64,000 nt of DNA, taken from positions 27,546 to 91,545 of IMG/VR virus record IMGVR_UViG_3300045996_000667; one strand, written 5' to 3'. Both the position numbers and the translations under genes were made by a program. Below, one piece after another: positions 1 through 64,000 of the stretch. The stretch is from a virus. Lineage: Duplodnaviria > Heunggongvirae > Uroviricota > Caudoviricetes. Numbering within the stretch: position 1 is the stretch's first letter; every line of letters starts with the position of its first letter. The notes beneath the pieces were generated by a model. That model was not told the DNA's origin, did no database searches, and worked only from the letters and a program-made list of their open reading frames with translations.

Positions 1-1
1 T

Positions 2-94
2 CTTCAACGAATACGACACTGCCGTCGCTGAGCAACGTCGGTTCTTGGCCGACATGACCGACGAGGAGGCCCACCTCAAAGCCCAAGGCATGTA
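2..94 (+). CDS. 3' end of a gene that starts upstream of the window (partial)
   Basis: Open frame from the window edge to TAA at 92-94; TAATATG junction to the next ORF. Confidence 0.4.
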
Positions 95-96
95 AT

Positions 97-294
97 ATGT
101 GCGACCCGAACAGCGACGACTTCCAAACGGTGGTAGCCCTGTCCAAGTCTGTCAAGGATAAGGCGCTATCACGCGCTCTCAGGATTATCGTGCGCGCTCA
201 TGACATACCAGCAGCTATCAAGGATGTCCTGCTGACGGCCGCCGAGAGGATGCTGGACGCCTACGAAGCCACCATCGGACGGAGATATCACTAA
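97..294 (+). CDS. hypothetical protein
   Basis: ORF track; ATGA overlap with the next gene. Confidence 0.5.
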   Translation: MCDPNSDDFQTVVALSKSVKDKALSRALRIIVRAHDIPAAIKDVLLTAAERMLDAYEATIGRRYH

Positions 295-959
295 TGAGCG
301 AGTTAACCCACGAGGACTGGGTTGCCAAGGGCAACGAGCTGGCTGAAGAGTGGACAACCGGTGCCAGGTCCCACGAAGAGATCTTCGAAAGCCTAAGCAG
401 ATGGATAAAAACATGCCCATCTAAGAACCGCTCTTTGAAGGGCATCAATATTCCGCCTGACATGTTCGAATACGTGAGGGCCAAAGGCAGAGAAAAGAGG
501 CTCGAGGAAGAGGCGAAAAAAGAAGAAGATCTTGAGCGAATTGGCTTTGGAGAACGGGAAGAGGGCCAGACACCAGACCAGCGCGCACGACATGTGGCCA
601 AGGCCGCAGCCCTCGTATCTCTCGAAGCCTTGTTTTACGCCAAGGAAATACTGATTAACGAACTTGGCGATGTCGACGGCATGAAATACGCGCGTTCGCT
701 GCTAATGCCATCGATTGGAAACCTTTCGGAAGTCGTGAATCGGCCCGATAGCCTGCAGCGCGGTATTGAAATTGAATACAACGACAGCGGCCTAGTCGTG
801 TACTTCAAGCTGCGCCCAGTCATAGCCCATGAATGGACCCAGAAGTACGGCAGGCAGTACAACGACCGCGACAAGGCCCTCGGTGAAATAGACAAGTTCC
901 TCTACAAAATGACAGACGACGAAGCTTGGGACAGGGTCAACGGCAAGGATGATTACTGA
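294..959 (+). CDS. hypothetical protein (N-terminal EEIFESL motif)
   Basis: 221-aa ORF, tightly coupled to its neighbours. Confidence 0.6.
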   Translation: MSELTHEDWVAKGNELAEEWTTGARSHEEIFESLSRWIKTCPSKNRSLKGINIPPDMFEYVRAKGREKRLEEEAKKEEDLERIGFGEREEGQTPDQRARHVAKAAALVSLEALFYAKEILINELGDVDGMKYARSLLMPSIGNLSEVVNRPDSLQRGIEIEYNDSGLVVYFKLRPVIAHEWTQKYGRQYNDRDKALGEIDKFLYKMTDDEAWDRVNGKDDY

Positions 960-1162
960 TGCCCAACTACAAGGTCATCGTTGACGTCGTGACAACCCGC
1001 TCGGTCTACAAGGTTATCAAGGCTGACAGCCCCGAACAGGCGCTGGAAGAGGCCAAGGACCAGGAGGACGAGTGGCCAGAGTGGGACAACTTATACCAGC
1101 CTGAGACAGAGTGGAAGCTGGACCCAGAACTCTATCAGACTGACGAGGAGGCCGATGACTAA
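959..1162 (+). CDS. small acidic protein
   Basis: 67 aa, very acidic C-terminus (DEEADD); ATGA overlap. Confidence 0.5.
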   Translation: MPNYKVIVDVVTTRSVYKVIKADSPEQALEEAKDQEDEWPEWDNLYQPETEWKLDPELYQTDEEADD

Positions 1163-1277
1163 GATCACCCTGACATGCTCCAAATGTCGGCAGCAATTCA
1201 GGGTTGATATCACTGACACGATCAGCTACGACCCTAAGAAGATGTGCCCCGACTGCAAGCGAGGACATCATGGCTAA
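1155..1277 (+). CDS. small zinc-ribbon protein (CxxC..CxxC)
   Basis: 40-codon ORF 'MTKITLTCSKCRQQF...CPDCKRGHHG'; below the ORF-track cutoff. Confidence 0.35.
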   Translation: MTKITLTCSKCRQQFRVDITDTISYDPKKMCPDCKRGHHG

Positions 1278-1641
1278 GGAAGTCTGGGTCTATCGGAACC
1301 TGCGCCATGGCAGGACTGCTCGGCCGCTCTACTCTGTCATGCAGAATGGCAGGGTTGTCAGGCGTGTCAGGCGCATCCTTCTGACCGGTTGCCGATTCGT
1401 GGTCAGGGAAGGCGGGCGCCTGCGAACCGTTCGCGAAGGCCGGAAGAACGTTCACGCGTTCGTGGTTGGCACACCTGTCAGCAGCGCTTACGGCACTGAC
1501 AGGAACGGCAAGGACCTGCCAGCCAAGATCAGCTACAATCCGTACAAAGCCAGCACCTTCATGTCAGGAGAACATCCCGTCAAAGGCGCGCGAGCCGTGC
1601 TCATCAACGAGCGCGGAGTATCGGCGTGCTATACCGAGTGA
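1270..1641 (+). CDS. hypothetical basic protein
   Basis: In-frame ATG at 1270 within track ORF 1204..1641. Confidence 0.5.
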   Translation: MAKEVWVYRNLRHGRTARPLYSVMQNGRVVRRVRRILLTGCRFVVREGGRLRTVREGRKNVHAFVVGTPVSSAYGTDRNGKDLPAKISYNPYKASTFMSGEHPVKGARAVLINERGVSACYTE

Positions 1642-1654
1642 GGCGATACACATA

Positions 1655-2365
1655 ATGCTTGTGTCTATTGTGGAACGGAGCGGCGACCGCAAGCTCACAC
1701 GCGACAAGAACGTCTCGGCAACCTGGGTGCCCCAACAGTCCTGCCACGAGGACTGCCCTCTCAAGCGGAACGGGTGCTACGCCGAGGTCAACAAGTCCGG
1801 CCTGCACACGCATCGCATGAATGGCAAGGCTCGCAGGCACAAGAGGAGTCTGGCAGACCTGCGAGTGATGCTGGCCAGGCAGGAGGCTGACGGCATCATC
1901 AACAAGCTGACCGGCAAGCGGCAGCTGCGCGTTCACGTCGTGGGCGACTGCGCAACGCCAGAAGCTGCTAAACTGGTAGGCGCGGCCATGGTGGCGCACG
2001 AGGCCAAGCATGGCAAGGCGGCGTGGACGTATACCCACAGCTGGAGACGGATCCTGCCAAAGCACTGGCAGGGCGCGCGAGTGCTGGCAAGCTGTGAGAC
2101 GCCCGATCAGGTCCGGCAGGCGCTGGCTCGAGGCTACGCGGCCGCCCTGATAACGCCCCAGCACCCGTCGAACAAGGTCTATCAGTTTGGCGGGCTGAAC
2201 ATCGTGCCCTGCCCTGCCCAGTTCAAGGGTGGCAGGACTCAGGTGACCTGCGAGGATTGCACATTGTGCAAGTCGCCGGCTATGCTCAGGGAGCGCAACC
2301 TCGTCGTCGGCTTCCAGCCTGACGGCGGCACGAAGAACAAAGTGCTGAAGGTGATCAATGCCTAG
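1655..2365 (+). CDS. hypothetical protein (C-terminal CxxC)
   Basis: In-frame ATG at 1655 within track ORF 1466..2365; contains a palindrome copy at 2257. Confidence 0.55.
   Translation: MLVSIVERSGDRKLTRDKNVSATWVPQQSCHEDCPLKRNGCYAEVNKSGLHTHRMNGKARRHKRSLADLRVMLARQEADGIINKLTGKRQLRVHVVGDCATPEAAKLVGAAMVAHEAKHGKAAWTYTHSWRRILPKHWQGARVLASCETPDQVRQALARGYAAALITPQHPSNKVYQFGGLNIVPCPAQFKGGRTQVTCEDCTLCKSPAMLRERNLVVGFQPDGGTKNKVLKVINA
2257..2271. repeat. palindrome TTGCACATTGTGCAA
   Basis: Perfect 7-1-7 palindrome; encodes CTLCK. Confidence 0.9.
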
Positions 2366-2543
2366 AAAAAAACTCAAGGAGTTCATCATTCCCTGCCGAC
2401 TCACCTACACCGGCGAGGTAATCGTCAAGGGCACAGACGAGGATGATGCCCTTGAGAGATTCGAACGCGGCGAGTTCGAATACGAGGACCGGCAGGAATG
2501 CGTCAACTGGGAAGCCAAGGGCAACGCTCGGCCAAACGAATAG
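2358..2543 (+). CDS. hypothetical protein
   Basis: 61 aa, starts MPRKK. Confidence 0.45.
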   Translation: MPRKKLKEFIIPCRLTYTGEVIVKGTDEDDALERFERGEFEYEDRQECVNWEAKGNARPNE

Positions 2544-2867
2544 ATGCCAAGGAAGAAGAAAATGGCTAAGACATTAGCGGGCGAATTCTTCGGAGAACTG
2601 GCAAAGCTGAACCGGAGGGGTGAGTGGAGTTACCCCTCCAGCGACGGCAAGAGAGAATACACCGCCATCCACCACGGCGACGGCAAGCTGTCCTGCAACT
2701 GCATGGGCTGGACGCGCCAGATCAAGTCGCACTTCGAGAGCTTCTGGCACAACGGCAAGAGTTATACTCTGGCTGGAACGTATCGCTTCTGCACGCACGT
2801 CGCGCAGAGCATCCCGAAGACCGGCGGCAAGGCAGAAATTAGGGGAACAGACCTGTACGTACCATGA
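2544..2867 (+). CDS. SWIM-type zinc-finger small protein (EFFGEL motif near N-terminus)
   Basis: CNCMGW...CTHV is a CxCxnCxH (SWIM) pattern; starts MPRKK. Confidence 0.5.
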   Translation: MPRKKKMAKTLAGEFFGELAKLNRRGEWSYPSSDGKREYTAIHHGDGKLSCNCMGWTRQIKSHFESFWHNGKSYTLAGTYRFCTHVAQSIPKTGGKAEIRGTDLYVP

Positions 2868-3166
2868 CCCTCAAGATCACAGATCGGCACTACCAGTACA
2901 TCGAGTCGGAGGACTTCGAGCGATACATCTCTGAGCGGTGGAACATCCGGTTCAGCGTTGCAAGAGATGAACATGTATCATTTGGGTCCTATCTGGCCTA
3001 CGAGGATGTGCGCGGCAATCTCGACCGCTTCGACCGCGCAGACCTGTCCAACTTCCAGGTTGGCAAGTTGCCAGTCGGAAGCCGATTCACTCACACCCTG
3101 CTAAAGCACGCCATCGTGGATGGCGACTTGCAGCCCGGAAACGTGCTGATCTGCATCACGAAATAG
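2864..3166 (+). CDS. hypothetical protein
   Basis: ORF track. Confidence 0.5.
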   Translation: MTLKITDRHYQYIESEDFERYISERWNIRFSVARDEHVSFGSYLAYEDVRGNLDRFDRADLSNFQVGKLPVGSRFTHTLLKHAIVDGDLQPGNVLICITK

Positions 3167-3224
3167 CGGTTGACATTCCGATCGCGGTAGCGTAGGATTC
3201 CTACACACAAAACAGGAGTATTTT

Positions 3225-4358
3225 GTGGACGAAACACGACTGAAGATTCGCATTCTCGGCATCGCCCTGCAGGCCAACGTTCCCACCGTCATCGAATCCG
3301 ATCCGGGTGAAGCGAAGAGCTCCATCATGGCGGAAGTGTTCAATTCCTACAGGTGGCCGTTCAAGATCGTGAACGGTTCCTACATGGATCCTACCGACGT
3401 CGGAGGCTGGCCCATCAACGACAACGGAGCAATCATCCGCCAGGCTCCGAAGTGGGCTGTGGACTTCTCCGAGAAAACGCTGGGCGAGGAATCCGCTGCC
3501 ATCTTCTTGGAGGAACTGAATCTGGCTCCCAAGGCCGTTCAGAGCGCCTTCATGCGAGTCGTCCATGACCGTGAGGTTGGCGACATGAAACTGGGCGTCA
3601 ACGTCCGTCGTGTCGCGGCCATCAACCCGCCCGAGACGTCGGCCAACGGCTTCCTGTTCGACCCGCCGCTCGCCAATCGGTTCTTCCACCTCAAGTGGAA
3701 GCTGACCGTCGACTTCTGGACTCAGGCCATGATGGCCAACTTCCCGAAGATCGAAGCCCCCAGCCTGCCCGACTTCTGGGAGACGTATGTCCCGCAGTCG
3801 CAGGCAATCATCGCCGGCTTCATCATGCGCAAGAGCAATTTGATGAAGGCCATCCCGTCCGATGAATCACAGCGCAGCGGGCCGTTCCCGACGCCGCGCT
3901 CGTGGACCATGGCTGCTCGGCTCTGGGCTGCCGCCGACTCCATCGGTGCCGGTGAAGACGTTCGCCTCTCCCTTCTCGAGGGATGCGTCGGAACTGGCGC
4001 TGCTCGTGAATACCACACCTACCGCACCAGCATGGACCTGCCGAAGCCCGAGGACATGCTGAAGGACCCGAAGAAGGTCGTCTGGCCGAAGCGTGGTGAC
4101 CAGATCTACGCCGCCCTGTCATCGCTGGTAGGCTACGTGGCAGAGCGTGGCCAGCCTGACATCTGGGTCAAGTCATGGTCCGTCATGAACCACGTGGCCA
4201 AGACCCACCAGGACGTCGTCGTCGCCCTCGCGAAGCCGCTCGCCGCTCGCAGACCGGCAGGCGTGACCAAGCTGCCGGACAACTCCGAGATCGAGCACAT
4301 GTACAACTCGGTCGTTCTCGCATCCCGAGTCAAGGCTGAAAAGGCTGCGAGCAAATAA
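3225..4358 (+). CDS. MoxR/RavA-like AAA+ ATPase
   Basis: GTG start after AGGAG; deviant Walker A 'DPGEAKSS' as in RavA 'GPPGIAKS'; 'FLEELN' Walker B; 'NPPE...ANRF' sensor region. Confidence 0.6.
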   Translation: MDETRLKIRILGIALQANVPTVIESDPGEAKSSIMAEVFNSYRWPFKIVNGSYMDPTDVGGWPINDNGAIIRQAPKWAVDFSEKTLGEESAAIFLEELNLAPKAVQSAFMRVVHDREVGDMKLGVNVRRVAAINPPETSANGFLFDPPLANRFFHLKWKLTVDFWTQAMMANFPKIEAPSLPDFWETYVPQSQAIIAGFIMRKSNLMKAIPSDESQRSGPFPTPRSWTMAARLWAAADSIGAGEDVRLSLLEGCVGTGAAREYHTYRTSMDLPKPEDMLKDPKKVVWPKRGDQIYAALSSLVGYVAERGQPDIWVKSWSVMNHVAKTHQDVVVALAKPLAARRPAGVTKLPDNSEIEHMYNSVVLASRVKAEKAASK

Positions 4359-4361
4359 CAC

Positions 4362-5705
4362 ATGCCTCCGAGTCAGACATCACCGGCAGAACTGCTAGCT
4401 AAATCGACACCTCAGCAGAAGCTGGCAGCAGTCAAGATACTCGCCATGGACAACAGGCCGTACTTCAGTGCGGCCTATCACGCCCTTGTGCCAGTCGAAG
4501 TGGAGGACAAGTTCTTCCCGCAGGGACAGGCCACGATGGCTGTCGACAAGCACTGGCGACTCTACTGGGCACCGGGAATCTTCGACAAGTGGACCATCCC
4601 AGAGGTCGCCGGCGTGCTCTACCACGAGCTGAGCCACCTTCTGGGAGAACACTTCCAGCGGGCGGAAAAGTACGGCGAAGAATTCAACCAGACGGTATGG
4701 ATGGTAGCCACTGACTGCGCTATCAACTCGACCATCCAGTCAGAGATGGACGAACTGGCAAAGTCGGCCGCTACCAAGACAATCGAGGGCCTTCCCAAGG
4801 AAGGCTGCCTTCCCGAGAAGTGCAACCCGCCGCTGCCGAAAGGACAGACGGCCGAGTTCTACTACGAAGAACTGCTAAAGCAGGCCGAGAAGTCGCCCAA
4901 GTTCAAGGCCATCTTGGAGGGCATGGCGGCCAACTCGGACTGCGGTTCCGGCCAGCACGGTCAGCGTTGCGACCATGAACTGGCAACCGGTGCCAATGAT
5001 GACCGGCATGGCGGGCTGTCAGAAGCTGACGTCACGATGGTCAGGCTTCAGGTCGCCCATGACATCAAGGAGCAGGCTGGTAAGAAGGCCGGCAGCGTGC
5101 CGGGAGGCTGGGAACGCTGGGCCGACGACATCATGCAGCCGCAGGTCGATTACATGCGCTGGATTCGCGCAGCTGTCAGCAATGCCTATCAGGGCGTGGC
5201 TGGCAGGATCGACTATTCCTGGACGCGCCGCCATCGTCAGCAGGACGCCTACGGCAGATTCATCATGCCTGGCATGTATGCCCCTGATGTCAACGTTGGC
5301 ATAGTTGTCGACACGTCAGGCTCGATGAGTCAGGACCAGATCAGTCAGTGCGTGGCAGAAATCGGCAAGGCTCTGTCATGCCTTGGCAACAAGGAAGTCG
5401 TGGTCGCCTCCTGCGATTCCGGTGTCCACTCTATTCAGCGCATCACCCACAAGGGCCAGCTCGCACTCAGAGGTGGTGGTGGCACTGACATGGGTGTCGG
5501 CATTGCCAAGCTCGAAGAGGTTCGCCCGAAGATCAACCTGATGATCCTCCTGACAGACTGCGAAACGCCTTGGCCCGCCAAGCCGCCAAAGGCCAAGCTC
5601 GTACTCGTCAAGGTGGAAGGGAGCGGAGCGCCGCCGCCCTGGCCATGCTCGCTCGTGGAAATCGACCTCAAACGGCTCGGAACCAAGCAGAAGCAGGTAG
5701 CGTAA
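4362..5705 (+). CDS. VWA-domain protein with N-terminal HExxH metallopeptidase-like domain (DUF2201-like); partner of the AAA ATPase
   Basis: 'YHELSHLLGEH' HExxH; MIDAS 'VVDTSGSMS'. Confidence 0.65.
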   Translation: MPPSQTSPAELLAKSTPQQKLAAVKILAMDNRPYFSAAYHALVPVEVEDKFFPQGQATMAVDKHWRLYWAPGIFDKWTIPEVAGVLYHELSHLLGEHFQRAEKYGEEFNQTVWMVATDCAINSTIQSEMDELAKSAATKTIEGLPKEGCLPEKCNPPLPKGQTAEFYYEELLKQAEKSPKFKAILEGMAANSDCGSGQHGQRCDHELATGANDDRHGGLSEADVTMVRLQVAHDIKEQAGKKAGSVPGGWERWADDIMQPQVDYMRWIRAAVSNAYQGVAGRIDYSWTRRHRQQDAYGRFIMPGMYAPDVNVGIVVDTSGSMSQDQISQCVAEIGKALSCLGNKEVVVASCDSGVHSIQRITHKGQLALRGGGGTDMGVGIAKLEEVRPKINLMILLTDCETPWPAKPPKAKLVLVKVEGSGAPPPWPCSLVEIDLKRLGTKQKQVA

Positions 5706-5998
5706 TGCCCTGCGTCGGGTGCTACGACCTTGGAGACGTCTGCGCATGCGGATTCTGGGGTGACGACTGCCGTGGCTGTAACGTCGAAAGGCAACCGTGT
5801 TCTACGTGCTGCACTGGCATGTCTGCCCAGACTGTCAACACTCTTGGGCGTGCCGAAACGACTGCGGTGCGCCCAATCCTAGAGTCCGAATCGAAACCGC
5901 CTGCACAAAGTGCAAAACAAGTCCGAAGAATTCTTCGCAGCCCTAATATGCGGCAACTGGCTACGCTGCATCTACTGCAAGACCGTCGAATGGTTTAA
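5705..5998 (+). CDS. Cys-rich small protein
   Basis: ATG at 5705 in frame with track ORF 5570..5998; dense Cys pairs. Confidence 0.4.
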   Translation: MPCVGCYDLGDVCACGFWGDDCRGCNVERQPCSTCCTGMSAQTVNTLGRAETTAVRPILESESKPPAQSAKQVRRILRSPNMRQLATLHLLQDRRMV

Positions 5999-6137
5999 GT
6001 GCGACGAGACGATGTGTAACGACATCGGCCATCAAGTCATCTGCACTAAATGCCAACGCGACAGAGTCATGATTGCCAAGGACAGAGATGAGCGTGTCTG
6101 GCCAACTACCAACAGCTACAACCCACGACGACCTTGA
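5910..6137 (+). CDS. EFFxAL/zinc-ribbon family small protein
   Basis: MQNKSEEFFAAL then CxxC...CxxC. Confidence 0.45.
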   Translation: MQNKSEEFFAALICGNWLRCIYCKTVEWFKCDETMCNDIGHQVICTKCQRDRVMIAKDRDERVWPTTNSYNPRRP

Positions 6138-6423
6138 ATTCTGGGATGCGCTAGCCAACGAGGACCTTGTGTATTTTGAATCGTTCGGGGTATCCGGATT
6201 CACTAGGAGTTTTATAGACGAACCTGCTCCAACCATCAACATGCCAGATGGAAAAAGAAAGGTTCGCAGGGTTTTCGTCAACACGTCCATTACTAAAAGC
6301 ATCTACGTCAACTTTATTGACCGCAAGAACGAGACTATCGCCCACGTTGGCGTGTTCGCAGACAAAACAGCCGCTGTCAACTTTTTCAAAGGCCTAGCAG
6401 AGCATATCGACAAACATTTCTGA
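6073..6423 (+). CDS. hypothetical protein (LEFWDAL motif)
   Basis: ORF track; alternative ATG at 6089. Confidence 0.45.
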   Translation: MPRTEMSVSGQLPTATTHDDLEFWDALANEDLVYFESFGVSGFTRSFIDEPAPTINMPDGKRKVRRVFVNTSITKSIYVNFIDRKNETIAHVGVFADKTAAVNFFKGLAEHIDKHF

Positions 6424-7025
6424 TGAGATTCCTCGTCGCCTGCGAGTTCTCGGGGAAGGTCCGAGACGCCCTGATAGCTCGAGGCCACCAAGCCATCTCG
6501 TGCGACCTCCGACCAACTGACAGACCTGGCCCACACATTCAAGACGATATCAGGAAGGTCAACCTTAGCAAGTTTGACGGCCTGATCGCCTTCCCGCCCT
6601 GCACCAACCTCGCAGTGAGCGGCTCGAAACACTTCAAACACAAGCATCACTTGCAAGAGCAAGACTTGGCCCTCGTCAGGTTCCTGCTCACCGCTGACGT
6701 GCCGCTGATCGCGCTGGAAAATCCTGTCAGCATCATCAGCACGCACATCCGGCGACCTGATCAGATTATCCACCCCTGGCAGTTCGGCCATAAGGCGTGC
6801 AAAACCACGTGTTTATGGTTGAAAGGCCTGCCACCGTTGAAATATACTCGCGTGGTTGGGCCGCCGCCCAAGCGTTGGGAGGACGAACAGGAATGGCGGA
6901 AATGGAACAAGCTCCACCTTCTGGGCCAGACGAAGGACAGGGCAAAGATTCGCAGCACCACGTTCGACGGCGTGGCGCGAGCCATGGCAACACAGTGGAC
7001 ACAGAGGAGTTCTTCGAGTCGCTAG
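6423..7025 (+). CDS. mini C5-cytosine-methyltransferase-like protein (motifs I/IV/VI only, no target-recognition domain)
   Basis: 'ACEFSG', 'DI...FPPCTNLAVSGSK', 'ALENPVS' match MTase motifs I, IV (PCQ->PCT) and VI (ENV); only 200 aa. Confidence 0.5.
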   Translation: MRFLVACEFSGKVRDALIARGHQAISCDLRPTDRPGPHIQDDIRKVNLSKFDGLIAFPPCTNLAVSGSKHFKHKHHLQEQDLALVRFLLTADVPLIALENPVSIISTHIRRPDQIIHPWQFGHKACKTTCLWLKGLPPLKYTRVVGPPPKRWEDEQEWRKWNKLHLLGQTKDRAKIRSTTFDGVARAMATQWTQRSSSSR

Positions 7026-7237
7026 CACCAACTGGTCGACTCTACTGCAATAGATGCCATGAGTTAACAGAACACGCCATGCTAGGTGTTCACAAGTCTA
7101 GACTAGGACCTCTACCTAATTACCAAGCACGATTAGGCAGAGGACAATGGGTACAGGGAAAGTGCATCAAATGCAACTACATTGATTACTGGACAGAGTC
7201 CTCCCTTCAAGAAATGGAAATCGACTACCCACGATGA
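6995..7237 (+). CDS. EFFxAL/zinc-ribbon family small protein
   Basis: GTG-GAC start at 6995; (M)DTEEFFESL...CNRCHE...CIKCN. Confidence 0.5.
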   Translation: MDTEEFFESLAPTGRLYCNRCHELTEHAMLGVHKSRLGPLPNYQARLGRGQWVQGKCIKCNYIDYWTESSLQEMEIDYPR

Positions 7238-7575
7238 AGACAATCCTCGTCAAAAGCAACATCGATCCTGCCTGCCCTCGCCTCTACGTCAGGAATGCTG
7301 TCAAGGAGGATGGCAATGCTGTCATTCTTGACGAGCCTGTCGAGATGGACGAAGGCCCTACCAACGTGGTCAGCATTCACGACTGCTGTCAGTTCAATGC
7401 TGACATGGTGCAAATCATCAACACTCTGCTCGACCAGGCAGAGGAGAAGATTGACATGGCGATCAAGCTGGCAGCCGCCAACCTGCAGCCGCTGGTGCCG
7501 CCGATCAGCCCTGAGGAGGCTGAGAGGATTGCTCAAGATATCATCCTGAGAAAAGAACCAACGGTCTGGCACTAA
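7234..7575 (+). CDS. hypothetical protein
   Basis: ORF track. Confidence 0.5.
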   Translation: MKTILVKSNIDPACPRLYVRNAVKEDGNAVILDEPVEMDEGPTNVVSIHDCCQFNADMVQIINTLLDQAEEKIDMAIKLAAANLQPLVPPISPEEAERIAQDIILRKEPTVWH

Positions 7576-7576
7576 C

Positions 7577-7699
7577 ATGTGGATCTTTATCGACGTTCTG
7601 ATATTCCTCTACATGCTGTTCTGGCCTGAAGGGGCTATCATCTTCGGCGTCGGTTGCCTCATCGTAGTAGGCCTGATAAAGTGGCTGGAGAAGAAATAA
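7577..7699 (+). CDS. small 2-TM membrane protein
   Basis: 40-aa hydrophobic ORF; TAATG coupling to the ligase gene. Confidence 0.35.
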   Translation: MWIFIDVLIFLYMLFWPEGAIIFGVGCLIVVGLIKWLEKK

Positions 7700-8913
7700 T
7701 GCAGACTTGGCCTTTCAAATCTAAGAGCAGCGACAAGGACTACACGACAGTCCTGACAGACGACGGCAAGCTTGGTTGCAACTGCAAGGGCTACACCGTC
7801 CGGCGCGGCGACAGTGTCCGCGAATGCACTCACATGAGGGACGTAATCAAGATACACAAGTTTGACGTGGAGGTGCGAGGCGGCGAGTTCGTCTACGTCA
7901 AGAACCCACAACAGCAGCTTCCCATACTAAGTTCTGAAGGGGTAAAAGTTCAAAATGAAACTGCCCCCTCCAGCGATGTGCCTTTCGGATACATCCAGCC
8001 GATGCTGGCAGAAGCTCTCCTTGATGGGAGTGAACTGAACTACGCCGAATGGCTCGACGCTGTCCGAGTCATGATGGACAAGTATCTGGCTCAAGGATAC
8101 GTCTGCGAGAAGAAGTACGACGGACATCGCAAGATCGTCTACGTAGACAAGAACGGTGTCAGGGCGTGGTCGCGCCCCAAGTCCGGCGCTGGCAAGGTCG
8201 GGTTGCCCAGCCAGCTTCCTTCGCACATCGTTAAGGAACTGCGCCAGCTCGTGACCGGCAGGACCGAAGAACAGAGCGCCTACGGCACCTACGACTGCGA
8301 ACTGGTAGGCGGGTCAGAAACCGACATGTCGTCGGACGTGACTAGGCTCGACAAAGAACATGAGCGCTGTTTGGTCATCTTCGACGTGCTGCACCTGTCC
8401 AACATGAAGGTGCCGAGGTTGCCCTCGGGCAACCAGACCAAGCTGCCCTACAGGTCGCGTCGACAGATACTGACACACCTGTTCAACTTGACAGGAGTCG
8501 GGCTGAAGCATGTCAGGCTATCAGAAGTCATAGACAACGCCACCTTCGATCACGTAAAGAAAATCTGGGACAACGGCGGCGAGGGTGCGATGCTGAAGGA
8601 CCCAGACAGCACATACCAGCCAGGACGACGGTCCACTACGTGGCTCAAGATCAAGAAGCTGGAGCCGGTCCCGTATATCATCACCGGCTACGAGGCTGGC
8701 AAGAACGGACCTTATAGCAAGGTGACGCTCAAGGAGAAGAACAACCCAGCGATCAAGACGTCTGCCAAGACCAAGAACAACGCGTGGTTGAAGCGGTTCG
8801 CGGCTGACCCCGACAAGTATATCGGGGAGGAGCTGGTCTGCATCGTCCGTGGTCGCCATCCCAGCGGAAAGCCTCGCCACTGCATGTGGGATCATCTGGT
8901 AAACTACAACTGA
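7699..8913 (+). CDS. ATP-dependent DNA ligase with N-terminal SWIM zinc finger
   Basis: 'CNCKGY...CTHM' SWIM; ligase motif I 'KYDGHR'; 'PMLAE'. Confidence 0.75.
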   Translation: MQTWPFKSKSSDKDYTTVLTDDGKLGCNCKGYTVRRGDSVRECTHMRDVIKIHKFDVEVRGGEFVYVKNPQQQLPILSSEGVKVQNETAPSSDVPFGYIQPMLAEALLDGSELNYAEWLDAVRVMMDKYLAQGYVCEKKYDGHRKIVYVDKNGVRAWSRPKSGAGKVGLPSQLPSHIVKELRQLVTGRTEEQSAYGTYDCELVGGSETDMSSDVTRLDKEHERCLVIFDVLHLSNMKVPRLPSGNQTKLPYRSRRQILTHLFNLTGVGLKHVRLSEVIDNATFDHVKKIWDNGGEGAMLKDPDSTYQPGRRSTTWLKIKKLEPVPYIITGYEAGKNGPYSKVTLKEKNNPAIKTSAKTKNNAWLKRFAADPDKYIGEELVCIVRGRHPSGKPRHCMWDHLVNYN

Positions 8914-8914
8914 C

Positions 8915-9145
8915 ATGGCGCTACACCGTCCAGAACGTGGCGAGAGCATTCTCTGGAAGCAGTACGGCTTTCGCCATATAGCTAGGTCATCCACTCACAC
9001 ATTCTGCGGCCAGGACTTCGGATGGAGAATCGAACGCTACGAGGAATGGTCTAAGCGCTCGCCACACTACGCAACCAAAATCAAGTACGGTGAAGACACG
9101 CTACACAGACCGCTCTGCGGAAACTGCGCTAAACTGAAAGGCTGA
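8915..9145 (+). CDS. hypothetical Cys-containing protein
   Basis: ORF track. Confidence 0.45.
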   Translation: MALHRPERGESILWKQYGFRHIARSSTHTFCGQDFGWRIERYEEWSKRSPHYATKIKYGEDTLHRPLCGNCAKLKG

Positions 9146-9146
9146 C

Positions 9147-9422
9147 ATGACTGGCAAGGTTCGCACCATCTACGACAATCGCTACGTCGTAATGGCTGAG
9201 CGGCATGACGGCTCGACCATCGCTGACAACAACCTCACGGTGCGAGAGGTGTTCGCCTTGGTTGCGACCAGCATGGCCTACGCCAAGCGCGCGACAATCT
9301 GGGTGGACGACGGGGCACCTGTCACTGAGAGCGGCCCCGTTCAGAACATGGAAGACGCGATCAACTGGAAACAGCCTGACGACATCCTGACCGAGATGTT
9401 CAGAGCTAAGGAGGGACGATAG
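9147..9422 (+). CDS. hypothetical protein
   Basis: ORF track. Confidence 0.5.
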   Translation: MTGKVRTIYDNRYVVMAERHDGSTIADNNLTVREVFALVATSMAYAKRATIWVDDGAPVTESGPVQNMEDAINWKQPDDILTEMFRAKEGR

Positions 9423-9423
9423 C

Positions 9424-9669
9424 TTGGCCCGTCAAATCGCACCAAGGCTCGCCAACGGCGAAACACGTGAACCTCTCTACAACGGCCTGCCGCCGGCCAT
9501 CAAGCAAGGCATCGACGCCATCGCCAAGGACGAAAACAAGTCGCGCTCGTGGGTCATCGAGGAGGCCCTAGTTGATTATTTCCGGCTCGCCCGTCTACTC
9601 GGAAGAAAAAAGTACATCATTCCTTCTACGTGGAAGAAACCGACCCGTCGGAAGCTCATCCGGCCATAG
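9424..9669 (+). CDS. ribbon-helix-helix (CopG/Arc-like) DNA-binding protein
   Basis: TTG start; 'SRSWVIEEALVDYF' is an RHH signature. Confidence 0.55.
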   Translation: MARQIAPRLANGETREPLYNGLPPAIKQGIDAIAKDENKSRSWVIEEALVDYFRLARLLGRKKYIIPSTWKKPTRRKLIRP

Positions 9670-9695
9670 CCCTGATGTGCTACCATGTCAGCCGG

Positions 9696-10054
9696 ACTCG
9701 ATGCAGATCCGGCTGGAAATCACAGAGCGTCCGACATCGCGTAAGGCCCCGTCATTCGCTGCTACACCTGAGCGCCTGATTGAGGCTGTCATGTCGACCG
9801 CACCAGGGGGAGAGAACGATGGCAAGGCCGTCAAGTTCGTCAGCGATGACACGAACCTGACACCGCTCCGTCTCAAGATTGCTTACCTCTGCAATAAGGC
9901 GGGCCTCAAACTGCGCAGCCAGAAACTGAGGCCGCTCAACCGCAACATGCGTCGTCAAAAGGACCCCTACGAGGTCCTGCTTTGGGTGGAGGCACCGCGT
10001 GGAACTGGACCTGACCAACCTGACCGTGAAGAAGATTCGGAAAATGACACGTAA
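9696..10054 (+). CDS. hypothetical protein
   Basis: ATG at 9696 within track ORF 9572..10054. Confidence 0.45.
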
Positions 10055-10208
10055 GGAAGCCAGCGACGAAGGCTGGGACGACTACGAAACCAGATCGGTG
10101 ATAGAATTCTCGGACGGGACGCTGATCTACGCGTCTCGAGACGAGGAAGGAAACGGTCCAGGCGCGTTGTTCGGAAAAACCAAGGACGGCAAAGCGTTCT
10201 CACTCTAA
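9999..10208 (+). CDS. hypothetical protein
   Basis: ORF track; alternative ATG at 10044. Confidence 0.35.
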   Translation: MELDLTNLTVKKIRKMTRKEASDEGWDDYETRSVIEFSDGTLIYASRDEEGNGPGALFGKTKDGKAFSL

Positions 10209-10218
10209 GGAAGGTGTC

Positions 10219-10416
10219 ATGGCTGTCGAAACTGCCAGCGCTATTACGTTCTCTGAGGCACGGACAGTGTCAGTCTTCCTGCACGGTCGATTCCATGGGA
10301 CTATCGAAACGATGGGATCACGCTTCGAAGCTGCCACCAGAAGCCAGGTCGCCAAGGAATTCAGCGACTTCGACTCAGCCATGTCTTGGATCATCGATGA
10401 CATTCACGGCGACTAA
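10219..10416 (+). CDS. hypothetical protein
   Basis: ORF track. Confidence 0.45.
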   Translation: MAVETASAITFSEARTVSVFLHGRFHGTIETMGSRFEAATRSQVAKEFSDFDSAMSWIIDDIHGD

Positions 10417-10431
10417 TACACAAGGATTGCT

Positions 10432-10839
10432 ATGAAAGGTTGGCCGCTAGTTCATCCACAGGACGACGGCATTCGACCGGCAGGACCGCCTGACGAGTGC
10501 TTCTACTGTCACCAGAAGGTCGGAAAACCGCATAGCCCTGAATGCGTCATCGTCACACGGCGCGTCAGGGTCAGATACACCTTCGACATCGAGGTTGACG
10601 CCCCCTACCACTGGGACAAGGACGACTTCGAGTATCACCGCAACAACTCGTCCTGCCAGAACAACATGATCGATGACGTAGCTAACTACGCTGCGAACCT
10701 GGCCGATGAGTGCATGTGCGGCAGAGCGAACGCCGAGTTCGTAGGCGTTGTCGACAACACACCACGGCGCGAGACACGTTCCGACGACAACCACCCTGAC
10801 ATACCTTCGGAGTTCAAGACCACTGGACCTGTGCATTAA
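10432..10839 (+). CDS. hypothetical protein
   Basis: ORF track. Confidence 0.5.
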   Translation: MKGWPLVHPQDDGIRPAGPPDECFYCHQKVGKPHSPECVIVTRRVRVRYTFDIEVDAPYHWDKDDFEYHRNNSSCQNNMIDDVANYAANLADECMCGRANAEFVGVVDNTPRRETRSDDNHPDIPSEFKTTGPVH

Positions 10840-10841
10840 CG

Positions 10842-10870
10842 TTGACAAACACATGAATCTTGTGTATCAT
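10842..10870 (+). promoter_or_regulatory. sigma70-like promoter TTGACA-N17-TATCAT
   Basis: TTGACA at 10842, TATCAT at 10865; the GTG start of the next gene lies about 7 nt downstream, implying a leaderless transcript. Confidence 0.55.
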
Positions 10871-10876
10871 GGGTGA

Positions 10877-11242
10877 GTGATCGAAGATAAACTTACGAAA
10901 TTGTATCGGTCGTTCGTCCTCAAGAACAGCGACAAGCAGCAGCAGCTGCTCCATCTCCCGTGGGAGTGGGTGCTCTGTTACACCGAGGATAGCGAGGCCG
11001 ACTTTCGTGAGGTCCAGCGCGGCGTTCTTAAGCTTGAACTGCTCGACAAGACAGTCAAGGCTCGAGACAAGCGCTACAAAGTTGTCAGGCACAACGGGGC
11101 GGGCTGGACGAGCCTGCCCCGCACGTGGCTCCGCGACCGCAAGGCCAAGGACGGTGACACCGTAGAACTCTGGTTCTCTGACAACGCCACTCGCCTTTAC
11201 GTGATACTCAAGAAGCGGGAAGATGCTGTCAGCAGAAAGTAA
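10877..11242 (+). CDS. AbrB/MazE-like (swapped-hairpin) DNA-binding protein
   Basis: C-terminal '...WTSLPRTWL...DGDTVELWF...LYVILKK' resembles the SpoVT/AbrB fold. Confidence 0.5.
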   Translation: MIEDKLTKLYRSFVLKNSDKQQQLLHLPWEWVLCYTEDSEADFREVQRGVLKLELLDKTVKARDKRYKVVRHNGAGWTSLPRTWLRDRKAKDGDTVELWFSDNATRLYVILKKREDAVSRK

Positions 11243-11795
11243 CGAGTTCACCAACGGAACCAAGAAGCTCGGGGCTATCAACACATTCACCGGCAAGCGG
11301 TTCAACATCCTCGACCCGCAGCCTGACCAGATTGACATTCGTGACATCGCTGCTCACCTGTCAAAGCTATGCCGGTTCACAGGCTCCATTCGCTTTCACT
11401 ACTCGGTAGCGCAGCACTCCTACTACGCTTCCATGTTCTGTCAGCCTGGTTATGAGCTGGCCTGTCTGCTCCATGACGCCGCCGAGGCCTACATGAACGA
11501 CTTGAGCAGGCCGATCAAGCACGTGCCTGAGATGATCTGGTACCGCGAACAGGAACACAAAGTCTGGTCAGTCCTAGCCGACGTGTTCGGCCTGCCAGAC
11601 CCGCTGCCGCCGCACGTCAAGGAAATCGACAACCGCCTCGTCTGCACAGAAGGCTGGCAACTCCAACCGCATCCCAACCCTGACCACTGGTCATTCGCTG
11701 AGCATCTTCCACTGGCGATAGAAGAATGGACACCACGAATCGCGGAACAGATGTTTCTCCAGCGCTACTACCACCTGACAGCAACCCACTCGTAA
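11223..11795 (+). CDS. HD-domain phosphohydrolase (YfbR-like 5'-deoxynucleotidase)
   Basis: 'VAQHSYY...LLHDAAEAYMNDL' H..HD..E motifs. Confidence 0.65.
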   Translation: MLSAESNEFTNGTKKLGAINTFTGKRFNILDPQPDQIDIRDIAAHLSKLCRFTGSIRFHYSVAQHSYYASMFCQPGYELACLLHDAAEAYMNDLSRPIKHVPEMIWYREQEHKVWSVLADVFGLPDPLPPHVKEIDNRLVCTEGWQLQPHPNPDHWSFAEHLPLAIEEWTPRIAEQMFLQRYYHLTATHS

Positions 11796-11956
11796 CAGAG
11801 TTCTTCGAGGCACTAGAAGACTGGTCAGGATGGATGGACATGAACATCTGGTGCAGAGTGTGTGAGGAAGTCGTTCTGAAAAAGGTATATTGGTCGGACG
11901 ACATAGACGTATATCACTGCACAGTGTGCAAGAACGAAGTAACGGCAACGGCATAA
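11726..11956 (+). CDS. EFFxAL/zinc-ribbon family small protein
   Basis: 'LVTEFFEAL...CRVCEE...CTVCKN'; conserved part begins at the upstream TAA (11795); no canonical start there. Confidence 0.45.
   Translation: MDTTNRGTDVSPALLPPDSNPLVTEFFEALEDWSGWMDMNIWCRVCEEVVLKKVYWSDDIDVYHCTVCKNEVTATA
11917..11931. repeat. palindrome variant CTGCACAGTGTGCAA
   Basis: One mismatch from consensus. Confidence 0.7.
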
Positions 11957-11957
11957 C

Positions 11958-12437
11958 ATGGCTGACATCGGACGAGGCGACGGGTGGTGGCACAGGTGGT
12001 TCCTCGGCCTTGCCCAGTATTATTCAACGGCTTCCAAGGACCCGTCGACCAAGGTCGGAGCTGTCATTACTGACAGGCGCCGCCGCATCGTGGGGACCGG
12101 CTTCAACGGCTTCCCACAGGACATGCCTGACCGGACTGAATGGCTCAATGACAGGGCTGAGAAGTACTCTCGCATCATCCACGGCGAGGTCAACGCCCTG
12201 ATTATGGCTGGGTTCAGCGTGCCGGATGGCTCAACGCTTTACACTTGGCCGTTCATGCCCTGCGACCGCTGCGCTGTTATGATGATTCAGGCTGGCGTCA
12301 AACGGTTCGTCGCCCCAAGAGCCACTGCAGACCAGCTCGAGCGTTGGGGGCCTGCATTCATTCAGACAGAGGCCATATTGAAAGACTGCGGAGCGGAACT
12401 CATCCTTATGGAGAACTCATTTGCCGAGACGATTTGA
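11958..12437 (+). CDS. dCMP deaminase
   Basis: 'HGEVNAL' and 'PCDRCAVMMIQAGVKRFV' zinc-binding motifs. Confidence 0.85.
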   Translation: MADIGRGDGWWHRWFLGLAQYYSTASKDPSTKVGAVITDRRRRIVGTGFNGFPQDMPDRTEWLNDRAEKYSRIIHGEVNALIMAGFSVPDGSTLYTWPFMPCDRCAVMMIQAGVKRFVAPRATADQLERWGPAFIQTEAILKDCGAELILMENSFAETI

Positions 12438-13113
12438 GCAACCCACAGTCAACGTAGGTAAGCTCGGAGGCCGCGACGACACCGTCGAGACTCACCCGTG
12501 CTACGCCTCGATCGGCGTCAGCAGGGTCAGCGGACACGCCGTCCTTTTCAACTCAGGGTTCCCTCAGAACCACTACCTGACCATCAGGATCAGCGCTGCA
12601 GAACGCCACAGAAACCTGTCAAACGACTGGATTTTCGCTAGGAAGCAGTATATCGAGGTCGCCCTCACCGAGTCCCAGTGGGCCACGTTCGTCAGCTCAC
12701 CGAACACAGGCAGCGGTGTCCCCTGCACTCTGCACTACCTTCAGGGCGAAGACATCCCTCAGCTCCCTGAGCCGCCGAACAAGAACAACGAGTTCCGGCA
12801 TGAACTTAGCAAGGAGATGTCAGACGCGAAGGCAGACATCGCAGCTCTTGCCCAGTTCGTACGAGAGGCCAAGATGGCCAAGTCGACGCAGTCCGAGATC
12901 GAACGTCGACTGACGGCTATCGCTGCCGGCATCTCGGGTTCAATTCAGTTCGTTGTCGACCAGTTCGATGAGCACATCGAGAAGAAGGTTGAGGAGGCCA
13001 AGACAGAAGTCAACGCGTACCTCCAGGCAGTCATTACCAACGTGGGCATCGACGCTCTAAAGGCTGGAGCTGAACAGGCGAAGCTTGTAGGACAAACACA
13101 TACACAAGGATAG
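12421..13113 (+). CDS. hypothetical protein (C-terminal coiled coil)
   Basis: ORF track. Confidence 0.5.
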   Translation: MPRRFEQPTVNVGKLGGRDDTVETHPCYASIGVSRVSGHAVLFNSGFPQNHYLTIRISAAERHRNLSNDWIFARKQYIEVALTESQWATFVSSPNTGSGVPCTLHYLQGEDIPQLPEPPNKNNEFRHELSKEMSDAKADIAALAQFVREAKMAKSTQSEIERRLTAIAAGISGSIQFVVDQFDEHIEKKVEEAKTEVNAYLQAVITNVGIDALKAGAEQAKLVGQTHTQG

Positions 13114-13170
13114 TTTGATTCTCATCAAATTGCGACGTGACAATTCTGTTACAATTCGGGTGACCACACA

Positions 13171-13500
13171 ATGACGGTACACTTCGAAACGCTCGCTGAG
13201 AACATCCGCAAATGGATCATCAAGGTTAGGACTGACAGGTCTATCAGTCAGTCGGGACTGGCGAAGCTGTCATCGATGAGCATGGGCCACATGAATCGCA
13301 TCGAGAAGGGCGACACCAGCAACCTAAGCATTAGGACCCTTGTTAGGATTGCCAACTCTCTCGACCACGACGTCCGTATTGAGTTCGTAAAGCGCCGCAA
13401 GAACGACGACGACGAGAACGAAACGCCATCAGCCATAATGCATTACTCTGCACTCCTCTGTCTGATAGAGCTGGTTACCGTTGCCAGCCATATCCTATGA
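13171..13500 (+). CDS. HTH XRE-family transcriptional regulator
   Basis: 'QSGLAKLSSMSMGHMNRIEKGDTSNLSIRTLVRIANSL'; direct repeat ACAATTC x2 just upstream. Confidence 0.65.
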   Translation: MTVHFETLAENIRKWIIKVRTDRSISQSGLAKLSSMSMGHMNRIEKGDTSNLSIRTLVRIANSLDHDVRIEFVKRRKNDDDENETPSAIMHYSALLCLIELVTVASHIL

Positions 13501-14042
13501 ACGACACCATCATACTTGCCAGTGCGGCCAGTTTCGCAGCCGAGGCCCACAAGGGCCAAGTCCGTAAGGACCTGAACGAACCCTACATTGTCCATCCTCT
13601 CAGGGTTGGACACGCCGCTGCCAAGCTTGGCATGACTGTCAGCCAAGTCGCAGCTGCGTATCTCCACGACGTGGTCGAGGACACCCCGACACCGCTGCCC
13701 ACGGTGTACAACCTGTTCGGCCAGGAGATTGGCGACCTTGTCAAGGCCCTGACAAAGCCATGGCGGGATGAACATTCCCCGTCAGACGTTGACAAGGATG
13801 CCTACTATCACCTGATCCTCAACACGCCAGGCGCGCTCGACCTGAAGATGCTGGACAGGATTGACAACCTGAACGACTTCCGAAGGATGGCCGCCGCGTC
13901 AGTCGCTGGCCACAAGTGGGCAGAGAACTACGCTCGCAAGACTCGCAAGGAGTTCGCACCGCTGGTAGCCACCTATCGGGCCGGTGCCAGAATGCCACTG
14001 CTCTACCAACGCGCGCTCGAGATTCTCGAGGAGGCTCTGTAA
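13497..14042 (+). CDS. small alarmone hydrolase (RelA/SpoT-type HD (p)ppGpp hydrolase, Mesh1-like)
   Basis: 'HKGQVRK...PYIVHPLRVG...AAAYLHDVVEDT...KMLDRIDNL' matches the RelA/SpoT hydrolase motifs. Confidence 0.75.
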   Translation: MNDTIILASAASFAAEAHKGQVRKDLNEPYIVHPLRVGHAAAKLGMTVSQVAAAYLHDVVEDTPTPLPTVYNLFGQEIGDLVKALTKPWRDEHSPSDVDKDAYYHLILNTPGALDLKMLDRIDNLNDFRRMAAASVAGHKWAENYARKTRKEFAPLVATYRAGARMPLLYQRALEILEEAL

Positions 14043-14134
14043 ATGTTCTCGTGGCTATGGAGACTGTTTGGCCTCGGAGTGTGCGACAGGAACAGCGGGT
14101 CAACTCCCCACCCGCGTTGGGATAGCTGCAAGAA

Positions 14135-14398
14135 TTGGAGGCGGCTGTAATGGATATTAGACCTGAAGCCGTGTTCGTTCTGACATTGACTGAAAAAGAC
14201 TACAAACTTCTGTCAGCATGCGTAGCGGTCTGCGCCGGCGTAAAGGGCGTCAGGGTCAACCCCAAGGAGGCCCACGACATGAACCTGAAGATGACTGGAG
14301 TCCGTGAGGCGCACGCCGCTCAGCAGCTAGAGATTGCTCAGGCCGCCCGCCAGCGAGCGCTTACGCACGATCCCATCGACACTCCAGACCTTGGCTAA
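14135..14398 (+). CDS. hypothetical protein
   Basis: ORF track. Confidence 0.45.
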   Translation: MEAAVMDIRPEAVFVLTLTEKDYKLLSACVAVCAGVKGVRVNPKEAHDMNLKMTGVREAHAAQQLEIAQAARQRALTHDPIDTPDLG

Positions 14399-14480
14399 CT
14401 ACACATCGGTCTGCATAGACCATCGCTTCGTCTCCAGAAGCTTATCGCGCCGCTGCCCTCAGTGCCCAGCCACTGACACC

Positions 14481-14741
14481 ATGGAAACTCTATGGCCAGG
14501 TCTGACAGCTCCTGGCCGTTACGACGACAAAGGCTGGAAGAAGCTGGCATCGGCCCTGTTAAGACGTAGGCAGCAACGGAAAGAGATAGCAGAACGTCAG
14601 GCTAGGGATGAATTCAATCGCGGACTGCAATACCGGATCGTTAACCCACTGTCCCGTCCCGTTAAACCCGAACAGTGCCGGCCAGCCAAGCGCCGCGCCC
14701 AGAAAAGACAGCGGGAATTCTGGGACTCGCTTACGAAATGA
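14481..14741 (+). CDS. hypothetical basic protein (C-terminal REFWDSL)
   Basis: ATG at 14481 in track ORF 14334..14741; ATGA coupling at 14738. Confidence 0.35.
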   Translation: METLWPGLTAPGRYDDKGWKKLASALLRRRQQRKEIAERQARDEFNRGLQYRIVNPLSRPVKPEQCRPAKRRAQKRQREFWDSLTK

Positions 14742-15064
14742 ACAAAGACCCTCAGTGGTTTCGAACAGCCACAGGCATGGAGCTGTCGGACTTAAGCGGG
14801 CTACCAGAGTGGTTCTTTAACCGCCTGACGTATCGTATCTCCTTTGGCGTCAGGTACATACTAAAAGACCCCTGCGTTTACTGTATGCGCCGCATGCCGG
14901 CGAAACACAGAGGCCGCAAGGGTATTGGCCGCGACCACATAGTACCAAAATCGCTAGGTGGCCCTGACAGCTGGACCAACAGAGCGCCAGCATGCCACAA
15001 ATGTGACGCGCTCAAGGATCACCAGCCACTTTTAGTCTTCCTAGTTCGTAATCCATTAGCCTAA
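14738..15064 (+). CDS. HNH endonuclease
   Basis: 'CVYCMRR...DHIVPKSLGG...N...CHKCDALK'. Confidence 0.7.
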   Translation: MNKDPQWFRTATGMELSDLSGLPEWFFNRLTYRISFGVRYILKDPCVYCMRRMPAKHRGRKGIGRDHIVPKSLGGPDSWTNRAPACHKCDALKDHQPLLVFLVRNPLA

Positions 15065-15091
15065 TACAATAGCTAACCGACTAGCATCTAT

Positions 15092-15106
15092 TTGCACATT
15101 GTGCAA
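15092..15106. repeat. palindrome TTGCACATTGTGCAA
   Basis: Intergenic, about 25 nt upstream of the 15118/15123 start. Confidence 0.9.
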
Positions 15107-15122
15107 GAGATAATAGTCATGC

Positions 15123-16109
15123 TTGCCACTAAAAGGTTTCAAATGTCCTGCTGGGACTCCTACTGAAGGTAACGAGAACAGCTTCGACCACTGCGTCAAC
15201 GTCTGCCCGCACCGCTGCCAGCCTCGCGGTGTCCTTAAGGTTATCGCTGACAGGGAATCAGGCAATGAGCACGCTGGAGACATGCTCAGCCCGACAGCCA
15301 TGTCAGGCTGCCCACGCAAACTCAAGCTGACACGCACTGTCGACTACTATGAGGAGCCGCGCAAGCTCTACTGGGCCACGCGCGGCGCCCTCTACCACGC
15401 CTTCCTCGAAGCTGAGCTCCCAGACGTTGTCCAGGAGACGAGGGTCTATAAGTACATCACCAAGGGGCCAATGGCTCCATGGCTCATCTCTGGCCGCATT
15501 GACTACTATGACAGGCTGCTCAAGCGGATCGAGGACTACAAGACCAAGGCTGACAAGGCCCTAACCTACCTCTACAAAGAGGATCCAGACGAGCAGTATG
15601 TCTGGCAGTTGAACGTCTACCGATGGCTCCTACACGGTGGCCACATCGGCAGCAAGGACGGCCCGCAGATCTTCTGGCCGGTCGAGTCGCTCCAGTTGCA
15701 CTACCTGTTCATGGACAGGGTTATCAGCACTGGCGTGCCATTCGTAGAGACTATCAGGCAGAAGACCTCGCCCAACTACGGCAAGAAGTATCGCAACGAA
15801 GTCAAGGGTTCCCGTAAGGCTGCGGGCACCAACGAGTGGGGCTATACGAACTGGCAGTTCACTATCAAGGTGCCAGACGTTCCAGTCTACTCCTACGATC
15901 AAGTCGAAGAATACCTCATCGAGCGCGGGCCTAAGCGGCGGCGCGGGTTCGCTGAGCCTGATTACATGCCAGATGGCGTGATCGGGGATCCCGACAAGGG
16001 TTGGGAATGCCGCTTCTGTCCAGTGACCCGTGAGTGCAAGGCTTACGAGGACGCTAAAGCCATTCAGTCTGCCCAGACTGACGACGGCTTTCAGGGTTTC
16101 TTAGGGTAA
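15123..16109 (+). CDS. Cas4/RecB-like PD-(D/E)xK exonuclease with Fe-S cysteines
   Basis: 'GRIDYYD...IEDYKTK' nuclease core; C-terminal 'CRFCPVTRECK' (Cx2Cx5C). Confidence 0.6.
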   Translation: MPLKGFKCPAGTPTEGNENSFDHCVNVCPHRCQPRGVLKVIADRESGNEHAGDMLSPTAMSGCPRKLKLTRTVDYYEEPRKLYWATRGALYHAFLEAELPDVVQETRVYKYITKGPMAPWLISGRIDYYDRLLKRIEDYKTKADKALTYLYKEDPDEQYVWQLNVYRWLLHGGHIGSKDGPQIFWPVESLQLHYLFMDRVISTGVPFVETIRQKTSPNYGKKYRNEVKGSRKAAGTNEWGYTNWQFTIKVPDVPVYSYDQVEEYLIERGPKRRRGFAEPDYMPDGVIGDPDKGWECRFCPVTRECKAYEDAKAIQSAQTDDGFQGFLG

Positions 16110-16118
16110 GGCAAGTAA

Positions 16119-16805
16119 GTGTCAACAGGTTTTGAAGGTTTCAAAGACGACCGCGAAGTTTTCGTGAAGTCGACCCGCGACAAGCGGATGCTCGCCCAAG
16201 GCCAGACGTCAGTCTCGACTGTCGGCTTTGATGATTTCCGTAAGGGATATTTCCTCGACCTCACCAACAAGCGTGAAGTCGGCAAGTCGATGGACGTGGT
16301 TGTGCTGCGCGTCGACACCAAGCGCGTGCTCTTCTACGACAAGAAGAACCCAGCGCCGCCTGGCCACAAGGGGCCTCGCTGCGCCTCAGATGACGGCATT
16401 CTCCCGTCGGCTCGCATCAAGAACCCTCAGGCTGACGAGTGCGCCAGTTGCGAGTTCGCCAACAAGGACATGGTCTACACGGTCATTGCTATGGACGTGA
16501 ACGACACACGATCCAAGAGCGAGCCGATCATCTTCGAAATCGAGTTCAAGAGCACGCAGCTGAAGATCGTCCGCGCCTTCGTGAAGTCCATCCAGGACCG
16601 CAAGAAGAACGCTCGAGACTACGTGGTCACCATGAAGTCGGAGATGCAGGAAGCCGTAAAGGACGGCCAGAAAGTAACCTGGTATGTGCCGCGCTTCGAC
16701 AGCATCGCTCCGGTGCCCAGCGACGTCAAGGCTGAGGTCGAGGCGGCGTACAACTCGGTCAGCGGCATCCTGCCGATCGAGGAAGACGAGGAACCGGCGT
16801 TCTAA
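16119..16805 (+). CDS. hypothetical protein
   Basis: ORF track. Confidence 0.55.
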   Translation: MSTGFEGFKDDREVFVKSTRDKRMLAQGQTSVSTVGFDDFRKGYFLDLTNKREVGKSMDVVVLRVDTKRVLFYDKKNPAPPGHKGPRCASDDGILPSARIKNPQADECASCEFANKDMVYTVIAMDVNDTRSKSEPIIFEIEFKSTQLKIVRAFVKSIQDRKKNARDYVVTMKSEMQEAVKDGQKVTWYVPRFDSIAPVPSDVKAEVEAAYNSVSGILPIEEDEEPAF

Positions 16806-17017
16806 TGGCTGACAACAAGGTCGTCTATCAGGGTCCTAATTTTCTGACCCTCCTGCTCCTCCTGTTCATAACCCTTAAGCTGACAGGCCATATCACGTGG
16901 TCATGGTGGCTAGTGCTCGCCCCTCTCTGGGGCAGTATCCTATTCGCCCTAGGCTTCTTCCTCGTGGCCTGCATCATCGTCGGCATCGGTATCTCGAAAC
17001 GCGGGCGGCGCTGGTAA
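16805..17017 (+). CDS. small 2-TM membrane protein
   Basis: Hydrophobic 70 aa; TAATG coupling to the next gene. Confidence 0.5.
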   Translation: MADNKVVYQGPNFLTLLLLLFITLKLTGHITWSWWLVLAPLWGSILFALGFFLVACIIVGIGISKRGRRW

Positions 17018-17646
17018 TGGTAGCGCTAGCAGTCAAGGACAATCGGGCGGCCTACGTCAAGGACCGCCTGATTCAGATCAATAAGCACGCTGCCAGCATC
17101 ATCATCGAGTCTGGCACCCTGCTCAGGGAATACAAGGCTAACGGCTACGCCAAGGAGGACGGCTTCTCGTCGTTCGATGAGGCTATCGAGGCCTACCATT
17201 CCTCGGGGCTGCTTGACTACGGCGCTCGTCAGGCACGTTATCTCATCTCAGTCGTGGACATGGTTGACAACCTGTCCATCCCGGCAGAGAAGGTCGAGCA
17301 GATCGGCGTGAGCAAGCTGCGAGAGATCGCCGGCGTTCCTGGCGAAGGCGACAAGAAGGCCCTACTGGACAAGGCTGACAGCATGTCAGTGGCGGAAGTC
17401 CAGAAGGAAGCGAAGAAGCTGCGCGACAAGGCCCTCGGCAGGGAGTCAGACCCGCTCATCGTGACCGTGCTGAAGACGACCGAGTCTCAGCAGAAGATGT
17501 TCAACGAGTGCATCAGTGAAGCTCGCCGTATCTACGCGCTACCAGAGGAAATGTCAGAGGCGTCAATCCTGGTCGACGTCATCCTGACAGCTTGGTTCAA
17601 CGTCAGAGAACTACTAGAAGCCGAACAAGTGGAGGCCAGCCTGTGA
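17017..17646 (+). CDS. hypothetical protein
   Basis: ATG at 17017 within track ORF 16897..17646. Confidence 0.55.
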   Translation: MVALAVKDNRAAYVKDRLIQINKHAASIIIESGTLLREYKANGYAKEDGFSSFDEAIEAYHSSGLLDYGARQARYLISVVDMVDNLSIPAEKVEQIGVSKLREIAGVPGEGDKKALLDKADSMSVAEVQKEAKKLRDKALGRESDPLIVTVLKTTESQQKMFNECISEARRIYALPEEMSEASILVDVILTAWFNVRELLEAEQVEASL

Positions 17647-17861
17647 CAACGCTGTTCTTTATTGTGGTTATCCTGTGGGTTCTTACCTCTTTCTGGGGAT
17701 TGCACTGGCGCGCCGCTGCGCTTCGCGGCGACAGGCATTACTGGCAGTTGTCCGAGTACTGCAACAAGGTCACCGGAGAACTCCTCGCAATCAAGCTGAC
17801 ACTGGACAGCTACAACGCCTGCAAGGCTAACAAGAAACCTGCCAGCTCCTCAAAAACGTAA
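17644..17861 (+). CDS. small membrane protein
   Basis: GTG at 17644 within track ORF 17592..17861; N-terminal TM. Confidence 0.4.
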
Positions 17862-18158
17862 GAAGGTTGTCCTCACTGGGGACGCCTACCGACAACTGAC
17901 ACGGCGAGTCCTAGCCAGAGATGGCTGGGCTTGCCGTAGGTGTCAGTCCCGCCAGAATCTGCAAGTCCACCACACCTTCTTCAAGCGGTCCAATCTCAGG
18001 ATCGATGAAGACTGGAACCTTTGCACATTGTGCAACGTCTGTCACGACCTGGTAGAAAAACACAAGGTTCTTGTGCTTGGCAGCGACTGCAATGCTGTGA
18101 TACACTTCCGCTGGAGAGAGCATGCCGTACACGAACGGGAACACGACGACTCCCGCTG
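17800..18158 (+). CDS. HNH endonuclease ORF lacking a canonical start codon
   Basis: Open frame '...LARDGWACRRCQS...LQVHH...N...CTLCNVCHD' after the TGA at 17797; no ATG/GTG/TTG until codon ~75; +1 frame relative to the upstream gene. Confidence 0.45.
18021..18035. repeat. palindrome TTGCACATTGTGCAA
   Basis: Inside the HNH ORF. Confidence 0.9.
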
Positions 18159-18682
18159 ACTGGAGTGGGGCCTTCTTCAAGCCAGACATCGAGAAGCTCA
18201 TCAAGAAGTACTCTGGAAAGGGCGGCAGGAGAAAACTCGCAGGGGCTATAGCCCTGAACGCATTCGTCTACCGTCGATACCCCTACCCAGCCGGCTCTCG
18301 AGCCAAGGAGTTCATCCGGCGCGGACGCAAGGGCAAGACGCACCGAACCATGGCCGATGATCCCAAGCCGAAGACGCGGCACACTCGGCAGGACATGATC
18401 GATCTCAAGGCTGTCCAGCGCGTCAAAGTTCGGCTGGCGCTGACAGAGGACGGCACAATCTGGGCGAGGGTCGACATGTTCCTCGACCGACAGAAGGCGT
18501 TCGGTTGGCTGGAATGGAAGGGCGGCTGGCACTTCGTCACCGGAGTCAACCTGAACGACCAGAGGTTCACCATCGAAGGACAGGCAGAAGTATGGCATCA
18601 ACTGGGATTCATGGTCAGGGGAACAGGCGTCAGCCAGACGACTCTCAACTTCTTCCAGGGCCTGAGAATGCTGAAAGAGTAG
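18122..18682 (+). CDS. hypothetical protein
   Basis: ORF track. Confidence 0.5.
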   Translation: MPYTNGNTTTPADWSGAFFKPDIEKLIKKYSGKGGRRKLAGAIALNAFVYRRYPYPAGSRAKEFIRRGRKGKTHRTMADDPKPKTRHTRQDMIDLKAVQRVKVRLALTEDGTIWARVDMFLDRQKAFGWLEWKGGWHFVTGVNLNDQRFTIEGQAEVWHQLGFMVRGTGVSQTTLNFFQGLRMLKE

Positions 18683-18870
18683 AGGACTTCTTTCAGGCTC
18701 TGACACCGTCTATTGAGGACCACTGCCTCAAGTGTAATGGCAATGGCAAACTGCTGCTCGTTGGCGAAGGCCCAGAGGAAGGCGGGCCAACCACACTAGT
18801 ATTCTGCACACTCTGCCAGGAGGTCGACTATTGGGGAACAAAATACATCCTGAGACGTCACGGCATCTAG
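18592..18870 (+). CDS. EFFxAL/zinc-ribbon family small protein
   Basis: 'RVEDFFQAL...CLKCNG...CTLCQE'; motif starts at the upstream TAG (18682); nearest in-frame ATG is at 18592. Confidence 0.4.
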   Translation: MASTGIHGQGNRRQPDDSQLLPGPENAERVEDFFQALTPSIEDHCLKCNGNGKLLLVGEGPEEGGPTTLVFCTLCQEVDYWGTKYILRRHGI

Positions 18871-18872
18871 GC

Positions 18873-19058
18873 GTGGACAACGAGGAGTTCTTTGCGGCGC
18901 TCGCTAAGACATCGGAGATCTTCTGCTCGAAATGCTCCTGCGTAACCGTGTGGGCGTGGTCCCAGGAACTGGAGCATAGATACTGCATAATCGCGTGCAA
19001 TCAGTGCGATCACAAAACCACAGTCAGCCCAGTCATTAGACAACTTTTCGGATTCTAG
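18873..19058 (+). CDS. EFFxAL/zinc-ribbon family small protein
   Basis: GTG-GAC start directly after the TAG at 18870; (M)DNEEFFAAL...CSKC...CNQCDH. Confidence 0.5.
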   Translation: MDNEEFFAALAKTSEIFCSKCSCVTVWAWSQELEHRYCIIACNQCDHKTTVSPVIRQLFGF

Positions 19059-19061
19059 AAT

Positions 19062-20930
19062 ATGGAATGGCTCAAGCTTAGAGACTACCAGCACGAGAAC
19101 CTGAACGCCGTTGCGGTCAACTTCTTCGCCCGCCCCGAGGAGGCGGTCTGGCGACAGTTGACTGTCCTACCGACAGGGTGTGGCAAGACTGTTGTCGCTG
19201 GCACCCTGCGCCATCAGCCGACCATCCAACAGTGGCTGGACACCTTCCCAACTGGCCAGCGTAGGATCATGTTCATCGCTCACACCGATGAGCTGATCAA
19301 GCAGGCTGCCAAGAAGATCAAGCACTACAACCCTGACCTGAATGTCCAGGTTGAGAAGGCTGAACAGCACGCTGATATCGATGCTGACGTGGTTGTGGCC
19401 TCTGTCGCTACCCTTGCGGCCTCCAACGGGCGCCGGATGGGCAAGTTCGACTTTGACGACTTCCGCATCGTCATCATTGACGAGGCTCACCACGCTGTCG
19501 CTGGGTCCTATCAGCGTGTGATGCAATACTTCAAGTTCCTGCCACCTGACGACTTCATGCCGCAGCCTGATGGCCTGCAGCTTGAGGCGGCGCTGGCGTG
19601 GCAGCGGGACCGGCTGAAGAACTGGGACGCGGTCGCTCCCCGTAACCGGCTCCTGATGGGGATCACGGCCACCTCGCGTCGAGGCGACAAGATCGGCCTC
19701 GAGCTCGTGTTCCAGAAGATTGTCTTCCAGCGCAATATGCTGGACATGATCAAGGCGGGCTACCTCGCCAACATGCGAGCGCTGCGCATCAACAGCAACG
19801 TCAATCTGGACAACGTCAAGGTCGCCGGTCAGGACCTCGACCAGGTGCAACTTGGCGAGGCTATCAACACCGCTGAACGCAATCGCCTGATTGTCAAGTC
19901 CTGGCTGGAACATGCCAAGGGCAAGAAGACGATCGCCTTCACGGTCAACATCTCGCAGGCCACCAGCCTCGCTGCCGAGTTCCAAGCCAACGGCGTGCGC
20001 GCCGAGGCCGTGTCTGGCAAGACGACAGACGCTGACCGCGAGCGCATTCTGAAAGACTTCGAGCAGCGCCTTATCGACGTTATCGTCAACTGCCAGATCC
20101 TGACCGAGGGCTTCGATGACCCTGAAGTCGAGTGCATCATCATGGCTCGACCGACCAAGTCACAGCTGCTCTACGTGCAGATGGCGGGCCGTGGCGTGCG
20201 GCTGCATCCCTGTGACCCTGTCGGCGTCAAGAGGACCAAGACGCCTCTGGACAGGTTGAAGAAGCCCTACTGCCTCCTGCTCGACATCGTAGACGTGACC
20301 AGCAAGCACCGCCTGATAGCAGCTCCCACGCTGGTAGGACTGCCGGCCAACTTCGATACGCAGGGCGTCGACCTCGTGGAGATGGTGGACAAGATCGAGC
20401 AGATCAAGGCCAAGTCGCCCTACATCGACGTCGAGGCGATGACGGCCGATGGAGCCAAGACGCTGGACCAGATCGAAGTCCAGGCGCAGGAAGTCGACCT
20501 GTTCGAACCATTCCACGACCCAGACATGGAGGAGCACTCCAACCTTGCGTGGATGAAGACGGAGCCGAACCACTTCGAAGTCTCGTTCCCTGGCCCTGTG
20601 ACCAACGAGAGCCTTATCATTCAGCAGAACACCATCGGACAGTGGGAGGTGCTGCTCAAGGAGTTCGGACCACCTCGGCCGGTTGGAAAACCAGCGCTGA
20701 GCATGGAGGAAGCCTTCGACAGTGCTGAGATGTGGCTGGAAATCAACCGCTCGATGCGGGTTAATGACCTGAAGCGGGACGCGGGCTGGAGACAGGCGGC
20801 TCCCAATCCCAGGCAGATCAGCAAGATCAAGGGCTACAAGCTGAACGTCGACCCGAAGAAGATGACCAGAGGCGAGGCTGCCAGCATTATCAGCCTCATG
20901 GAATCTCGCAAACGAAAGGCAGGCCGATGA
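19062..20930 (+). CDS. SF2 DEAD/DEAH-box DNA helicase
   Basis: 'LPTGCGKT' (I), 'IIDEAHH' (II), 'TATSRRGD' (III), 'QMAGRGVR' (VI). Confidence 0.85.
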   Translation: MEWLKLRDYQHENLNAVAVNFFARPEEAVWRQLTVLPTGCGKTVVAGTLRHQPTIQQWLDTFPTGQRRIMFIAHTDELIKQAAKKIKHYNPDLNVQVEKAEQHADIDADVVVASVATLAASNGRRMGKFDFDDFRIVIIDEAHHAVAGSYQRVMQYFKFLPPDDFMPQPDGLQLEAALAWQRDRLKNWDAVAPRNRLLMGITATSRRGDKIGLELVFQKIVFQRNMLDMIKAGYLANMRALRINSNVNLDNVKVAGQDLDQVQLGEAINTAERNRLIVKSWLEHAKGKKTIAFTVNISQATSLAAEFQANGVRAEAVSGKTTDADRERILKDFEQRLIDVIVNCQILTEGFDDPEVECIIMARPTKSQLLYVQMAGRGVRLHPCDPVGVKRTKTPLDRLKKPYCLLLDIVDVTSKHRLIAAPTLVGLPANFDTQGVDLVEMVDKIEQIKAKSPYIDVEAMTADGAKTLDQIEVQAQEVDLFEPFHDPDMEEHSNLAWMKTEPNHFEVSFPGPVTNESLIIQQNTIGQWEVLLKEFGPPRPVGKPALSMEEAFDSAEMWLEINRSMRVNDLKRDAGWRQAAPNPRQISKIKGYKLNVDPKKMTRGEAASIISLMESRKRKAGR

Positions 20931-21058
20931 CGTATCTCAGGTCACGTTGGTTCTGTTCGTCACACGGCTGGTCTTGGAGTGCTGGCCACTTTATAGTATT
21001 GGCAGGACACCTGTACTGCCCTGACTGCGGCGCTCAGGTCAAGGAGGTTAAGCAGTGA
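20927..21058 (+). CDS. small Cys-containing peptide
   Basis: ATGA overlap with the helicase stop; 'CPDCG'. Confidence 0.3.
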   Translation: MTYLRSRWFCSSHGWSWSAGHFIVLAGHLYCPDCGAQVKEVKQ

Positions 21059-21588
21059 ACATCAAGGACTGGCCGTTCGAATGCTCAGACTGGACAGGTG
21101 AATGCCAGCACCGGACAACGGTCTGCCAGAAATGTGAGGACCCAGAATGCAAGCACGGGCCGTTCGGATTCAGGGACCATGCCTACGTCCCAGGCGAGGA
21201 GACGCATAAGGCCTTCCTAGGCCCTAACAAGACAGGAGAAGCTATGAGCTGCGCGCACACATTCGGCAGGTTCTGTTCGGAATGTCGGCCTGTCATCGAC
21301 TGCGATGACGCTCTATCCCTGCTAACCTCTGGCGATGTGACACTACCTATCAAGCCTGGTCAGCGGGTGTCCAAGGAACTAGCCCTATTCCTGAACAACG
21401 CTATAACCATCGTGGAGGCCCTCAGGAGCCTCCAGGTGATGTCAGGAACCGACAACCCTATGCTGACCCTTGTCGATGACTATCGTCGCTCTGAGGCCAA
21501 GCCAGAGGCCTCCACGAGGCCTACAGATGAAGAACAGTTCTGTCAGAACCCTGATACGTTCTTCTCAAGGTTTAACAAGCCTACTTAA
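21055..21588 (+). CDS. Cys-rich protein (Cx7Cx2Cx5C cluster)
   Basis: GTGA coupling; 'CAHTFGRFCSECRPVIDC'. Confidence 0.5.
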   Translation: MNIKDWPFECSDWTGECQHRTTVCQKCEDPECKHGPFGFRDHAYVPGEETHKAFLGPNKTGEAMSCAHTFGRFCSECRPVIDCDDALSLLTSGDVTLPIKPGQRVSKELALFLNNAITIVEALRSLQVMSGTDNPMLTLVDDYRRSEAKPEASTRPTDEEQFCQNPDTFFSRFNKPT

Positions 21589-21826
21589 ACCAGCCGTTCC
21601 TGGCAAAGCTATCAGCAATCCCGTCAATATTGAACAGGAGTGCAAAGCCAAAGACGGCGGCCACTATCCCTGCCAGCGTACAGGCCACCACCAACACCCA
21701 GAAGATGCCAGTCAGCCCTATCGCCCATGCTAGGGCGATCAAGATTGGCATCGCCATCCCTAGGCCAATCAACCTAACCCGCCTAGCCCGCCTCTTAATG
21801 TCTGGTCCAACCCAGTCAAAGTCCAT
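21581..21826 (-). CDS. small 2-TM membrane protein (lone minus-strand gene in the plus-strand block)
   Basis: Strong SD GGGAGG 6 nt upstream of the ATG on the minus strand; hydrophobic helices. Confidence 0.55.
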   Translation of the reverse strand: MDFDWVGPDIKRRARRVRLIGLGMAMPILIALAWAIGLTGIFWVLVVACTLAGIVAAVFGFALLFNIDGIADSFARNGWFK

Positions 21827-22063
21827 CCCGTTTCCTCCCTCACTACAGAGGCTACCAGCCCCTGCCAGAATTCTTACCCTAACGAAGTAGGTTGCGAAAA
21901 TTTCCCATATCTGCCTACAATAGCCTTAGGGGAGGAGGCGGTGCTAGATCTTCTTCTTAGATAGGATCTATGTACTACACACAACTAGCTATACTTGTAC
22001 CAACGTGGAACTAAGAGTAGGGAAAAAACTAAAGAGCAGTTTTTTCGTAGGAGCGAAGCTCCT

Positions 22064-22087
22064 ACGGCGCTGACGCGCCTTTTTTCT
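22064..22087 (+). terminator. Rho-independent terminator-like hairpin plus T6
   Basis: GGCGCtgacGCGCC followed by TTTTTT. Confidence 0.45.
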
Positions 22088-22150
22088 GGAGGAAGAGACT
22101 GGCTTCGCCCTCGGGCAACCCCTGGAACCGGCCACGAGCGAAGAATTGTG

Positions 22151-22185
22151 TTGACACACACAAGGAGCTTGTGTATTATGTGTCT
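22151..22185 (+). promoter_or_regulatory. strong sigma70-like promoter TTGACA-N17-TATTAT
   Basis: Near-consensus -35 and -10 with exact 17-bp spacer; AGGAG SD before the ATG at 22220. Confidence 0.65.
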
Positions 22186-22219
22186 ATCGCTGACGGCAAC
22201 TAGCCCTCACAGGAGACAC

Positions 22220-22975
22220 ATGTCAAAGCTACACCAGTTGATCGCAGTGGACGCCACCCTCAAGGGGAAGGCCACCGCTACGCTCAAGGACCTGACCCAC
22301 ACCTTCAAGAGCAAGGCCCACCTTTTCAGCGGGCACAAGAAGGTCTTCTATCCCTCCGCTGACGGCCAGGAAACCTCTGTCGAGTCAGAGCTGGCGGTCA
22401 ACACCAATGTTCCGAAGGAACTGGAGTGGATCACCGCCATGTTGGCGCCGGCGTTCGACAACGCATTCCAGATCGCTCTCGGCAATTCGTCGGCCAAGGC
22501 AGACGTGATGCTCAGCGGGAACGTCACTTTCCTGAGCGGCATCCCTGCGACCGCGCTTCTCGAGCTGGACAAGCGACTGACCGAGATTCAGCTCTTCGTT
22601 CAGGCGATCCCGACGCTCGACCCTGCCAAGGGCTTCAAGCCGGCCGATGACCAGGGCCACGGCATCTACGAGGCTCGCACCGAGAAGAAGGCGCGGACGG
22701 CCAAGCAGCAGAAGGCGCTGGTGCTATATCCTGCCACCCCTGAGCATCCGGCTCAGACGCAGCTCATCAGCGAGGACGTCAAGGTTGGCGACCTCGTGAG
22801 CCAGGAGTGGAGCGGCCTCATCACCGTCACCGCCAAGGGCGACATGCTCGATCGCGTCGAGGAGCTGCGCGTGGCCGTGAAGCGCGCCCTGTCGAAGGCG
22901 AACGATACCAACGTCGACACTAACTCGACCATCGGCTCGAAGGTGCTCGGATACATCTTCAAGGGCACTAAGTGA
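22220..22975 (+). CDS. hypothetical protein, probably highly expressed
   Basis: ATG at 22220 with strong promoter and SD upstream; no recognisable motif. Confidence 0.6.
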   Translation: MSKLHQLIAVDATLKGKATATLKDLTHTFKSKAHLFSGHKKVFYPSADGQETSVESELAVNTNVPKELEWITAMLAPAFDNAFQIALGNSSAKADVMLSGNVTFLSGIPATALLELDKRLTEIQLFVQAIPTLDPAKGFKPADDQGHGIYEARTEKKARTAKQQKALVLYPATPEHPAQTQLISEDVKVGDLVSQEWSGLITVTAKGDMLDRVEELRVAVKRALSKANDTNVDTNSTIGSKVLGYIFKGTK

Positions 22976-23139
22976 TTGTCGAGAAACTGCTGGTCGCCGC
23001 ACGAGACGAAGACGGCGTGGCTCAGCGCGGGAACGACTTTTCAAAGAGCGCCAAACAGCGTGCGCTTTTGTTCCGCGAGGCCGCAGCAGAACTCCTAAGG
23101 CTTCAGGTCGAATTGGAGCACTTCAAGGCTTCGTCATAG
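22971..23139 (+). CDS. small helical protein
   Basis: GTG start overlapping the upstream stop. Confidence 0.3.
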
Positions 23140-23440
23140 GATTCCCGGCGGGTTGTCTCGTCTCACAGCTTTCGGCTTCTGCGAGAGAGGCTATTGGGCT
23201 GTGTTGGCCCGCCCGGAAACAACTTGGGAGGGGATCTAGCCTCGCTGGCAGGCCGCTGCTAGAGCAGCCTAGCCAATGATGCCCCTCCCGACAGTATCTT
23301 TGCCAGTCTCTAACCACACTGGCAGCAAGTGGGTATAGGCTTAAATTTAGGCTCAAGGTTAGAACCAGTCGGAGCTGGTATCAAGCTTAAGTGGATGCCC
23401 AAAAGGTTAACGAACGGCCAGCACGCCTATTAGCACGTCG

Positions 23441-23520
23441 GACCTTTACTGGAGGTCGCCGGTTCGAATCCGGTCCCGCGCCCCAAAAACACATGCGCGG
23501 GTAGCTCAGCGGTAGAGCGA
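23441..23520 (+). ncRNA. tRNA-like element in permuted order: 3' half (variable AGGTC, T-arm GGTTCGAATCC, acceptor CCCGCGC-C-CCA), 9-nt spacer, then 5' half (acceptor GCGCGGG plus canonical D-arm TAGCTCAGCGGTAGAGC)
   Basis: The two acceptor strands pair perfectly with each other but neither has a partner in the normal orientation. Confidence 0.35.
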
Positions 23521-23621
23521 CAGTCTTAATAGCCAACCGGCGTCGGCTAACAGGTGAGGATAGCTCGTTCGGCATGATCTGCTAGGGACCTGCTAATAGC
23601 TCCTAGCGCTATCATACGATT

Positions 23622-23654
23622 ACAGGGCCGGTATTCAGGAACGAAGCCGGCCCT
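23622..23654 (+). other. stable hairpin (9-bp perfect stem CAGGGCCGG/CCGGCCCTG)
   Basis: Inverted repeat seen in the sequence; no T-run. Confidence 0.4.
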
Positions 23655-23667
23655 GCCTTAACTGCCC

Positions 23668-23820
23668 ATGACACCATCTGAAAAAGACTACTACCGCTAC
23701 TACGGGGAGACAGCTACAGAATGCTGTGAACAGTGCGGCAGATGGCACGACATTAACAAGAATCCCTGCAACAGGAAACAGGCTGCCAAAGTAGCAGCCG
23801 ACTCTGGCCCCGTCGATTAG
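23668..23820 (+). CDS. small Cys-containing peptide
   Basis: 50-aa ORF 'MTPSEKDYYRYYGETATECCEQCGRW...'; its 3' end overlaps the tRNA-like element. Confidence 0.3.
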   Translation: MTPSEKDYYRYYGETATECCEQCGRWHDINKNPCNRKQAAKVAADSGPVD

Positions 23821-23876
23821 CGGCAGGTCGTGCCCTCTTAGAGGGTGAGACGCGGGTTCGAATCCCGCCGGGGCCG
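23806..23876 (+). tRNA. tRNA-like gene with atypical anticodon arm (possible anticodon UUA)
   Basis: Perfect 7-bp acceptor GGCCCCG/CGGGGCC; T-arm GCGGG-TTCGAAT-CCCGC; anticodon region folds as CCCTC-TTA-GAGGG rather than a 7-nt loop. Confidence 0.35.
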
Positions 23877-23914
23877 TGCTTACACAACGAACGAGGCGTC
23901 ACCGCACGCCTACA

Positions 23915-23929
23915 ATGCACAATGTGCAA
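23915..23929. repeat. palindrome variant ATGCACAATGTGCAA
   Basis: 36 nt upstream of tRNA-Leu. Confidence 0.8.
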
Positions 23930-23950
23930 GAGGTGTAAGGCAACTTTTTA

Positions 23951-24034
23951 GGGACTGTGGTGGAAAGGCATACACGGCGGTCTTAGGAACCGCTGGGGCA
24001 ACCCGTGAAGGTTCAAATCCTTTCAGTCCCACCA
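23951..24034 (+). tRNA. tRNA-Leu (anticodon UAG), class II
   Basis: Acceptor GGGACTG/CAGTCCC; AC stem GCGGT/ACCGC; loop CTTAGGA; 13-nt variable arm; T-loop TTCAAAT; encoded CCA. Confidence 0.6.
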
Positions 24035-24040
24035 ACTCTC

Positions 24041-24277
24041 ATGGATTACAAGCTTCCTGACGGAACTCGTACTGACTTCCATCTTCTCTATCTCGAGAAG
24101 TGGTCCAAGGCTGCGCAGAAGCTTGACAGCCTGTTCAAGCCGCTCGGGTATCGATGCAATGCATACGATCCTGACTTCTCTATGGTGAGCGACGAGAGGG
24201 TCAACGGCATGAAAATGTACCACTCATTCACGCTACCAGCTCATGTAGCGATGTTCTTGATATCCCAGGTGAAATAG
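24041..24277 (+). CDS. hypothetical protein
   Basis: ATG at 24041 in frame with track ORF 24005..24277. Confidence 0.5.
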   Translation: MDYKLPDGTRTDFHLLYLEKWSKAAQKLDSLFKPLGYRCNAYDPDFSMVSDERVNGMKMYHSFTLPAHVAMFLISQVK

Positions 24278-24278
24278 C

Positions 24279-24515
24279 GTGCGCAAGTATTTGGTTCCCA
24301 GCTTTACCGTTCTAGTAGCGGTCTGTGTTTTCTTCGCTTTCATCCCTACCACCACGGTACCGGAACTGCCGACAAGCCCTGAGGCGTTCATTGCTGATCG
24401 CACACCAAGCGCACCACTCGTTTTCTATTTCAACGAGGTAGTCTTGGAGACGCCGAAGCCACCAAAGCGCAAAGTCCGCGCGACGTACCGATACGAGCGG
24501 CGGTTCGATAAGTAA
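24279..24515 (+). CDS. small secreted/membrane protein
   Basis: GTG start; N-terminal hydrophobic segment. Confidence 0.5.
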   Translation: MRKYLVPSFTVLVAVCVFFAFIPTTTVPELPTSPEAFIADRTPSAPLVFYFNEVVLETPKPPKRKVRATYRYERRFDK

Positions 24516-24521
24516 CAATTC

Positions 24522-24602
24522 GGGGAATTGGCCCAGCCTGGTCTACGGCGCTCGCTTTGGGAGCGAGAAATATCGGGGGTTCGAATCCCTCATTCCCCAC
24601 CA
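24522..24602 (+). tRNA. tRNA-Pro (anticodon UGG)
   Basis: Acceptor GGGGAAT/ATTCCCC; D-arm TGGCCCAGCCTGGT resembles E. coli tRNA-Pro; AC stem CTCGC/GCGAG; loop TTTGGGA; encoded CCA. Confidence 0.65.
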
Positions 24603-24603
24603 C

Positions 24604-24690
24604 GGAGAGTCGGGCTATTGGCTGGCCAAGCAGTCTTGAAAACTGTCGCCGGTAAAACGGCTGGGGGTTCGATTCCCTCACTCTCCGCCA
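24604..24690 (+). tRNA. tRNA-Ser (anticodon UGA), class II
   Basis: Acceptor GGAGAGT/ACTCTCC; loop CTTGAAA; long variable arm CGCCGGTAAAACGGCT; T-loop TTCGATT; encoded CCA. Confidence 0.6.
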
Positions 24691-24698
24691 CTCTTTAA

Positions 24699-24775
24699 GC
24701 CACCGTAGCTCAATCCGGTAGAGCAGCACATTTGTAATGTGACGGTTGCGGGTTCGATTCCTGCCGGTGGCTCCA
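24699..24775 (+). tRNA. tRNA-Thr (anticodon UGU)
   Basis: Acceptor GCCACCG/CGGTGGC; D-arm TAGCTCAATCCGGTAGAGC; loop TTTGTAA; T-loop TTCGATT; encoded CCA. Confidence 0.65.
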
Positions 24776-24841
24776 TCCTACCTAATACATTAGCTATCCT
24801 GTTAGGGTAAGTATTCTGGGTATGTCCTGTAAGCTAGCGAC

Positions 24842-25147
24842 ATGCTCAAGAAACTAGGCTTGCTGGCTGCCGGGGCTGTGTTTGGAGTCCTCATCTCCTT
24901 CGCACCAACAGCCTACGCACAGCTCACCATCAACTCTGGCGCTGTCATCTCGACGGACGTGTATGGCAATACCGTCATCGGGAACGGTAATTCTGCCACT
25001 CTCTTCCGGTCATCCCTGGCCGCTCCTACCAACACCAGCAACGGCATGTGCTGGATTCAGATCACGGGGTCTGGTACACGCACAGCCGAAATCAAGTGCA
25101 ATGACAACGGCGACGTTGTCACGCTGGCACAGGTCGTCAACCCATAA
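24842..25147 (+). CDS. small secreted protein (signal peptide, AYA|Q)
   Basis: N-terminal 'MLKKLGLLAAGAVFGVLISFAPTAYA'. Confidence 0.55.
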   Translation: MLKKLGLLAAGAVFGVLISFAPTAYAQLTINSGAVISTDVYGNTVIGNGNSATLFRSSLAAPTNTSNGMCWIQITGSGTRTAEIKCNDNGDVVTLAQVVNP

Positions 25148-28100
25148 TGAATATCCGTAAGGTTCTCGCAGCTGCTATCCTCGCTCTCGGAGTCCTGACA
25201 GGACGAGCAGAAGCTGCCACTCTCACCGTCTGCGCGACAGGCTGCACCTACACGAACAGCCAGCTTCAGACCGCGCTCAATGCGGCCGTCGCCGGCGACT
25301 CGGTGCTCTTGCAGGCTGGCTTCACATACGTCGGCAACTACACGTTGCGGCGACACGGTGGGGCGTCCAATGTCACCGTCCGAACTGGCGTGACATCGAC
25401 TGGTAGCATTATCAGCCTCGGCTCGTTCCCTGCTGCTGGCGTTCGCATGACGAACGCGCTGGCCACGACATACAACCTGGCAATCCTGAAGTCCAATATC
25501 AACAACGAGCCAGCTCTCCGAACCGCTGATCCCAGCGCCGGCGTGGCTACTCAGTATTGGGCCATCAAGTGGATCAAGATCATCGCCGGCGGAACCGGAG
25601 GCGCGTTCTACGGAGGCGGCGACCTACTGCGGCTCGGTGACGACAGCAATAGCACCGTTACCCAGATCTCAGAGATTCCAAGCAACTTCACCCTCGAGCA
25701 GTTCGTCCTCGCTGGCGACCCTGTTAAGGGTCAGTTCCGTGGGCTGTCGCTCCACGCCAACAACGTCACCGTCAAGGACTGCACGATCCAGGACATCAAG
25801 TCTAGTGCAGAGGGTCAGGGCGTGTTCATTAACAGCTCTGAGGGTCCTTATACGATTGACAACTGCTACATCGTTGGTAACGGCGAGAACGTGATTGCTG
25901 GCGGCGCTAGCGGTGCAGCTCGCCCGTCAGTAACGGTATCAGCTTCTCCAGCCCCGACGACCACCTCGGCAACGTTGTCAACCTTCAATGGTCTGCGCGT
26001 TGGGAAGCATCTCACCTTCGACGTTACGTTGGGCGGCACGACCGTTGAGCAGCTCACGAAGATTGTGTCTTGCGGGACATCAGTAGACGGCGCGCTGTGT
26101 ACCAGTGCCAACGTTACATTTACCGCACTTGACGCAGCGCCGAACGTGGGCGGTGATGTGGACTGGGGTCCTTCGCCAGCCAACCTAACGTTTACTAGGA
26201 ACCTTGTAGAAAAGCCACTCGACTGGCGGAACCCGATTCTTGGTACACCACAGAATCCTACCGCTTCAGGAGTGGCAGGCGGAACACTGACTGCTGGCAA
26301 CTACTCGTATCGCGTTGTGGCGCGCATGGGCATCGCCAACGCTGCTACGGCTCGGTCAACGGCCTCTACAGAGGTAGCCGCGACACTGTCTGAAACTGGA
26401 TCCGTTCGAATCACCTGGAGTCCAGTGACCAATGCAGAAACCTACTACATCTACGGTCGAAGCTCTGGAGCTCAGAACGTTCGATTTAGCGTTACGACTT
26501 CTGCGTGCAGTGCGACGGTATGCACATACACGGACACAGGTTCGGCTGGCACTACAGAGAGCGTCCCCACTTCGACCGGAACGACGTGGTTCATTAAGAA
26601 TATTTTCGAACTGAAGCACATGGACACAGCCCTAGTTGAGGGCAATGTGTTCAGCGGCTCATGGGCTGACGGACAGACTGGATACGCCATCGTATTTACT
26701 GTTTCCAATACCAGTAATGGCAACGACTCCACCATCCTGCGCCGCGTGACGTTCCGAAATAACATCGTTAAGAACGCAGCTGGCGGTGTGCAGATCGGCG
26801 GGCGCGATCTCAGCTCTGGAGTTCCATCCGCACGAACAGAAGACTTGACGTTCCATAACAATCTGTTCTTTGACATGGGCACAAGCTTCGGAGCCTCTAA
26901 CCGAGTATTCATTATCACGACTCGTGCCCATGCCAATATCTACCCCGCTGGCACACCCATGGGGCCAAGGAACATCACGCTAACGCATAACACATTTGCC
27001 CAGACATCTGGCAATGCGTTTATCTGGTTCGACCTGTTCAAGACAATCGAACAGGCAGTCGAGAATATGACTGTTAGCAACAACATATTCTACAAGCTGG
27101 GCTATGGAATGACAGGTGGTAACAGTTGTGGAGAGGGTGACTTTACTAACGCCTCTACGACTGGATGCTGGACGATGCACGTGACGGGCACGAGGAGCTG
27201 GCTCAAGAACCTCGGCGCTGACATTACCTGCGCGAACTACCCAGGCGGCAGCGCTCAGAACTTCTGCCCGTCGACTGCTACGCTGAGGAACGAGTTCACT
27301 GACTTCGATAACGACAACTACCTGCTGAAGTCGACATCTCCGTATCACAACGCCGGATCTGACGGCACTGACCTCGGTGCCAATATCTCTGCCATTGCTG
27401 CCTTCACCAATGTCGCCCTGTCAGGAGATGCTACTGGCGGCACGCCGGTTGTTCCTCCTACTATCACGACGTCTTCGCTACCAAGCGGCAACACAAGCAC
27501 TAACTACTCGGCCACAATGACAGCCACTGGATGTTCTGGTAGCTGCTCGTGGAGTGTTAGCGGGCAGCCGACTGGCGTGACCATGAGCGCGGCTGGCGTG
27601 TTTGATGGACGTCCAACAGTTCCAGGCACCTACACGGTTGTAGTGACCGCGACTTCAGCTGGCGTATCTAGCAACGCTACGTATACAGTAACCATCACCA
27701 GCCCGACACCAGTTCCAGACGAACCTACGACACCTCGGGCGCTGCGGCCGTCAATGTGGAACGGCAATTATTGCCGGTCATTCGTCGGACCAACGGAGCC
27801 TGAAGAGAACTCCACCACGGCTCTTAAGGTCTGCGACACATGGTGGGACACGACCAATATCGCGTTCAAGGTTCTGCAGGCTACTGGACCAGTGAAGGTG
27901 TGGACCACAGTGAGCGGCGGCGGGTCTAGCACCCAGCCTGCAAGCGTGATGGTCAACTCGTCAACAGTCAACATTACGCCTGGTAACAGTGGCGCTTACG
28001 CTGAAATCGTTGGTTCGGCTAGGCGTCGGTTCGTGTATGACACGCAGAACTTTACCCAGATCTCAATCGTTCTCACTCACCAGGCGTCAGACCTCAGCGC

Positions 28101-28314
28101 TGTGACGTTCAAGGTTGAGTATTGGAATGGTAGCGCATGGGCAGATGCAGGAGTATCTCAGACCGGTGGCACCGGCGACACGCTGATTCAGTCTGCCTAT
28201 GGAACGCTAGCATCCGGTGCTCGAGCCGCCAATACAATCTTCCGCGTTGTTGCGGCACATACCGGAACTGGTTCCGCTACTAGCATCAACAACCTTCAGA
28301 TCCTGTTCCGATAA
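25147..28314 (+). CDS. large signal-peptide protein with right-handed beta-helix repeats and C-terminal Ig-like domain (candidate tailspike/depolymerase or surface glycanase)
   Basis: N-terminal 'AILALGVLTGRAEA'; PbH1-like repeats ('NNIVKNAAGGVQIGG', 'TFHNNLFFD', 'LTHNTFAQTSGN'); 'putative Ig' segment 'LPSGNTSTNYSATMTATGCSGSCSWSVSG...GTYTVVVTATS'. Confidence 0.7.
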   Translation: MNIRKVLAAAILALGVLTGRAEAATLTVCATGCTYTNSQLQTALNAAVAGDSVLLQAGFTYVGNYTLRRHGGASNVTVRTGVTSTGSIISLGSFPAAGVRMTNALATTYNLAILKSNINNEPALRTADPSAGVATQYWAIKWIKIIAGGTGGAFYGGGDLLRLGDDSNSTVTQISEIPSNFTLEQFVLAGDPVKGQFRGLSLHANNVTVKDCTIQDIKSSAEGQGVFINSSEGPYTIDNCYIVGNGENVIAGGASGAARPSVTVSASPAPTTTSATLSTFNGLRVGKHLTFDVTLGGTTVEQLTKIVSCGTSVDGALCTSANVTFTALDAAPNVGGDVDWGPSPANLTFTRNLVEKPLDWRNPILGTPQNPTASGVAGGTLTAGNYSYRVVARMGIANAATARSTASTEVAATLSETGSVRITWSPVTNAETYYIYGRSSGAQNVRFSVTTSACSATVCTYTDTGSAGTTESVPTSTGTTWFIKNIFELKHMDTALVEGNVFSGSWADGQTGYAIVFTVSNTSNGNDSTILRRVTFRNNIVKNAAGGVQIGGRDLSSGVPSARTEDLTFHNNLFFDMGTSFGASNRVFIITTRAHANIYPAGTPMGPRNITLTHNTFAQTSGNAFIWFDLFKTIEQAVENMTVSNNIFYKLGYGMTGGNSCGEGDFTNASTTGCWTMHVTGTRSWLKNLGADITCANYPGGSAQNFCPSTATLRNEFTDFDNDNYLLKSTSPYHNAGSDGTDLGANISAIAAFTNVALSGDATGGTPVVPPTITTSSLPSGNTSTNYSATMTATGCSGSCSWSVSGQPTGVTMSAAGVFDGRPTVPGTYTVVVTATSAGVSSNATYTVTITSPTPVPDEPTTPRALRPSMWNGNYCRSFVGPTEPEENSTTALKVCDTWWDTTNIAFKVLQATGPVKVWTTVSGGGSSTQPASVMVNSSTVNITPGNSGAYAEIVGSARRRFVYDTQNFTQISIVLTHQASDLSAVTFKVEYWNGSAWADAGVSQTGGTGDTLIQSAYGTLASGARAANTIFRVVAAHTGTGSATSINNLQILFR

Positions 28315-28799
28315 TGCCAGTAACTCATCAGAAAGTCAGTGGTCAGTCCGATGGGGCTGACCCTGCTGACATCCAGCCCTCAGACTGGAACGCAACTCAC
28401 TTCTCGCCAGCATGGACAGTACTGGCAGCCTCTACAGGTGCGCTCGCAACGTGGTCAGTCATGCCGTCCTCGCTGACAGAGTATCTCGGCATTGACCGCG
28501 CGTTCAGGGTGCAGTATGACCTGACATATGCTACTCAGATGCGAATCCTTGCCCAAGTGGTCACGCCTGGCCCGACTGGAGCAGTGCTGCGAGTGCAGTA
28601 CTGGGATGGTTCGGCATGGCAGTATGCTGACGGCGCTACTGGACCTAGCGTAGCGATCGACGTGGCTGGCGATAAGGCCTCATCGTGGGTAACGCTGGTG
28701 GCTGGAGCCAAGCAGGACCGCATCCTTAGGATTGTTGGTCTGAATGGCGACAGCGTGGCCAGCCCTGTGTTCGGACTCGTAGCAGTTCAGGTGAAGTAA
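28314..28799 (+). CDS. paralogue of the C-terminal module of the beta-helix protein
   Basis: 'VQYWDGSAWQYADGA' vs 'VEYWNGSAWADAGVS'; similar C-terminal beta segment. Confidence 0.55.
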   Translation: MPVTHQKVSGQSDGADPADIQPSDWNATHFSPAWTVLAASTGALATWSVMPSSLTEYLGIDRAFRVQYDLTYATQMRILAQVVTPGPTGAVLRVQYWDGSAWQYADGATGPSVAIDVAGDKASSWVTLVAGAKQDRILRIVGLNGDSVASPVFGLVAVQVK

Positions 28800-29050
28800 T
28801 GCATACAGACGACCAGCTCCTAGCTTTCAATAACCAGATCGCCGGCAAAGCAGTCAAGTGGTGGGAGGTGCATAGCAGCGCTATGGGCCATGACCAGGAC
28901 GAGCTGTTCTTGCAGCTTAGTGATGGCTCGGTTGTTCGAATCTTCGCAGAACCTAGACAGTTCGGTGCTGCGCTAAGGATCGAGGCTCACGCGCGACTAC
29001 CTATTGGTAGACCGGTACGGAATCTACCGGAGGAAGCGAACAGACAGTAA
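28799..29050 (+). CDS. hypothetical protein
   Basis: ORF track. Confidence 0.45.
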   Translation: MHTDDQLLAFNNQIAGKAVKWWEVHSSAMGHDQDELFLQLSDGSVVRIFAEPRQFGAALRIEAHARLPIGRPVRNLPEEANRQ

Positions 29051-29430
29051 TGCCGTTCTACGCTGGAGCCTTTGACAACAATGCCTTCTACGTTGGCGGC
29101 GTTCCAGTTCCTGGCATGTGCCAAGTCACTGGCTCCTTCTACAACCCAAAGACTGGCCTGAAGATCATGTCTGGCCAGCTTCGGATTACTCCTAACGGGT
29201 TCAAACCGTTCGCCGGCTCTATCATCAGTCCATTGGTTGCCATCGTTGAGATTCCTCTTTCAGGCAATCTCGACTTCTATCTGGCTCCAAGCGAGGATGA
29301 CGGAGTCGACTACACCGTCGAACTCGACCCTGACCCTTCCAGCCCTGTACCACTCGCCATGCGTCCAGGCTACTTCAAGCGGACTTGGGAGATTCCTAAC
29401 CAAGCTTCCATCACCATTGCGGAGCTCTAA
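29050..29430 (+). CDS. hypothetical protein
   Basis: ORF track; TAATG coupling. Confidence 0.5.
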   Translation: MPFYAGAFDNNAFYVGGVPVPGMCQVTGSFYNPKTGLKIMSGQLRITPNGFKPFAGSIISPLVAIVEIPLSGNLDFYLAPSEDDGVDYTVELDPDPSSPVPLAMRPGYFKRTWEIPNQASITIAEL

Positions 29431-29651
29431 TGGGTAGGGCTGCCAGAGCTAACCTCTTGGCCGCTCGGGCAGAGTGTGACGGCGACTGTCGGCGCGAGAA
29501 GAAGCTGACAGAACTGGTCCCTTACCTGTTAGCCACTGACGGTACCCACTACTACGTTTGCACAATGTGCAAGCCCGCCTTCGAGCGAGAATTCATCGGC
29601 CAGCCCATCCGACCCTGTCAGTGCGAACGGTGCTTGACAACCACAAAATAA
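29430..29651 (+). CDS. zinc-ribbon small protein
   Basis: 'CDGDC...CTMCKP...CQCERC'; contains the palindrome at 29558. Confidence 0.45.
   Translation: MGRAARANLLAARAECDGDCRREKKLTELVPYLLATDGTHYYVCTMCKPAFEREFIGQPIRPCQCERCLTTTK
29558..29572. repeat. palindrome TTGCACAATGTGCAA
   Basis: Encodes CTMCK. Confidence 0.9.
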
Positions 29652-29698
29652 ACGTGTATTGTTGTTCCTGTCGATAGTTGACATTGCCCAGGACGGCA

Positions 29699-29740
29699 AG
29701 GCCTGACAGTGCTGGGAGGCTTCTGTCAGGCCTGTTTTTT
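29699..29740 (+). terminator. Rho-independent terminator
   Basis: 10-bp perfect stem GGCCTGACAG/CTGTCAGGCC followed by TTTTTT. Confidence 0.75.
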
Positions 29741-29827
29741 GGCGTAGTATACCGTTAGGGAGGCGGGCCGGTCTGTAGAACCGGCGGCCTAGTGCCTCGC
29801 GTGGTTCGACTCCACGATGCGCCACCA
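29741..29827 (+). tRNA. tRNA-Tyr (anticodon GUA), class II
   Basis: AC stem CCGGT/ACCGG; loop CTGTAGA; long variable arm; T-arm CGTGG-TTCGACT-CCACG; encoded CCA; D-arm assignment uncertain. Confidence 0.5.
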
Positions 29828-29843
29828 ACTTGTGTCTTTAGGT

Positions 29844-29927
29844 GTGGCCGATGGTAGTGTTGGACGCCGAGAGGCCTGCCACCGGACTGTGAATCCGGCC
29901 ACGCGGGTTCGATTCCCGCCGGTCACC
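29844..29927 (+). tRNA. tRNA-His-like (anticodon GUG) with about 12 extra nt in the D region
   Basis: Acceptor GTGGCCG/CGGTCAC with discriminator C; AC arm CCGGA-CTGTGAA-TCCGG; T-arm GCGGG-TTCGATT-CCCGC; 31 nt between acceptor and AC stem instead of ~19; no CCA. Confidence 0.35.
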
Positions 29928-30155
29928 CCTAAGGGCGCAACTGAGTCAGTCGTCTAGAAGCCTAGGATACTCGTCTCCAAAACCTGTGACGCTGGTGCGA
30001 ATCCAGCCTGACTCGCCAATGTATAAATTTCTCGCATTCATCGACGCTGCTTTTTGCGCTGTTAAAGGACACAAGGTCCAGTGGCGAGCAAGCGAAGCCA
30101 AGTGCTGCGTTATCTGTGACACGTGCAACCTTCTGCATTGGTGTAGACAAGTCGG

Positions 30156-30284
30156 ATGAAGCGCGCCCTCTTGCAGCTAGCCGCCTTCATATACGTACTC
30201 ACCTGTGCAACAGTTGCCGTAGTAATCATGGGCATGTGGTTTAAGTACGTTTTCGATCCTGTTATGCGTTGGATTTTCGGATGA
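30156..30284 (+). CDS. small single-TM peptide (MKRA...)
   Basis: 42-aa hydrophobic ORF; ATGA coupling; shares the 14-nt start region CGGATGAAGCGCGC with the next gene. Confidence 0.3.
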   Translation: MKRALLQLAAFIYVLTCATVAVVIMGMWFKYVFDPVMRWIFG

Positions 30285-30946
30285 AGCGCGCAACCTTCCG
30301 CGACTACCTCCGCACCCATCGCCGTCGCTGGTTGTTCCTGCGTCGGCCTTACGGCGAACTCTATCCACGCTGGCAGTTCTGGCGAGGCTATCGTCTTGAC
30401 GGCTTCCTGCCAGACATCTGGTACTACCTGAAGTGCCGCCTCTGGCATCAATACAACGTCGTCAGAGTTGACAGCCTTCACCCAACCTGGACAGACCGCA
30501 GCGAGCTGCTCCTGTATGCCAGCTTTACCATCCTGCGACATGCCGTTGAGCGCGAGGACTGGCTAAACAGCCGCGCCTATTTCATCGACGGCGACGAGTT
30601 CTTGAGATGGGATGGCCGCGATGAATGGCAGGAAGTGGCCACCCTGTATGACTGGTGGGTAAATGTCAGGCCTGCCAGAATCGACCCTACCGAATGGTGG
30701 GCCGATACCCTCAAGGCTCATGGCATGTATACCAGCATGCTTGAGCCTGACGAAAACTACGAGGTTATCGAGCACGCTGATGGCGGATGTACCGTCCGTG
30801 AGAGAGACGTTCCTGGCAATCCTGACAAGAAAGACTACCAGAATCTGATCCTGAGGATGAGTTCTGCCATGGAGCAGGGCTACGAGGATGAGGATGAACG
30901 CATGCTCAAGCGCCTCGCTGAGGTTCGGCTCTACCTGTGGACGTAG
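30281..30946 (+). CDS. hypothetical Trp/Arg-rich protein
   Basis: ATG at 30281 in frame with track ORF 30269..30946. Confidence 0.55.
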   Translation: MKRATFRDYLRTHRRRWLFLRRPYGELYPRWQFWRGYRLDGFLPDIWYYLKCRLWHQYNVVRVDSLHPTWTDRSELLLYASFTILRHAVEREDWLNSRAYFIDGDEFLRWDGRDEWQEVATLYDWWVNVRPARIDPTEWWADTLKAHGMYTSMLEPDENYEVIEHADGGCTVRERDVPGNPDKKDYQNLILRMSSAMEQGYEDEDERMLKRLAEVRLYLWT

Positions 30947-31068
30947 AGGTTGAGGAATTCTTTGAAGCCCTCGGAGCTTGGCGTTGTGCGATCTGCGATG
31001 AACTCGTGCTTGAGCCGTGTGACCCGTTTGATGTCTGCACCAAGTGCTACGGAGAAATCCCAGAATGA
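30937..31068 (+). CDS. EFFxAL/zinc-ribbon module A
   Basis: GTG-GAC start overlapping the upstream TAG; 'VEVEEFFEALGAWRCAICDE...CTKC'. Confidence 0.45.
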   Translation: MDVEVEEFFEALGAWRCAICDELVLEPCDPFDVCTKCYGEIPE

Positions 31069-31189
31069 GTTCTTCGAAGCGCTAGGGATGTGGCAGTGCC
31101 GCGTTTGCGATGAATACACAGACGACCGAAAAGACGATTTATTTCAAGACATCTGCCTCAGATGCTGGGCAGACGTCTACGGCCCCTGA
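31033..31189 (+). CDS. EFFxAL/zinc-ribbon module B
   Basis: 'NEFFEALGMWQCRVCDE...CLRC'; motif begins on the TGA of module A; ATG at 31033. Confidence 0.4.
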
Positions 31190-31328
31190 GTTCTTCGCGT
31201 CCCTCGGCCTGCGGAAGTGCTGCGTCTGTGATGAATACAAGGACAACTGTTCTCCTTGGCGGCGCGGCGGTCCCTATTCAGGATACCGCTTGCTGGAGCA
31301 GGTCTGCGACGACTGCATTCCCTTTTAG
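31110..31328 (+). CDS. EFFxAL/zinc-ribbon module C
   Basis: 'PEFFASLGLRKCCVCDE...CDDC'; motif begins on the TGA of module B. Confidence 0.4.
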   Translation: MNTQTTEKTIYFKTSASDAGQTSTAPEFFASLGLRKCCVCDEYKDNCSPWRRGGPYSGYRLLEQVCDDCIPF

Positions 31329-31357
31329 CTTGACAATAACGGCCAGATCGTCTAGGC

Positions 31358-31387
31358 TTGTCAATACACAATAAACACGTGTATCAC
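31358..31387 (+). promoter_or_regulatory. promoter-like TTGTCA-N18-TATCAC
   Basis: Same 'ACACGTGTATCACGTG' architecture as the other promoters; GGAGG SD before the ATG at 31399. Confidence 0.45.
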
Positions 31388-31398
31388 GTGGAGGCGAA

Positions 31399-31608
31399 AT
31401 GCTTGTCGTTAATCTGCTAGCCCTGCTAGCTCTGCTCTGTCTCGCCACGTTCGCGGTGTCCGTTGGCGCGTCAGTGGCCACCCAGTTGGCCATGTATTAC
31501 AGCGCCATCGTGGCCGTGTTCGTCATCCTTGGCACCGTCGTTCTGGTAGGCGCAGGACTCTCTGCCACCCTGCCCGTTCTCCTTCGAAAGGTCTTCAAGC
31601 GTGCTTAA
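31399..31608 (+). CDS. small 2-TM membrane protein (possible NfeD-like partner)
   Basis: Hydrophobic 69 aa immediately upstream of the SPFH gene. Confidence 0.5.
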   Translation: MLVVNLLALLALLCLATFAVSVGASVATQLAMYYSAIVAVFVILGTVVLVGAGLSATLPVLLRKVFKRA

Positions 31609-32455
31609 GAAGTTCGCCGTTCTCGCAGTCGTGGCAATGATGGCCACCGCCTGCACCACCGTCAAGCCTGGCACCGTTGGCATCGAGGTCAACAACTACG
31701 GCGCTGGCCGTGGCGTTCAGGACTATCCGATTCGGACAGGTCGCGTTATCTATAACCCGATCACGACCGACGTCTACGTGTTCCCGACGTCGCAGCAGCG
31801 CGCCCAGTGGTCGAAGTCCTCAGAAGAGGGCGGCGCGAACACGTCCGTCGAGTGCCGATCAAAGGAGGGCACGCAGGTCGCTCTCGATATCGCGGTCGCT
31901 TATCAGTTCACAGCCGACAAGGTGCCGGCGCTGTTCGTGAAGTTCCGCCAGTCCGCAGATGAAATTACGAGCAGCTATGTGCGGGATCAGGTTCGCAAGT
32001 CTCTGTGCTCAGTCACCGAGAAGATGCCGATTCTGGACATCCTCGGCCCGCGACTGACCGAGGTTGGCGACTCTGCCAAGAACCTCGTCAACACCGATAC
32101 GGCCGCCTACGGCATCACGTTCGACTACGTGAACATCATCGGCAAGCCGCACGTTGCATCGTCCGTCGAGCAGGCGATCAACAACGTCATCCAGCAGGTT
32201 CAGGCAGCCAATCAGGCCGAGGCCAAGACTCGCCAGATCACAGCCGAAGCTGCGCAGGCCATCGAGCGCGCCAAGGGCGAGGCACAGTCCATCGAGCTGA
32301 CAGCGCTGGCCCAAGCTAAGGCGAACGAAATCATCGCCAAGTCGCTGGAGCAGTTTGGCGACAAGGTGCTGCAGTCGAAGGCCATCGAGAAGTGGAACGG
32401 CGTATTGCCGACCGTAACAAGCACCGGAGCGGTGCCTTTCATTCCTGTCAAGTAA
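31601..32455 (+). CDS. SPFH/band-7 (flotillin/HflK-like) lipoprotein
   Basis: Lipobox-like 'MMATAC'; SPFH-like core '...QVALDIAVAYQFTADKVPALFVKF'; Ala/Glu-rich C-terminal coiled coil. Confidence 0.6.
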   Translation: MLKKFAVLAVVAMMATACTTVKPGTVGIEVNNYGAGRGVQDYPIRTGRVIYNPITTDVYVFPTSQQRAQWSKSSEEGGANTSVECRSKEGTQVALDIAVAYQFTADKVPALFVKFRQSADEITSSYVRDQVRKSLCSVTEKMPILDILGPRLTEVGDSAKNLVNTDTAAYGITFDYVNIIGKPHVASSVEQAINNVIQQVQAANQAEAKTRQITAEAAQAIERAKGEAQSIELTALAQAKANEIIAKSLEQFGDKVLQSKAIEKWNGVLPTVTSTGAVPFIPVK

Positions 32456-32637
32456 TGGCACTCACTGACACCCTCTACGTCTACGAGAACGAGGATGGCA
32501 TCTACGCAGCCACATCCCTCTCAGACCTGCTAGTAGAGGTCGACATCGAGAACGGCGAATCAGTCGCTGTCTACAAGCTGGAAAGTGTCAAGAAACTGAA
32601 GGCAGAGCCGACACTCGAAGACGATGAGCAGTCCTGA
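32455..32637 (+). CDS. small acidic protein
   Basis: ATG at 32455 in track ORF 32392..32637. Confidence 0.4.
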   Translation: MALTDTLYVYENEDGIYAATSLSDLLVEVDIENGESVAVYKLESVKKLKAEPTLEDDEQS

Positions 32638-32989
32638 CACCCAGTTCGAACTGTTCGACCTGACACCACGTGTTCATGGTCGCAAGGTTACCAAGACAAC
32701 GTCTCAGGCCGCGAAGCTTCTCAACAGGCATCGCGGCAACCTGATCACCAAGGCTCGAGCCATCGCTATCGACCTTGCGAAGGCTAACGGCACTGTCCAT
32801 AGCCGAGAGGTGCGGGCAGAAATGGACAAGCAGGGCCACCTGACCAACCCTGCCCTCGCTGACCACTGGCTCGGCGTGGTCTTTCGCTCGTCAGTCTTTG
32901 TCTGGACTGGCCAGTACTTCTCCTACCGTGACGACTCTCGCAACGTTCACGAGAGAACTGTCAAGGTCTGGAAGCTTCGCGAGAACTGA
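32624..32989 (+). CDS. hypothetical protein
   Basis: ORF track. Confidence 0.5.
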   Translation: MSSPDTQFELFDLTPRVHGRKVTKTTSQAAKLLNRHRGNLITKARAIAIDLAKANGTVHSREVRAEMDKQGHLTNPALADHWLGVVFRSSVFVWTGQYFSYRDDSRNVHERTVKVWKLREN

Positions 32990-32990
32990 C

Positions 32991-33155
32991 ATGAAGTCCT
33001 TTCTGCTTAACCCGATGGTGTTCAACTACACCATCCTAACTCTCTACGCCCTAAACGCTATGCGCTGGGGCGTCAGCGGCAAGTGGGCCGACATGTGCTA
33101 CTGGCTAAGCGCATTCGCTATTACCGCTACTGTCACCTGGGGATACAAGCACTAA
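32991..33155 (+). CDS. small 2-TM membrane protein
   Basis: ATG at 32991 in track ORF 32898..33155. Confidence 0.35.
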   Translation: MKSFLLNPMVFNYTILTLYALNAMRWGVSGKWADMCYWLSAFAITATVTWGYKH

Positions 33156-33307
33156 TGACATACACGGTAACTCCTCTCAACGAGCATGAGATCTGCCAGG
33201 TCCATGAACTCTGTGACGACGAGACTGGCGACATCATGGTCATCGTGGAATACATCGACGGCGACCTTCAGGCTTACCTAGACAAGCTCAGTGACGACGA
33301 AGACTAA
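33155..33307 (+). CDS. small acidic protein
   Basis: ATG at 33155 in track ORF 33083..33307; ends DDED. Confidence 0.35.
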   Translation: MTYTVTPLNEHEICQVHELCDDETGDIMVIVEYIDGDLQAYLDKLSDDED

Positions 33308-34787
33308 TGTGGCTCGTGGTACCTTCAACGTGCTTTCCCTCTGCAGCGGTGCGGGAATGCTGGATCTCGGACTCAGACTCGCTGTTCCAAGCGCTCGTAC
33401 AGTCTGCTACGTTGAAAGGGAAATCAGCGCAGTCCAAGTCTTGGCGGCGCGCATACAAGACGGAAGCCTGGACGCAGCGCCTGTTTGGTCAGATCTGCAC
33501 TCCTTCGACGGCCGCCCTTGGCGTGGAGTCGTGGATTGCATCATTGGCGGCTACCCGTGCCAGCCATTCTCCATTGCAGGCAAGCAGCGAGGTAAGCACG
33601 ACCCTCGCCACCTCTGGCCAACCATCGCAGACCTTGTTCGACTTGTTCGACCAGCCGTCTGCTTCTTCGAGAACGTCGCCCAGCACCTCAACAACGGCTA
33701 CCCAGAAGTCCACGAGGGACTGGAAGCAATTGGCTACCGACCTGAAGTCGGATTGTTTGAGGCGTTCGAAGTTGGCGCAAGCCATGCGCGACGTCGACTC
33801 TTCATCCTTGCGGTGGAAGACTCCGACCGCGCTGTCGAAACCCTCAGACGGCTCATACAACCCGCCTGGGCAAGCGCAGCTCGACTTGCAAGCGAAGAAC
33901 TGGGCCACGCCTACCGCGCGCATCTGGAAGGGCAGCGGAACAAAGGTCGTTCGCGACGACGGCAAGTCTCGGATGGACATGCTGGACTATCAGGCGGAAC
34001 AGGGCTTCTCCACCTGGCCCACGCCGATGGTGCCGAACGGCGGGCGCTCGATTGCGCATGCGGAAATTGTGGGGGCCACTGTCTACCACAACGGGAAGAA
34101 GGTGCAACGGGATCTTGGAGCGGCTGCCAAGATGTGGCCGACACCTCACGCGAACTGCACGAACGGAGCGGGTCGTCAGGGACGGCAAGGCGGGGAGAAC
34201 ATCCAGACAGCGGCATCGGTCTGGCCGACACCTCGAGCTTCGGACAACGAGAACCGCACGACACAGAATGCGCCCTCTCACGGAGTCTCCCATGGAGCGA
34301 CTCTCGCGGGGACGGCGGGGTCATGGCAGACGATTACTGCGACGGATGCCAAGAGTCGTGGATACAGCTACAGCAACGGGGATCACTCGAAGCCGTTCCT
34401 GTCGCTGACGGGGGAGGCGCAGACGTGGCCGACGCCGGTAGCGCAGGACGACAACAAGACGCCGGCGGCGCACATGGCGATGAAGGCGCGGATGAAGGGC
34501 GGGCCGAGGAAGAAGATTACATCTCTGTCCGTGATTTCTCAAGCCTTGGAATCTTTGCCCCAGGACCTAACCATCCTGTCTGGGCAGATATCATCCGAGA
34601 CTTCCCAGAATACTCCCCCGCCCTCACGGCGGAAGCTCAATCCAGCTTTCGTGACGTGGTTGATGGGCCTGCCCCGGAACTGGCTCTCAGGCGGCTCGAT
34701 CAGCTTCGAATTTTGGGAAACGGCGTCGTCCCAGCTGCTGCTGCAAGAGCTTTCTTATATCTGGGAAGGAAGCTAGTCGGTGTTTAA
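33291..34787 (+). CDS. C5-cytosine DNA methyltransferase, coding sequence split over two frames (frame 0 to +1 to frame 0)
   Basis: Frame 0 carries motif I 'LSLCSGAGMLDLG', IV 'GYPCQPFSIAGK', VI 'FFENV', VIII 'HARRRLFILAV' and C-terminal motif X 'LGNGVVPAAAARAF'. The +1 frame (track ORF 33307..34776) carries 7 'W(P/A/K)TPTAxD' repeats with synonymous codon variation, then motif IX 'VTWLMGLPRNW'. The frame-0 middle is Arg/Gly-rich junk. Confidence 0.7.
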   Translation: MTTKTNVARGTFNVLSLCSGAGMLDLGLRLAVPSARTVCYVEREISAVQVLAARIQDGSLDAAPVWSDLHSFDGRPWRGVVDCIIGGYPCQPFSIAGKQRGKHDPRHLWPTIADLVRLVRPAVCFFENVAQHLNNGYPEVHEGLEAIGYRPEVGLFEAFEVGASHARRRLFILAVEDSDRAVETLRRLIQPAWASAARLASEELGHAYRAHLEGQRNKGRSRRRQVSDGHAGLSGGTGLLHLAHADGAERRALDCACGNCGGHCLPQREEGATGSWSGCQDVADTSRELHERSGSSGTARRGEHPDSGIGLADTSSFGQREPHDTECALSRSLPWSDSRGDGGVMADDYCDGCQESWIQLQQRGSLEAVPVADGGGADVADAGSAGRQQDAGGAHGDEGADEGRAEEEDYISVRDFSSLGIFAPGPNHPVWADIIRDFPEYSPALTAEAQSSFRDVVDGPAPELALRRLDQLRILGNGVVPAAAARAFLYLGRKLVGV

Positions 34788-34937
34788 AGGGCTGTTCTGT
34801 CGCATAGGCCTGCACTGTTATCACCGCAAGCTATTCGAGATGAGAGCCAGCAAATTCTGCAAGCTCAGTAAAGTTCGTTGGGACCTTAACCGGTGCTGTC
34901 ATTGCCTAAAAGAGGCGTGGCATAAGTCGATATATCT

Positions 34938-35510
34938 ATGATTACACTGTTCAGAGACGCAGCGCTGGAAGAGATTGCCAAGATCACTGTCAACTTCCGC
35001 AATGTGGCGATCGCCGGCGGCTACGCTGCCTGCCCTGACAAGGCTGGCGACATTGACGTGTGGCTGCTAGACCAAGACATTAAGGGCAGCACTTGGAACC
35101 TGCAACACAGCATAGCCCTTCAGATTGACCGGACTGTCAATGCTTTCCGCAGGTTCCCAGATGATGTCCCTGAGCATGTCCAGAAGGATTATCAGGATAC
35201 CACCTTCGCATTGCTACGCGCCTATCACAGCAAGGTGTCTGGCAAGACCGTGCAGATTCTAGCGGCACCTGAGAAGACCTTACAGGAACTGGTAAACCGG
35301 TTCGACGTGTCCACGCATGCCATCGGCTACATGCTGGCAGACCCGTTCACACTTGTAAAGGGTAAGAACTGGACACCGATTGACCAGCAGCCGAGGGCCT
35401 GTCATCTCAATACGCCGGACAGTACTCGCGAGCGACTCGTGAAGCTGTGCGCACGCTACGGATTTCAACTGGACAAGGCTGACGAGTTCCTCTTGGACCT
35501 GTCCACGTAA
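34938..35510 (+). CDS. nucleotidyltransferase-fold protein
   Basis: 'AIAGGYAAC...AGDIDVWL' resembles the minimal NTase motif G[GS]..DhD. Confidence 0.5.
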   Translation: MITLFRDAALEEIAKITVNFRNVAIAGGYAACPDKAGDIDVWLLDQDIKGSTWNLQHSIALQIDRTVNAFRRFPDDVPEHVQKDYQDTTFALLRAYHSKVSGKTVQILAAPEKTLQELVNRFDVSTHAIGYMLADPFTLVKGKNWTPIDQQPRACHLNTPDSTRERLVKLCARYGFQLDKADEFLLDLST

Positions 35511-35680
35511 TGTCGAACTACCAGTTCGCTGCGGTTCTGGCAGGAATCCCAGCGACACTAGGCATGGCACATCTGGCCATGTATCTGCGCTTTGGTATAC
35601 CTGCCGAAGGCTGGGCGTCGTTAACCTGCTTGTTCCTGTCAGTGCCAGGATGGGTCAAGCTTTTCAGGACTAAGAATAAG
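35510..35680 (+). CDS. small 2-TM membrane protein
   Basis: 56-aa hydrophobic ORF; TAAGTGA coupling to the next gene. Confidence 0.35.
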
Positions 35681-36978
35681 TGAGCTATCAGGCAATAGTT
35701 ACTAGTTTGCACAATGTGCGAAAGCATCCCAACGCGGATCGCTTGAACCTCGCCACTGTGCATGGCCACCAGGTGGTGGTCGGCCTCGAGGCCAAGGAAG
35801 GTGATCGAGGCGTGTTCTTCCCCTGCGACGGGCAACTCTCCGAGGCCATGGCCGAGGCTAACGACCTTGTCGGCTACACTGACCCAGCCACCGGAGAGAA
35901 GAAGGGTGGCTTCTTCGCGAAGAATCGCAGGGTGCGAGCGCAGAAGTTTCGTGGTGAGAAGTCTGACGGCTTCTTCATCGAGCTTGACAAATTGGCCTTT
36001 ACCGGCTATGATCTGTCTACTCTGGAGGACGGCTTCGCCTTCACAGAGCTAGGCGGCGTTCAGGTCTGTCAGAAGTATTACACTCCTGCCACGCGGGCCA
36101 AGATGTCCAGACCTGGTCAGGCGCGCAAGCAGCGCAACCTGATCTTCCCTGAGCACATCGACACAGCCCAGTTCCGCTACAACTCACATCGCATCCCTGT
36201 CGGCGCGGTCGTGTACATCACCGAGAAGGCGCATGGCACTTCTGGCAGGTATGGCAATGTGGCAGAGACGACGCCGATGTCAGGCTGGCAGAAGTTCTGG
36301 GCCAAGCTGGCAGGATTCATCGGAAGGTTTGACCCTGCAACAGAGTTCTTCGGCTATCAGCATCTGTCAGGCTCTCGCCGGGTAGTGCTGGACAAGCAGC
36401 CAGAAGCTGCCAGTTACTACGGGACCAACAGTTTCCGCGAGGACGTCGTCGCCGGCATCGAGCTGCACAAGGGCGAAGTGCTCTACTTCGAGATTGTTGG
36501 CGACGTGGCAGAAGGTCAGCCCATCATGCCTGTCCACACTGTCAAGGATGAACTGAAGGACATCCAGAAGCAGTATGGCAAGAAGATGGATTACAGGTAT
36601 GGCACATTGTCAGGCGAACACAAGATGCTTGTGTATCGTGTGACTCGGCTCAACGAGGACGGCGTCGAAACAGACCTGTCGTGGCAACAGGTCAAGCAGC
36701 GGTGCAAGGAGCTGGGCCTGCAGACTGTGCCGGAACTGGACATGATGTTCACGACTGACGATAGTGACATCTCTCGCCAGATGTTGACAGACACTGTCGA
36801 GGCGCTAACAGACGGCCCGTCAACACTGGACAGCTCGCACATTCGCGAGGGTGTCGTGGTGCGCGTCGAGTCTGACCAGGGCACGTGGTTCTTCAAGAAC
36901 AAGTCGTGGGCCTTCGGCGTACTGGAAGGCTACATCAAGGACTCGGACACCTACGTGGATACCGAGGAAGCAGCGTGA
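35680..36978 (+). CDS. RNA ligase (Rnl2-like) with N-terminal tRNA-binding (CsaA/Trbp111-like) domain
   Basis: N-terminal 'HPNADRLNLATVHGHQVVVGLEAKEGD...FPCDG'; ligase motif I 'ITEKAHGTSGR' (cf. T4 Rnl2 'EKIHGTN'); 'EGVVVRVE...FFKNKSWAF' motifs IV/V. Confidence 0.75.
   Translation: MSYQAIVTSLHNVRKHPNADRLNLATVHGHQVVVGLEAKEGDRGVFFPCDGQLSEAMAEANDLVGYTDPATGEKKGGFFAKNRRVRAQKFRGEKSDGFFIELDKLAFTGYDLSTLEDGFAFTELGGVQVCQKYYTPATRAKMSRPGQARKQRNLIFPEHIDTAQFRYNSHRIPVGAVVYITEKAHGTSGRYGNVAETTPMSGWQKFWAKLAGFIGRFDPATEFFGYQHLSGSRRVVLDKQPEAASYYGTNSFREDVVAGIELHKGEVLYFEIVGDVAEGQPIMPVHTVKDELKDIQKQYGKKMDYRYGTLSGEHKMLVYRVTRLNEDGVETDLSWQQVKQRCKELGLQTVPELDMMFTTDDSDISRQMLTDTVEALTDGPSTLDSSHIREGVVVRVESDQGTWFFKNKSWAFGVLEGYIKDSDTYVDTEEAA
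35707..35721. repeat. palindrome variant TTGCACAATGTGCGA
   Basis: Codons 10-14 of the RNA ligase gene. Confidence 0.85.
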
Positions 36979-37217
36979 ACGAATCGACACCAGAAGAAAT
37001 TGCCGCAGCCAAGGCGGTCAGGGGCCTCGCAGCGAACATCATCGCTCTCTGCGAGGGCTGGCCTCCACATGAGATTGCCGCAGCCCTAGCAATGGCGCTT
37101 GGGTTCGTATTAGCCACGGAGATGGATGAGCCGCACGATGTCCTCGAGGAAACCTACGACCAACTCACTGCCATTATTGACGACTTCAGAGAGTCCCTCC
37201 CAGCCGGATCCCTCTGA
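36975..37217 (+). CDS. hypothetical protein
   Basis: GTGA coupling; in frame with track ORF 36885..37217. Confidence 0.4.
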   Translation: MNESTPEEIAAAKAVRGLAANIIALCEGWPPHEIAAALAMALGFVLATEMDEPHDVLEETYDQLTAIIDDFRESLPAGSL

Positions 37218-37626
37218 GATCTACATCCCGACGACTCGGGAAATCTCGAAGCTGGTCACGTTCTACCTCAAGAACGTGCGCAACCACTCGAAGGACGAAT
37301 ACATCGGCCTGTTCAGGAACATCCAGGCGATGATGCGCCGGGGCCGAGTGACCATGAACGACGTCAGCGCCGCGCTCCAGAACTACGCAGCTGACGAATA
37401 CGTACGGTCGCTCGACCAGCGACTGCGCAAGCACATTCGCGTGTTCTTCAAGGAAGAGAACATCCTCCAGTGGATCACGCCTGTGCCCAAGAGCGGCAAG
37501 CAGCCTGAGGCATCCCTGTCCAACGTCGACAGGCTGACCGTTCGCAATAAGGGTGTCAACGTTCCCATCGCCGTGACGCCTGCCAAGACCTACGAGCCGG
37601 ACCCAGAATCTGACAATGCGCTATAA
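37126..37626 (+). CDS. hypothetical protein (start uncertain)
   Basis: ORF track; no in-frame start after the upstream stop, so it overlaps by 40-90 nt. Confidence 0.4.
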   Translation: MSRTMSSRKPTTNSLPLLTTSESPSQPDPSEIYIPTTREISKLVTFYLKNVRNHSKDEYIGLFRNIQAMMRRGRVTMNDVSAALQNYAADEYVRSLDQRLRKHIRVFFKEENILQWITPVPKSGKQPEASLSNVDRLTVRNKGVNVPIAVTPAKTYEPDPESDNAL

Positions 37627-38023
37627 CCTGACCCACCTAGAAGAACTGCGACACGTGCCCAACGTTGGCATGATTGTCGAGCAGATTGACCATGCTGCCA
37701 CAATCTCGTCAGACGAGATGCGCCGCTACGGCATCTCGCTACCGTCAGTTTTCCCAGGAGGACCACCAGTCGAAGGCAAAGTTGTCAGGCCGCCCATGAA
37801 GGCTGAGATTGATACGTATCTCAGGTTCTTAGTTGTTGACGCCTACATCGGCTTCATGGAATCGCGCACACAGGCCGACCAGGAGAAGCAGGAGATTCCA
37901 GACTCGGAAATCGAAGGCATCCTCTCGTATGTTGATCCCATGTTTGAGGTCAGCATTACGGGACTGGAAGGAGGCCCAGAAGGGTTCCTAACCGCACGAA
38001 TCGCACGTCGTCTCACTTGGTAA
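37616..38023 (+). CDS. hypothetical protein
   Basis: ORF track. Confidence 0.5.
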   Translation: MRYNLTHLEELRHVPNVGMIVEQIDHAATISSDEMRRYGISLPSVFPGGPPVEGKVVRPPMKAEIDTYLRFLVVDAYIGFMESRTQADQEKQEIPDSEIEGILSYVDPMFEVSITGLEGGPEGFLTARIARRLTW

Positions 38024-38433
38024 CACACGGTCTCAGCAACACTCCAGAATACAGGGTATGGGCAGCCGCCAAGAGCAGGTGCTCAAACCCTAACGACCCA
38101 GCATATCCGGAGTATGGCGGTAGAGGCATTCTAATGTGCGAGAGGTGGAGGATTAGTTTTTCATCCTTCATCTGCGATATGGGTCAGCGGCCTCCTAAGC
38201 ATACGCTGGAAAGAATCGACAACAACAAGGGCTATTCTCCTGATAACTGCAAGTGGGCCACGCAGTCGGAGCAAGCCCGTAACAAGCGCAAATATAAACA
38301 GAAGAATAAGCCGACTCACTGCGTGCGGGGCCACGACCTTAGCGCTGCAAAGATTCGAGCAAACGGTACAAGAATGTGCCGAACGTGTGACGCAATTCGT
38401 GCCAAGGGAAGACGTGCCGCTACCAATATATAG
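38017..38433 (+). CDS. HNH_3-family homing-endonuclease-like protein
   Basis: 'YGGRGILMCERWR...F..F..DMG.RP...LERIDNNKGYSPDNCKWAT..EQ..N'. Confidence 0.5.
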   Translation: MVTHGLSNTPEYRVWAAAKSRCSNPNDPAYPEYGGRGILMCERWRISFSSFICDMGQRPPKHTLERIDNNKGYSPDNCKWATQSEQARNKRKYKQKNKPTHCVRGHDLSAAKIRANGTRMCRTCDAIRAKGRRAATNI

Positions 38434-40198
38434 CAATGGTGAAGCTCTATCTTATGTTCAGTCCAAGGGTTGGAAACACAAAACCAGCGGTGAAGAACTG
38501 GTCCTCGAGATTTGCCCGTTTTGCGGCAAAGGCCCTTTTAAGTTCTATCTTAATAACTCAAGCGGCCTGTATTCCTGCAAGTTCGGCTCCTGCGGAGAAC
38601 AAGGAAACTTCTACCAGCTCCAGCGTCACCTCGGGGACAACGAGCCTGTATCCCCGCTTAAACAGCAGACCGAACAAAAGCCGACTAAGAGCTGGGCACT
38701 CTCTGAAATCGCCCACCTTGAGAAGGCGCTCCACGAGAGCGAGGCGGCGCTAGCCTATCTGACAGGCCGTGGCATCACGGCCGAAACTGCCAAGGCCTGG
38801 CACCTAGGCCTGAAGAAAGACAACAACGACGTCGAGTGGCTGCTTATACCCTACATCCATAACGGGGAGATTGTCGACGTCAAGTATCGCAGCCTGCCAC
38901 CGGCCGAGAAGCGCTTCCAGCGCAAGGGCGGCGGCATGTCCATTCTGTTCGGTCAGCATCTGCTCGACAAGCACAAGGGCGACGACGAGCGCGTCCTCTA
39001 CATGGTCGAGGGTGAGCTGGATGCCATCACCATGTGGCAGCAGGGCTTCTCGCCAGTCCTGTCAACTACGACAGGATCTGCTTCATTTGCTGTCGAATGG
39101 TACGACGCGATCGAGAAGTACAACCCCAACAAGGTTGTCATCTGCTACGACTCCGACGCCGCTGGCCAGAAGGGCGCCGAGAAGCACGTCAAGAAGTTCG
39201 AACAGGACAACCGGACAGTCCTGAATATCGTCCTGCCAGACGCTAAGGACGCGAACGAATACTTCCAGACTCACAGCTCTGAAGACTTCGAGCGCCTAGT
39301 CAAGGCTGCCGCCACCCAGGAGATGCCAAGCTGCCTGTCCATGTCGACAGTGCTTGACAAGCTTGAGGAGCAGCTCTGGCTGTCGACGGACGCCTTTGAC
39401 GGCATCCCTAGCCAGTTCGAAGACATCAATACCATGGTGGGCGGCGGCTATTGGAACGGTCAGCTTGTCGTTCTGTCAGGCACGTCAGGCACTGGCAAGA
39501 CTAGCTTCCTCTTACAGGAGCTACTCCATACTGCCAAGATGCAGAATCCGACATTCCTGATGTGTCTGGAAATGCCGACCATCATGATGATGCGCAAGAT
39601 CATCGAGAAGGAATACGGCGTTCCGATGCTGAAGATTCGGCAGGAGCACGTCGAGCAGTATCGTCAGAACCTGTCCAAGGTTCCACTCTATCTGGGTGAC
39701 AAGGGCAGCACGCTGGAAGATGTTGAGCAGACTATTAGGGCTGCCGTAAAGCGCTACGACCTGAAGTGTGTGGCCTTTGATAACCTGAACTACTTTGTCA
39801 GGAGCATCGAACACGAGGCCCAGGAAATCGGCAAGGTGACGAAGCGGATGAAGGAGCTGGCCGTAGAGCTCCATATCCCCATCATCATGGTCAGCCAGTT
39901 GCGCAAGTTCGATGACGAGCAGCGCGCCCCGCACAAGGGCGACTTGAAGGGCGCGAGCGCTATCGATCAAGACGCCGACTCCATCATCCTGCTATGGCGC
40001 CGACGAAACAAGTCAGAGGTCAAGACGTTCGGAGCTAACGGAGCTGGCTTCGTTGGCAACCAGTCGCCCTACACACTGGTCAGGGTCGACAAGGCACGCT
40101 ACGCCGCCGGCGGTGAGACTTACCTCTACTTCGAGGGCAGCAGGTCGACCTATCGCGATCTGACACCAGGTGAGCAGGAAGGAATGAGGAAGAGCTAA
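38387..40198 (+). CDS. bifunctional DNA primase/helicase (T7 gp4-like: Zn finger + TOPRIM + DnaB-like helicase)
   Basis: Cys4 finger 'CPFCG...CKFGSC'; TOPRIM 'MVEGELD', 'CYDSDAAG'; Walker A 'GTSGTGKTSFLL'; H4 'KGASAIDQDADSIILL'. Confidence 0.85.
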   Translation: MTQFVPREDVPLPIYSNGEALSYVQSKGWKHKTSGEELVLEICPFCGKGPFKFYLNNSSGLYSCKFGSCGEQGNFYQLQRHLGDNEPVSPLKQQTEQKPTKSWALSEIAHLEKALHESEAALAYLTGRGITAETAKAWHLGLKKDNNDVEWLLIPYIHNGEIVDVKYRSLPPAEKRFQRKGGGMSILFGQHLLDKHKGDDERVLYMVEGELDAITMWQQGFSPVLSTTTGSASFAVEWYDAIEKYNPNKVVICYDSDAAGQKGAEKHVKKFEQDNRTVLNIVLPDAKDANEYFQTHSSEDFERLVKAAATQEMPSCLSMSTVLDKLEEQLWLSTDAFDGIPSQFEDINTMVGGGYWNGQLVVLSGTSGTGKTSFLLQELLHTAKMQNPTFLMCLEMPTIMMMRKIIEKEYGVPMLKIRQEHVEQYRQNLSKVPLYLGDKGSTLEDVEQTIRAAVKRYDLKCVAFDNLNYFVRSIEHEAQEIGKVTKRMKELAVELHIPIIMVSQLRKFDDEQRAPHKGDLKGASAIDQDADSIILLWRRRNKSEVKTFGANGAGFVGNQSPYTLVRVDKARYAAGGETYLYFEGSRSTYRDLTPGEQEGMRKS

Positions 40199-40812
40199 TG
40201 CCTATTATCACTTCAGCGGACTCTCAACGAGCGCAGGCCATGCTCAATCAGGTGGCCAGCGAAACGAATTTCGGCAGTGGCAGCGACCGTACCGCCTTCC
40301 TGCGAGAAGTCGCGGCTCGCCTCGGTGGGAGCTGGGGCCTCGCTGGTTCGCCTGGATACCCGTACAACGACACGCTGGCGTGGTACACTGGACCGAACGC
40401 CAACGTCGTCATGTTCACGGTTTTGACCGACGGCAACGAGCTTCAGTGGCGCTTCAAAGGGGCGGAAGTAGGGGTCTGGCTAGACCCTGTCACGCTGAAA
40501 CGACGGAGCGAGGATGACGACGAAGAGACAGGACCCGGCCCAACGGGACCGCTCCCCCAGATCCCGCGCAACCTAGACCCACGAGCCATCAAGGTTGGAG
40601 AGCAGGTCGCCACACGAATCTTCAACACCGGAGCATTTGCCGAGGTCGGTGTCAAGGGAAAACAGGCGTCGTTCGGAATCCTAGCCATCTCTGCCGTCGC
40701 GGCTGTTGCAGCCGACTGGGCCATCAAACTGGCGCTGAAGGTGCCGAAGAAGCCGCCGACAGAGGACGACAAGGATGAGCTGGATGACAGGATTCAGGAC
40801 ATCTTCTCCTAG
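40198..40812 (+). CDS. hypothetical protein
   Basis: TAATG coupling; ORF track. Confidence 0.55.
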   Translation: MPIITSADSQRAQAMLNQVASETNFGSGSDRTAFLREVAARLGGSWGLAGSPGYPYNDTLAWYTGPNANVVMFTVLTDGNELQWRFKGAEVGVWLDPVTLKRRSEDDDEETGPGPTGPLPQIPRNLDPRAIKVGEQVATRIFNTGAFAEVGVKGKQASFGILAISAVAAVAADWAIKLALKVPKKPPTEDDKDELDDRIQDIFS

Positions 40813-40822
40813 CGTTTTTTGC

Positions 40823-40851
40823 TGGACACACACGCTAGTTTCGTGTATCAT
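40823..40851 (+). promoter_or_regulatory. promoter-like TGGACA-N17-TATCAT
   Basis: Preceded by a T6 run after the upstream stop; followed at 40891-40927 by a 9-bp perfect-stem hairpin (GGCTAGGAG/CTCCTAGCC) in the 5' UTR of the 40936 gene. Confidence 0.5.
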
Positions 40852-40935
40852 GTGTATTGTTACAAGCGTCGTTTACTCCATCAACCAAACGGCTAGGAGT
40901 GTTCCTTCAGGTGGGCTGCTCCTAGCCATTCCTCA

Positions 40936-41394
40936 ATGACGGTAGACGACGTTCATAACGAGTTGCACTTTGTGCAATACGAGCCGACGCTAAGAGGCAT
41001 CCAGGCGATCTGGAAGTCGATTCAGCAGAAGCAGTCCGAAGCTCGAAAAGATCCAAGCAAGGTCAAAGCCTACAAGGGGTTCCTGACACGCTGTATCACG
41101 AAGCTGAAGGACGACAAGATGTCCGACGAGCAGCAACTGTCGGCGGCTAAAGAATTCTGGGCCTGGTATGACCAGCAGGTCGAGCGGTACAAAATCGCTG
41201 AACTGCAGTCTCGCCGGTTCCCACCCTACTGGGAAGCATGGTCGGAGAAGCATCTCCCAGCCCAGTGGGCCGAAGTAATGATGGCGTTCAACGCCGTTAT
41301 TGAAGACACGTCCAAGCGGACGCTCGAGAACCTGAAGCGCGCTTACGTGGAGATGTTTCAAGCTTACGCGTCGTTTCATGCCGAGAGTAGTTGA
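40936..41394 (+). CDS. hypothetical protein
   Basis: ORF track. Confidence 0.5.
   Translation: MTVDDVHNELHFVQYEPTLRGIQAIWKSIQQKQSEARKDPSKVKAYKGFLTRCITKLKDDKMSDEQQLSAAKEFWAWYDQQVERYKIAELQSRRFPPYWEAWSEKHLPAQWAEVMMAFNAVIEDTSKRTLENLKRAYVEMFQAYASFHAESS
40963..40977. repeat. palindrome variant TTGCACTTTGTGCAA
   Basis: Codons 10-14 of the 40936 gene. Confidence 0.7.
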
Positions 41395-41587
41395 CGGGGT
41401 AGCCATCACTGAGAGGAATCGGTTCAGCGTTTACGTTCGACCGAAGGATAGCCAAGGGCTAGCAGACCTCCAGAAATGGCTCGCCGGGTTCACCAAGGCT
41501 GGCATCAGGGCGGCACTCATTCTCACTGATAAGGGATACGCGCTGTACCGTGCTGACATGGTGGACATGTTCGATGAAGTTGACTAA
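41378..41587 (+). CDS. hypothetical protein
   Basis: ORF track. Confidence 0.4.
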   Translation: MPRVVDGVAITERNRFSVYVRPKDSQGLADLQKWLAGFTKAGIRAALILTDKGYALYRADMVDMFDEVD

Positions 41588-41610
41588 TCGGCCGGTGCGC
41601 GCTCGCGCAC

Positions 41611-41958
41611 ATGGGCAACGGGGATAGGTATTACCGACAGGTCACTGCATCTGTCTTGAACCATTACATCGAGTTCGAAGATGGTCTAGTTCCAGGAGAG
41701 GCTGGAGACTATTTCGAGCCGAGGATTATCGACTACCGGATCGACGTCGAGCGGGCTGTTAAGGCTGAGCTTGGCCACCAGGGATTCGATGTCCTGCTAT
41801 ACATCCATAAGGATGGCATGACACATGCTGAAGCTCTGCAAATGGCTGGAGTGTATGAAAAGCATCCAGCGAGGCATGTGATCGACCTAGAGAAAAGGCT
41901 AGGAAAGGCGCTGGTCAGGAAGAATTTGCTTGACTTTACTCTCTACCTCAGGCGATAA
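41611..41958 (+). CDS. hypothetical protein
   Basis: ORF track. Confidence 0.5.
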   Translation: MGNGDRYYRQVTASVLNHYIEFEDGLVPGEAGDYFEPRIIDYRIDVERAVKAELGHQGFDVLLYIHKDGMTHAEALQMAGVYEKHPARHVIDLEKRLGKALVRKNLLDFTLYLRR

Positions 41959-42009
41959 TTCTTCCACATTCGTTGTTTTTCGTAACCCAGCGTCGTCGGA
42001 GCAGGAAGC

Positions 42010-42285
42010 GTGGACAAACTTCGTGTACTGGTCGAGCAAGCAATGCTGATGAGTATGCAGGTTGAGCAGAGAGAGTGCCCAATAGAAACGCATCAAGCCC
42101 GCGCGCAACCCTTTGTTGACCTCGTATGCAGCGTCGTTCAACGCTGCGCTGAAATCGCTGAGAGCTATGCCTGCATGAATGGCTACAGCGACGACTTGAG
42201 CGAGGAAATTTGCGACGGCACGAAGGACACAATCCTGCGAGCATACATCGCCGCAGACACAACAAAGGCTAGCGGCGGTCAGTAA
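42010..42285 (+). CDS. hypothetical protein
   Basis: GTG-GAC start. Confidence 0.45.
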   Translation: MDKLRVLVEQAMLMSMQVEQRECPIETHQARAQPFVDLVCSVVQRCAEIAESYACMNGYSDDLSEEICDGTKDTILRAYIAADTTKASGGQ

Positions 42286-42376
42286 ATCTACGGTCGATGA
42301 GGCTGGTCCATACGACAGCCTCATATTTCGGCCCTGTAATACAAGCAATTCTTGTGTATCTTGTGTAGGCATTCCT

Positions 42377-43033
42377 TTGACGTGTATAGCTGGACTCGTT
42401 GACCGAAGAACTGGCGACGTCTATCTGGGCGGTGACAGCGCTGCGGTGAACGAGGGCTTCGACATGATGACGATAAGCCAGCAGAAGGTTTTCGTCAAGG
42501 GACAGTTCGCCTTCGGATACGCTGGAGAATTCAGGTTCGGACAGATTCTCAGATCTCTGTTCAATCCTCCTTACTTCGACGGGTCTGTCAGCGTTGACGA
42601 CTTCCTGGCTGGGGAGTTCATGGACGAACTCAGGAAGACAGCCAAGGAACTGGGCTGGACTAGAACCGACTCAGACGGGCGCGACCAAGGTGGTCTTGCG
42701 CTCATTGGATTTCAGGGACGGATATTCATCATGCAGGAAAGCTTCGACATCATTGAGCCAGCTGACGGCGCAGCCTCGATTGGCGCAGGCCAGGCCTACG
42801 CCCTTGGCGCAATGAAGGTGCTTGGCGACTTCGGCGTGCCTCACGAGGAGGCCGTTCGCAAGGCCCTACAGGTGTCGGAATACTACTGCAGCGGTGTTCG
42901 TGCTCCGTTCCACATTGTGAAACTTGGTCTAACGGATGGAAAACAGGAGCGCCCGACAAGAAAGACTCGCGGCGGAAATTCTAAGCGAAATTCGGGAAAA
43001 GCGAGACGAACGACGCGAAGCAGCAATCAGTAG
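42377..43033 (+). CDS. HslV/proteasome-like N-terminal-nucleophile peptidase
   Basis: TTG start then Thr1: 'MTCIAGLVDRRTGDVYLGGDSAAV...VFVKGQFAFGYAGEF' parallels HslV '[21 protein letters not shown]...KVIAGFAGGTADAF'. Confidence 0.65.
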   Translation: MTCIAGLVDRRTGDVYLGGDSAAVNEGFDMMTISQQKVFVKGQFAFGYAGEFRFGQILRSLFNPPYFDGSVSVDDFLAGEFMDELRKTAKELGWTRTDSDGRDQGGLALIGFQGRIFIMQESFDIIEPADGAASIGAGQAYALGAMKVLGDFGVPHEEAVRKALQVSEYYCSGVRAPFHIVKLGLTDGKQERPTRKTRGGNSKRNSGKARRTTRSSNQ

Positions 43034-43244
43034 TCTGGCAGACGCCATCATTGCGGCTATCAGGCAGAGAGGCCTGACCCAGATTGAAGTCGCTGCTCTG
43101 TCTGGCAGTGCTCCCATGACTGTCAGCAGGCTTTACGGTCGTAACAACATGAAAATCTCCACTGCCGCCGACCTCGCCGGCGCAATGGGACTGCGGCTCA
43201 AGTTCTCGCTTGAGCCTGAAGAGGACAATGCAGAAACTGTTTAG
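42936..43244 (+). CDS. HTH XRE-family regulator
   Basis: 'GLTQIEVAALSGSAPMTVSRLYGRNNMKISTAADLAGAMGL'. Confidence 0.55.
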   Translation: MENRSARQERLAAEILSEIREKRDERREAAISSLADAIIAAIRQRGLTQIEVAALSGSAPMTVSRLYGRNNMKISTAADLAGAMGLRLKFSLEPEEDNAETV

Positions 43245-43458
43245 TTTGTTCCTGAAGTTCTGGAGCCAGACGCTCAAGCGCGAGGCCCAGGTCGAAGGCA
43301 TCAAGGAAGCGATCCAGTCAGTCAAGAACATGAAGGTCGCCCTGTCGGAAAGGATTCAGACCGACAAGGCCAACGCAACGGCTGCCATGATGGCGCTGGC
43401 TGCGGAAGTCAAGAAGCTGGACGACGCTCAGACCGACCTCGATGGCTTGGGGCTGTAG
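43210..43458 (+). CDS. hypothetical protein
   Basis: ORF track. Confidence 0.4.
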   Translation: MSLKRTMQKLFSLFLKFWSQTLKREAQVEGIKEAIQSVKNMKVALSERIQTDKANATAAMMALAAEVKKLDDAQTDLDGLGL

Positions 43459-44284
43459 GATCCTGCTCGACTCGTATGGTGGCCGCTCCCCACGGCTGAC
43501 CACTTTCGAGCTTACCTATCCGCGTTTCATCCACGCGGAGTTCATGACGCATCGCATGTTCTCAAGGAACGCTGCCAGCTCGCGGGCGATTCCTATTGAG
43601 AAGATGATCGAGATGGTCATGACCGATCCGGCAATGCCGGTGTGGTGGGGAAAGAACCAGAAGGGCATGCAGGCGCTGGAGCAGCTCGACGCTCCTACGC
43701 AGAAGAAGGCGGCCTACAGTTGGCTTAAGGCTAGAGACGAGGCTGTCGAGTCAGTTAGGTATCTCAATGGTCTTGACCTCCACAAGCAGCTTGCTAATCG
43801 ACTGCTAGAGCCGTGGATGTGGATCACCGTGATCTGCTCTGCCACCGAGTACAACAACTTCTTCAACCTGCGCGCTCACCCTGATGCCCAGCCCGAGTTC
43901 CAGAAGCTGGCAAGGATGATGGCGCGGGAATATCTCTACAACGTGCCAGAGGAACGGCACCTCCACGCTCCTTTGCTCCAGCCAGACGAATATGGCATGG
44001 ACGAGCTGGAGATGAAGGAAGTTTCTGTCGGCCGCTGCGCTCGCGTGTCATACCTGACCCACGATGGCAGGCGTGACAAGTCGGCAGACATTGACCTGCA
44101 TAACAGGCTGCTTGTCTCTGGCCATTGGTCACCATTCGAACACGTCGCTGAACTAGCCGAGGATCCCAAGGCGCGCAGTGGCAACTTCACTGGCTGGGTC
44201 CAGTATCGGAAACAGTTCCGCAACGAGAATCGTGAAACCTACAGCTACACTCCGGACATCATCTTTGCCGACAATCTGCGCTGA
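43442..44284 (+). CDS. thyX: flavin-dependent thymidylate synthase ThyX
   Basis: ThyX signature 'RHRMFSRNAASSRAIP' (RHRx7S). Confidence 0.85.
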   Translation: MAWGCRILLDSYGGRSPRLTTFELTYPRFIHAEFMTHRMFSRNAASSRAIPIEKMIEMVMTDPAMPVWWGKNQKGMQALEQLDAPTQKKAAYSWLKARDEAVESVRYLNGLDLHKQLANRLLEPWMWITVICSATEYNNFFNLRAHPDAQPEFQKLARMMAREYLYNVPEERHLHAPLLQPDEYGMDELEMKEVSVGRCARVSYLTHDGRRDKSADIDLHNRLLVSGHWSPFEHVAELAEDPKARSGNFTGWVQYRKQFRNENRETYSYTPDIIFADNLR

Positions 44285-44490
44285 TAACCATCCGAAGATT
44301 GTCCATTACAGCCAGGAATGTCCGCTCTGCCATAGCCTCACCGGCATCGCAGCGCTGACAGACCAGCTCGACGTTTGCCACTATGACCTCAGGACAGCTC
44401 GAGAAGCCACAGGAAACTAAGCCGCCGTTCCGAACCAACGAGGACGTCAAAGGTCCCGTCTGGGCTGGAGAACAAGGCGACTACTAGGAC

Positions 44491-44859
44491 ATGAAACGTA
44501 CAACACTAGGAAAGAAACTCAACCTGCCTCAGGGCCATATCATCGGTGCCCGCTGGGGAAACATCCCTGCCAAGTTTGTTAGGGCGCGCGTCGTCACGCT
44601 GACCGTGGCTGACCACCCGTCCAAGGACTACTGGGCGCGGCCATTCGTCGGCTATGACCGACGGGCGATCGAGATGACCATCCTGAACAGGGCTGGCGAC
44701 GTCGTTCACCAGTTCTATCTGGATGACAACGAAGGCAAGGGTGTCAAGGAACTCACAGTCGGCGGGGCTAATCCCGAGGGCTTCAAGATTCTCTTCCCAG
44801 CTGCCATCGTTCTAGATGCCTCCATCGCCCCGACCTACGGACTCACCACGAAGAACTAA
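44491..44859 (+). CDS. hypothetical protein
   Basis: ORF track. Confidence 0.5.
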   Translation: MKRTTLGKKLNLPQGHIIGARWGNIPAKFVRARVVTLTVADHPSKDYWARPFVGYDRRAIEMTILNRAGDVVHQFYLDDNEGKGVKELTVGGANPEGFKILFPAAIVLDASIAPTYGLTTKN

Positions 44860-45004
44860 GTGTGCCTTCTGCTCCTGGCAGTTGACACATCGGGTCCAAA
44901 ATGACAGTGGCAGCTTCTCTCGACTTTGGCGTTGCACATTGTGCAATCGAGAAATAGCTGCCACTTCGTTCGCCGGTCCTGACCACTCTCAGTCGTCTAG
45001 GTAA
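44816..45004 (+). CDS. small zinc-ribbon protein
   Basis: 'CAFCS...CTLCN'; contains the palindrome at 44932. Confidence 0.35.
   Translation: MPPSPRPTDSPRRTKCAFCSWQLTHRVQNDSGSFSRLWRCTLCNREIAATSFAGPDHSQSSR
44932..44946. repeat. palindrome TTGCACATTGTGCAA
   Basis: In the loop of a 9-bp-stem hairpin (44910-44972). Confidence 0.9.
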
Positions 45005-45166
45005 TCCTCCCAGTCCTCTTCGATTGCTAGGCATATCGTCCCGTCAGCATATGACCGGATGCATAGGCTAGTAGGAATCGAGCCGCGCTCTATCGGCCAC
45101 TGGTGAAGCGTGTACCGCTCCTCCACACTGACCGTTCCATGGGCTGCTGGTTTGTCATCCATGACG
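44993..45166 (-). CDS. small acidic protein (last gene of the minus-strand block)
   Basis: 57-aa ORF 'MDDKPAAHGTVSVEERY...'; below the track cutoff. Confidence 0.3.
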
Positions 45167-45296
45167 TCCTTCCCGTAGGCGCTTAGCCTTCTCGCTAAGC
45201 TTGGTTAGCTTCTCGACAAGCTCCTGATCGCGTTGCGGCTGCCGCCAGATTCGCAGGAGTGTCTTGAACAGACGAACAACCACAACGCACCTCCCA

Positions 45297-45593
45297 TTAC
45301 TCTAGAGCTCCAAAAAATTCATCGTTCTTATCCAAGGGACGCCGACACCACTGGCAGATGATTACGCCTTTGAAATCGACAGGCTTATGAGGCTGTGGAT
45401 CGTGGTGCTCGTTTGGTCCCTCGGCTAGGTCTGACAGGCAGTCGTCGCACCGGTCGCATGGCCACGTGCCCATAGACGACCAAGCCTGACGCCTGCCGCA
45501 CTTACATCTCAGGTATCGCATGTCTGTCCTAGTCCCGTAGCTGCCAGATACTAGGAAGTGGCTGCCGGGATGGCTTACCTGATAACTTGACAT
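45297..45593 (-). CDS. Cys-rich small protein ending in DEFFGALE
   Basis: 'CKCGRR...CDRCDDC...CQWC' and the EFFxAL-type motif at the C-terminus. Confidence 0.5.
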   Translation of the reverse strand: MSSYQVSHPGSHFLVSGSYGTRTDMRYLRCKCGRRQAWSSMGTWPCDRCDDCLSDLAEGPNEHHDPQPHKPVDFKGVIICQWCRRPLDKNDEFFGALE

Positions 45594-46318
45594 CCGACAC
45601 GGATACCAAGCGCTCTCAGGATGCCAGGCACCTTGGCCTCGCAGCCCACGCCCTGAAGCTTGTTCTGGGTGTCTGCCAGTTCTATCCGGAGACTGCCAAT
45701 TTCTGTCATCAACTCTTGGATGCGAGCATCCCGCTGCTCCACCTCATTAAAGGCTTCCTGGCGCGTTCTGATAGCCTCGGCTAGCTGACCCTTAGCCGCT
45801 AGTAGATCGTTCTCCAGGGAGGCAATACGGGCCGCTAGGACGGCTTCCTGACCATTGCTAGTCGGAGGTAGGACCGGAGGGGTCACCGCGCCGCCTCCAC
45901 AGGGCCTCGGAGCGTAGGGTGGGCCTCCCAAGTCGCGCCATTCCCACACTAGGTGCCCAGGTGCCCCGTCCCTTAGGGGACTGAACGGATGGCTGTAATA
46001 GCCGAGGTCGTCAGGCTGGGCGGTCGGCAGGAAGATGCGGCCAGCGATTCGCCCGCCGCCGCCAATCTGCTGTGTCAGCCCGTAGTAGCCATTGTCGGTA
46101 GGCACGACATTGGGATGGTAGCCAGCCGGCAACCCAGAGGCGCGAAGCACCTCAGCGAAGTCATCTGCAGGCTGGCCCTCCTCCCTACCAATGAGGCTGA
46201 AGAAGTAAGCCTTCGGATCGCTAAGGACGCCATTGTGGCAGCCAGGCACCTGAGCACTGGCCACGGTTGCACATTGTGCAAAGATCGCAGCGAGCATGAA
46301 TGTCTTAAAGTAGTTCAT
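45575..46318 (-). CDS. secreted protein with C-terminal coiled coil (candidate lysis/spanin-like or cell-wall protein)
   Basis: Signal peptide 'MLAAIFAQCATVASA|Q'; Gly/Pro-rich middle; coiled-coil tail. Confidence 0.5.
   Translation of the reverse strand: MNYFKTFMLAAIFAQCATVASAQVPGCHNGVLSDPKAYFFSLIGREEGQPADDFAEVLRASGLPAGYHPNVVPTDNGYYGLTQQIGGGGRIAGRIFLPTAQPDDLGYYSHPFSPLRDGAPGHLVWEWRDLGGPPYAPRPCGGGAVTPPVLPPTSNGQEAVLAARIASLENDLLAAKGQLAEAIRTRQEAFNEVEQRDARIQELMTEIGSLRIELADTQNKLQGVGCEAKVPGILRALGIRVGCQVIR
46267..46281. repeat. palindrome TTGCACATTGTGCAA
   Basis: Codons 13-17 of the minus-strand gene starting at 46318. Confidence 0.9.
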
Positions 46319-46838
46319 TGTCTGCCTCGTACTCGTTTGAGAGCGCTTCTAGATCGGCCTCCTCAAGTCGTAGGCGGCGAAGCTCGAAGTTCTCAATTCG
46401 TTTAATCCAGTTGCAGTTAGCGCACAGAAGCTGATACCTACCGTCGGTATCGTTCAGCGCCCTAAGATATATTGCGTAATGCCCAATAGCTCTGCGCTCC
46501 TCAGCGCCATCGCCGTGAACATGATCCAGCTGGAGTACGCGAGGATCATTAAACGGACAGCGGTTGCATTTATTTCCATATTTCTCTAACACCTTGTGTC
46601 GTAGTGTTCGGCGGTAAGAGTTTAGCCTCTCTTTGTTTTCTGCTTTGTGCCTAGAGGCGTATCGCCTTGCACCAGTTCGTGTCTTATCCTTGTCTCGCTT
46701 TACCTTTCCGGCATTGTATCTGGAACGGTTGTAGGAGTTAACGCACGACTTACACCACGTACTGATCCTTCTTGTATTACTTAAGAACGAGAATTCTGAT
46801 TCAAACTTGCTCGTTCCGCATTTAGTGCATTTCCTCAT
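46305..46838 (-). CDS. HNH endonuclease
   Basis: 'CNRCPF...LQLDHVHGDG...N...LCANCN'. Confidence 0.7.
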   Translation of the reverse strand: MRKCTKCGTSKFESEFSFLSNTRRISTWCKSCVNSYNRSRYNAGKVKRDKDKTRTGARRYASRHKAENKERLNSYRRTLRHKVLEKYGNKCNRCPFNDPRVLQLDHVHGDGAEERRAIGHYAIYLRALNDTDGRYQLLCANCNWIKRIENFELRRLRLEEADLEALSNEYEADNELL

Positions 46839-47497
46839 CGCAGTCTGTCAATGACCCCCAGATCTAGCCACTTGCTAAACTTGTCAGGCTCTCTCAGGAT
46901 GTCCGAGTGCCCGCAGTGGTCGCAGGCAGTGTTCCTATCCGCCCGATAGGCCTTGCGCTCGCCGCCCACCCTGCCATCACCGAACTGCCCTGCAATCTGG
47001 ATAGAGTCGTCGCCGGTAGGGTCATAGAGATGTTCCCAATATGAAATGTGAGGCCTCGCCTTAGCGGTCTGAGCATCCATGTCAGCCCTGAGCGGGCTGG
47101 CCACGCTAATCAGTTTGTTGACTGGGCAGGGCTTGTCGTTCTTGCGAGGGCCGCCAACGGCATACAGCACGACCTGGAGTCCGTGGCTGTGAGCGATAAT
47201 GTTGCGGTCCTTCAAGGGGATGCTGGCTAGGTAGTAGCGAAGAGCTCGCCCGCCGGCGCGCCAGTCTCGGTGCTCCTTACTGCCGAACCAGTTCTGCGGG
47301 AGCCAACCGAACGCGCCATCGAGATCACCTGACCATTCGAACGGCTCTGCCGGGTCGAATAGGATGATGCCGTGGCTGTTGAGGAACTGAATGAAGGGAT
47401 GCTCGGCCTCGTACCAGTGCTTGTAGTGCGGTGGCGGGGTGTCTTCGTTGCAGAAGCCGCTGGTGCCGAATACGGGGATAACCTTGACGATGCCCAT
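46835..47497 (-). CDS. alpha/beta-hydrolase esterase/lipase (candidate lysis esterase)
   Basis: Nucleophile-elbow-like 'AHSHG'; adjacent to the endolysin. Confidence 0.5.
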   Translation of the reverse strand: MGIVKVIPVFGTSGFCNEDTPPPHYKHWYEAEHPFIQFLNSHGIILFDPAEPFEWSGDLDGAFGWLPQNWFGSKEHRDWRAGGRALRYYLASIPLKDRNIIAHSHGLQVVLYAVGGPRKNDKPCPVNKLISVASPLRADMDAQTAKARPHISYWEHLYDPTGDDSIQIAGQFGDGRVGGERKAYRADRNTACDHCGHSDILREPDKFSKWLDLGVIDRLR

Positions 47498-47536
47498 GAG
47501 GGATGCTGGGGCCGAACCCAGCCCTCGTGTTACCGA

Positions 47537-47770
47537 CTACAGGAACTTGATGTCCCGTGTGCCGTCTAGACCTTCCTCCAGCTCGATGTTCAGCTGGGGC
47601 TGCAGCTTGGCGAAGATTTCTGGCCTAATCTGAATTGCCAAGCGGCCACGTTTCGTGCGATACAGAACACCCTTCGATGAGAGCAGCGCGTTGCGAACAC
47701 GGGCGCCGCGAGGTGTGTCGATGATGTCGTTGACGTCGATTGCAATTACTCGAGACTCTGTCGATTTATC
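47537..47770 (-). CDS. hypothetical protein
   Basis: GTG start 14 nt after the endolysin stop, within track ORF 47537..47860. Confidence 0.35.
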   Translation of the reverse strand, partial: DKSTESRVIAIDVNDIIDTPRGARVRNALLSSKGVLYRTKRGRLAIQIRPEIFAKLQPQLNIELEEGLDGTRDIKFL

Positions 47771-47784
47771 AAACACTGAGATAC

Positions 47785-48255
47785 CTAGACCGTTGCTAGC
47801 AGCGTGTCCATCGCTAGCCACACTGCGCGAATCCCGCCTGCTTGATAGTGCTGTTGGCACTCCTTGACCGACATGCCAGGCAGTTCAACATGCGGTTTGT
47901 CTACGAACTTCCAGTCCCCACCCCACGCCAAGCCAACAGCCTTGGCAGCATCGCCAATCTCTGACCAGACGCTATCCTTGGCAACCCAGTCAGGCTTGCC
48001 AGCCACGTAGGGACACACGTCTACGGCCAAGCCGTAGTTGTGATTCGACTCGCCACCCTTGGCCTTGGTGACGATCTTGCCAGGCGCTGTTCGGCCCTTG
48101 GCATACAGGGCATCCTGCTCTGCAAAGGTTCGCAGGCCCTGAACGACTTCTATCTGGATGCTGTAGTTGTCCATCAAGGCTTCTGCCATCTGATAGACCC
48201 TGCTAGCGAGCACAGGATGAACCTGCTCCAGCCTCTTGATAGATGTCTTAGTCAC
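47785..48255 (-). CDS. endolysin, peptidase M15 (L-Ala-D-Glu/VanY-like)
   Basis: 'GGESNHNYGLAVDV' and 'WGGDW..DKPHVE' Zn-binding motifs. Confidence 0.75.
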   Translation of the reverse strand: MTKTSIKRLEQVHPVLASRVYQMAEALMDNYSIQIEVVQGLRTFAEQDALYAKGRTAPGKIVTKAKGGESNHNYGLAVDVCPYVAGKPDWVAKDSVWSEIGDAAKAVGLAWGGDWKFVDKPHVELPGMSVKECQQHYQAGGIRAVWLAMDTLLATV

Positions 48256-48787
48256 GCGAGTTCATGACCTCGTGGAACAACTCGGTGCCGGCAATCGCGA
48301 GGTCGCCAACTCCCCTGTTGTTCTTGATGTAGTAGTCGTACGGATAGTCATCGAGCTGGACTTCCGTAATGTGGTTTGGATCCCTGTCAGCCGTTACGAA
48401 GACAGTTCCGTCAGGGTTATAGCGAGTCACGTTCACCATGACACCGCCGACAGACCTGATAAACTCGGCCTCGTTGGTCTGCCTGACATCGGTCACTAGG
48501 GCAACCGGCGGCCGCATCTCCTCGATGAACCAGTAGAGCGCCTTAATCCAGACCAGAGGGTCAGCCCTGCGAAGGTCCTGTCCGACGAACTGCAGGAGGC
48601 TGCCATCCTTCTTGGTCATGCCGTAGCTTGACCGGCAGACAGCCTTGAGAGCATCTGCAAACGCGAACCGGCGAACCTGTCGAGGGTGCATCGAGACGAT
48701 CCCCTCGGCTACTGTGTCCTTGCCGTGCCTAGCCTTGTGACCAAGGCCGATGAACGTGACGCCTGGAATTGGCGCGAACTCAGCCAA
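48248..48787 (-). CDS. deoxynucleoside monophosphate kinase (T4 gp1-like)
   Basis: 'VTFIGLGHKARHGKDTVAEGIVS' vs T4 Dnk 'LIFLSGVKRSGKDTTADFI'. Confidence 0.65.
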   Translation of the reverse strand: MAEFAPIPGVTFIGLGHKARHGKDTVAEGIVSMHPRQVRRFAFADALKAVCRSSYGMTKKDGSLLQFVGQDLRRADPLVWIKALYWFIEEMRPPVALVTDVRQTNEAEFIRSVGGVMVNVTRYNPDGTVFVTADRDPNHITEVQLDDYPYDYYIKNNRGVGDLAIAGTELFHEVMNSRD

Positions 48788-48977
48788 GGTCTTTGGTCAT
48801 CCAGTGAATGTCGATGTCCCAGTCGTTGAGTTCCTTGCCAGGCAACACTTTCACTAAATCTAGCGGCTTGAACTTCTTAGCGGCTTCCTCTGCTTCTGCG
48901 AACGAGTTTGCCGTTACGTCAACTCCCACCTGAAGCACGACTTTAAACGTTACGTGAACTTTCTGTTTCTCTGCCAT
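48780..48977 (-). CDS. hypothetical protein
   Basis: ORF track. Confidence 0.45.
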   Translation of the reverse strand: MAEKQKVHVTFKVVLQVGVDVTANSFAEAEEAAKKFKPLDLVKVLPGKELNDWDIDIHWMTKDLG

Positions 48978-49768
48978 TAGCCCTTGTAAACCTTGCCATT
49001 TACCGCAAAGCGGTTGTTAGTAATAACGACTACGGAGTCGTTGTAGGACCCGTCTGGGAAGATGTAGCCGTAGAGGAAGCCTGTGAGCCAGCTGTTAGGC
49101 GCGCTTCTGCCATAGCCAGGAGCCTTTTTGCAAAGGCACGGCACAGCGATCGAAGTGCGGGCGTCTGTAATATCAATAGCGCTAATCTTCGTAGCACTCT
49201 GAAAAGTGTGGAAATGGCCATAGCGGATCGACCTTTCGTAGGCGAGGATGGCGGCATTCGCGTGGTAGCGCCCGCCCAACGTGTCGCCGTGCATGAAGTG
49301 CAGCTTGCCAATCTTGGCAACGCCGCCCTGAGGGATGACCGTCCAGCCGGACTCTGTCAGCCCGAGGAGCTGGTCGATGTCGACAATGCCTTCCAGACCT
49401 GGGTAGTCCTCGAGGAGGTCTAGGAGAAAGCGCTCATGATTGCCAAGGATGATGATCTTCTGGGCGTCACCGGCCACTTCGTTGATAGGAGCGAGGAGGC
49501 CGTCCTTGGCGTGGCGGGTATCCTCGACAACGCGAAGCCCCTCGATGGACTTGCGCTTGCTCTTGTTCCAATGGGAAACGGCGCCCAGATCGAGCAGGTC
49601 GCCACCGTGAATGAAGATGTCTGGCTTGAAATCCGAGGCGAACTGCAGGACCGCGTCAATCGCCCGCGCGTCGTGCATCTCGACCTTCTTGCCCTGCTTA
49701 TTCTCAGACCCGTAGTGCGTGTCGGTGATGAAAATAAACTTCTTGGGCTCCTTGTTCTTTTCTGCCAA
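48977..49768 (-). CDS. calcineurin-like metallophosphoesterase
   Basis: 'ITDTHYG', 'HGGDLLD', 'ILGNHERF', 'GHFH' motifs. Confidence 0.75.
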   Translation of the reverse strand: MAEKNKEPKKFIFITDTHYGSENKQGKKVEMHDARAIDAVLQFASDFKPDIFIHGGDLLDLGAVSHWNKSKRKSIEGLRVVEDTRHAKDGLLAPINEVAGDAQKIIILGNHERFLLDLLEDYPGLEGIVDIDQLLGLTESGWTVIPQGGVAKIGKLHFMHGDTLGGRYHANAAILAYERSIRYGHFHTFQSATKISAIDITDARTSIAVPCLCKKAPGYGRSAPNSWLTGFLYGYIFPDGSYNDSVVVITNNRFAVNGKVYKG

Positions 49769-49770
49769 GT

Positions 49771-50100
49771 TTAGGTAACCTTTAGAAGGCGCTTAAGCGC
49801 GTGATATCTATCAGCGCCTAGCCGTTCCTTGATGAGACGATAGAGGCCTGTCTTCCAACTGACGTGAATGTCAGCCGAGGCAATCATGAACAGCAGACTA
49901 GCGATCTGGTCGTCGTCAAAACGAGCATGGTCGAAGGTCTTGCAGTTCAGGCTGATGATGGCGTCATACAACTTGGCCCCGCGAAGGTCAGCCGAGAACA
50001 ACGTCTTGTTGCTCAGGTCCTGACCTCGCAGGTCCTCATCGCGTAGAATCGCACCCACCAGGTCATCGTCCTTGTGGATTTTCACACTCACAGAATACAC
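49771..50100 (-). CDS. pentapeptide-repeat protein
   Basis: 'EDLRGQDLSNKTLFSADLRGAKL' tandem A(D/N)LxX-type pentapeptides. Confidence 0.6.
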   Translation of the reverse strand: MYSVSVKIHKDDDLVGAILRDEDLRGQDLSNKTLFSADLRGAKLYDAIISLNCKTFDHARFDDDQIASLLFMIASADIHVSWKTGLYRLIKERLGADRYHALKRLLKVT

Positions 50101-50144
50101 GAGGATTCTGTGGGTTTTGCCCTATTTGATTAGGTATGGGAGGG

Positions 50145-53100
50145 CTAAATCGCGCGCCAGCCGGTATTACCGGTGCCCGATTCCTTCACATAAAGGGTAG
50201 TGCTCGTGCCGCCGGCCGTGTTCAGGTAGATCGAACCAGGCGGTGCCGTCACGGTGCCTTCCGGTGTGCCAGTTCCCTGCAGGATCTGTCCTGAAGCGGC
50301 TGCCGAATACGCTGCGATAGGCACGCTATTCTGTTGCGTTCCCTCTACGCCCAATAGGTTATAGGTGTTCACAGCAATGTCAGACATGTAAGTCACGTCA
50401 GGCAGGAACACTGTTACATAGTTGGTCGAGATGGTCACCTCTGTTCCGGTTGGCGCAATCTCATTCGTTACGCCATCACCTTTGAATATGATAGGCGCAC
50501 CAGCGTAGCTTCCGTTGCGAATGATGTATCCCGCTAGGTCCGAGTCGTCGTCAGGTATAGGGATCACCACGGTGGTTCCCTCTGCCCTCACGACTGCTGA
50601 CGCTTCGCTCATGACGATGTTGTTGGTGCGAGGATATCGGACCCTGAATACTGCGCTCTGTTTAGAGTATCGGTATTCTCCAGTTTCGCTGTTGAAGCTA
50701 AACGGCCTAGCGTAGAACGTCTCGTCCTTCTGCGACCGGGTGAATTCGAACGTAGTCGTAAACCTTCCCCAGTAGTTCGGCTGACCCCAGCCTGTATCGT
50801 CCTTGCGGACTTCGATGCCGTCAGCCCCAGGCGGAAGACCTGCTACCGCGACTGAAGCTACAAGGTGGTCGGCAGTGAACAGGTAGTTCGTAAGATTTGG
50901 TGGATTCGGTAGTCCGTCAACGATGTCAGCCAGCTCGTCAGCGTCATCCACCGAGATGACTGGATCCTCAAGACTGGTCCTTCGCTTGAGCAGCAGCTCA
51001 CGCAAGACAGTCTCGTATCTAGTGACGGGTCCGAATGTGACGTCAAACCGGTAAGCATTCTTACCAAGGAATGCGCTATTGATAGTCCTGAGAGTCACCC
51101 ACTCGTCAATCTGGCTATCTGGCAAATCGATCCGTAGCCTGACAGCGTCACCAGGCATTGGCCAGATTCTCAGTTCTGTCGGCGTGCCCTCCACGGCCTC
51201 GAAGGAATATGATCCTTCGTAGTGCGAGGACTGGTTGTCGAGCAGATACGCTTGCGCCAAGGCAAGACACTCGTCAGAGTTGCGAGGCGTCGGGTTGATG
51301 TCGTCAGCCCGGATAATCTTCTGCCGCACTCCGTCGTCCCTGAACAGCGCCTTCTCGGCAGCAATCGACTCTGTGTTGCGCACACGGGCCGACGCCTGCT
51401 GCTTGCGGTAGTAAGTGATCTCGATTTCAGATCCAGACTTTGGAATCGTAATCACCTGAGGCACTGACTCTCGAGACTTCGTGTATAGCTCAGCAATCTG
51501 CGCCGGCGTCAGTACCACTCCCCTGAACAGAGCAACCTCGTCTAGCGCACCGAAGAACGTCCCGCCAGTGGTTGACACGCCGTTATAGAACTGTCCCATG
51601 CAACACGCAGCGACATGGTTAGTCATGCTAATAGACGCACCGGCATCCGGTTGACCGTCTATATACAGCGAGGTGAGCGGGTCGTTGTGTGTCCAGACGA
51701 CGTTGTGCCACGCACCATCTGCCAGTCCTGTCCGGATCGACGGCACCAGCGCTGAGGCCGCGCTCGCGCCACCAGTCCTCAGGAATAGCTGTCCATTGCT
51801 GATAAATATCTCACGTCCGAGGTCGCCAGTATCCCTAGTCGTCCATAGAATCTGCTCAGCGCTATCATTGACGGGAGTCCTGAACCAGAACGAAACAGTG
51901 AACTGTGAGCCCATCTGAATCTGGTTCGCCATGATAACGTTGGTAGCGTAGGTAAAACCTAGCGCCGTTCCACCCTCACCGATGGCACCTTCCTGACCGA
52001 AGACAGGTGCCGTCAACTGTCCGTAGCCACCGTTATCGGCCTGGAAGGCATTACCAGATGAATCATAGGCGAACAGTCCAGACGTCTCCTCAAACCTTAG
52101 GTAGTGTGAGGGCTGGTAGCGCTTAATAAGGCTCGTATATGATACGTCCTTCAGTGGGGACTCAGACGCATACCAGTTCAGTTTGCCTTTGCCGTCGTCT
52201 ACCGTAATCTCGCATCGGCCGCCATCCAGATACGACCCGATCTTCGTAGTCTTTCCGTTCACCGTGACGATGGCCTGCTGAGGCCTCGAGACACGGACGA
52301 AGTTCATCACGAAGTGGGCGTCCTGGCTGATTAGCGGCGTATACAGTGCGAACGGTTCTGGGGACTGGTCCGTCAGCATTGCCAGCACTTCCCTCGTGGC
52401 CGATGTCACGTTCTCTTCGTCGTCGTTGTTGATCTCCTCGACCTGCCACGACACCGTAGAGTAGGGGTAGAAGTTATTCGTGATGGAGGCCGAAAACCAG
52501 TTCGACGTGCTGTATGCCTGCCCCTGCCCATACGGACGTTTGATGTGCAGAAACTTACGAAGGATGTAGTGCCTAGACTTCTTGAACCAGTAGACCTGAG
52601 GCTGAATGGCTCCATTGAATACTGGCTGAAGCAGACCCCATTCCGATGTCGTCGTGAACAGGTTCATATACCAGCCGGCGAACATGTTCGCAGTGCTGAC
52701 AGTGTCTGATGTGTGCAGGCCTCCTAGGTACGCCACGCCCGCAGCTGTGCTGGGATTGAAATAGATCTCGCCGTCGCGGCACTCTATCACTCCCGCTAGT
52801 TCGATGGGCTTTACAGCACGCAGAAATGTTGTGAACGTTCCAAGGCCTTCCCCGCCAACGATGTTCAGAGCGCCATCGAATGGCTGGATGAAATTCGATG
52901 GGTCCTCTACTTCCCAGGTTCCAGAGTCCAGTGAGCCTGTCAGATCGTCATCGATGATCTTGTTCTCTTCTAGGCCGAATGGTTCGAAGGCAAGGTTATG
53001 GAATCCCTGATAGCCGTCTGAGACGAACTTCTCAGTGACGACGTCTGCTGGCTCATCCTCGCCAAAGACTGTCACGTCGTTGACGATGTCCTTGGATACG

Positions 53101-53789
53101 CGCCTAACGGTTGCCACGTATGGCACCCACCTAGGATCGTCTTCGTCAATGGTCAGGTTATAAAGCGGATCTCCGGTCGAGTTTACCTCATCCTGTGGTC
53201 CATAGTAGAGTAGGCTCTCCAGAACCCAACAGGCGAAGCCATCAGCCTTGGCGAAGTCAGCTGCAACGTCCGACCACTTCTTGTCCGTGTCAACCTCGTA
53301 AAGCATCTCCAGGCCGCCGTCTGACACGCCTGACAGGTCATAGGGAACCTGGTCAGGGAACATGCGACGAATCAGGTCTGACAGAATGAACCCGCGAGTT
53401 TTGTTGACATACGTGACTGGCGGCAGTCTATGGATATTGGCTAGATATTCCTCAGACGTGCAAGTCAGGTCGTAGCCCCACTGGACGGAACCGTCGGGGG
53501 CTTCACCCATTACGGTAGGCTCAGGCTCCTCTGTAACGTAGCCTGTGAACAGAACGCCATCGGTCGTGAGTCGGTGGCGCCTATCCCACGTAGTATCCAC
53601 GAACTTGACAAACGCACCTCTCCTAGGAGCTACCCAGTTGGCTAGCTCAGGAAGGCGGGCGACCCTGAAGTTGAACACCTGAGGAAGGTTCATCTCGTGC
53701 TGCACGAACCCATCCGGATCCTCTATGAACTTGGAGAAGTCCCTCAGGCCCCACCCGTCTCGATTGTCAAGATACAGATACTGTGCCAT
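50145..53789 (-). CDS. large tail fibre/baseplate protein with LamG (concanavalin-A-like) domain
   Basis: 1214 aa; 'LRFEETSG...SFWFRT...DGAWHNVVWT...LYIDG' matches the Laminin_G_3 pattern; position downstream of the tape-measure gene. Confidence 0.65.
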   Translation of the reverse strand: MAQYLYLDNRDGWGLRDFSKFIEDPDGFVQHEMNLPQVFNFRVARLPELANWVAPRRGAFVKFVDTTWDRRHRLTTDGVLFTGYVTEEPEPTVMGEAPDGSVQWGYDLTCTSEEYLANIHRLPPVTYVNKTRGFILSDLIRRMFPDQVPYDLSGVSDGGLEMLYEVDTDKKWSDVAADFAKADGFACWVLESLLYYGPQDEVNSTGDPLYNLTIDEDDPRWVPYVATVRRVSKDIVNDVTVFGEDEPADVVTEKFVSDGYQGFHNLAFEPFGLEENKIIDDDLTGSLDSGTWEVEDPSNFIQPFDGALNIVGGEGLGTFTTFLRAVKPIELAGVIECRDGEIYFNPSTAAGVAYLGGLHTSDTVSTANMFAGWYMNLFTTTSEWGLLQPVFNGAIQPQVYWFKKSRHYILRKFLHIKRPYGQGQAYSTSNWFSASITNNFYPYSTVSWQVEEINNDDEENVTSATREVLAMLTDQSPEPFALYTPLISQDAHFVMNFVRVSRPQQAIVTVNGKTTKIGSYLDGGRCEITVDDGKGKLNWYASESPLKDVSYTSLIKRYQPSHYLRFEETSGLFAYDSSGNAFQADNGGYGQLTAPVFGQEGAIGEGGTALGFTYATNVIMANQIQMGSQFTVSFWFRTPVNDSAEQILWTTRDTGDLGREIFISNGQLFLRTGGASAASALVPSIRTGLADGAWHNVVWTHNDPLTSLYIDGQPDAGASISMTNHVAACCMGQFYNGVSTTGGTFFGALDEVALFRGVVLTPAQIAELYTKSRESVPQVITIPKSGSEIEITYYRKQQASARVRNTESIAAEKALFRDDGVRQKIIRADDINPTPRNSDECLALAQAYLLDNQSSHYEGSYSFEAVEGTPTELRIWPMPGDAVRLRIDLPDSQIDEWVTLRTINSAFLGKNAYRFDVTFGPVTRYETVLRELLLKRRTSLEDPVISVDDADELADIVDGLPNPPNLTNYLFTADHLVASVAVAGLPPGADGIEVRKDDTGWGQPNYWGRFTTTFEFTRSQKDETFYARPFSFNSETGEYRYSKQSAVFRVRYPRTNNIVMSEASAVVRAEGTTVVIPIPDDDSDLAGYIIRNGSYAGAPIIFKGDGVTNEIAPTGTEVTISTNYVTVFLPDVTYMSDIAVNTYNLLGVEGTQQNSVPIAAYSAAASGQILQGTGTPEGTVTAPPGSIYLNTAGGTSTTLYVKESGTGNTGWRAI

Positions 53790-54026
53790 TTACTTTGAGC
53801 GTCGAATGTCGTCCCTGAGATTGCGAAGCTCGATAACGACCTGCTCCAGCTTGCCGTCTATCAAGTAGATTCGCTTGATATCTTCCTGGTGGTCGGCTAG
53901 TTGCTTCTTCATCTGCTCGATTTCTGTAGCTGCAACTGCCTGTTGACGCCACGCCGTCAAGGCGCTAGCCCCAACTGCCAGCACGCCAGACAGGGCGTAG
54001 CTAATTACTTTCTCTCTGAATTCCAT
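53790..54026 (-). CDS. small membrane-anchored coiled-coil protein
   Basis: N-terminal TM 'ISYALSGVLAVGASALTAW' then coiled coil. Confidence 0.45.
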   Translation of the reverse strand: MEFREKVISYALSGVLAVGASALTAWRQQAVAATEIEQMKKQLADHQEDIKRIYLIDGKLEQVVIELRNLRDDIRRSK

Positions 54027-54061
54027 GGTTCGTCCCCGAGCAGATTGGAGCCCGCTCTATG

Positions 54062-54340
54062 TCAAGACTGGAGTGCTGGGCCATCCTCGAGGCCTGTTGT
54101 TTCACTCCTATCCGATAGCTTTAAAGTTAGCATCGAAGCTGGAACTGAGTCGGCGTCTGCCGCCTCCCCCATCGCCAACTTGATACCGGCTACGACGCCA
54201 CGGGCAGCCAAGATGTCATTCTTGCGTTGCTCCATGGCTAGTCGTAGAGCCGCTAGTTCCCTGTCCATTCTGTCGAAGTCGGCACACAGGCCTGCCAGCC
54301 GGTGCTCTGCTTCTTTGCACAATGTGCGAAGTTGTTCCAT
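54062..54340 (-). CDS. hypothetical coiled-coil protein
   Basis: ORF track; palindrome at codons 4-8. Confidence 0.45.
   Translation of the reverse strand: MEQLRTLCKEAEHRLAGLCADFDRMDRELAALRLAMEQRKNDILAARGVVAGIKLAMGEAADADSVPASMLTLKLSDRSETTGLEDGPALQS
54315..54329. repeat. palindrome variant TTGCACAATGTGCGA
   Basis: Codons 4-8 of the minus-strand gene starting at 54340. Confidence 0.85.
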
Positions 54341-54385
54341 CCTATATATGTTACACGTCCTCTGACTTTTCCTTACCCTAACGTA

Positions 54386-54709
54386 TTAGACGTTTGGCAG
54401 GATATTCTCAAGCTGTGCCAGCGCTTGCGCCTGGGTCGCTGCGTCAGCAGCGTTGAATCTGCGCATTAGGTTGCCGGCGAAGTTGTCCCTGTACTGCTGG
54501 ACGAGAATGTCAATAGGTCCTGACAGGACGTCCTGGACGTAATCTTCCAGTTCGACGCCAACGGACGTTGACTTCTGTGCCACGGCTGTGCGCTCCTCGT
54601 CGCTAAGCACGACGGTAACTGAAAGTGGTGTTGTGCTGTTAAAGTTGAAAGTAGCCATTAGATGATGTCGTATTCGATTGTGAGTGAGAGCCAGTCGCCG
54701 GCAGCCCAT
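54386..54709 (-). CDS. hypothetical protein
   Basis: ORF track. Confidence 0.45.
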   Translation of the reverse strand: MGCRRLALTHNRIRHHLMATFNFNSTTPLSVTVVLSDEERTAVAQKSTSVGVELEDYVQDVLSGPIDILVQQYRDNFAGNLMRRFNAADAATQAQALAQLENILPNV

Positions 54710-56427
54710 ATCATTGGGGTGACAGCTGTGATGCCGCCAGCCAGGCCGTTGACGTTAACAGGAGTCACGGTTGTGCTGCTGACGTAGTTGACTGTAGCGC
54801 CGTAGTGTCCAGCAGCGCTGGCGTCATAAATTGTCCCGTAGCCCATGATGTCGGCACCGATAATGTTCGGGACAGACTGGAATGGCAACGAGAACGTATG
54901 GACACCAGACCCTACCGCTGATCCCGCCCCGAAGACGAAGAAGATTTTGGCGATACACGTCTTGCCTATTAGCGTGTATTTGCCACTAACGGTAGAGGCA
55001 CCGATAGTGTTGGCCGTTCCGGTGTTGCCCCACGTTGGCGTGTAAGACGTCCAGTTACCCATCGGCACCGTGCGTGTGCGCTCGTAGATTTCACCCGCAA
55101 TAGATACTCTAAACTGAGATACCGGTGTCCTCGGGTTCGTGCCTGCCGTGGCGTTGTATACAGAGAGTCCTGACAGCCTGTTCGCGCTAACGATTAGGCC
55201 GTTCTGCGACGTGTCATCTAGGTTCCAGTTTGTGCCATCGAATGCGATGTTGTAGGTAGTGTCGAACTGGCCAGCAACTGATAGCGCCATGCGTCCGGAT
55301 CCGCCGGATCCGCTGGTGAGCTGAAACTCAGGGCGAATCCTCGTGACCTTCACGTTACCTAGGAGACTGAGAAGTCCTGTCGACCTGTTTAGCGTTAGGA
55401 GCGATGATGGCGAAGCAAAACTGTCATCCAGTGTCCTGATTGACAGAATCTGAGACTCAGTCTGAATGTCCCAGTTCTTTAGGCCCACGCCCTGGTCTGT
55501 TTCGCTGAACCTCAGCGCTGGTGCCGTGGCCGAAATAGTCGTGGCAGGTCCTGACGGAGTGACCATGTCCTCAAACGTGCTGCCATCGTTAGAGAACTGC
55601 CACCTTGACGTGCTGACGTTGTATCTCAGCTCTGGTGTGTTAGACGCTTGGTTAGCCCTGAGTCGCTTCGTTGTCGCTGATGCAGTCGTTCCGAGTGTCA
55701 GGCTGTCGGCAGCTGTTGACATTACAGAACCAGTTGGCAGGTAGTTGGCGAGTGCCTGGCCCCTAGACGCCTGCACAAATGTCCCGATCTGGGCCGTCGG
55801 AAGGTTTGGAACTGACCAGTAGTTGTACCAATACCCAGACTTGTGGTTGACTGGCTTAGACGTGTCTGTCGGATCGGGGTCATACTCGACGTAGTATGCT
55901 ACGCCTGACGGTGATGCTCCGACAGTCGCGTAGACACTCTGGTTGATATACCCACCCGTCGTATTGACCGTTGGTAGCGCACCAGACGGTGCGAGTCCTG
56001 TATCTGCGTATGACGTCGATGATGTCGTGGCGATGAGCAGTTCAGAACCAGCCGTCCTGCCATAAACACGGTACTGGGCCGCTCCGGTTACGGCACTCCA
56101 CGAGACGAGGTTATAGTTCGACCCGCTGAGCGTGGCGTTGCCGTTGCTAATAGAAACAGTATCGCTAGGAGTGGTGTAGTTCCCGTCAGCGTCAACAGCA
56201 ACAACCCTGTATCCGTAAGACGTAGATCCAGCTACCCCTACAACAGACACTGACACATCTGACGGTGCTGACAGCGTTGTTAGGTCGATAACCACTGGAA
56301 CAGGCGCCACCTTGGTTCCGTCGACACTAATGATATCCTGCTGCAGCGTCAGCGTCAGGCGGCCAGTCTTTATCTTCGCACCGATCGCGTTGTATACGTA
56401 TCCGACAATCTGTGTCAGTGTTGCCAT
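54658..56427 (-). CDS. minor tail protein (Ig/FN3-like beta-rich)
   Basis: 589 aa directly downstream of the tape-measure gene; ATGA-type coupling at 56427. Confidence 0.55.
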   Translation of the reverse strand: MATLTQIVGYVYNAIGAKIKTGRLTLTLQQDIISVDGTKVAPVPVVIDLTTLSAPSDVSVSVVGVAGSTSYGYRVVAVDADGNYTTPSDTVSISNGNATLSGSNYNLVSWSAVTGAAQYRVYGRTAGSELLIATTSSTSYADTGLAPSGALPTVNTTGGYINQSVYATVGASPSGVAYYVEYDPDPTDTSKPVNHKSGYWYNYWSVPNLPTAQIGTFVQASRGQALANYLPTGSVMSTAADSLTLGTTASATTKRLRANQASNTPELRYNVSTSRWQFSNDGSTFEDMVTPSGPATTISATAPALRFSETDQGVGLKNWDIQTESQILSIRTLDDSFASPSSLLTLNRSTGLLSLLGNVKVTRIRPEFQLTSGSGGSGRMALSVAGQFDTTYNIAFDGTNWNLDDTSQNGLIVSANRLSGLSVYNATAGTNPRTPVSQFRVSIAGEIYERTRTVPMGNWTSYTPTWGNTGTANTIGASTVSGKYTLIGKTCIAKIFFVFGAGSAVGSGVHTFSLPFQSVPNIIGADIMGYGTIYDASAAGHYGATVNYVSSTTVTPVNVNGLAGGITAVTPMIWAAGDWLSLTIEYDII

Positions 56428-59400
56428 TAACTTAGTCCCTGTCTCTCTGCTCTGGTCATCGCCTCACCGGTCCCAAGATTCGTGTTGCCTCCACGGCCTC
56501 CCCTTGGTCCACCACCGCCAGGCGCTGGTCCACGGCCAGAGCCTCCACCATTGGATCCACCAGATCCACCTGTATTATTTGTAGTGTTGCTGGTGTTGAT
56601 ATTGATGTCACCGATCTGCACACGAATCTGTGGGAATCCAGGCGGCGGATTGAAGATGATGCCCTCACCGTTCTCTACGATGGCGTCGATGAGGTCCTGC
56701 ACTTCTTTCCACTTTTCGACACGATCCTGGGCCTGCTTCAGTTGAAGTCTGCCCATCTTCTCTTCGAGGTCGTATCTGTTTCCAGATATGTCAAAGATGG
56801 AGCCTTCAATGTCTCGAATCTGCTCAGCGTATTTCAGTCGAATGTTGTTCAGCTTCAACTGCTCGTTCAGCTTGTCGACCTGCTTATCGAGTTCTGTGTA
56901 TTCCTTCTGAAGAGACTTCAGTCGCTTTTCCTGGTTCTTCCTGAGCTCTTCCTCTTCCTCAGCAAAGTCGACCCTCTTCTCCTCTGCGAGCTGATCACGC
57001 AGGTCCGACAGCTCGTCCCTTGCCTTGTTGCGGGCGTCAGTGATCTCCCTAGCTTTTGTTACGGCGATAGATTCCTGAGCCTCAAGGACGCCGCGCCGAC
57101 GAATCTCTGCCTCATCGAGCAGCGCCTGACGCATGACGTCACGGATCTTGTCCTCGATTTCGAGGATCTTCTTGGCGTGATCCTCGCGCTTCTCGCTGAA
57201 CTCGGCCCACTCCTCCTCGTTCTCCTTGGCGAGTTCTGCGGCTTCCTCGTCCAGTGCCAAGCGGCGCTCCGCTGTGTCGGCTAGCTGCTCATACAGTCCA
57301 GCCTGCTCTTCGATCAAGTCTAGGACCTTGAAAGCCGATGACAGTGCGTCAGCGTTGAAACTGTCCATCTGGCTGACCAAGTTCTTCTTGGCGCTATTGA
57401 GTGTAAGGTTAAACATGTCTGCGACGTTGCGCAGAGCTTCGTTATACTCCTTTGACCCGTATTCAAACGTCGCAAGATATTCCTTTGTCGTCGCCTCAAG
57501 ATCGAACAGCATCCTAGCGAAGTCGGCATACGGGCCGTCTCCGATATTGAGGTCCCGCAGTTTTTCATCGAAGCTCTTGCGAACCTGCTCGATGCGCTTC
57601 TGCACCTCCTCGAGCTGCTGGTCGAACTGTGGCAGCATCTCCTTCAAAGCTGCCCTACCAGACTTGCTGCTTGAGAAACGCCTGACAGCCGCCGCGCGCT
57701 CTGCCTCTAGACGACGCTGCGCGTCTGCTAGTCCAATCACGCCGTTCCCTAGGGCCTTGGTAACCTCGTTGATGCTTTCGCTCATCGATTCCTTGGCCTT
57801 CTCGACGGCGCGGGTATACAGCGCAGTGGCAATCGAGATGGCTGCGCCGGCACCCAAGAACGCGCCGCCAATGGCTGCGCTCAAACCGGTCGCCGCGCCG
57901 TCCTTCATGCCTAGGCCCCCTGAGAACGCTGACAGGAAGCCTGTTCCGCCTGATAGGCCTGCCGCCTTGGCCTTGGCCATGGCACCACGGACAGAGTCGA
58001 CAGTGCCGGCGAACTGATTCGCCAGTCCCATCGCCTGATTGAAGCCCTGCGCTATGTTCGTCATAACGCCGGTACCATCCACGTCAAGCGTTGCCAGTGA
58101 GTTGGCAACGTCTCCCAGCGCGGCCGTCAGGCCACGAGCTGCCACCATCGCCCGGGTCGCCGTGTCTTCCAGCGACTCCAGGTGAGAGTTGATCTCCCTG
58201 ATACGAGAGGCATACTGAGCCAGCCTTGACGGATCCCTTTCAAGGGTCATCAACTGTGTCAGGCCTGCACGCTCTGACCTTAGTGCCGCGATCTGATCAG
58301 CGTCGTTCTGGCGTGTCGACTCTGCATACTGAGCCACGGACAGACGACCAGTCGCGAACTGGCGGTCCAGTCGTTCCTGGTTGGCTGTCAGGTCGTTCAC
58401 CTGATTGTTGTAGACTTCGACGTCCTTGGTGAGCTGGCGATAAGCCTTCGCGCTCTCAACCACGTCGCGCAGCTGCTGCGTAAGCTTCTGGCCTTCTCCG
58501 CGCTCCTTTAGGCCGGCGAACTGGCGCTCAATCGTCTCGATCAGGTTCTGGATCTGAGTCTCGACTTTCTCCTCTGAGTCTCCGAAGATGGTGGCAAGCA
58601 AGCCGTCCACGTCGTTCTGTGCACTGATGCGTAGACGTGCGAGGGCGGCCTGACGTCCGCTCTCGTCAGCGCCAACCCTGAAGTTCAGGAGAGTGTTGGC
58701 TGTCTGGGCCTCAGTTCTGCGAGCCTCGATGCCGGCCCGGTACTCAGTACCCTTCTTCTTGGCTTCTGCTTCTGTTAGTGGATTCTTGCCTGAACGCCAA
58801 ATCTTGTTGACGTGCTCGTCTAGGTCCTCCTCCATCTTGTCGTACATCCGCATCTGTGTGTCGATGCGTTCACGCTGGATGGCGAGGATGTTCATCTGCA
58901 TTTCCTCCTCGCTGATCAGCTCATTCTTGCGCATGATCTGCTGCTGCTCTTCGAGCAGTTCTAGAACTGACAGGGCCTGCTTTAGCCTCTCATCCCACTG
59001 ATTAGTCCATGACCGGTCTGTTCGCGTCTCGTCCTCTGGCTCCTGAGGCCTAGGCATAATGCTGGACGGAGTCTCCGCAGCTCGCCTTGCCGCAGCATGC
59101 GCAGCGACAGCTGCTTTATAGCCTAGGAACTGGCTGAGATTCTTCTGCAGACCCAGCGCGATCTGGTCTGCTCGTGTAGCCTCTTGTAGCTTTCCTAGTA
59201 CGTCTGCTCCTATCTCGCCGCCTGTAGCAGCCTGCTGTAGCTTGGCTTCCTCTGCTTCCTTGTACAGTTGCCTAGCCTTTTCGCGCACTGCTTCTGCGGT
59301 GGATATCCACTGGTTCTCTGACTGAAGAATAAGCTTCAGTTCGTTGAAGTATCCAGTGGCAAGTTCCTTCTGCTCTTCAAGGGCCTCAATCCTAGCGGCG

Positions 59401-62258
59401 GCCTTCTTTCTCTCGGCGTCAGACAGGGTTCCGCTCTCAAGCTCCTTGTATAGCTTCGTCTGCTCCTGAATGAGCCTAGCCCATCCGTCTGGACCACCAA
59501 TTGTTTTGTTTAGCAGTTCACTTGTTACGTTAGCGCCCTGACCGAAGGTAGCTCTAAGGGCGTTTGCTCTGGTTATCGGATCTTCACTATTAAGGTTCTT
59601 GGCGTTCTTGGCAGCGGCGTCAAAGACTCGGCCCTGAGCCACAAGCGCCTGAGCCTCGGCGGCCGCCTTGGCGGCTTCCTTGACTTCGATGTAGCGGCTG
59701 ATGAGGAATCCGAGGCCAGCAACGGCGACAGCGATGACACCGCCTATCGCCATGTTCTTAAGCGTTCCTAGGAACATGGATCCCGCCGAATTCGCCGCAG
59801 TCTGCGCGGCTGTCAACTGGCCCGTCGCCTGAGTGAGCAGGCCGAGTTTAACGGCTAGGTTCTGGACGACGCCAACAACGATCTGGCCGGACTTCAGGAG
59901 GTCCGTATACCAGCCACCCAGTCCCCTCATCTTCTGGAAGGCTGCCACAACTAGGGCTAGCTTTGCCAGTGTGATAATGGTAGCAGAATTCTGGGCCGCG
60001 AACGTGGTCATCTTCACCATGACGGTGACCACGCCCTGCGCGAATTCCATCAGCGCCCGAGTGCCGTTCGCTATGCCACGCACCCACACCTGGACGTCCT
60101 TGCCGCCCTGTCCGACTAGGTGTTTGCCAAACTCTGTCAGGTCTGCTGTGACTTCGCGCATCGAGCCGCGAATGACAGCGAACATGAACTCGACGTCTTC
60201 CTTTAGTTTTAGTGTGTCTGAGTTGTCCTTGTCGAACAGAAGACCCTGAATACCGCCCTTGCCATTTGAGCCTGTCATGGCCCGCTTGAACAGGTCTACG
60301 AACGGTCCCGTAAACTGGGCACCCACCATGCCCATGAATTCCTTGAACGACTCCTTCATCGCTCCGAAGGTCTTCGCGGCGCGATCGCCAACCTTGGCGT
60401 ATGAGTCTAGGGCTGCTTCAACGACCTTGAAGCGGGTAGCTGAGTTCTTTAGGTCATCGCTGTCAAGACCAAGCGCTGCAACCAGTCGGTTGCGCGTAAG
60501 CACACGTCCCTGTAGCAGGGCGAGCACGGCGGTGCGGGCGTCCTGAAATGGAACCTTAAGCAGCGAGGCTGCGATGGCTGTAGATTTGGTGAGGTGCTGG
60601 GCTTCTTCAAGACCGCCGCCTAGGCGTGAGATCTGCGGCAGGATGGACACGTAGATGTCCATAAGGTCCTGCGTAGAACCGACGACCGACAGCGCGGCGC
60701 GCTGCATGACCGACCACTGCTCGTTGGCGACACCCTGCAGGATATTGAGGCTGGCCGCCCCTTCGACAAGCTGGCCCTGAGCATCCTTAATCTTGAAATG
60801 CTCGTTCAAGCTGGCAGAGAGGGCAAGCTTCTGCAGTTCTGACTGTTCTAGGAACTGGAAGCCAGCGACCACCACTGACTTGATGGCCATCTCAATGGCC
60901 TGGGTGGTATCCCTAACAAGGCGGAAGAAGATTAGCCACTTGGCCATGAGGCTGACAGACCGTGTCAGCTCGTCGCCAATACCACGCTTCGTCTTGAGTA
61001 GTTTCTTCGCCTCGCTGTCAGCGTCTGCTAGGTTCTTCCTGACATGAGCTGCCTGGGTTTTGGCATTACGGAGAGCCTCTTCAACCTTAGCAATCTCGTT
61101 CTTGTTCAGACCCCTGCCAGGAGCGCCTAGGAACTGGTCAGAACCCTTTAGGCCGATAGACGCAGGGGCGACGTTGGCGCGCTCTGCCTGGCCCTGGAGG
61201 CGATTGAACACACGGGTAGCGGCCTGCTCCTTTTCCTTCTGCCTCTCAAGGAAGCGGGCGTGTGACCGCGCGCTGGCGGCGTCTAGCTTGTTCTCGCGGT
61301 CTATTGCACGTTCGCTGGCAGCCTTCTCGCGGCGCTCCTTCTGCTCGAGCTTGTCGAACATGTCGGAGGCATACTTCTGACCGGCGCGCTGCCGCCTCGC
61401 CTCTGCCTCTTCCTGCTTGCGAATCGACTCCAGCGCCTTCTGGTGGGCGACTTCGACCCCACGGCGCTCCTTGGCAATCGCGGCGTTCTCGGCTTCCTTG
61501 GCGTCCGTGATGAGACGCATACGAGCGATCTGCTCGTCCAGAAGCTTGACGTGCTGAGTCTCTGCGAGGCCCCTGCTGCGGGCGTTCTCCATCTCGGCCT
61601 TGCGAGATGTCTCCAGCATCTGGAGCTTCGCCCGTGAGGCCTTCTCGTATTCCTCGACCAGTCTGCGGATATCACCAACGCGCTCTGGGTTCAGGAACTC
61701 CGCGCCGGGCGATCCGTCCTTCTTCATCGAGCGAGAGATGAGGAAGTCCTCGTTCAGACCCATGCCTCGGGCCTGCATGTCGCTCTGGATTAGCGTGCGC
61801 GCAGAGGCACCCAGTCGGCTGATGCGAGCCTCGTAGGCGCGAACGGTGGCGTTGAACTGGGCGTCTAGACGGGAAGTGATCTCGCGCAGCTGCGCCGAGG
61901 CGACGTTAGCGCCGGCGGTAGCACCTGACGAGATGGCCTTGCTGATAGTCTGGCTGACGTTCTGACCACTGCGAGAAGCTGCCTGCTCGATGGCCTTGAA
62001 CGCTGTGCTCGATTCCTTGAGGGAGTCGGTAATCTGCTTACCGACCTTGCGGAATTCTGAGGCGATGTGACCGGATGTCTCTCTGAATCCAGTACGAAGC
62101 GTCGTCTGGAGAGACATAAACTGCTTCAGGTCAATCTTGACCCGAATGCCCTGGCTAAGGGTCTTGTCGATATCCTTGAACTGGTCTTTGACCTGCTTGA
62201 GGCCGTTTACGAGCTTGCTTACGTCTGCGCCAATCTCGTAAACTGTCTTCTTAGCCAT
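56427..62258 (-). CDS. tail tape-measure protein
   Basis: 1943 aa, long coiled-coil/alpha-helical sequence, Gly-rich C-terminal 'GGSGGSNGGGSGRGPAPGGGGPRGGRGG'. Confidence 0.85.
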   Translation of the reverse strand: MAKKTVYEIGADVSKLVNGLKQVKDQFKDIDKTLSQGIRVKIDLKQFMSLQTTLRTGFRETSGHIASEFRKVGKQITDSLKESSTAFKAIEQAASRSGQNVSQTISKAISSGATAGANVASAQLREITSRLDAQFNATVRAYEARISRLGASARTLIQSDMQARGMGLNEDFLISRSMKKDGSPGAEFLNPERVGDIRRLVEEYEKASRAKLQMLETSRKAEMENARSRGLAETQHVKLLDEQIARMRLITDAKEAENAAIAKERRGVEVAHQKALESIRKQEEAEARRQRAGQKYASDMFDKLEQKERREKAASERAIDRENKLDAASARSHARFLERQKEKEQAATRVFNRLQGQAERANVAPASIGLKGSDQFLGAPGRGLNKNEIAKVEEALRNAKTQAAHVRKNLADADSEAKKLLKTKRGIGDELTRSVSLMAKWLIFFRLVRDTTQAIEMAIKSVVVAGFQFLEQSELQKLALSASLNEHFKIKDAQGQLVEGAASLNILQGVANEQWSVMQRAALSVVGSTQDLMDIYVSILPQISRLGGGLEEAQHLTKSTAIAASLLKVPFQDARTAVLALLQGRVLTRNRLVAALGLDSDDLKNSATRFKVVEAALDSYAKVGDRAAKTFGAMKESFKEFMGMVGAQFTGPFVDLFKRAMTGSNGKGGIQGLLFDKDNSDTLKLKEDVEFMFAVIRGSMREVTADLTEFGKHLVGQGGKDVQVWVRGIANGTRALMEFAQGVVTVMVKMTTFAAQNSATIITLAKLALVVAAFQKMRGLGGWYTDLLKSGQIVVGVVQNLAVKLGLLTQATGQLTAAQTAANSAGSMFLGTLKNMAIGGVIAVAVAGLGFLISRYIEVKEAAKAAAEAQALVAQGRVFDAAAKNAKNLNSEDPITRANALRATFGQGANVTSELLNKTIGGPDGWARLIQEQTKLYKELESGTLSDAERKKAAARIEALEEQKELATGYFNELKLILQSENQWISTAEAVREKARQLYKEAEEAKLQQAATGGEIGADVLGKLQEATRADQIALGLQKNLSQFLGYKAAVAAHAAARRAAETPSSIMPRPQEPEDETRTDRSWTNQWDERLKQALSVLELLEEQQQIMRKNELISEEEMQMNILAIQRERIDTQMRMYDKMEEDLDEHVNKIWRSGKNPLTEAEAKKKGTEYRAGIEARRTEAQTANTLLNFRVGADESGRQAALARLRISAQNDVDGLLATIFGDSEEKVETQIQNLIETIERQFAGLKERGEGQKLTQQLRDVVESAKAYRQLTKDVEVYNNQVNDLTANQERLDRQFATGRLSVAQYAESTRQNDADQIAALRSERAGLTQLMTLERDPSRLAQYASRIREINSHLESLEDTATRAMVAARGLTAALGDVANSLATLDVDGTGVMTNIAQGFNQAMGLANQFAGTVDSVRGAMAKAKAAGLSGGTGFLSAFSGGLGMKDGAATGLSAAIGGAFLGAGAAISIATALYTRAVEKAKESMSESINEVTKALGNGVIGLADAQRRLEAERAAAVRRFSSSKSGRAALKEMLPQFDQQLEEVQKRIEQVRKSFDEKLRDLNIGDGPYADFARMLFDLEATTKEYLATFEYGSKEYNEALRNVADMFNLTLNSAKKNLVSQMDSFNADALSSAFKVLDLIEEQAGLYEQLADTAERRLALDEEAAELAKENEEEWAEFSEKREDHAKKILEIEDKIRDVMRQALLDEAEIRRRGVLEAQESIAVTKAREITDARNKARDELSDLRDQLAEEKRVDFAEEEEELRKNQEKRLKSLQKEYTELDKQVDKLNEQLKLNNIRLKYAEQIRDIEGSIFDISGNRYDLEEKMGRLQLKQAQDRVEKWKEVQDLIDAIVENGEGIIFNPPPGFPQIRVQIGDININTSNTTNNTGGSGGSNGGGSGRGPAPGGGGPRGGRGGNTNLGTGEAMTRAERQGLS

Positions 62259-62267
62259 TAGACCTCG

Positions 62268-62909
62268 CTACTTTGCCAGTTCAATTCCCCACGCATCTTT
62301 CAGGTGGGGTGTGGTGTCGTCGTCGTTGATAAACCCGTCACGATCTAGTCGGTCCTGAACGGGTGTGGCTTCCCTGATGGCCAGCAAGAGGAGCCTGAGG
62401 TGGCCGTTGATTACCTGCCTGATTTCCTGTCGCGTGGGCAGTGTGTCTTCGTCGTTGTCGAGCTCCTGTAGCGCGTTCCAGAGCAGGTTCTCGACTTGCG
62501 CAATCGTCTTTCGGATAAAGCCTCTGGAGAGATTGCCAGGGTGCCTAACCCACTTCCGAACTACAACCCTGCCCTGCCTTGAGTCGTAGTAGACCAACCG
62601 CTTAGCCCTACGAGGCTCGATCCGATACCAGGAACTGTGATACTTAGGACTGGGAATGTCTTCTGGGATACTGAGGACAATGTCGCCAGGCTTGTTAGGG
62701 GTAGGGTCTGAGGTGCGGGGGCTGGAGCCGTATTCCAAGATGACCCAGTAGTCGTGGCCCTGCACGGTAAGACCGCCACGAACAATGGGGACTGTCTTAC
62801 CGCCGTATTCCTCACTATCACCCTGCTGGAGGTCGCGCAGGACCTTTTCCAGCTCCTCGCCAATCCTGTCTCCCTTTCCTCGAAAGGTGACCTTCCCTGT
62901 CAGTTCCAT
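62268..62909 (-). CDS. hypothetical tail-region protein
   Basis: TAATG coupling to the upstream gene. Confidence 0.5.
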   Translation of the reverse strand: MELTGKVTFRGKGDRIGEELEKVLRDLQQGDSEEYGGKTVPIVRGGLTVQGHDYWVILEYGSSPRTSDPTPNKPGDIVLSIPEDIPSPKYHSSWYRIEPRRAKRLVYYDSRQGRVVVRKWVRHPGNLSRGFIRKTIAQVENLLWNALQELDNDEDTLPTRQEIRQVINGHLRLLLLAIREATPVQDRLDRDGFINDDDTTPHLKDAWGIELAK

Positions 62910-63103
62910 TAGATGGGCATGGCTTGATAGGCCATGTACTCCTCTGTTGTGAGCTGATCGATAGGCTTACCGTTGAACAGTGGCATCTCAGCCACGTTGT
63001 CGGTAAACGTCTGTTCGCCCTTGGCTCGGCGGCTCTCAACGGCTGCGTCGAGGCGCTTCTTATTGATCCAGGCGGCGTGCTGCATCATGATGATTTGCGG
63101 CAT
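62909..63103 (-). CDS. hypothetical small protein
   Basis: ORF track. Confidence 0.45.
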   Translation of the reverse strand: MPQIIMMQHAAWINKKRLDAAVESRRAKGEQTFTDNVAEMPLFNGKPIDQLTTEEYMAYQAMPI

Positions 63104-63159
63104 CGTGAGCCGCAGGCACTGCTCGTAGGACCAGTGGTAGGTCTGGGCGAAGTTATCGA

Positions 63160-63693
63160 TTAGGATGCAGGCGTTTCCTCGGCTGTCGTATCCGTAGGTT
63201 CTGTCGGAAGTGTCGTCGGCAGAAGCTCCTCGATCGCCTTGCCGAGACGTGGAAAAAAATCCGCGAACTCTTGGACAATCTGGTTGTGCTTAATCTGCAT
63301 CAGGACGACTTCGAGCAGCGCCTGCGGACGGTGGCCAAGACGCTTGACCTCGTCAATCTTGATCTTGGGTTCCGACATCTTGCAGCAGAGCCACGCCATC
63401 TTCGGCAGCTCCTTGCCAGCAAGCTTCAGGATTGCGCCGAAGTCTAGGCTCATGGGGTCGAACCCTAGCTTCAGTTCGCCGCCTTCGTTGCTCACGTTGA
63501 AGGCGTTGTAACACTCAGAGATGATTGGGCGGGCCAGCTCGCAAAACTCGATGTACGCGTCGTAGTCGAGGTCCATCATCTCGAAGGTCTTTGACTCTCC
63601 GGTACGAGGGTTTGAGAGCGTAAAGGTTCCGACCGGTTCGTTTCGGCGGGCGCGGGCGATATCAGATACTGTTAGACTCATGGTGGTTTGCAC
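63160..63693 (-). CDS. putative tail assembly chaperone (start either GTG at 63693 or ATG at 63681)
   Basis: Position upstream of the tape-measure gene; acidic C-terminus; palindrome sits at or just upstream of the start. Confidence 0.4.
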   Translation of the reverse strand: MQTTMSLTVSDIARARRNEPVGTFTLSNPRTGESKTFEMMDLDYDAYIEFCELARPIISECYNAFNVSNEGGELKLGFDPMSLDFGAILKLAGKELPKMAWLCCKMSEPKIKIDEVKRLGHRPQALLEVVLMQIKHNQIVQEFADFFPRLGKAIEELLPTTLPTEPTDTTAEETPAS

Positions 63694-63702
63694 AATGTGC
63701 GA
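63688..63702. repeat. palindrome variant TTGCACAATGTGCGA
   Basis: 7 nt upstream of the ATG at 63681 on the minus strand. Confidence 0.85.
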
Positions 63703-63822
63703 ACAGTGGGCCGAACACCGCTCGAGACAGAGATAGCTCTATTCTCAGATTAGCAGCGGCTAACGCAGTGAATTGATTGGGATTAGCTAAGTAGTGACAG
63801 GACTGTCAGTTGCTGGGCGGAA

Positions 63823-63860
63823 AAAGAAAAAGGGCTGACCTGCTCGTACCAGGCCAGCCC
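63823..63860 (-). terminator. Rho-independent terminator on the minus strand
   Basis: Minus strand reads GGGCTGGCCTGG-tacgag-CAGGTCAGCCC then TTTTTCTTTTTCC, directly after a gene ending at 63886. Confidence 0.7.
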
Positions 63861-63885
63861 TATCAGTTGGTTGTCAGCCGAATAA

Positions 63886-64000
63886 TTAGTCGAGAACGTG
63901 CATGGTGACGAAGGCTTCGACCGAACCACCGCTCGCGCCGACGTTGAACAGATACAGGTCTGCGTCAACCTTCAGAACGCGGGCGTCGTCTTCCTGGTCA
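63886..64000 (-). CDS. 3' end of a minus-strand gene that starts beyond the window (likely major tail or capsid protein)
   Basis: Open frame ending '...AFVTMHVLD*' with the strong terminator just downstream. Confidence 0.5.
   Translation of the reverse strand, partial: DQEDDARVLKVDADLYLFNVGASGGSVEAFVTMHVLD

Follow-up and report, generated by a model that had tools for sequence, protein, structure and literature searches.

Dispersed 15-bp palindromes in a soil siphovirus and its relatives: putative operators of a dimeric DNA-binding regulator

Introduction

The 64,000-nt stretch of viral DNA analysed here (hereafter, the window) contains repeated copies of a 15-bp palindrome, TTGCACAWTGTGCAA, which stand singly and are scattered over the replication/early and virion/late arms alike. 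The question raised by this locus is what recognises these copies, and whether it does so on DNA or on RNA. A reading made from the sequence alone had proposed a binding site for a dimeric phage regulator, a translational operator, or a target of the encoded HNH or methyltransferase enzymes. Below, we describe the palindrome in the window, in related phages and in unrelated genetic elements, and weigh the possible explanations for it.

Copy number and structure of the palindrome

Six exact copies of TTGCACAWTGTGCAA occur in the window (2257, 15092, 18021, 29558, 44932, and 46267), together with five one-mismatch copies (23915, 35707, 40963, 54315, and 63688) and three two-mismatch copies (11917, 5901, and 42908). 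Site 11917 counts as a two-mismatch copy against the W-centred pattern and as a one-mismatch copy if the centre base is left free. The motif is thus present at all 12 positions listed by the sequence-only reading, but the list missed 5901 and 42908, and its division into nine exact and three one-mismatch copies has to be replaced by six, five, and one (11917) with two mismatches. Its assertion that a 15-mer recurs here above chance is correct: 100 dinucleotide shuffles of the window gave 0.00 exact copies as compared to six, and 0.12 copies with at most two mismatches (maximum 1) as compared to 14. The 10-mers of the palindrome are the most over-represented 10-mers of the window, at 75–115 times expectation. 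The presence of a dispersed palindrome and its enrichment far above chance are beyond doubt.

The conserved unit is T(T/C)GCACA-N-TGTGC(A/G)A, that is, two 7-bp arms and a free centre base (7-1-7); A, T, C, and G are all found in the centre of orthologous sites. Outside these 15 bp, the information content drops to near zero throughout, a repeat finder revealed no longer repeat family around the copies, and neither terminal repeats nor target duplications were found at them. Since no flanking position is conserved, the palindrome is not part of a longer mobile repeat; membership in such a repeat had been named beforehand as a finding that would speak against the motif, and a miniature mobile element or REP-like repeat was rejected on the same three counts. 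The longer form reported for three copies does exist; it is the 17-mer TTTGCACAATGTGCGAA, present on the + strand at 35706, 54314, and 63687.

Two further candidates were discarded. The consensus of sigma-54 promoters, TGGCAC-N5-TTGC, comprises GG and GC elements; by inspection, the GCAC and TGC elements of the palindrome are 2 bp too close to each other, and the site is symmetric. A scan for intrinsic terminators, in which a G+C-rich hairpin followed by a T run was sought, flagged no site as terminator-like. In the search against Rfam at gathering thresholds, tRNAs were the sole matches in the window.

Sites in the window

The 3' end of a DUF7227 gene (1655-2365) contains the exact copy TTGCACATTGTGCAA at 2257..2271, read there as C-T-L-C-K; the centre of this copy is 94 nt upstream of the ATG at 2358. 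The two-mismatch copy CTGCACAAAGTGCAA (5901..5915), a weak member of the set, is located in the 383 nt that separate genes 4362-5705 and 6088-6423. At 11917..11931 (CTGCACAGTGTGCAA), the core is exact and the centre base is G; this copy occupies the 3' end of a 40-aa zinc-ribbon ORF (C-T-V-C-K), its centre being 34 nt ahead of the start of the dCMP deaminase gene (11958). The exact copy at 15092..15106 is intergenic, 16 nt upstream of the TTG start of a PD-(D/E)XK exonuclease gene (15123-16109), and is orthologous in position to L122:9879 and Tunturi_4:51113. Another exact copy (18021..18035) lies in the motif N-L-C-T-L-C of a conserved HNH-like ORF (17800-18159), which has no canonical start codon. 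Orthologues of this copy occur at L121:12601 and L124:9650; in the L122 orthologue, the protein motif is kept and the palindrome is lost. The distances from 2257 to 2358 and from 18021 to 18122 are both 101 nt, as pointed out earlier, but this agreement looks coincidental.

The one-mismatch copy ATGCACAATGTGCAA (23915..23929) is situated between tRNA(UUA) and tRNA-Leu, 3 nt past a 6-bp hairpin and 21 nt ahead of tRNA-Leu. The exact copy at 29558..29572 lies inside a weakly predicted 73-aa ORF (C-T-M-C-K), 62 nt upstream of a sigma-70-like promoter (29634-29662) ahead of a tRNA-Tyr/His/Trp cluster. One-mismatch copies follow at 35707..35721 (TTGCACAATGTGCGA), just past a 170-nt gap, in codons 10-14 of the RNA ligase gene (35680-36978), and at 40963..40977 (TTGCACTTTGTGCAA), 27 nt inside gene 40936-41394, with promoter 40823-40851 about 110 nt upstream. 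The two-mismatch sequence TTCCACATTGTGAAA (42908..42922), deep within gene 42464-43033, is probably a chance or decayed copy because its core is broken. The exact copy at 44932..44946 is at the tip of a long hairpin (44900-44970; dG -33.8 kcal/mol, z = -5.3) in the gap between converging rightward and leftward genes. This hairpin has no T run, and 44932 is the sole site embedded in a long hairpin. The exact copy at 46267..46281 is found 37 nt into the leftward gene 45575-46318, in the signal-peptide region and directly after HNH gene 46305-46838. Two one-mismatch copies read TCGCACATTGTGCAA in gene orientation. The first (54315..54329) is 11 nt into a leftward 92-aa gene of the tail module (54062-54340), and the second (63688..63702) is 6 nt upstream of the ATG of a tail-assembly-chaperone-like gene (63160-63681). 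The position of the latter is kept in seven of eight relatives, and a covarying hairpin precedes the palindrome.

Five copies had been thought to encode CT(L/M/V)C. This applies to four of them (2257, 11917, 18021, and 29558); site 54315 reads R-T-L-C-K.

Position relative to genes

The sites are distributed non-randomly and lie near gene starts, for the most part in short intercistronic gaps or within the opening codons of genes. By our own gene calls, 10 of the 14 centres in the window fall between -100 and +50 of a start, in agreement with the earlier statement that most copies do so. Eight of the 14 copies are within 50 nt of a start, as compared to 16% expected (p=6e-4), and six are intergenic, as compared to about 10% of the DNA (p=2e-3). 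A total of 372 kb of this phage family contains 51 exact cores. About 69% of these are intergenic versus 20% for random positions, and 31% are centred 5–40 nt upstream of a start codon versus 4% for random positions. Part of the start-proximal bias arises because coding sequence is avoided and intercistronic gaps adjoin starts by definition.

About a third of the sites are inside genes, far from starts, and the spacing between site and start ranges from overlapping to more than 30 nt. Roughly a third to half of the sites lie at or abut the ribosome-binding site, while the others do not. In gaps of 70–200 nt, the site is still placed hard against the downstream start codon, and no Shine-Dalgarno sequence separates palindrome and start at 63688, 15092, L114, and L116. 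No promoter elements were found at a fixed distance from the sites, which are not associated with the recognisable sigma-70-type promoters of the phage. Imperfect copies are found in both orientations relative to genes.

Conservation in related phages

The core GCACA-N-TGTGC occurs at 10–60 times chance level in the window and in every relative fetched; the motif count in relatives, suggested earlier as a check, is therefore above random expectation. The motif is common to phages sharing only 30–50% protein identity, and its core is invariant down to about 30%. Orthologous sites can be recognised across phages, for example, ahead of the tail-chaperone and exonuclease genes. In orthologous intergenic copies, the palindrome is kept and the flanking DNA has diverged, in the manner of a footprint. 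This observation and the occurrence of copies in all reading frames as well as in intergenic DNA bear out the proposal that the signal resides in DNA or RNA and is not a protein motif.

In Tunturi_4, a cultured Tunturiibacter (Acidobacteria) phage, the motif takes the form CTGCACA(C/G)TGTGCAG, with seven perfect sites and about 12 variants; five of the seven are centred at -18 to -33 from a start. This phage encodes an integrase and three HTH regulators, and no site adjoins its HTH genes gp97, gp104 or gp105.

Sequence versus base pairing

The sites are selected as sequence. The survey of 372 kb revealed, besides the 51 consensus cores, 25 one-sided variants and eight two-sided 'compensated' palindromes over 15 types, which is the chance level, and thus no compensatory changes in the five core pairs beyond chance. 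Since compensatory variants are lacking, it is the sequence, not the pairing, that is conserved. The commonest variants affect a single half-site (GCATA in Tunturi_4 and TCGCACA in the family of the window) and are found in both orientations with respect to transcription; the C.A mismatches that they produce in mRNA are no rarer than the G.U wobbles. Judged from these comparisons, the variant pattern is what a DNA half-site would predict, and not what an RNA stem would. In the copy overlapping the conserved C-T-L-C protein motif, nucleotides outside those codons are still kept, and nucleotides next to the Cys codons are conserved even though the adjacent residues vary.

A dimeric regulator on DNA and its candidate proteins

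In our view, these palindromes may represent dispersed operators on double-stranded DNA for a dimeric DNA-binding regulator, most likely of the XRE/Cro type; we regard this as the best reading and give it about even chances of being correct. The two monomers would read one 7-bp arm each (T-T/C-G-C-A-C-A) and leave unread the central base pair on the dyad axis. The bound dimer could act locally on transcription passing or starting there, as a roadblock or an operator, so that a single regulator could control the expression of many gene blocks simultaneously. We infer both the nature of the ligand, a protein dimer of the HTH class bound to DNA, and the effect of its binding on expression.

Indirect support for a dimeric regulator comes from unrelated genetic elements in which the palindrome occurs beside XRE HTH genes in operator-like clusters. 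Three sites are present in a Loktanella island (L188), in a divergent region of roughly 80 bp that separates an XRE from a Cro-like gene beside an integrase, and four sites surround an XRE gene adjoining an integrase in L274. One site in L268 lies in a divergent region, next to a gene homologous to that of the Tunturi_4 'repressor' gp104 (35% identity, E=1e-15), and one site in an Acidobacteriaceae contig (L180) is located 120–145 nt upstream of a chromosomal XRE gene. Clustered sites in a promoter region by a regulator gene were found in the unrelated L188, L274, and L268 only. Several observations speak against the DNA-regulator reading, among them the missing association with sigma-70-type promoters and the lack of sites beside the candidate regulator genes of the window and the HTH genes of Tunturi_4. 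Sites placed hard against the start codon even in large gaps are not predicted by a pure roadblock model, and an invariant core is unusual for rapidly diversifying immunity repressors.

The proteins named earlier as possible binders, two XRE HTH, one RHH, and one AbrB-like, are not supported in this role. Pfam confirmed one XRE-family HTH protein (13171-13500, + strand), which is the sole confirmed HTH regulator of the window and a candidate binder, and the RHH protein (9424-9669); the second XRE protein was not found, and the 'AbrB-like' identity of 10877-11242 was not confirmed. No palindrome adjoins any of these three genes, and the sites nearest to the XRE gene are 1.2 and 1.6 kb away. A word-indexed search detected no homologue of this XRE protein in the motif-sharing relatives; other XRE proteins in L122, L124, and Tunturi_4 display generic similarity only. 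No gp104-like protein was found among those encoded by the 84 kb read from this genome. A speculative alternative binder is an all-helical 209-aa protein (17017-17646, + strand). It alone among the small non-enzymatic proteins is shared by all relatives and by Tunturi_4, where a perfect palindrome lies 25 nt upstream of the start of its homologue gp50. No recognisable DNA-binding domain was found in the 209-aa protein.

Alternative explanations

A possible, though clearly less probable, explanation is that the palindrome works in mRNA as a 6-bp hairpin with a 3-nt loop just ahead of the ribosome-binding site or start codon. Sequence-specific binding by a conserved phage or host RNA-binding protein or nuclease would then provide global control, comparable to that by T4 RegA or coat proteins, over translation initiation in many cistrons or over their intercistronic processing and stability. 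This translational-operator alternative is still a live one on account of the marked preference for sites shortly before start codons, seen in the 51 cores and in the perfect Tunturi_4 sites. It also fits the abutment of sites to starts in long gaps and the four starts devoid of an intervening Shine-Dalgarno sequence. The small hairpin is present in the minimum-energy fold of nearly every site context, several sites are preceded by a second hairpin with a covarying stem (CGGTG/CACCG, CGATG/CATCG, ACGCCG/CGGCGT), one site lies between tRNA genes, and a core invariant over deep divergence would suit a conserved housekeeping factor. Against it stand the missing compensatory changes, the frequency of C.A mismatches, the third of sites inside genes, the variable spacing to starts, and the location of site 44932 at a convergent junction. 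Moreover, the same palindrome occurs elsewhere in promoter/operator arrangements beside HTH genes, and the positional bias is partly a by-product of avoiding coding sequence. We consider it rather unlikely that the sites are start-associated control elements at which a conserved factor recognises the GCACA-N-UGUGC hairpin, or the same DNA sequence, upstream of cistrons often lacking a Shine-Dalgarno sequence, and governs translation or processing across this Acidobacteria phage family. Such an element, if real, would account for the similar repeats of Cluster O mycobacteriophages as well.

It is improbable that the sites serve a DNA-transaction machine, either as targets or assembly points of, for example, the gp50-like protein and a partner HNH protein (site-specific nicking, recombination or replication initiation), or as short homology patches for module exchange between related phages. 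The gp50-like gene, present in all relatives, adjoins a small HNH gene, some of its homologues are fused to an HNH domain, and in Tunturi_4 a perfect site directly precedes gp50. Sites also occur at gene boundaries, where mosaic joints occur, and recombination between the analogous Cluster O repeats is documented (PMC4351075). However, proximity is the sole link of these two proteins to the palindrome, the gp50-like protein lacks a recognisable DNA-binding domain, and an over-represented palindromic nuclease target would be self-destructive unless cleavage were tightly limited. A homology patch of 15 bp is short for recombination and has no need of dyad symmetry. An HNH or methyltransferase target, as suggested earlier, is likewise unlikely for an over-represented 15-bp site.

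We attach similarly little probability to a host transcription factor or nucleoid protein, common to Acidobacteria hosts, through which phages would have tied themselves into host regulation by gathering sites. In its favour, very divergent phages share an unchanged core but not the HTH proteins that they encode, and one copy precedes the chromosomal XRE gene of L180. However, a scan of 185,579 species' genomes for TTGCACANTGTGCAA, a weak test limited to one flank variant and to the matches listed, gave at least 120 matches in scattered, chance-like taxa, with Acidobacteriota accounting for 3 of the 120 matches listed.

That the repeat results from the coding of Cys-Thr-X-Cys zinc-ribbon/HNH motifs, or is a miniature mobile element, is highly improbable and already contradicted for the whole set: four window copies do encode C-T-(L/M/V)-C and that at 18021 lies in a conserved HNH motif, but most copies are intergenic or in other frames, nucleotides beside the motif are conserved though amino acids differ, signs of a mobile element are absent, and coding would explain at most the seeding of a few in-gene copies.

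Comparison with known phage repeats

The putative operators of a dimeric regulator can be compared with several known phage elements. The start-associated sequences of Cluster K mycobacteriophages and the translational operators of the T4 RegA type are short repeated elements just upstream of many start codons; they are asymmetric and contain or overlap the Shine-Dalgarno sequence or AUG, whereas the present element is a palindrome devoid of Shine-Dalgarno-like sequence and a third of its copies are not near starts. Smith and co-workers reportedly found in the 1990s that the phiC31 repressor binds conserved inverted repeats (CIRs) of about 17 bp in many intergenic copies. These share with the present sites a highly conserved inverted repeat, many intergenic copies, and the (here putative) role of operator for one repressor; the sites of phiC31 have a known binder and are concentrated in the early region, whereas those described here also occur in the virion module. 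The CI/Cro-type XRE operators, dyad-symmetric sites of 14–18 bp, agree in size, symmetry, and free centre but are clustered in a divergent promoter region by the regulator gene, while those studied here are single and dispersed.

Stoperators are 13–14 bp long, oriented with respect to transcription, and bound by the immunity repressor of the phage, which halts transcription elongation. Those of Cluster A mycobacteriophages are described as asymmetric and bound by a monomeric repressor (PMC9283540). Like the present repeats, stoperators of the L5 gp71 type (PMC9283540, PMC6550527) consist of one short site in many copies through early and late operons, typically in short gaps or over start and stop codons, and imply one regulator acting genome-wide. 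They differ in being asymmetric and oriented, whereas here the sites are perfect palindromes with imperfect copies in both orientations.

The 17-bp dyad repeats 5'-TGTTCGG-NNN-CCGAACA of Cluster O mycobacteriophages (Cresawn et al. 2015, PMC4351075) also combine invariant 7-bp inverted arms with a variable centre and occur as dozens of single copies over the whole genome of a large siphovirus, with about 40% in short intergenic gaps, about 30% early in genes, and the rest internal. In both cases, the repeats are mostly off promoters, show no orientation to transcription and are occasionally lost by single base changes; a transcriptional role was judged 'unlikely' by the Cluster O authors for similar reasons (PMC4351075). 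Cluster O phages and Tunturi_4 are both reported to be prolate-headed. The sequence and the spacing (7-3-7 versus 7-1-7) are different, and the likeness is one of kind and implies no common descent. The density is 14 per 64 kb here versus 34 per about 70 kb in Cluster O, the host phylum is different, and Cluster O genomes are near-identical as compared to 30–50% protein identity in the present family.

Significance

Dispersed dyad repeats were previously noted in a few groups of actinobacteriophages and are now found in phages of a different host phylum. A mechanism has been worked out for the asymmetric stoperators only, and the symmetric Cluster O repeats are still without explanation ten years on. 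The invariance of the core in phages whose proteins have diverged to about 30% identity points to a conserved, probably important ligand. The motif is a practical marker for an uncultured family of roughly 90–125 kb soil siphoviruses and for their operon boundaries. Tunturi_4 carries the motif and grows on a cultured Tunturiibacter host, which makes the function of such repeats directly testable.

Genome context of the repeat

The window is part of an uncultured phage genome of 124-125 kb with a G+C content of 56%. The rightward genes (1-44,859) encode nucleotide-metabolism and replication functions, and their products include DNA ligase, dCMP deaminase, PD-(D/E)XK exonuclease, two helicases, a methyltransferase, RNA ligase and a ThyX-like protein. 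From position 44,989 on, leftward genes supply lysis and tail functions, with those for capsid and terminase located just outside the window, which also contains eight tRNAs. Megablast with 20 kb of sequence as query, run against 50,697 phage records, revealed no near-identical cultured phage. Among cultured phages, the Acidobacteria siphovirus Tunturi_4 gave the highest-ranking match to the terminase (36% identity, E=5e-84) and also to the primase-helicase. The gene order of Tunturi_4 resembles that of the window, and this phage encodes an integrase and three HTH regulators.

The tRNA heading the phage tRNA cluster (23805-23877) carries the anticodon UUA, as identified by ARAGORN and Rfam, and is a potential ochre (UAA) suppressor. 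Together with small RF-1-domain genes in relatives (19538-19894 in contig L122; gp53 in Tunturi_4), it hints at manipulated stop-codon reading. A gene for a Ku-domain protein was detected among small early genes about 3 kb upstream of the window (6446-7309 of L367, a sequence of the same phage); this protein and the ATP-dependent DNA ligase encoded at 7699-8913 of the window suggest a phage-borne end-joining pair. The 7-bp palindrome CTGWCAG occurs at 61 sites across the whole window, versus 14.8 ± 4.3 in shuffles, and is a possible target of a methyltransferase or a recognition site of another kind. The Tunturi_4 record has a 2.4-kb non-coding stretch (64450-66830) with tandem (GTGTGTGTCT)n-type repeats and many CACACA tracts, which may be an origin or genome-end region.

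Copy number and structure of the palindrome

The 15-bp palindrome is a real and highly significant repeat. Exact matches to TTGCACAWTGTGCAA were found at six positions of the window (2257, 15092, 18021, 29558, 44932, and 46267) and not once across 100 dinucleotide-preserving shuffles. The sequence-only reading had proposed a count against shuffled sequence; with up to two mismatches to TTGCACAWTGTGCAA, this gave 14 copies in the window versus 0.12 expected. In an unbiased k-mer count, the most over-represented 10-mers were the palindrome's own, at 75-115 times the composition expectation. All 12 coordinates listed by that reading were recovered by a pattern match allowing two mismatches, but its tally of nine exact and three one-mismatch copies has to be corrected to six exact, five one-mismatch and one two-mismatch, and the weak copies at 5901 and 42908 had been overlooked. 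The three-fold occurrence of the 17-mer TTTGCACAATGTGCGAA and two distances of 101 nt were reproduced; C-T-(L/M/V)-C is encoded by four copies rather than the five stated.

In the window pooled with its relatives, the conserved unit is T(T/C)GCACA-N-TGTGC(A/G)A, with five essentially invariant inner pairs, a free centre base and two softer outer pairs. Not a single position outside the 15 bp carried information when 38 sites were aligned in gene orientation. The palindrome is therefore self-contained: it does not sit at the centre of some longer mobile repeat, nor does it keep a set distance from any promoter or Shine-Dalgarno sequence. That the copies might be pieces of a longer mobile repeat, a possibility raised earlier, is contradicted by these uninformative flanks, and a repeat search gave no longer family.

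Conservation in related phages

Relatives were found by a motif scan and by tracing homologues of the chaperone-like protein (63160-63681) and the exonuclease (15123-16109) to their contigs; IMG/VR locus searches with single proteins (primase/helicase, chaperone) gave no matches. These relatives have G+C contents of 56-63%, share 30-70% protein identity with the window, and carry one to five exact cores per 10-20 kb each, versus about 0.05 expected. Tunturi_4, whose sites take the form CTGCACANTGTGCAG, contains seven perfect CTGCACA(C/G)TGTGCAG copies and about a dozen variants. A term search of the paper describing Tunturi_4 found neither 'palindrom' nor 'promoter'.

In seven of eight relatives, an orthologous copy precedes the chaperone start by 3-14 nt, and the palindrome is there the sole conserved block of a diverged gap of 100-200 nt. 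The copy upstream of the exonuclease start is common to the window (15092), contig L122 (9879) and Tunturi_4 (51113). The 18021 copy lies inside a conserved HNH-like ORF with the motif N-L-C-T-L-C. It is kept in contigs L121 and L124, in which the retained flanking bases encode different amino acids; L122 has kept the protein motif and lost the equivalent palindrome. It is thus the nucleotide sequence that is under selection.

The HNH-like ORF itself (17800-18159) comprises 119 open codons, with no ATG, GTG or TTG before codon 77, and has CTG where L121 has ATG. Either the gene is decaying or it uses a non-canonical start.

Placement of the copies

In the window, 8 of the 14 copies are centred no more than 50 nt from a start codon (16% expected, p=6e-4), and 6 of 14 are intergenic, versus an intergenic share of DNA of 10% (p=2e-3). 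A pooled set of 372 kb, with genes called uniformly by a crude purpose-made gene caller, contained 51 exact cores. By these crude calls, 69% of the cores are intergenic compared to 20% of random positions, and the centre falls 5-40 nt ahead of a start in 31% compared to 4%. In Tunturi_4, five of the seven perfect copies occupy gaps of 33-108 nt and have their centres at -18 to -33. Palindromes are present in both early and late modules; a 9.7-kb stretch of small early genes preceding the window contained none. The 23915 copy is located between tRNA genes, and the 44932 copy at the point where two transcription directions converge. The latter forms the tip of a long hairpin (44900-44970; dG -33.8 kcal/mol, z = -5.3), a probable bidirectional transcription stop although it lacks a T run.

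The gap between the tail-tube-like and chaperone-like genes (63703-63900; 9796-9979 in contig L112) includes an intrinsic-terminator-like hairpin. It is followed, directly before the palindrome, by a 5-bp stem with a T-loop-like 7-nt loop, (T/C)TCGGC(C/A). This stem covaries between phages, and homologous gaps occur in contigs L114, L116, L117, and L066.

DNA or RNA recognition

A binding site for a dimeric regulator, as put forward in the sequence-only reading, is still the best interpretation available, with its specifics unproven. We regard it as an even call whether the palindromes are multi-site DNA operators of this kind. A dimeric regulator would then use the dispersed double-stranded palindromes as operators, reading them half-site by half-site.

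A more doubtful interpretation is a hairpin operator in the mRNA, positioned at ribosome-binding sites. In its favour, a small hairpin (6 bp, 3-nt loop) is predicted in nearly every mRNA context, a second hairpin with a covarying stem precedes some sites, and several downstream genes lack a Shine-Dalgarno sequence. However, at the five core pairs, 51 sites have the consensus and 25 are one-sided variants, while two-sided variants number only 8 over 15 possible types, which is the chance level. Recurrent variants show the same half-site change, whichever the gene direction, and in the transcript C.A mismatches result no less often than G.U wobbles. In addition, one third of the sites are distant from any start. 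Since variant pattern and placement point against an mRNA operator, a sequence-specific ligand is required. DNA half-site recognition matches the variant pattern slightly better than an RNA stem.

Readings that invoke a DNA transaction or a host factor share the remaining probability. A pattern scan of one genome per prokaryotic species revealed a chance-like taxonomic scatter, with no Acidobacteria excess among the matches listed. The scattered taxa among at least 120 listed genome matches speak weakly against a host regulon. The only multi-match genomes among the matches listed were two Chloroflexaceae MAGs, and the Chloroflexaceae repeat loci are unrelated to the phage by protein content.

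The Chloroflexaceae repeat is an imperfect hairpin of about 200 bp (L133 2060-2370, L172 4540-4850, L155 3260-3570, and L186 2640-2950) with terminal inverted repeats ACAGGAGTTACGCGGT...ACCGCGTAACTCCTGT. Its exact tip is TTGCACAATGTGCAA, and the tip-adjacent stem covaries between copies. The repeat was not recognized by Rfam.

Host-type sigma-70 promoters, TTGACA-17-TAT(C/T)AT, form a repeat family separate from the palindrome. Near-consensus copies, all on the + strand, were located at 3170-3198, 10842-10870, 22151-22179, 29634-29662, 35984-36012, and 40823-40851 as well as at about 1648 and 42336; their spacer is conserved (ACACA...cTTGTG). Tunturi_4 has nine copies of a comparable motif, AACATCTTGACAC. 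With the real promoters forming this other family and no promoter-like element at a constant distance, the palindrome was rejected as a promoter; inspection of spacing or sequence likewise dismissed sigma-54, N4-type hairpin promoter and DnaA-box readings. A literature search with the motif string returned only human LINE-1 primer matches.

Candidate binding proteins

As to the ligand of the putative DNA operators, the XRE protein encoded at 13171-13500 has no detectable homologue in the relatives, which leaves it unsupported as a conserved binder, and no palindrome adjoins its gene. Two small proteins (10877-11242 and 17017-17646) are conserved in the relatives, the second being present also in Tunturi_4 as gp50. 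Neither had a match in Pfam, PHROGs or PDB sequences or a recognisable fold, and their single-sequence AlphaFold models (pLDDT 41 and 52) were not used. No homologue of the gp104 type of repressor was detected within the 84 kb searched of the 124-kb genome.

The 17017-17646 protein (P0054, P0062) is all-helical, 209 aa long and found family-wide and in Tunturi_4, always with a small HNH gene adjoining. Some distant gp50-like homologues are fused to an HNH domain. This protein may be the DNA-targeting partner of an HNH nuclease.

Palindromes of this type can be placed like HTH operators, as seen in unrelated elements that the pattern scans picked up. Three of them fill the divergent XRE/Cro-like gene region beside an integrase in a Loktanella island (L188), and four surround an XRE gene with an adjoining integrase in L274. 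In L268, a clear homologue of Tunturi_4 gp104 has one in the adjoining divergent region, and an Acidobacteriaceae contig has one upstream of an XRE gene. By analogy, this provides indirect support for an HTH protein as a candidate ligand at the phage sites.

The Loktanella agnita element (L188 3600-4300) is integrated; its genes include an integrase, an excisionase-like gene and a divergent XRE/Cro-like pair. Five TTGCAC-N3-GTGCAA-type operators are present, along with a homologue (35%) of window gene 6423-7025.

Comparison with known dispersed repeats

The conserved inverted repeats of phiC31 share symmetry and multiplicity with the phage palindrome, and stoperators are oriented relative to transcription. 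Cluster A stoperators resemble the palindrome in their genome-wide distribution, whereas PMC9283540 describes them as asymmetric and their repressor as monomeric, the palindrome being symmetric. Of the phenomena described so far, the 17-bp repeat of Cluster O mycobacteriophages, with its 7-3-7 layout, comes nearest, being similar in architecture, genomic distribution and lack of promoter association (PMC4351075). By these likenesses, the palindrome is to be placed with known dispersed repeats such as those of Cluster O. Because the motif is present in a cultivable phage-host pair, that of Tunturi_4 and Tunturiibacter empetritectus M8UP27, the question of its mechanism is experimentally tractable.

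What the first reader, a model, noticed from the sequence alone, without database searches (positions are those of the whole stretch)
5910..31328. Family of at least 9 tiny 'EEFFxAL + Cys4 zinc-ribbon' proteins that begin exactly at the upstream stop codon
Members are at 5910, 6995, 11800, 18682, 18873, 30937, 31061 and 31187. Each has the N-terminal motif (E/D)EFF(E/A/Q)(A/S)L within ~10 residues, followed by CxxC...CxxC. Related motifs occur at 2544 (EFFGEL), 6113 (LEFWDAL), 294 (EEIFESL) and as a C-terminal DEFFGALE at 45297 on the minus strand. In every plus-strand case the motif codons start on or immediately after the stop codon of the upstream gene, mostly in the -1 frame. Three members have a GTG-GAC start 3-5 codons before the motif (6995, 18873, 30937). 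Four have no ATG/GTG/TTG there at all (11800, 18682, 31061, 31187). At 30937-31328 three modules follow one another, each shifted +1 and each starting on the previous TGA (...gaaTGAGTTCTTCG...). This suggests translational coupling with reinitiation, possibly at non-canonical codons, or programmed frameshift extensions of the upstream proteins. The conserved acidic/aromatic motif may be a shared interaction peptide. I cannot place the family in any family I recognise.
Basis: seen in the sequence. Interest (0 to 1): 0.85.

Follow-up and report, generated by a model that had tools for sequence, protein, structure and literature searches.

The report
Amplified tiny zinc-ribbon phage gene family
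One 124-kb phage genome carries at least 33 copies of a tiny, unannotated zinc-ribbon gene with a shared N-terminal EEFFxAL helix; the genes overlap the end of the preceding gene but almost certainly start at ordinary start codons, not by exotic translation.

Summary
The family is real. Eight ORFs in the window encode [E/D]FFx[A/S]L followed by CxxC...CxxC, and third-codon positions vary, so the motif is a translated peptide. An exhaustive profile search led to the far end of the same contig, where 25 more members lie in tandem. That gives at least 33 copies in one phage, with no Pfam, PHROG, PDB or isolate-phage relative.

The "starts on the upstream stop codon" pattern is also real and family-wide. 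The conserved leader (typically ATG-ACN-AAR-TCT-GAG-GAG-TTC-TTC) contains out-of-frame TGAs, so the preceding cistron ends inside the next one's leader, often with a 14-nt overlap.

All 25 array members have a canonical start 3-15 codons before the motif. The four "start-less" window members each have an in-frame ATG 12-31 codons upstream with no intervening stop, which is unlikely by chance (about 2e-4 to 1e-2). No -1 slippery heptamers occur.

Non-canonical initiation or frameshifting is therefore not needed, though I cannot exclude it for m3, m4 and m8. The best reading is independent, translationally coupled, overlapping mini-cistrons.

Function is unknown. The motif also sits at the termini of unrelated proteins, which favours a portable docking helix. 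Interest is moderate.

The parts
5910..6137 (+). m1: 75-aa member. GTG start, leader MQNKSE, EEFFAAL, CxxC...CxxC.
   Evidence: Start context scores like true starts. JGI's gene caller did not call it.
6995..7237 (+). m2: 80-aa member. GTG-GAC start 4 codons before EEFFESL. The upstream gene 6423..7025 ends in the +1 frame across the Leu codon (CTA-G).
11726..11956 (+). m3: member with motif at 11798. The most likely start is ATG-GAC at 11726 (24-codon leader, 70-nt overlap with gene 11223..11795). The upstream TAA overlaps GTA-ACA just before the motif.
   Evidence: The leader's codon usage is coding-like (P = 0.03 against stop-free off-frame segments). The start context is only middling.
18592..18870 (+). 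m4: member with motif DFFQAL at 18685. Candidate starts are ATG 18592 (31-codon leader) and TTG 18505 (60 codons). It overlaps the 3' end of gene 18122..18682.
   Evidence: It is 36% identical to array member P0127, and the alignment reaches 9 residues into the leader. The leader's codon usage is not coding-like. m4 and m5 are absent between the orthologous genes in relative L004.
18873..19058 (+). m5: 61-aa member. GTG-GAC start 2 nt after m4's TAG; EEFFAAL.
   Evidence: Closest paralogue is P0125.
30937..31068 (+). m6: 43-aa member. GTG-GAC start overlapping the TAG of gene 30269..30946; EEFFEAL.
   Evidence: JGI called it, as P0001.
31031..31189 (+). m7: member with motif at 31067 (T-GAG overlaps m6's TGA). 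The likely start is ATG 31031, giving leader MSAPSATEKSQN, which resembles MSSVQTTKSE of array member P0125.
   Evidence: Against m6, the EFFEALG stretch has five synonymous and no non-synonymous differences. The ATG's start context is poor.
31110..31328 (+). m8: member with motif at 31188 (T-GAG overlaps m7's TGA; m7 ends CCC TGA). The likely start is ATG 31110 (26-codon leader, 80-nt overlap).
   Evidence: JGI called it from this ATG, as P0002. The leader's codon usage is coding-like (P = 0.012). The ATG's start context is poor.
6088..6423 (+). Protein without a zinc ribbon (111 aa from ATG 6088) carrying N-terminal LEFWDAL. The motif's GAA overlaps m1's TGA (CTT-GAA).
   Evidence: JGI called it from 6088. 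No Pfam or PHROG family.
2544..2867 (+). 107-aa protein with an N-terminal motif variant, AGEFFGEL. A weaker, peripheral case.
45297..45593 (-). 98-aa Cys-rich protein that ends in ...CQWCRRPLDKNDEFFGALE; the motif is at the C-terminus.
18647..18664 (+). NFFQGL near the C-terminus of the 186-aa gene upstream of m4. It is a 14/18-nt direct repeat of m4's motif codons, 38 nt upstream and in the other frame.
   Evidence: The ortholog in L004 has no such motif there.

Best explanation
**What it is (shown).** This is a lineage-specific, heavily amplified family of tiny proteins, about 43-95 aa each. There are 8 copies in the window and 25 more in a tandem array at the end of the same 124-kb phage contig. 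Each protein has three parts:
- a short Ser/Thr/Lys/Asp-rich leader;
- an acidic-aromatic amphipathic helix, (S)-E-E-F-F-x-A-L;
- a four-cysteine zinc ribbon, predicted to fold as a small beta-barrel.

**How the genes are arranged (shown for 29 of the 33; inferred for m3, m4, m7 and m8).**
- Each is its own cistron with an ordinary ATG, GTG or TTG start.
- That start lies inside the 3' end of the preceding gene.
- The leader and motif codons carry out-of-frame stops. These are ATGA, xCT-GAR (giving TGA) and CTN-R across the Leu codon.
- Because of these stops, the preceding cistron ends within the next one's leader or motif, whichever frame it arrives in.
- This is why the motif seems to begin on the stop codon, and why consecutive modules usually step +1 in frame.

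**How they are expressed (inferred).**
- Expression is probably by translational coupling: the terminating ribosome reinitiates at the nearby upstream start.
- The genome uses almost no Shine-Dalgarno sequences.
- The window members without a nearby start (m3, m4, m7, m8, and the EFWDAL protein at 6088) use ATGs 12-31 codons upstream, giving longer leaders and overlaps of 38-91 nt.

**What they do (inferred, low confidence).**
- The terminal EEFFxAL helix is a portable docking element for one common partner, phage or host.
- The variable zinc ribbons are diversified binding or effector surfaces of accessory early genes.
- A purely structural helix that caps the barrel is the main alternative.
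For: **The family is real and the motif is a peptide.**
- In the motif codons, first and second positions are invariant or nearly so. Third positions mostly vary (GAG/GAA, GCN, CTN; second Phe codon TTC/TTT), except the first Phe codon, which is TTC in all 33 members.
- Conserved alignment columns are F, F, L and the cysteines.
- Member bodies score as coding in the motif frame.

**Size and location of the family.**
- The exhaustive profile search found P0125.
- Its contig carries 25 members.
- That stretch is identical to positions 109,859-124,145 of the window's own contig.

**The starts are ordinary.**
- All 25 array members have a canonical start 3-15 codons before the motif, and after the in-frame stop.
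- The chance of meeting a canonical start before a stop, walking upstream in an off-frame, is 0.55 or 0.25 depending on frame. For ATG alone it is 0.31 or 0.08.
- All five window cases nevertheless have an upstream in-frame ATG.
- The m3 and m8 leaders have coding-like codon usage.
- m3 starts ATG-GAC, like the GTG-GAC of m2, m5 and m6. m7's leader resembles P0125's.

**The junction is conserved.**
- In the array, the previous gene's stop (TGA, or TAA in two members) sits at offset -4 in 16 of 25 members.
- A +2-frame stop lies within 13 nt of the motif in 24 of 25 members.
- A stop in the other frame sits at +16 in 11 of 25 members.
- The synonymous third position of codon -2 is T in 19 of 33 members.

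**Context and fold.**
- Confident genes show no Shine-Dalgarno sequence, and 1-8-nt stop/start overlaps are common throughout.
- The AlphaFold2 model of P0125 has mean pLDDT 82. It shows helix 8-17 (the motif) and then beta strands.
- The only solved-structure matches are generic zinc ribbons, with RPA12 at E = 1.8e-4.

**The motif is portable.**
- It occurs on unrelated bodies: window 6088..6423, and L092 8182..8445, whose body matches phrog_11912.
- It also occurs on L092 8796..9170.
- It sits at the C-terminus of ORF 45297..45593 (-) and near the C-terminus of gene 18122..18682.
Against: - The leaders of m3, m4 and m8 (24, 31 and 26 codons) are longer than any in the array, where the maximum is 15.
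- m4's leader scores like off-frame sequence.
- A weak start-context matrix puts the candidate ATGs of m7, m8 and the 6088 gene among decoy ATGs, at the 11th, 15th and 35th percentiles.
- Overlaps of 70-91 nt exceed what published work describes for coupling. The title and abstract of PMC10666635 say coupling requires overlaps or very short intergenic distances.
- All 33 members come from one genome, so junction conservation has not been tested in an independent lineage.
- There are no expression data, and no partner for the motif is known.
- The helix may simply be part of the fold; its pLDDT is about 76.
Confidence: 0.72

Rival explanations
1. Some members (m3, m4, m8, perhaps m7 and the 6088 gene) have no functional canonical start. 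Ribosomes that terminate on the embedded stop would reinitiate right there on a non-canonical codon. Candidates are GTA overlapping TAA/TAG in m3 and m4, and ACG in m7 and m8.
For: - There is no ATG, GTG or TTG within 11 codons of the motif in these members. In all of them the stop abuts the motif within 0-2 codons.
- GTAA and GTAG mimic the ATGA overlap geometry in m3 and m4, and also in m6.
- ACG lies at -5 and -3 in m8 and at -6 in m7.
- The upstream ATGs of m7 and m8 have poor start contexts.
- m4's leader looks like off-frame sequence.
Against: - All five cases keep an open frame back to an ATG. The joint chance is about 2e-4 for ATG alone and about 1e-2 for any canonical start.
- All 25 array paralogues use nearby canonical starts with the same junction.
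- From my own knowledge, GTA is not a known efficient initiator.
- The m3 and m8 leaders are coding-like.
Confidence: 0.1
2. Programmed frameshifting fuses modules to the upstream protein. This would be -1 for m3 and m4, and +1 at the TGA for m7 and m8, giving for example an m6-m7-m8 three-module protein.
For: - Geometry: skipping the T of TGA puts the ribosome in the motif frame at every +1 junction.
- m7 ends CCC TGA. From my own knowledge this is a +1-shift-prone context.
- The phage encodes tRNA-Pro(UGG).
Against: - No X_XXY_YYZ heptamer lies within 120 nt upstream of m3 or m4.
- m6 ends GAA TGA, which allows no re-pairing.
- Every array module keeps its own start codon, which fusion would make unnecessary.
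- The upstream in-frame ATGs are retained.
- The frame relation follows from the conserved xCT-GAR codons alone.
Confidence: 0.04
3. The members without a nearby start are decaying copies that have lost their start and are no longer expressed.
For: - They are the minority (4 of 33).
- One array member is clearly truncated: L094 13891..13980, 29 aa.
- m4's leader is not coding-like.
Against: - All four keep both CxxC pairs, the motif and intact ORFs, and their bodies score as coding.
- m6 against m7 shows only synonymous changes across EFFEALG.
- m4 retains 36% identity to P0127 over its whole body.
Confidence: 0.07
4. The conserved element acts at the DNA or RNA level, for example as a recombination linker for cassette insertion or a regulatory site, and the peptide is incidental.
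For: - m4 and m5 are an insertion relative to L004, and a partial motif repeat sits in the upstream gene.
- The motif heads unrelated genes.
- The first Phe codon is TTC in 33 of 33 members.
Against: - Third-codon positions vary freely while first and second positions are fixed.
- The element is always in frame with an ORF and at a protein terminus.
- TTC-only is simply explained by avoidance of T5-6 runs.
Confidence: 0.04

Closest known systems
Small four-cysteine zinc-ribbon proteins (TFIIS/RPA12-type ribbons and the many uncharacterised phage zinc-ribbon ORFans)
   Same: Two CxxC knuckles on beta hairpins. There is a weak profile match to the RPA12 C-terminal ribbon (E = 1.8e-4). The model has beta strands around the Cys pairs. 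The BFVD near-matches are uncharacterised small phage proteins.
Translationally coupled overlapping gene pairs (ATGA/TGATG type; PMC6728339, PMC10666635)
   Same: Co-directional cistrons whose stop and start overlap. ATGA or TTGA overlaps occur at several array junctions and throughout this genome.
   Different: The most common overlap here is 14 nt, and possibly 38-91 nt in the window. The stop is embedded in conserved codons of the next protein's leader, and the arrangement is repeated through a paralogue array.
prfB-type +1 programmed frameshift at an in-frame UGA (own knowledge)
   Same: A UGA stop with the continuing frame at +1. m7 ends CCC UGA.
   Different: I saw no Shine-Dalgarno-like stimulator, though I ran no targeted scan. 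The downstream modules have their own starts, and m6 ends GAA UGA.
FFAT motif (EFFDAxE in an acidic tract, which binds eukaryotic VAP; own knowledge)
   Same: The sequence looks alike: EFFDAL (L092 8203) and EFFEALE (m3). Both are acidic-aromatic and sit in an exposed terminal position.
   Different: The host is a prokaryote (tailed-phage terminase and capsid). No VAP/MSP-domain partner is known here. This is a resemblance only.
Terminal docking peptides of bacterial and phage proteins (SSB C-terminal tip, clamp-binding motifs; own knowledge)
   Same: A short acidic-hydrophobic peptide at the extreme N- or C-terminus of many otherwise unrelated proteins.
   Different: The consensus is different, and no partner has been identified.
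DUF35-type proteins: 'xFWEGL' followed by a rubredoxin-like zinc ribbon
   Same: A cellular protein picked up by chance (L152) reads EFWEGL...CHRC...CPHC, which is the same helix-then-ribbon order.
   Different: The family shows no Pfam match at E <= 1. DUF35 proteins continue into an OB-fold domain (own knowledge).

Membership tests
C4 zinc ribbon | Two CxxC (or CxxC-like) knuckles separated by a variable loop | tested here: met
   The cysteine columns are invariant or nearly so in 8- and 32-sequence alignments. A few array members have a degenerate first knuckle.
C4 zinc ribbon | Knuckles carried on beta hairpins | tested here: met
   AlphaFold2 model with pLDDT 82 and strands at 21-26, 31-40, 49-54 and 60-64.
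C4 zinc ribbon | Sequence similarity to solved ribbons | tested here: inconclusive
   Best matches are RPA12 at E = 1.8e-4 and other generic ribbons. They cover the ribbon part of the profile (starting at position 13 or later), not the motif.
C4 zinc ribbon | Binds zinc | not testable with these tools
   Needs metal analysis of purified protein.
Programmed -1 ribosomal frameshift | Slippery heptamer X_XXY_YYZ in the upstream frame before the junction | tested here: not met
   None within 120 nt upstream of m3 or m4.
Programmed +1 frameshift (prfB-like) | Shift-prone last sense codon before an in-frame stop | tested here: inconclusive
   m7 ends CCC TGA and m1 ends CCT TGA, but m6 ends GAA TGA.
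Programmed frameshift (either sign) | The downstream frame has no initiation codon of its own | tested here: not met
   All members have in-frame canonical starts after the last in-frame stop.
Translationally coupled overlapping cistrons | Co-directional genes with an overlapping or abutting stop and start | tested here: met
   Overlaps of 14 nt are the most common in the array, and ATGA/TTGA overlaps also occur. In the window, overlaps are -2 to 37 nt for m1, m2, m5 and m6.
Translationally coupled overlapping cistrons | Downstream translation depends on upstream translation | not testable with these tools
   Needs reporter assays with premature stops placed in the upstream cistron.
FFAT motif | E-F-F-D-A-x-E core in an acidic tract | tested here: inconclusive
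   Some members fit (EFFDAL, EFFEALE). The family consensus is EEFFxAL, with Leu conserved at position x and no conserved final Glu.
FFAT motif | Binds the MSP domain of VAP proteins | not tested
   No partner search was possible. The host is prokaryotic.
Any curated protein family (Pfam, PHROGs) | Score above the family threshold | tested here: not met
   No Pfam hit above cut-off. No PHROG hit for the zinc-ribbon members.

The most novel reading that the evidence does not exclude
The conserved leader/motif junction may be a dedicated 'stop-and-go' element. Ribosomes terminating on the TGA or TAA embedded in xxT-GAR or GTA-A/G would resume translation of the next module without a canonical start codon, or would shift +1 to make multi-module proteins. 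On this reading the far-upstream ATGs of m3, m4, m7 and m8 are not used.
Probability: 0.1. Interest if true: 0.85.

Novelty: new variant of a known kind. Interest (0 to 1): 0.45.

Why it matters
- **Hidden genes.** A 124-kb phage spends about 7 kb on one family of tiny proteins that automatic annotation largely misses. JGI called two of the eight window members (m6 and m8). It did not call m1, m2, m4, m5 or m7, and I did not check m3. It also called antisense ORFs over part of the array.
- **Likely role.** The family's size, its divergence (about 25-35% identity) and its position suggest a rapidly diversifying set of accessory or host-interaction proteins. It sits next to an integrase, a repressor-like S24 peptidase and NAD-salvage genes.
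- **Experimental handle.** The invariant terminal EEFFxAL helix also appears on unrelated proteins. It gives a direct way, by peptide pull-down, to find a common partner.
- **Translation model.** The junction carries stops for both alternative frames inside a 15-nt leader. It is a compact natural system for studying termination-reinitiation in a genome that hardly uses Shine-Dalgarno sequences.
- **General caution.** Motif-at-stop-codon patterns can arise from overlapping cistrons, without any recoding.

Tried and rejected
**Searches that found nothing useful**
- Megablast of 20 kb against 50,697 phage records: no match.
- The search for related loci with the helicase and with the 225-aa gene in IMG/VR: nothing.
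- Word-indexed protein searches with the 8- and 32-sequence profiles found mostly proteins of this same phage. The only outside hit was one homolog on a 1.2-kb contig; one further hit sits on a 125.7-kb sister contig.
- Two DNA patterns for the motif plus ribbon were scanned across IMG/VR, JGI metagenomes and 185k genomes. Of 8, 78, 3 and at least 120 hits, all were chance. Only one had in-frame Cys pairs, and that was a DUF35-like cellular protein.
- tblastn of P0125 against isolate phages: nothing.

**Comparators that were unavailable or uninformative**
- Syntenic relatives found through the helicase (L004 and L005, 53% identity) lack m4 and m5, and have no motif in 22 kb.
- The DNA of the 67%-identity relative, of P0005, of P0128 and of P0132 was not retrievable. 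No independent junction could therefore be compared.
- The 'second phage' contig turned out to be identical to the end of the window's own contig.

**Ideas considered and dropped**
- A Shine-Dalgarno reading of GAGGAG: this genome shows no Shine-Dalgarno use.
- Stop-codon recoding through the tRNA with anticodon UUA: it does not change frames, and long ORFs are intact under table 11.
- The first structure prediction, from 8 sequences, was too weak to use (pLDDT 61).
- The afdb50 fold library was unavailable.

Full report
**Source and setting**

The window is positions ~18,564-82,563 of a 124,145-bp JGI metagenome contig (Ga0456369_0000067, sample 3300044648). Identical copies exist in a Logan assembly and a sibling sample. 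It is a tailed phage:
- it has a large terminase, an HK97-like capsid and very long tail proteins;
- it carries eight tRNAs;
- it is densely packed with co-directional genes whose stops and starts commonly overlap by 1-8 nt;
- it shows essentially no Shine-Dalgarno sequences.

No isolate phage is close. The best terminase match is 36% identity, to Tunturiibacter phage Tunturi_4.

Yes, for the family.
- Eight plus-strand ORFs encode [E/D]FFx[A/S]L followed by CxxC...CxxC, at the stated places.
- The DNA pattern GARTTYTTY occurs 15 times against 2.8 expected.
- Across 33 members, first and second codon positions of the motif are invariant or nearly so. Third positions mostly vary: GAG 22, GAA 9, GAC 2; all four GCN; CTN; the second Phe codon is TTC or TTT. 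The one exception is the first Phe codon, TTC in all 33.
- m6 and m7 differ by five synonymous and no non-synonymous changes across EFFEALG.

So the motif is a translated peptide under selection, not a DNA repeat or low-complexity sequence. The member bodies also score as coding in that frame.

The junction claim is also correct. The upstream gene's stop lies within 17 nt of the motif in all eight. In m3, m4, m7 and m8, and in the EFWDAL gene at 6088, it lies within two codons.

- Word-indexed searches found only the phage's own proteins.
- An exhaustive HMM scan of 1.8 billion representatives found P0125, MSSVQTTKSEEFFQALSK...CDGC...CTRC.
- Its 34-kb contig carries 25 members packed between ~5.5 and 14.4 kb of locus L094.
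- That stretch is base-for-base identical to positions 109,859-124,145 of the window's own contig.
- The phage therefore has at least 33 zinc-ribbon members. This is a lower bound, because I could not fetch 1-8,856 and 91,473-106,475.
- The array lies next to an integrase, an S24 peptidase, NUDIX and NAMPT genes, cREC_REC and YAcAr genes.

The motif with its leader also heads proteins that have no zinc ribbon:
- window 6088..6423;
- L092 8182..8445, whose body matches phrog_11912;
- L092 8796..9170.

It also closes two proteins at their C-terminal end: DEFFGALE in ORF 45297..45593 (minus strand), and NFFQGL in the 186-aa gene just upstream of m4.

**What the array says about starts and junctions**

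- Every one of the 25 array members has a canonical start 3-15 codons upstream of the motif and after the last in-frame stop. Most often it is ATG at -5, giving M-T-K-S-E-EFFQAL.
- If starts were irrelevant, the chance of meeting one before a stop is about 0.55 or 0.25 per case, depending on frame. All 25 having one by chance is therefore negligible.
- The modules are independently initiated cistrons.

The stop/motif abutment is nonetheless family-wide.
- In 16 of 25 members, the preceding gene's stop (TGA, or TAA in two) sits at offset -4, formed by the last base of codon -2 and the first two bases of codon -1 (xCT-GAR).
- In 24 of 25 members, a stop in that frame lies within 13 nt of the motif.
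- In 11 of 25 members, the other frame has a stop across the Leu codon, at +16.
- Several members use ATGA or TTGA overlaps at the start codon itself.
- The synonymous third base of codon -2 is T in 19 of 33 members, although that codon encodes Ser, Ala, Thr or Pro. This is the signature of selection for the overlapping stop.

Consecutive modules therefore usually step +1 in frame. There are six successive +1 steps from 9319 to 10432, exactly as in m6, m7 and m8. The most common overlap is 14 nt.

The conserved leader thus ends an incoming cistron from either alternative frame within reach of its own start codon. This is the layout expected for termination-reinitiation coupling (PMC6728339, PMC10666635). 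Coupling itself is inferred, not shown.

**The four 'start-less' members**

Each has an in-frame ATG upstream with no stop in between. So does the 6088 gene.

| Member | ATG position | Codons before the motif |
|---|---|---|
| m3 | 11726 | 24 |
| m4 | 18592 (also TTG 18505) | 31 |
| m7 | 31031 | 12 |
| m8 | 31110 | 26 |
| 6088 gene | 6088 | 16 |

Evidence for these ATGs:
- For ATG alone, the per-case chance of this is 0.08 in the -1 frame and 0.31 in the +1 frame, about 2e-4 jointly. For any canonical start it is about 1e-2.
- The m3 and m8 leaders have gene-like codon usage (P = 0.03 and 0.012 against stop-free off-frame segments).
- m3 begins ATG-GAC, like the GTG-GAC of m2, m5 and m6.
- m7's leader MSAPSATEKSQN resembles MSSVQTTKSE of P0125.
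- m4 aligns with array member P0127 into the leader: PGPENA-ER against PSPETAADR. This is weak, because that stretch also overlaps a conserved part of the upstream gene.

Evidence against:
- The leaders of m3, m4 and m8 are longer than any in the array.
- m4's leader looks off-frame.
- A weak start-context matrix rates the m7 and m8 ATGs like decoys.

No -1 slippery heptamers precede m3 or m4. Only m7's CCC TGA is a plausible +1 site. I put about 0.8 on ordinary upstream starts, 0.1 on stop-linked non-canonical reinitiation, and a few per cent each on frameshift fusion or dead copies.

**What the proteins are**

- There is no Pfam, PHROG or isolate-phage match.
- The PDB profile search gives only generic zinc ribbons, matching the ribbon part of the profile rather than the motif.
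- With a 15-sequence alignment, AlphaFold2 models P0125 at pLDDT 82. It shows a helix over residues 8-17 (the motif), a small beta-barrel built from strands around the Cys knuckles, and short helices at 42-47 and 65-70.

F, F, A and L fall on one face of the helix (my inference). The small residue at position 4 suggests close packing, either onto the protein's own barrel or into a partner's groove. The motif is strictly terminal and sits on unrelated bodies and at C-termini. I therefore favour a portable docking helix (about 0.55) over a purely structural cap (about 0.3). The resemblances to FFAT motifs and to terminal docking peptides such as the SSB tip come from memory and are leads only.

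**Origin**

In relatives L004 and L005 (helicase 53% identical), the ortholog of the 186-aa gene is followed directly by the helicase. m4 and m5 are therefore an insertion. The partial motif repeat in the upstream gene's tail may be a scar of that event. This is one case only.

**Verdict**

This is a real and unusually amplified new family of tiny zinc-ribbon proteins, with a conserved terminal helix and a conserved overlapping-junction design.

Noticed in passing
window 23805-23877 (and 23951-24775, 29741-30018): The phage encodes a tRNA with anticodon UUA (an ochre-suppressor type). It also encodes tRNA-Leu(UAG), Pro(UGG), Ser(UGA), Thr(UGU), Tyr, His and Trp. Long ORFs are intact under table 11, so wholesale TAA recoding seems unlikely. 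The suppressor's role is unexplained.
   Followed up: partly
L094/L098 1-8600 (contig ~109.9-118.4 kb): Next to the 25-member array lie NUDIX and NAMPT genes (an NAD-salvage pair), a tyrosine integrase on the opposite strand, an S24 peptidase (repressor-like), and cREC_REC and YAcAr domain genes. Together these look like an accessory, lysogeny or counter-defence region.
   Followed up: no
window 18647-18664 vs 18685-18702: A 14/18-nt direct repeat. The C-terminal NFFQGL of the 186-aa gene duplicates m4's DFFQAL codons 38 nt upstream and in a different frame. The L004 ortholog lacks it. It may be a recombination scar from insertion of the m4-m5 cassette.
   Followed up: partly
window 5704-5946: Upstream of m1, two Cys-rich ORFs overlap in successive -1 frames. 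One runs from 5704 in frame 2 (MPCVGCYDLGDVCACGFWGDDCRGC...), starting on a TAATG overlap. The other is 5797..5946 in frame 1 (...CPDC...CTKC). Coding scores do not say which is real.
   Followed up: partly
L004/L005 16311-16667: The syntenic relatives encode a 118-aa RF-1 domain protein (PF00472, peptidyl-tRNA hydrolase/release-factor domain). I did not look for a counterpart in the window.
   Followed up: no
window 5910-7237, 18592-19058, 31031-31189; L094 13305-14415: The JGI gene caller missed m1, m2, m4, m5 and m7. It also called minus-strand ORFs over the last array members; these read WKNSSELV, the reverse complement of the motif. Two runs on identical DNA (L097 and L098) gave different calls.
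   Followed up: yes
33 family members (window + L094): The first Phe codon of the motif is TTC in 33 of 33 members, against 83% TTC genome-wide. The second Phe codon is TTC, TTT or TGG. This probably reflects avoidance of a T5-6 run.
   Followed up: partly
L092 6446-7309; window 7654-8913, 35680-36978: The phage carries a Ku homolog together with a DNA ligase and an RNA-ligase-family gene (an NHEJ-like set). It also has an SF2 helicase and a primase-helicase.
   Followed up: no
L152 1376 (Dehalococcoidia MAG contig): A cellular DUF35-like protein, picked up by chance, reads EFWEGL...CHRC...CPHC. It has the same helix-then-zinc-ribbon order as the phage family, without detectable homology.
   Followed up: no
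window 14334-14741: An Arg-rich ORF ends in ...REFWDSLTK, a motif-like C-terminus. It overlaps an HNH endonuclease ORF (14675..15064). Whether it is a real gene is unclear.
   Followed up: no

Follow-up and report, generated by a model that had tools for sequence, protein, structure and literature searches.

Why should a tailed phage carry a hydrolase of the alarmone family, and on which molecules would such an enzyme act in the infected cell? The question is raised by a gene at positions 13497-14042 on the + strand of the window (the whole stretch of 64,000 nucleotides that was analyzed), which the initial annotation described as a phage-encoded small alarmone hydrolase (SAH). The source contig of about 124 kb derives from an uncultured phage without a close isolate relative. 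It carries genes for a terminase large subunit, a portal, a capsid and tail-like proteins together with eight tRNAs, and the viral origin of the gene is borne out by this gene content. The window itself holds phage replication and nucleotide-metabolism genes, and the SAH gene lies within a + strand block of these. As an aside, the phage encodes an RNA ligase besides its own set of tRNAs. A nucleotide search with 12 kb around the gene against the GenBank phages returned no match, so that no annotation of a close relative could serve as a guide. Seven relatives of the SAH (46-58% identity) were likewise found in a phage context.

The limits of the gene are well defined. The ATG at 13497 and the TAA at 14040-14042 delimit a product of 181 amino acids, exactly at the position first reported, and the JGI annotation of the source contig, which is independent of the present list of open reading frames, calls the gene identically. 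Read-through of the TAA by a suppressor-like tRNA of the phage was considered and rejected, because the homologs terminate at the same position. Scans of 12300-15200 yielded neither promoters nor terminators, and an Rfam scan matched only tRNAs elsewhere, with neither a riboswitch nor any other RNA close to the gene.

The family to which the product belongs could be established from several sides. The Pfam model HD_4 (PF13328) matched residues 10-156 along model positions 1-149 of 156, with a score of 55.2 bits against a gathering cut-off of 27.2 (E 8.6e-15), which passes the HMM check proposed at the outset, and PHROG 990 matched at 3.7e-25. A phmmer search against the PDB connected the protein to Rel hydrolase domains (3.5e-15), and a family profile did so at 1.3e-35, with MESH1 at 1.5e-35. 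In fact, the sequence and profile matches in the PDB consisted of Rel, SpoT, MESH1, PaSAH, RelH and Aph1 only. HD_4 and HD were the sole Pfam domains in the protein, so that the hydrolase domain stands without a synthetase (PF04607), TGS or ACT domain. The NCBIfam model TIGR00691 was aligned over positions 2-125 of 687 only, in agreement with the earlier statement that a synthetase domain is absent. Most of the 150 nearest representatives have a length of 150-270 amino acids. At the level of sequence, the assignment of the protein as a single RelA/SpoT-type hydrolase domain, i.e. a small alarmone hydrolase, is confirmed.

Does the protein have what it takes to be active? A comparison of contigs from three samples, intended to reveal purifying selection, showed 100% identity over up to about 20.5 kb; there were thus no substitutions to count, and invariance at the level of the family was used in place of a selection test. 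Among 52 homologs (28-58% identity), residues H18, R23, H33, L56, H57, D58, E61, K117, D120 and N124 are invariant, and Q21, P29, Y30, P34, D62 and Y145 are conserved in at least 90%. The four hydrolase motifs quoted in the initial annotation are all present in the protein (H18-K-G-Q21-V-R23-K24, P29-Y-I-V-H33-P-L, A53-A-Y-L-H57-D58-V-V-E61-D62-T and K117-M-L-D120-R-I-D-N124-L), and on the basis of conservation and alignments they could be assigned to the known parts of the active site. The metal tetrad of these enzymes is formed, in the numbering of Hogg 2004 and Sun 2010, by H53, H77, D78 and D144 in RelSeq and by H35, H61, D62 and D122 in MESH1.

The first motif (HKGQVRK, H18-K24, + strand, 13548-13568) contains the substrate-binding Arg-Lys pair, as seen in the alignments with Rel and MESH1. 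R23 is aligned with R44 of RelSeq, R43 of TtRel and R24 of MESH1, and K24 is found in the SAH and in every aligned reference. The second (PYIVHPL, P29-L35, + strand, 13581-13601) provides Y30 and the first metal-binding histidine H33, aligned with RelSeq H53. The third (LHDVVEDT, L56-T63, + strand, 13662-13685) supplies the HD metal ligands H57 and D58, the equivalents of RelSeq H77 and D78, and the catalytic pair E61 and D62, the equivalents of RelSeq E81 and D82. The fourth (KMLDRIDNL, K117-L125, + strand, 13845-13871) has the form K-x-x-D-x-x-x-N, its register being set by profile alignment to KLADKLYNL of MESH1 and KLADRLHNM of Rel. It contains the fourth metal ligand D120 (RelSeq D144, MESH1 D122) and N124, the contact to ribose and base (RelSeq N148, TtRel N150). 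A pairwise HMMER alignment to 1vj7 placed D123 opposite RelSeq D144. This register was rejected as a local misalignment shifted by three residues, because Mtb Rel, the BLAST alignments to the SSU5 and A5-4 proteins and the profile alignments all give K117, D120 and N124. Thus, the metal tetrad (H...HD...D) is present as H33, H57, D58 and D120, the Glu-Asp pair as E61 and D62, and the substrate residues R44-K45, Y50 and N148 of RelSeq have their counterparts in R23, K24, Y30 and N124. At two positions that contact guanine in TtRel (S45 and T153), the SAH has other residues, namely D25 and D127. Outside the four motifs, the conserved C-terminal Y145 (codon at 13929-13931, + strand) is aligned with a tyrosine in MESH1, SSU5 PaSpo and the A5-4 protein; the equivalent residue in Aph1 and SAHMex was proposed to contact the pyrophosphate of the substrate (PMC10083569).

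The predicted structure is in line with the sequence. The AlphaFold model of the protein is very confident (pLDDT 96.8, pTM 0.91) and has the all-alpha HD fold of the solved RSH hydrolases, with C-terminal helices at 136-157 and 165-180. The best 50 PDB matches in Foldseek were all RSH hydrolases, the TM scores to MESH1, PaSAH and RelH were 0.72-0.79, and the viral structures that matched were phage proteins annotated as HD or (p)ppGpp hydrolases. A decaying HD-domain remnant devoid of activity would be hard to reconcile with such a full-length model, with a C-terminus that matches those of the homologs, and with metal ligands and catalytic residues that are intact and conserved in the clade. 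Loss of the catalytic His, Asp or Glu residues, named earlier as the finding that would overturn the assignment, is contradicted by the alignment, in which all are kept. No observation was found in favour of a remnant. This reading is therefore hardly credible and, as far as sequence and model can tell, effectively refuted.

Given an intact active site, which substrates are to be expected? The best sequence matches are the long RSH enzymes (RelSeq 1vj7, Mtb Rel 5xnx, B. subtilis Rel 8acu and SpoT 7qpr), with which all catalytic residues are shared. Those are bifunctional proteins of 700 amino acids regulated by the ribosome or by ligands, whereas the phage protein consists of the hydrolase domain of about 180 amino acids alone, and therefore lacks reciprocal regulation by a synthetase. 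The best full-length structural matches are human and Drosophila MESH1 and XccSAH (Mesh1-L), with TM scores of 0.72-0.77 and 28-30% identity. MESH1 belongs to the same length class and shares the RKD triplet (23-25), the K-x-x-D-x-x-x-N motif and the C-terminal tyrosine. MESH1 and XccSAH are promiscuous 3'-pyrophosphohydrolases; MESH1, however, is of cellular origin, takes part in cofactor metabolism and has a motif optimised for the binding of NADPH, whereas the SAH is the product of a viral accessory gene.

The resemblance to MESH1 invites the idea that the phage enzyme is a phosphatase of NADPH or of other 2'- or 3'-phosphorylated nucleotides, which would serve to reprogram the nucleotide pool and would leave alarmones aside. 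Indeed, the best structural matches include the complexes of human MESH1 with NADPH and with PAPS, D127 is common to the SAH and MESH1 in addition to the RKD triplet, and the bacterial XccSAH cleaves NADPH besides alarmones (PMC9765508). Moreover, genes for a dCMP deaminase and for a dNMP phosphatase of the HD type lie 1-2 kb from the SAH gene, and ThyX and a dNMP kinase are further products of the phage genome. Nevertheless, those SAHs that were tested for both activities prefer alarmones by far, except where they have the nicotinamide-riboside motif of metazoans, the kcat/Km of XccSAH being about 1000-fold lower for NADPH (PMC9765508), and the neighbourhoods of the relatives are not nucleotide-metabolism clusters. 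We consider a primary role as nucleotide phosphatase improbable.

The substrate range of SAHs may be broad or narrow. XccSAH and MESH1 also hydrolyse NADPH (PMC9765508), whereas Aph1 and SAHMex act on ppApp only, and hence sequence by itself does not tell which substrate is the physiological one. Aph1, the (p)ppApp hydrolase of a Bacteroides caccae prophage (PDB 7smg), has the HD fold and catalytic core of the SAH and yet is the weakest match among the SAH structures (sequence E 7.5e-6, TMq 0.52-0.65). It has 149 amino acids, lacks the two C-terminal helices, carries D24 at the position of R23 and adjoins its cognate MuF-Apk2 toxin. Enzymes of the Aph1 type are characterized by an Asp in place of the guanine-stacking Arg and by the loss of the two C-terminal helices (PMC10083569); neither feature is found here. 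Since R23 is not an Asp and the helices are predicted to be present, sequence and model point to an enzyme that is (p)ppGpp-capable or promiscuous, like MESH1 and PaSpo, rather than confined to (p)ppApp in the way of Aph1.

The comparison with Aph1 bears on a further possibility, namely that the SAH serves for immunity, or as a type IV antitoxin, against a toxic alarmone synthetase of the same phage. The synthetase could be a toxSAS or, alternatively, an Apk2-like toxin that is fused to MuF and carried in the virion. There are precedents: Aph1 protects from the adjoining MuF-Apk2 toxin (PMC10083569) and ATfaRel of C. marina is an SAH that acts as antitoxin (PMC7229694). ATfaRel (PbcSpo) is a hydrolase-only protein like the SAH, but it shares an operon of three genes with its toxin, whereas no toxin partner was found in the roughly 83 kb of the phage contig that were covered. 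More specifically, the precomputed Pfam calls for about 8.8-91.5 kb of the 124-kb contig contain no RelA_SpoT synthetase (PF04607), neither within 10 kb on either side of the gene nor in the region of the terminase, portal and capsid genes, the expected site of a MuF toxin. A six-frame search with a regular expression for the synthetase motif gave a single irrelevant match and was replaced by the Pfam calls. None of the seven relatives has PF04607 adjoining its SAH gene, and the cognate toxic synthetase that an antitoxin or immunity SAH should have nearby is missing in these contexts as well. Together with R23 and the C-terminal helices, which depart from the Aph1 signature, this makes a role in self-immunity very unlikely.

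The closest functional parallels come from other phages. PaSpo of the Salmonella phage SSU5 (SSU5_099, annotated as 'metal-dependent phosphohydrolase'; genome of about 103 kb) is likewise a stand-alone HD_4 hydrolase with no adjoining synthetase, and has the active-site residues in common, including an Arg that corresponds to R23 and the C-terminal tyrosine. The two proteins are 36% identical over 132 aligned columns (query 7-128, E 1e-16), but PaSpo is longer (213 versus 181 amino acids) and, as far as a rough neighbour-joining (NJ) tree can tell, occupies a separate branch. The SAH of phage PVP-SE1 (PbcSpo) is, by its published description, also a stand-alone, hydrolase-only phage enzyme. 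A homolog in phage A5-4, which belongs to the same subfamily as PVP-SE1 (Vequintavirinae), is 35% identical and has an Asp where the present SAH has R23. The SSU5 and PVP-SE1 enzymes were shown to neutralise every toxSAS toxin tested, namely CapRel, PhRel, PhRel2, FaRel and FaRel2 (PMC7229694, Table 1), and the modification that FaRel2 installs on tRNA is taken off by PaSpo of SSU5 (PMC11559606). According to one report, the stringent response acts as an obstacle to infection by phages (bioRxiv 10.64898/2026.01.27.700999).

By analogy to these enzymes, the SAH is likely to be an active metal-dependent 3'-pyrophosphohydrolase that clears alarmones so that phage replication can proceed; the reaction, the molecules on which it acts and the advantage for the phage are all inferred from this analogy. 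The enzyme, Mn2+-dependent by homology, would act in the infected cell on (p)ppGpp and/or (p)ppApp by cleaving off the 3'-pyrophosphate, and possibly also strip the pyrophosphate from tRNA 3'-CCA ends modified by toxSAS toxins. Where alarmones or toxSAS bring transcription, translation and nucleotide synthesis to a halt, hydrolysis would prevent or reverse this arrest, and replication of the phage would continue. Pyrophosphorylated tRNA 3' ends constitute the third known SAH substrate (Kurata 2021, bioRxiv 10.1101/2021.04.30.441581). The initial annotation did not list this substrate. An infected cell can be halted by alarmone signalling and by toxSAS toxins, among them the CapRel defence, and a phage hydrolase that reverses their products would form a simple and general counter-measure. 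Such a role is plausible considering the published work on other phage SAHs, while our literature search retrieved no demonstration of any phage SAH as a counter-defence in a real infection. The idea itself is not new, as it had been put forward in 2020 for other phage SAHs along with a partial test, the first tests being published in 2020-2024.

The genomic context of the gene offers another association. As the initial annotation had noted, an XRE-type regulator gene lies immediately upstream (13171-13500, + strand, 109 amino acids; PHROG transcription regulators), and its product matches HTH_37 (29.7 bits) and HTH_3 (25.2 bits), both over the cut-off. Its TGA overlaps the ATG of the SAH gene by 4 bp, as ATGA, and because of this overlap the two genes are probably co-transcribed and translationally coupled. 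One could imagine on this basis a dedicated module of regulator and effector, or one resembling a toxin-antitoxin pair, for instance for superinfection exclusion or for the control of lysis and lysogeny by alarmone levels, the more so as the XRE protein has weak matches to the HTH models of phage repressors, control proteins and HipB-type antitoxins. However, an HTH gene beside the SAH gene was found in none of the seven relatives (46-58% identity). The pairing is specific to the present phage and the XRE neighbour is therefore no evidence for a functional module. The SAH has no match in PADLOC, and integrase or lysogeny genes were not seen in 83 kb of the contig. We regard a two-gene module as a remote prospect.

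The SAH adds to its family a divergent member, with about 35% identity to the tested phage SAHs, from a large uncultured phage. In the rough NJ tree, which carries no support values, it falls in a clade separate from the tested phage SAHs. This clade is small, and is made up only of metagenomic phages, being spread over T4-like and other large environmental phages. It is conceivable, although we consider it doubtful, that its members are dedicated RNA-repair enzymes, with tRNA 3'-CCA ends pyrophosphorylated by translation-targeting toxSAS as their main substrate, and form a new SAH subfamily beyond PaSpo, PbcSpo and Mesh1. If so, the SAH, the tRNA set and the RNA ligase of the phage would make up a toolkit against tRNA damage, and the tRNA-modifying defences concerned would be CapRel, PhRel and FaRel2. 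The direct use of the finding lies in annotation and in a candidate for comparative biochemistry of substrate range, and it opens no new question. Pattern-based searches for further relatives gave no confirmed relative in IMG/VR and, in the GTDB genomes, a single match of 31% identity in a Bacteroidales MAG.

The protein encoded at 13497-14042 (+; ATG at 13497, TAA at 14040-14042, 181 aa) is a RelA/SpoT-homolog (RSH) hydrolase and constitutes a small alarmone hydrolase (SAH). The initial annotation had recognized it as such, at exactly the position of the ORF call, and the domain match, the PDB matches and the fold all bear this out. The same gene was called independently by JGI on the source contig, and its TAA stop is genuine because homologs terminate at the same position. 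The HMM search that had been proposed for Pfam HD_4 (PF13328), the RelA/SpoT-type HD domain, gave a match that spans nearly the full protein and scores 55.2 bits (E 8.6e-15), where the gathering score is 27.2. PHROG 990 ('metal-dependent phosphohydrolase') matched at 3.7e-25, and NCBIfam TIGR00691 (RelA/SpoT family) aligned at model positions 2-125 of 687 only, the hydrolase part, in line with the claimed lack of a synthetase domain. RSH hydrolases were the sole matches among all PDB sequences: the hydrolase domains of Rel/SpoT (5xnx, 3.5e-15; 1vj7, 8.4e-15), MESH1, Lmo0812, RelH, PaSAH and Aph1. Searching with a profile made from 52 homologs lowered the E-values of B. subtilis Rel and human MESH1 to ~1e-35. 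The AlphaFold2 model built on the alignment of these homologs is very confident (pLDDT 96.8, pTM 0.91) and all-helical. RSH hydrolases make up the whole of its best 50 Foldseek matches in the PDB; among full-length SAHs, MESH1, P. aeruginosa SAH and C. glutamicum RelH give TM-scores of 0.72-0.79. Its matches in a viral structure library come from phages and carry annotations as HD or (p)ppGpp hydrolase.

The active site is intact. All four motifs listed in the initial annotation were found in the ORF (H18-K-G-Q-V-R23-K24, P29-Y-I-V-H33-P-L, A-A-Y-L-H57-D58-V-V-E61-D62-T and K117-M-L-D120-R-I-D-N124-L). In an alignment of 52 sequences with 28-58% identity to the query, H18, R23, H33, L56, H57, D58, E61, K117, D120 and N124 are invariant, and Q21, P29, Y30, P34, D62, D123 and Y145 are conserved in at least 90%. 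Sequence and profile alignments to RelSeq and MESH1 (reference residues numbered as in Hogg et al. 2004 and Sun et al. 2010) equate the metal ligands H33, H57, D58 and D120 with RelSeq H53, H77, D78 and D144, the catalytic pair E61 and D62 with E81 and D82, the substrate-binding R23 and K24 with R44 and K45, Y30 with Y50, and N124 with N148. For the last motif the register K117-x-x-D120-x-x-x-N124 = K-L-A-D-x-L-x-N was adopted, as given by the alignment to Mtb Rel, by BLAST alignments to two phage homologs and by aligning the profile with MESH1 and with three structures of Rel/SpoT; a pairwise HMMER register against 1vj7, shifted by three residues, disagrees with these and was rejected. A loss of the catalytic His, Asp or Glu residues, by which the reading in the initial annotation would be refuted, was looked for in the corrected-register alignments, and all are kept. 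With every catalytic residue in place, the chance that the SAH is a dead enzyme is negligible.

The substrate pocket gives some hints on specificity. In TtRel guanine is contacted by R43, R44, S45, N150, T153 and M157, and the (p)ppApp-specific Aph1 has D24 in place of R43 and misses two C-terminal helices (Ahmad et al. 2023, PMC10083569). The SAH has R23, K24, N124 and M131 at the positions of R43, R44, N150 and M157, and differs at S45 (D25) and T153 (D127). Because the R43 equivalent is R23 and the C-terminal helices are present in the model, the SAH is not of the Aph1 type. It shares the RKD triplet and D127 with MESH1. It resembles enzymes that accept (p)ppGpp or are promiscuous (MESH1, PaSpo), a resemblance that in sequence alone cannot fix the preference. 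The homolog of Escherichia phage A5-4 (Vequintavirinae; L009, 2950-3513) carries Asp at the R23 position; since this is the same substitution as D24 of Aph1, some Vequintavirinae SAHs may be specific for adenosine alarmones.

The exact protein was found on a 124,145-bp JGI metagenome contig, of which the window forms positions ~18.5-82.5 kb. Precomputed Pfam calls for ~8.8-91.5 kb of this contig (~83 kb of 124 kb), together with PHROG scans, revealed virion genes (terminase large subunit, probable portal, capsid-fold protein, a 1943-aa protein and a 1214-aa Laminin_G protein), a VanY/M15 peptidase for lysis, replication and repair genes (primase/helicase, DEAD helicase, DNA ligase, Ku, RNA ligase), genes of nucleotide metabolism (dNMP phosphatase, 11223-11795, dCMP deaminase, 11958-12437, and ThyX, 43442-44284, all +; dNMP kinase, 48248-48787, -) and, in the window, eight tRNA genes clustered at 23805-24775 and 29741-30018. 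The source is a tailed phage, and the SAH is phage-encoded, as had been claimed. The phage has no close isolate relative: a nucleotide search with 12 kb around the gene against GenBank phages gave no match, and the best match of the primase/helicase (27% identity) is to Acidobacteria phages. Contigs from three different samples (L001, L002 and L003; JGI 3300044648, SRR35179664 and SRR15168755) overlap window 3497-24042 by 14.3-20.5 kb and are 100% identical to it there, so that one phage genotype is seen repeatedly in different data sets.

No RelA_SpoT synthetase (PF04607) occurs in the Pfam calls over the ~83 kb. The SAH is therefore an orphan rather than the partner, as antitoxin or immunity protein, of a toxin encoded next to it, and with no synthetase found in 83 of the 124 kb it is most improbable that it provides immunity against a synthetase toxin borne by the phage. 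The neighbourhoods of seven relatives (46-58% identity) agree: all are phage, with T4-type Gp23, gp32, UvsY, UvsW, baseplate and lysozyme genes or a genome layout like that of the query, and none holds a synthetase. Directly upstream of the SAH gene, as the initial annotation said, lies an XRE-type HTH gene (13171-13500, +; Pfam HTH_37 and HTH_3, both above cut-off), of which the TGA stop overlaps the SAH start as ATGA. It is nevertheless very unlikely that the two form a dedicated XRE-SAH module, as the pairing is not conserved: an HTH gene adjoins the SAH in none of the seven neighbourhoods. Ahead of the XRE start, the intergenic region of 57 bp contains an imperfect direct repeat, GTGACAATTC-TG-TTACAATTC (~13137-13157, +), a candidate operator or promoter element; a sigma-70 consensus scan found no promoter there. 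The recurrent near neighbours of the relatives are small accessory genes (NADAR, cREC_REC, WGR, DNA ligase), and the SAH may move together with further genes of accessory or counter-defence function. In the locus of one relative (L013, 5578-5991 and 6543-7004), and also near the genes of homologs P0020 and P0009, NADAR (ADP-ribose-removing family) and cREC_REC genes flank or lie near the SAH gene; in L013 there is an overlap between NADAR and the stop codon of the SAH gene.

A search of large databases returned one identical protein, followed by ~37 with 42-58% identity, all of 180-250 aa and with HD_4 only. The SAH represents a small lineage within a very large family, since an exhaustive HMMER search of 1.84 billion representatives gave 20,310 matches at E<=1e-3 (1,909 at <=1e-10) but just 9 at <=1e-30. 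A pattern-based search found no close relative in GTDB species genomes or IMG/VR. Among GenBank phages, 272 records have a detectable homolog below 60% identity, all full-length matches listed being below 40%; phiKZ gp246 and Salmonella phage SSU5 are among them, and most carry the annotation 'metal-dependent phosphohydrolase'. Several relatives of 366-410 aa (P0138, P0158, P0161, P0166, P0178, P0192, P0210, P0212), each matched by the query at two separate places, look like proteins with two HD_4 domains in tandem.

Stand-alone SAHs encoded by phages are a recognised class. Many phages and prophages carry them; of two that were tested, from Salmonella phages PVP-SE1 (PbcSpo) and SSU5 (PaSpo), each neutralised CapRel, PhRel, PhRel2, FaRel and FaRel2, and it was explicitly proposed that incoming phages could evade alarmone-mediated defence via encoded hydrolases (Jimmy et al. 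2020, PMC7229694). SAHs also reverse the pyrophosphorylation of the tRNA 3'-CCA (Kurata et al. 2021, bioRxiv 10.1101/2021.04.30.441581), and the FaRel2 modification is stated to be taken off by PaSpo SSU5 (Kurata et al. 2024, PMC11559606). The (p)ppApp hydrolase Aph1 is encoded by a prophage (PMC10083569), and a 2025 phage genome paper annotated an SAH and raised the same hypotheses (PMC12846349). The functional idea of the initial annotation, clearance of alarmones in favour of the phage, is reasonable but had already been published. We consider it likely that the SAH would be made during infection as an active Mn2+-type 3'-pyrophosphohydrolase that would clear (p)ppGpp and/or (p)ppApp, and possibly also repair pyrophosphorylated tRNA, so that host transcription, translation and nucleotide synthesis would stay usable by the phage. 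The resemblance to MESH1 and the nearby nucleotide-metabolism genes, and these only, would fit a MESH1-like phosphatase of NADPH or another nucleotide that reprograms the nucleotide pool, which we hold to be improbable. Judged by its identity to SSU5 PaSpo (36%, E 1e-16) and to a Vequintavirinae homolog (35%), the protein is a fairly divergent new example of the known phage SAHs. In a rough NJ tree, which carries no support values, its only companions are phage proteins from metagenomes, and PaSpo, MESH1 and the long RSHs fall elsewhere. That its clade is a new subfamily beside the 11 named SAH subfamilies, dedicated to repairing tRNA ends in the face of toxSAS defences that target translation, is conceivable but rather doubtful.

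Several other genes of the phage deserve mention. ARAGORN called the tRNA at 23805-23877 (+), also matched by the Rfam tRNA model (48.8 bits), as 'tRNA-Stop'; its anticodon, given as TTA, would decode UAA, but the call is uncertain because position 33 of the anticodon loop, read from the sequence, is C instead of the usual U. An RNA ligase (35680-36978, +; phrog_968, 1e-63; PF09414) and a metallophosphatase (48977-49768, -) could, speculatively, make up with the tRNA set and the SAH a toolkit against tRNA damage, the genes being non-adjacent. Ku (PF02735; L016, the contig upstream of the window, 6446-7309) and an ATP-dependent DNA ligase (7654-8913, +) form an NHEJ-like pair of the kind known in some mycobacteriophages. 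The stretch 14399-15281, without a gene in the JGI annotation, holds an ORF of 129 aa (14675-15064, +) with a clear HNH endonuclease domain (Pfam HNH 1e-6, HNH_5 4e-7); the ORF lies between a small ORF and a Cas4-like PD-(D/E)XK nuclease and may encode a homing endonuclease. Finally, the dNMP phosphatase (phrog_318, 5e-57), 1.7 kb upstream of the SAH, is a second and unrelated HD-family enzyme, and the extensive remodelling of the nucleotide pool may point to modified DNA.
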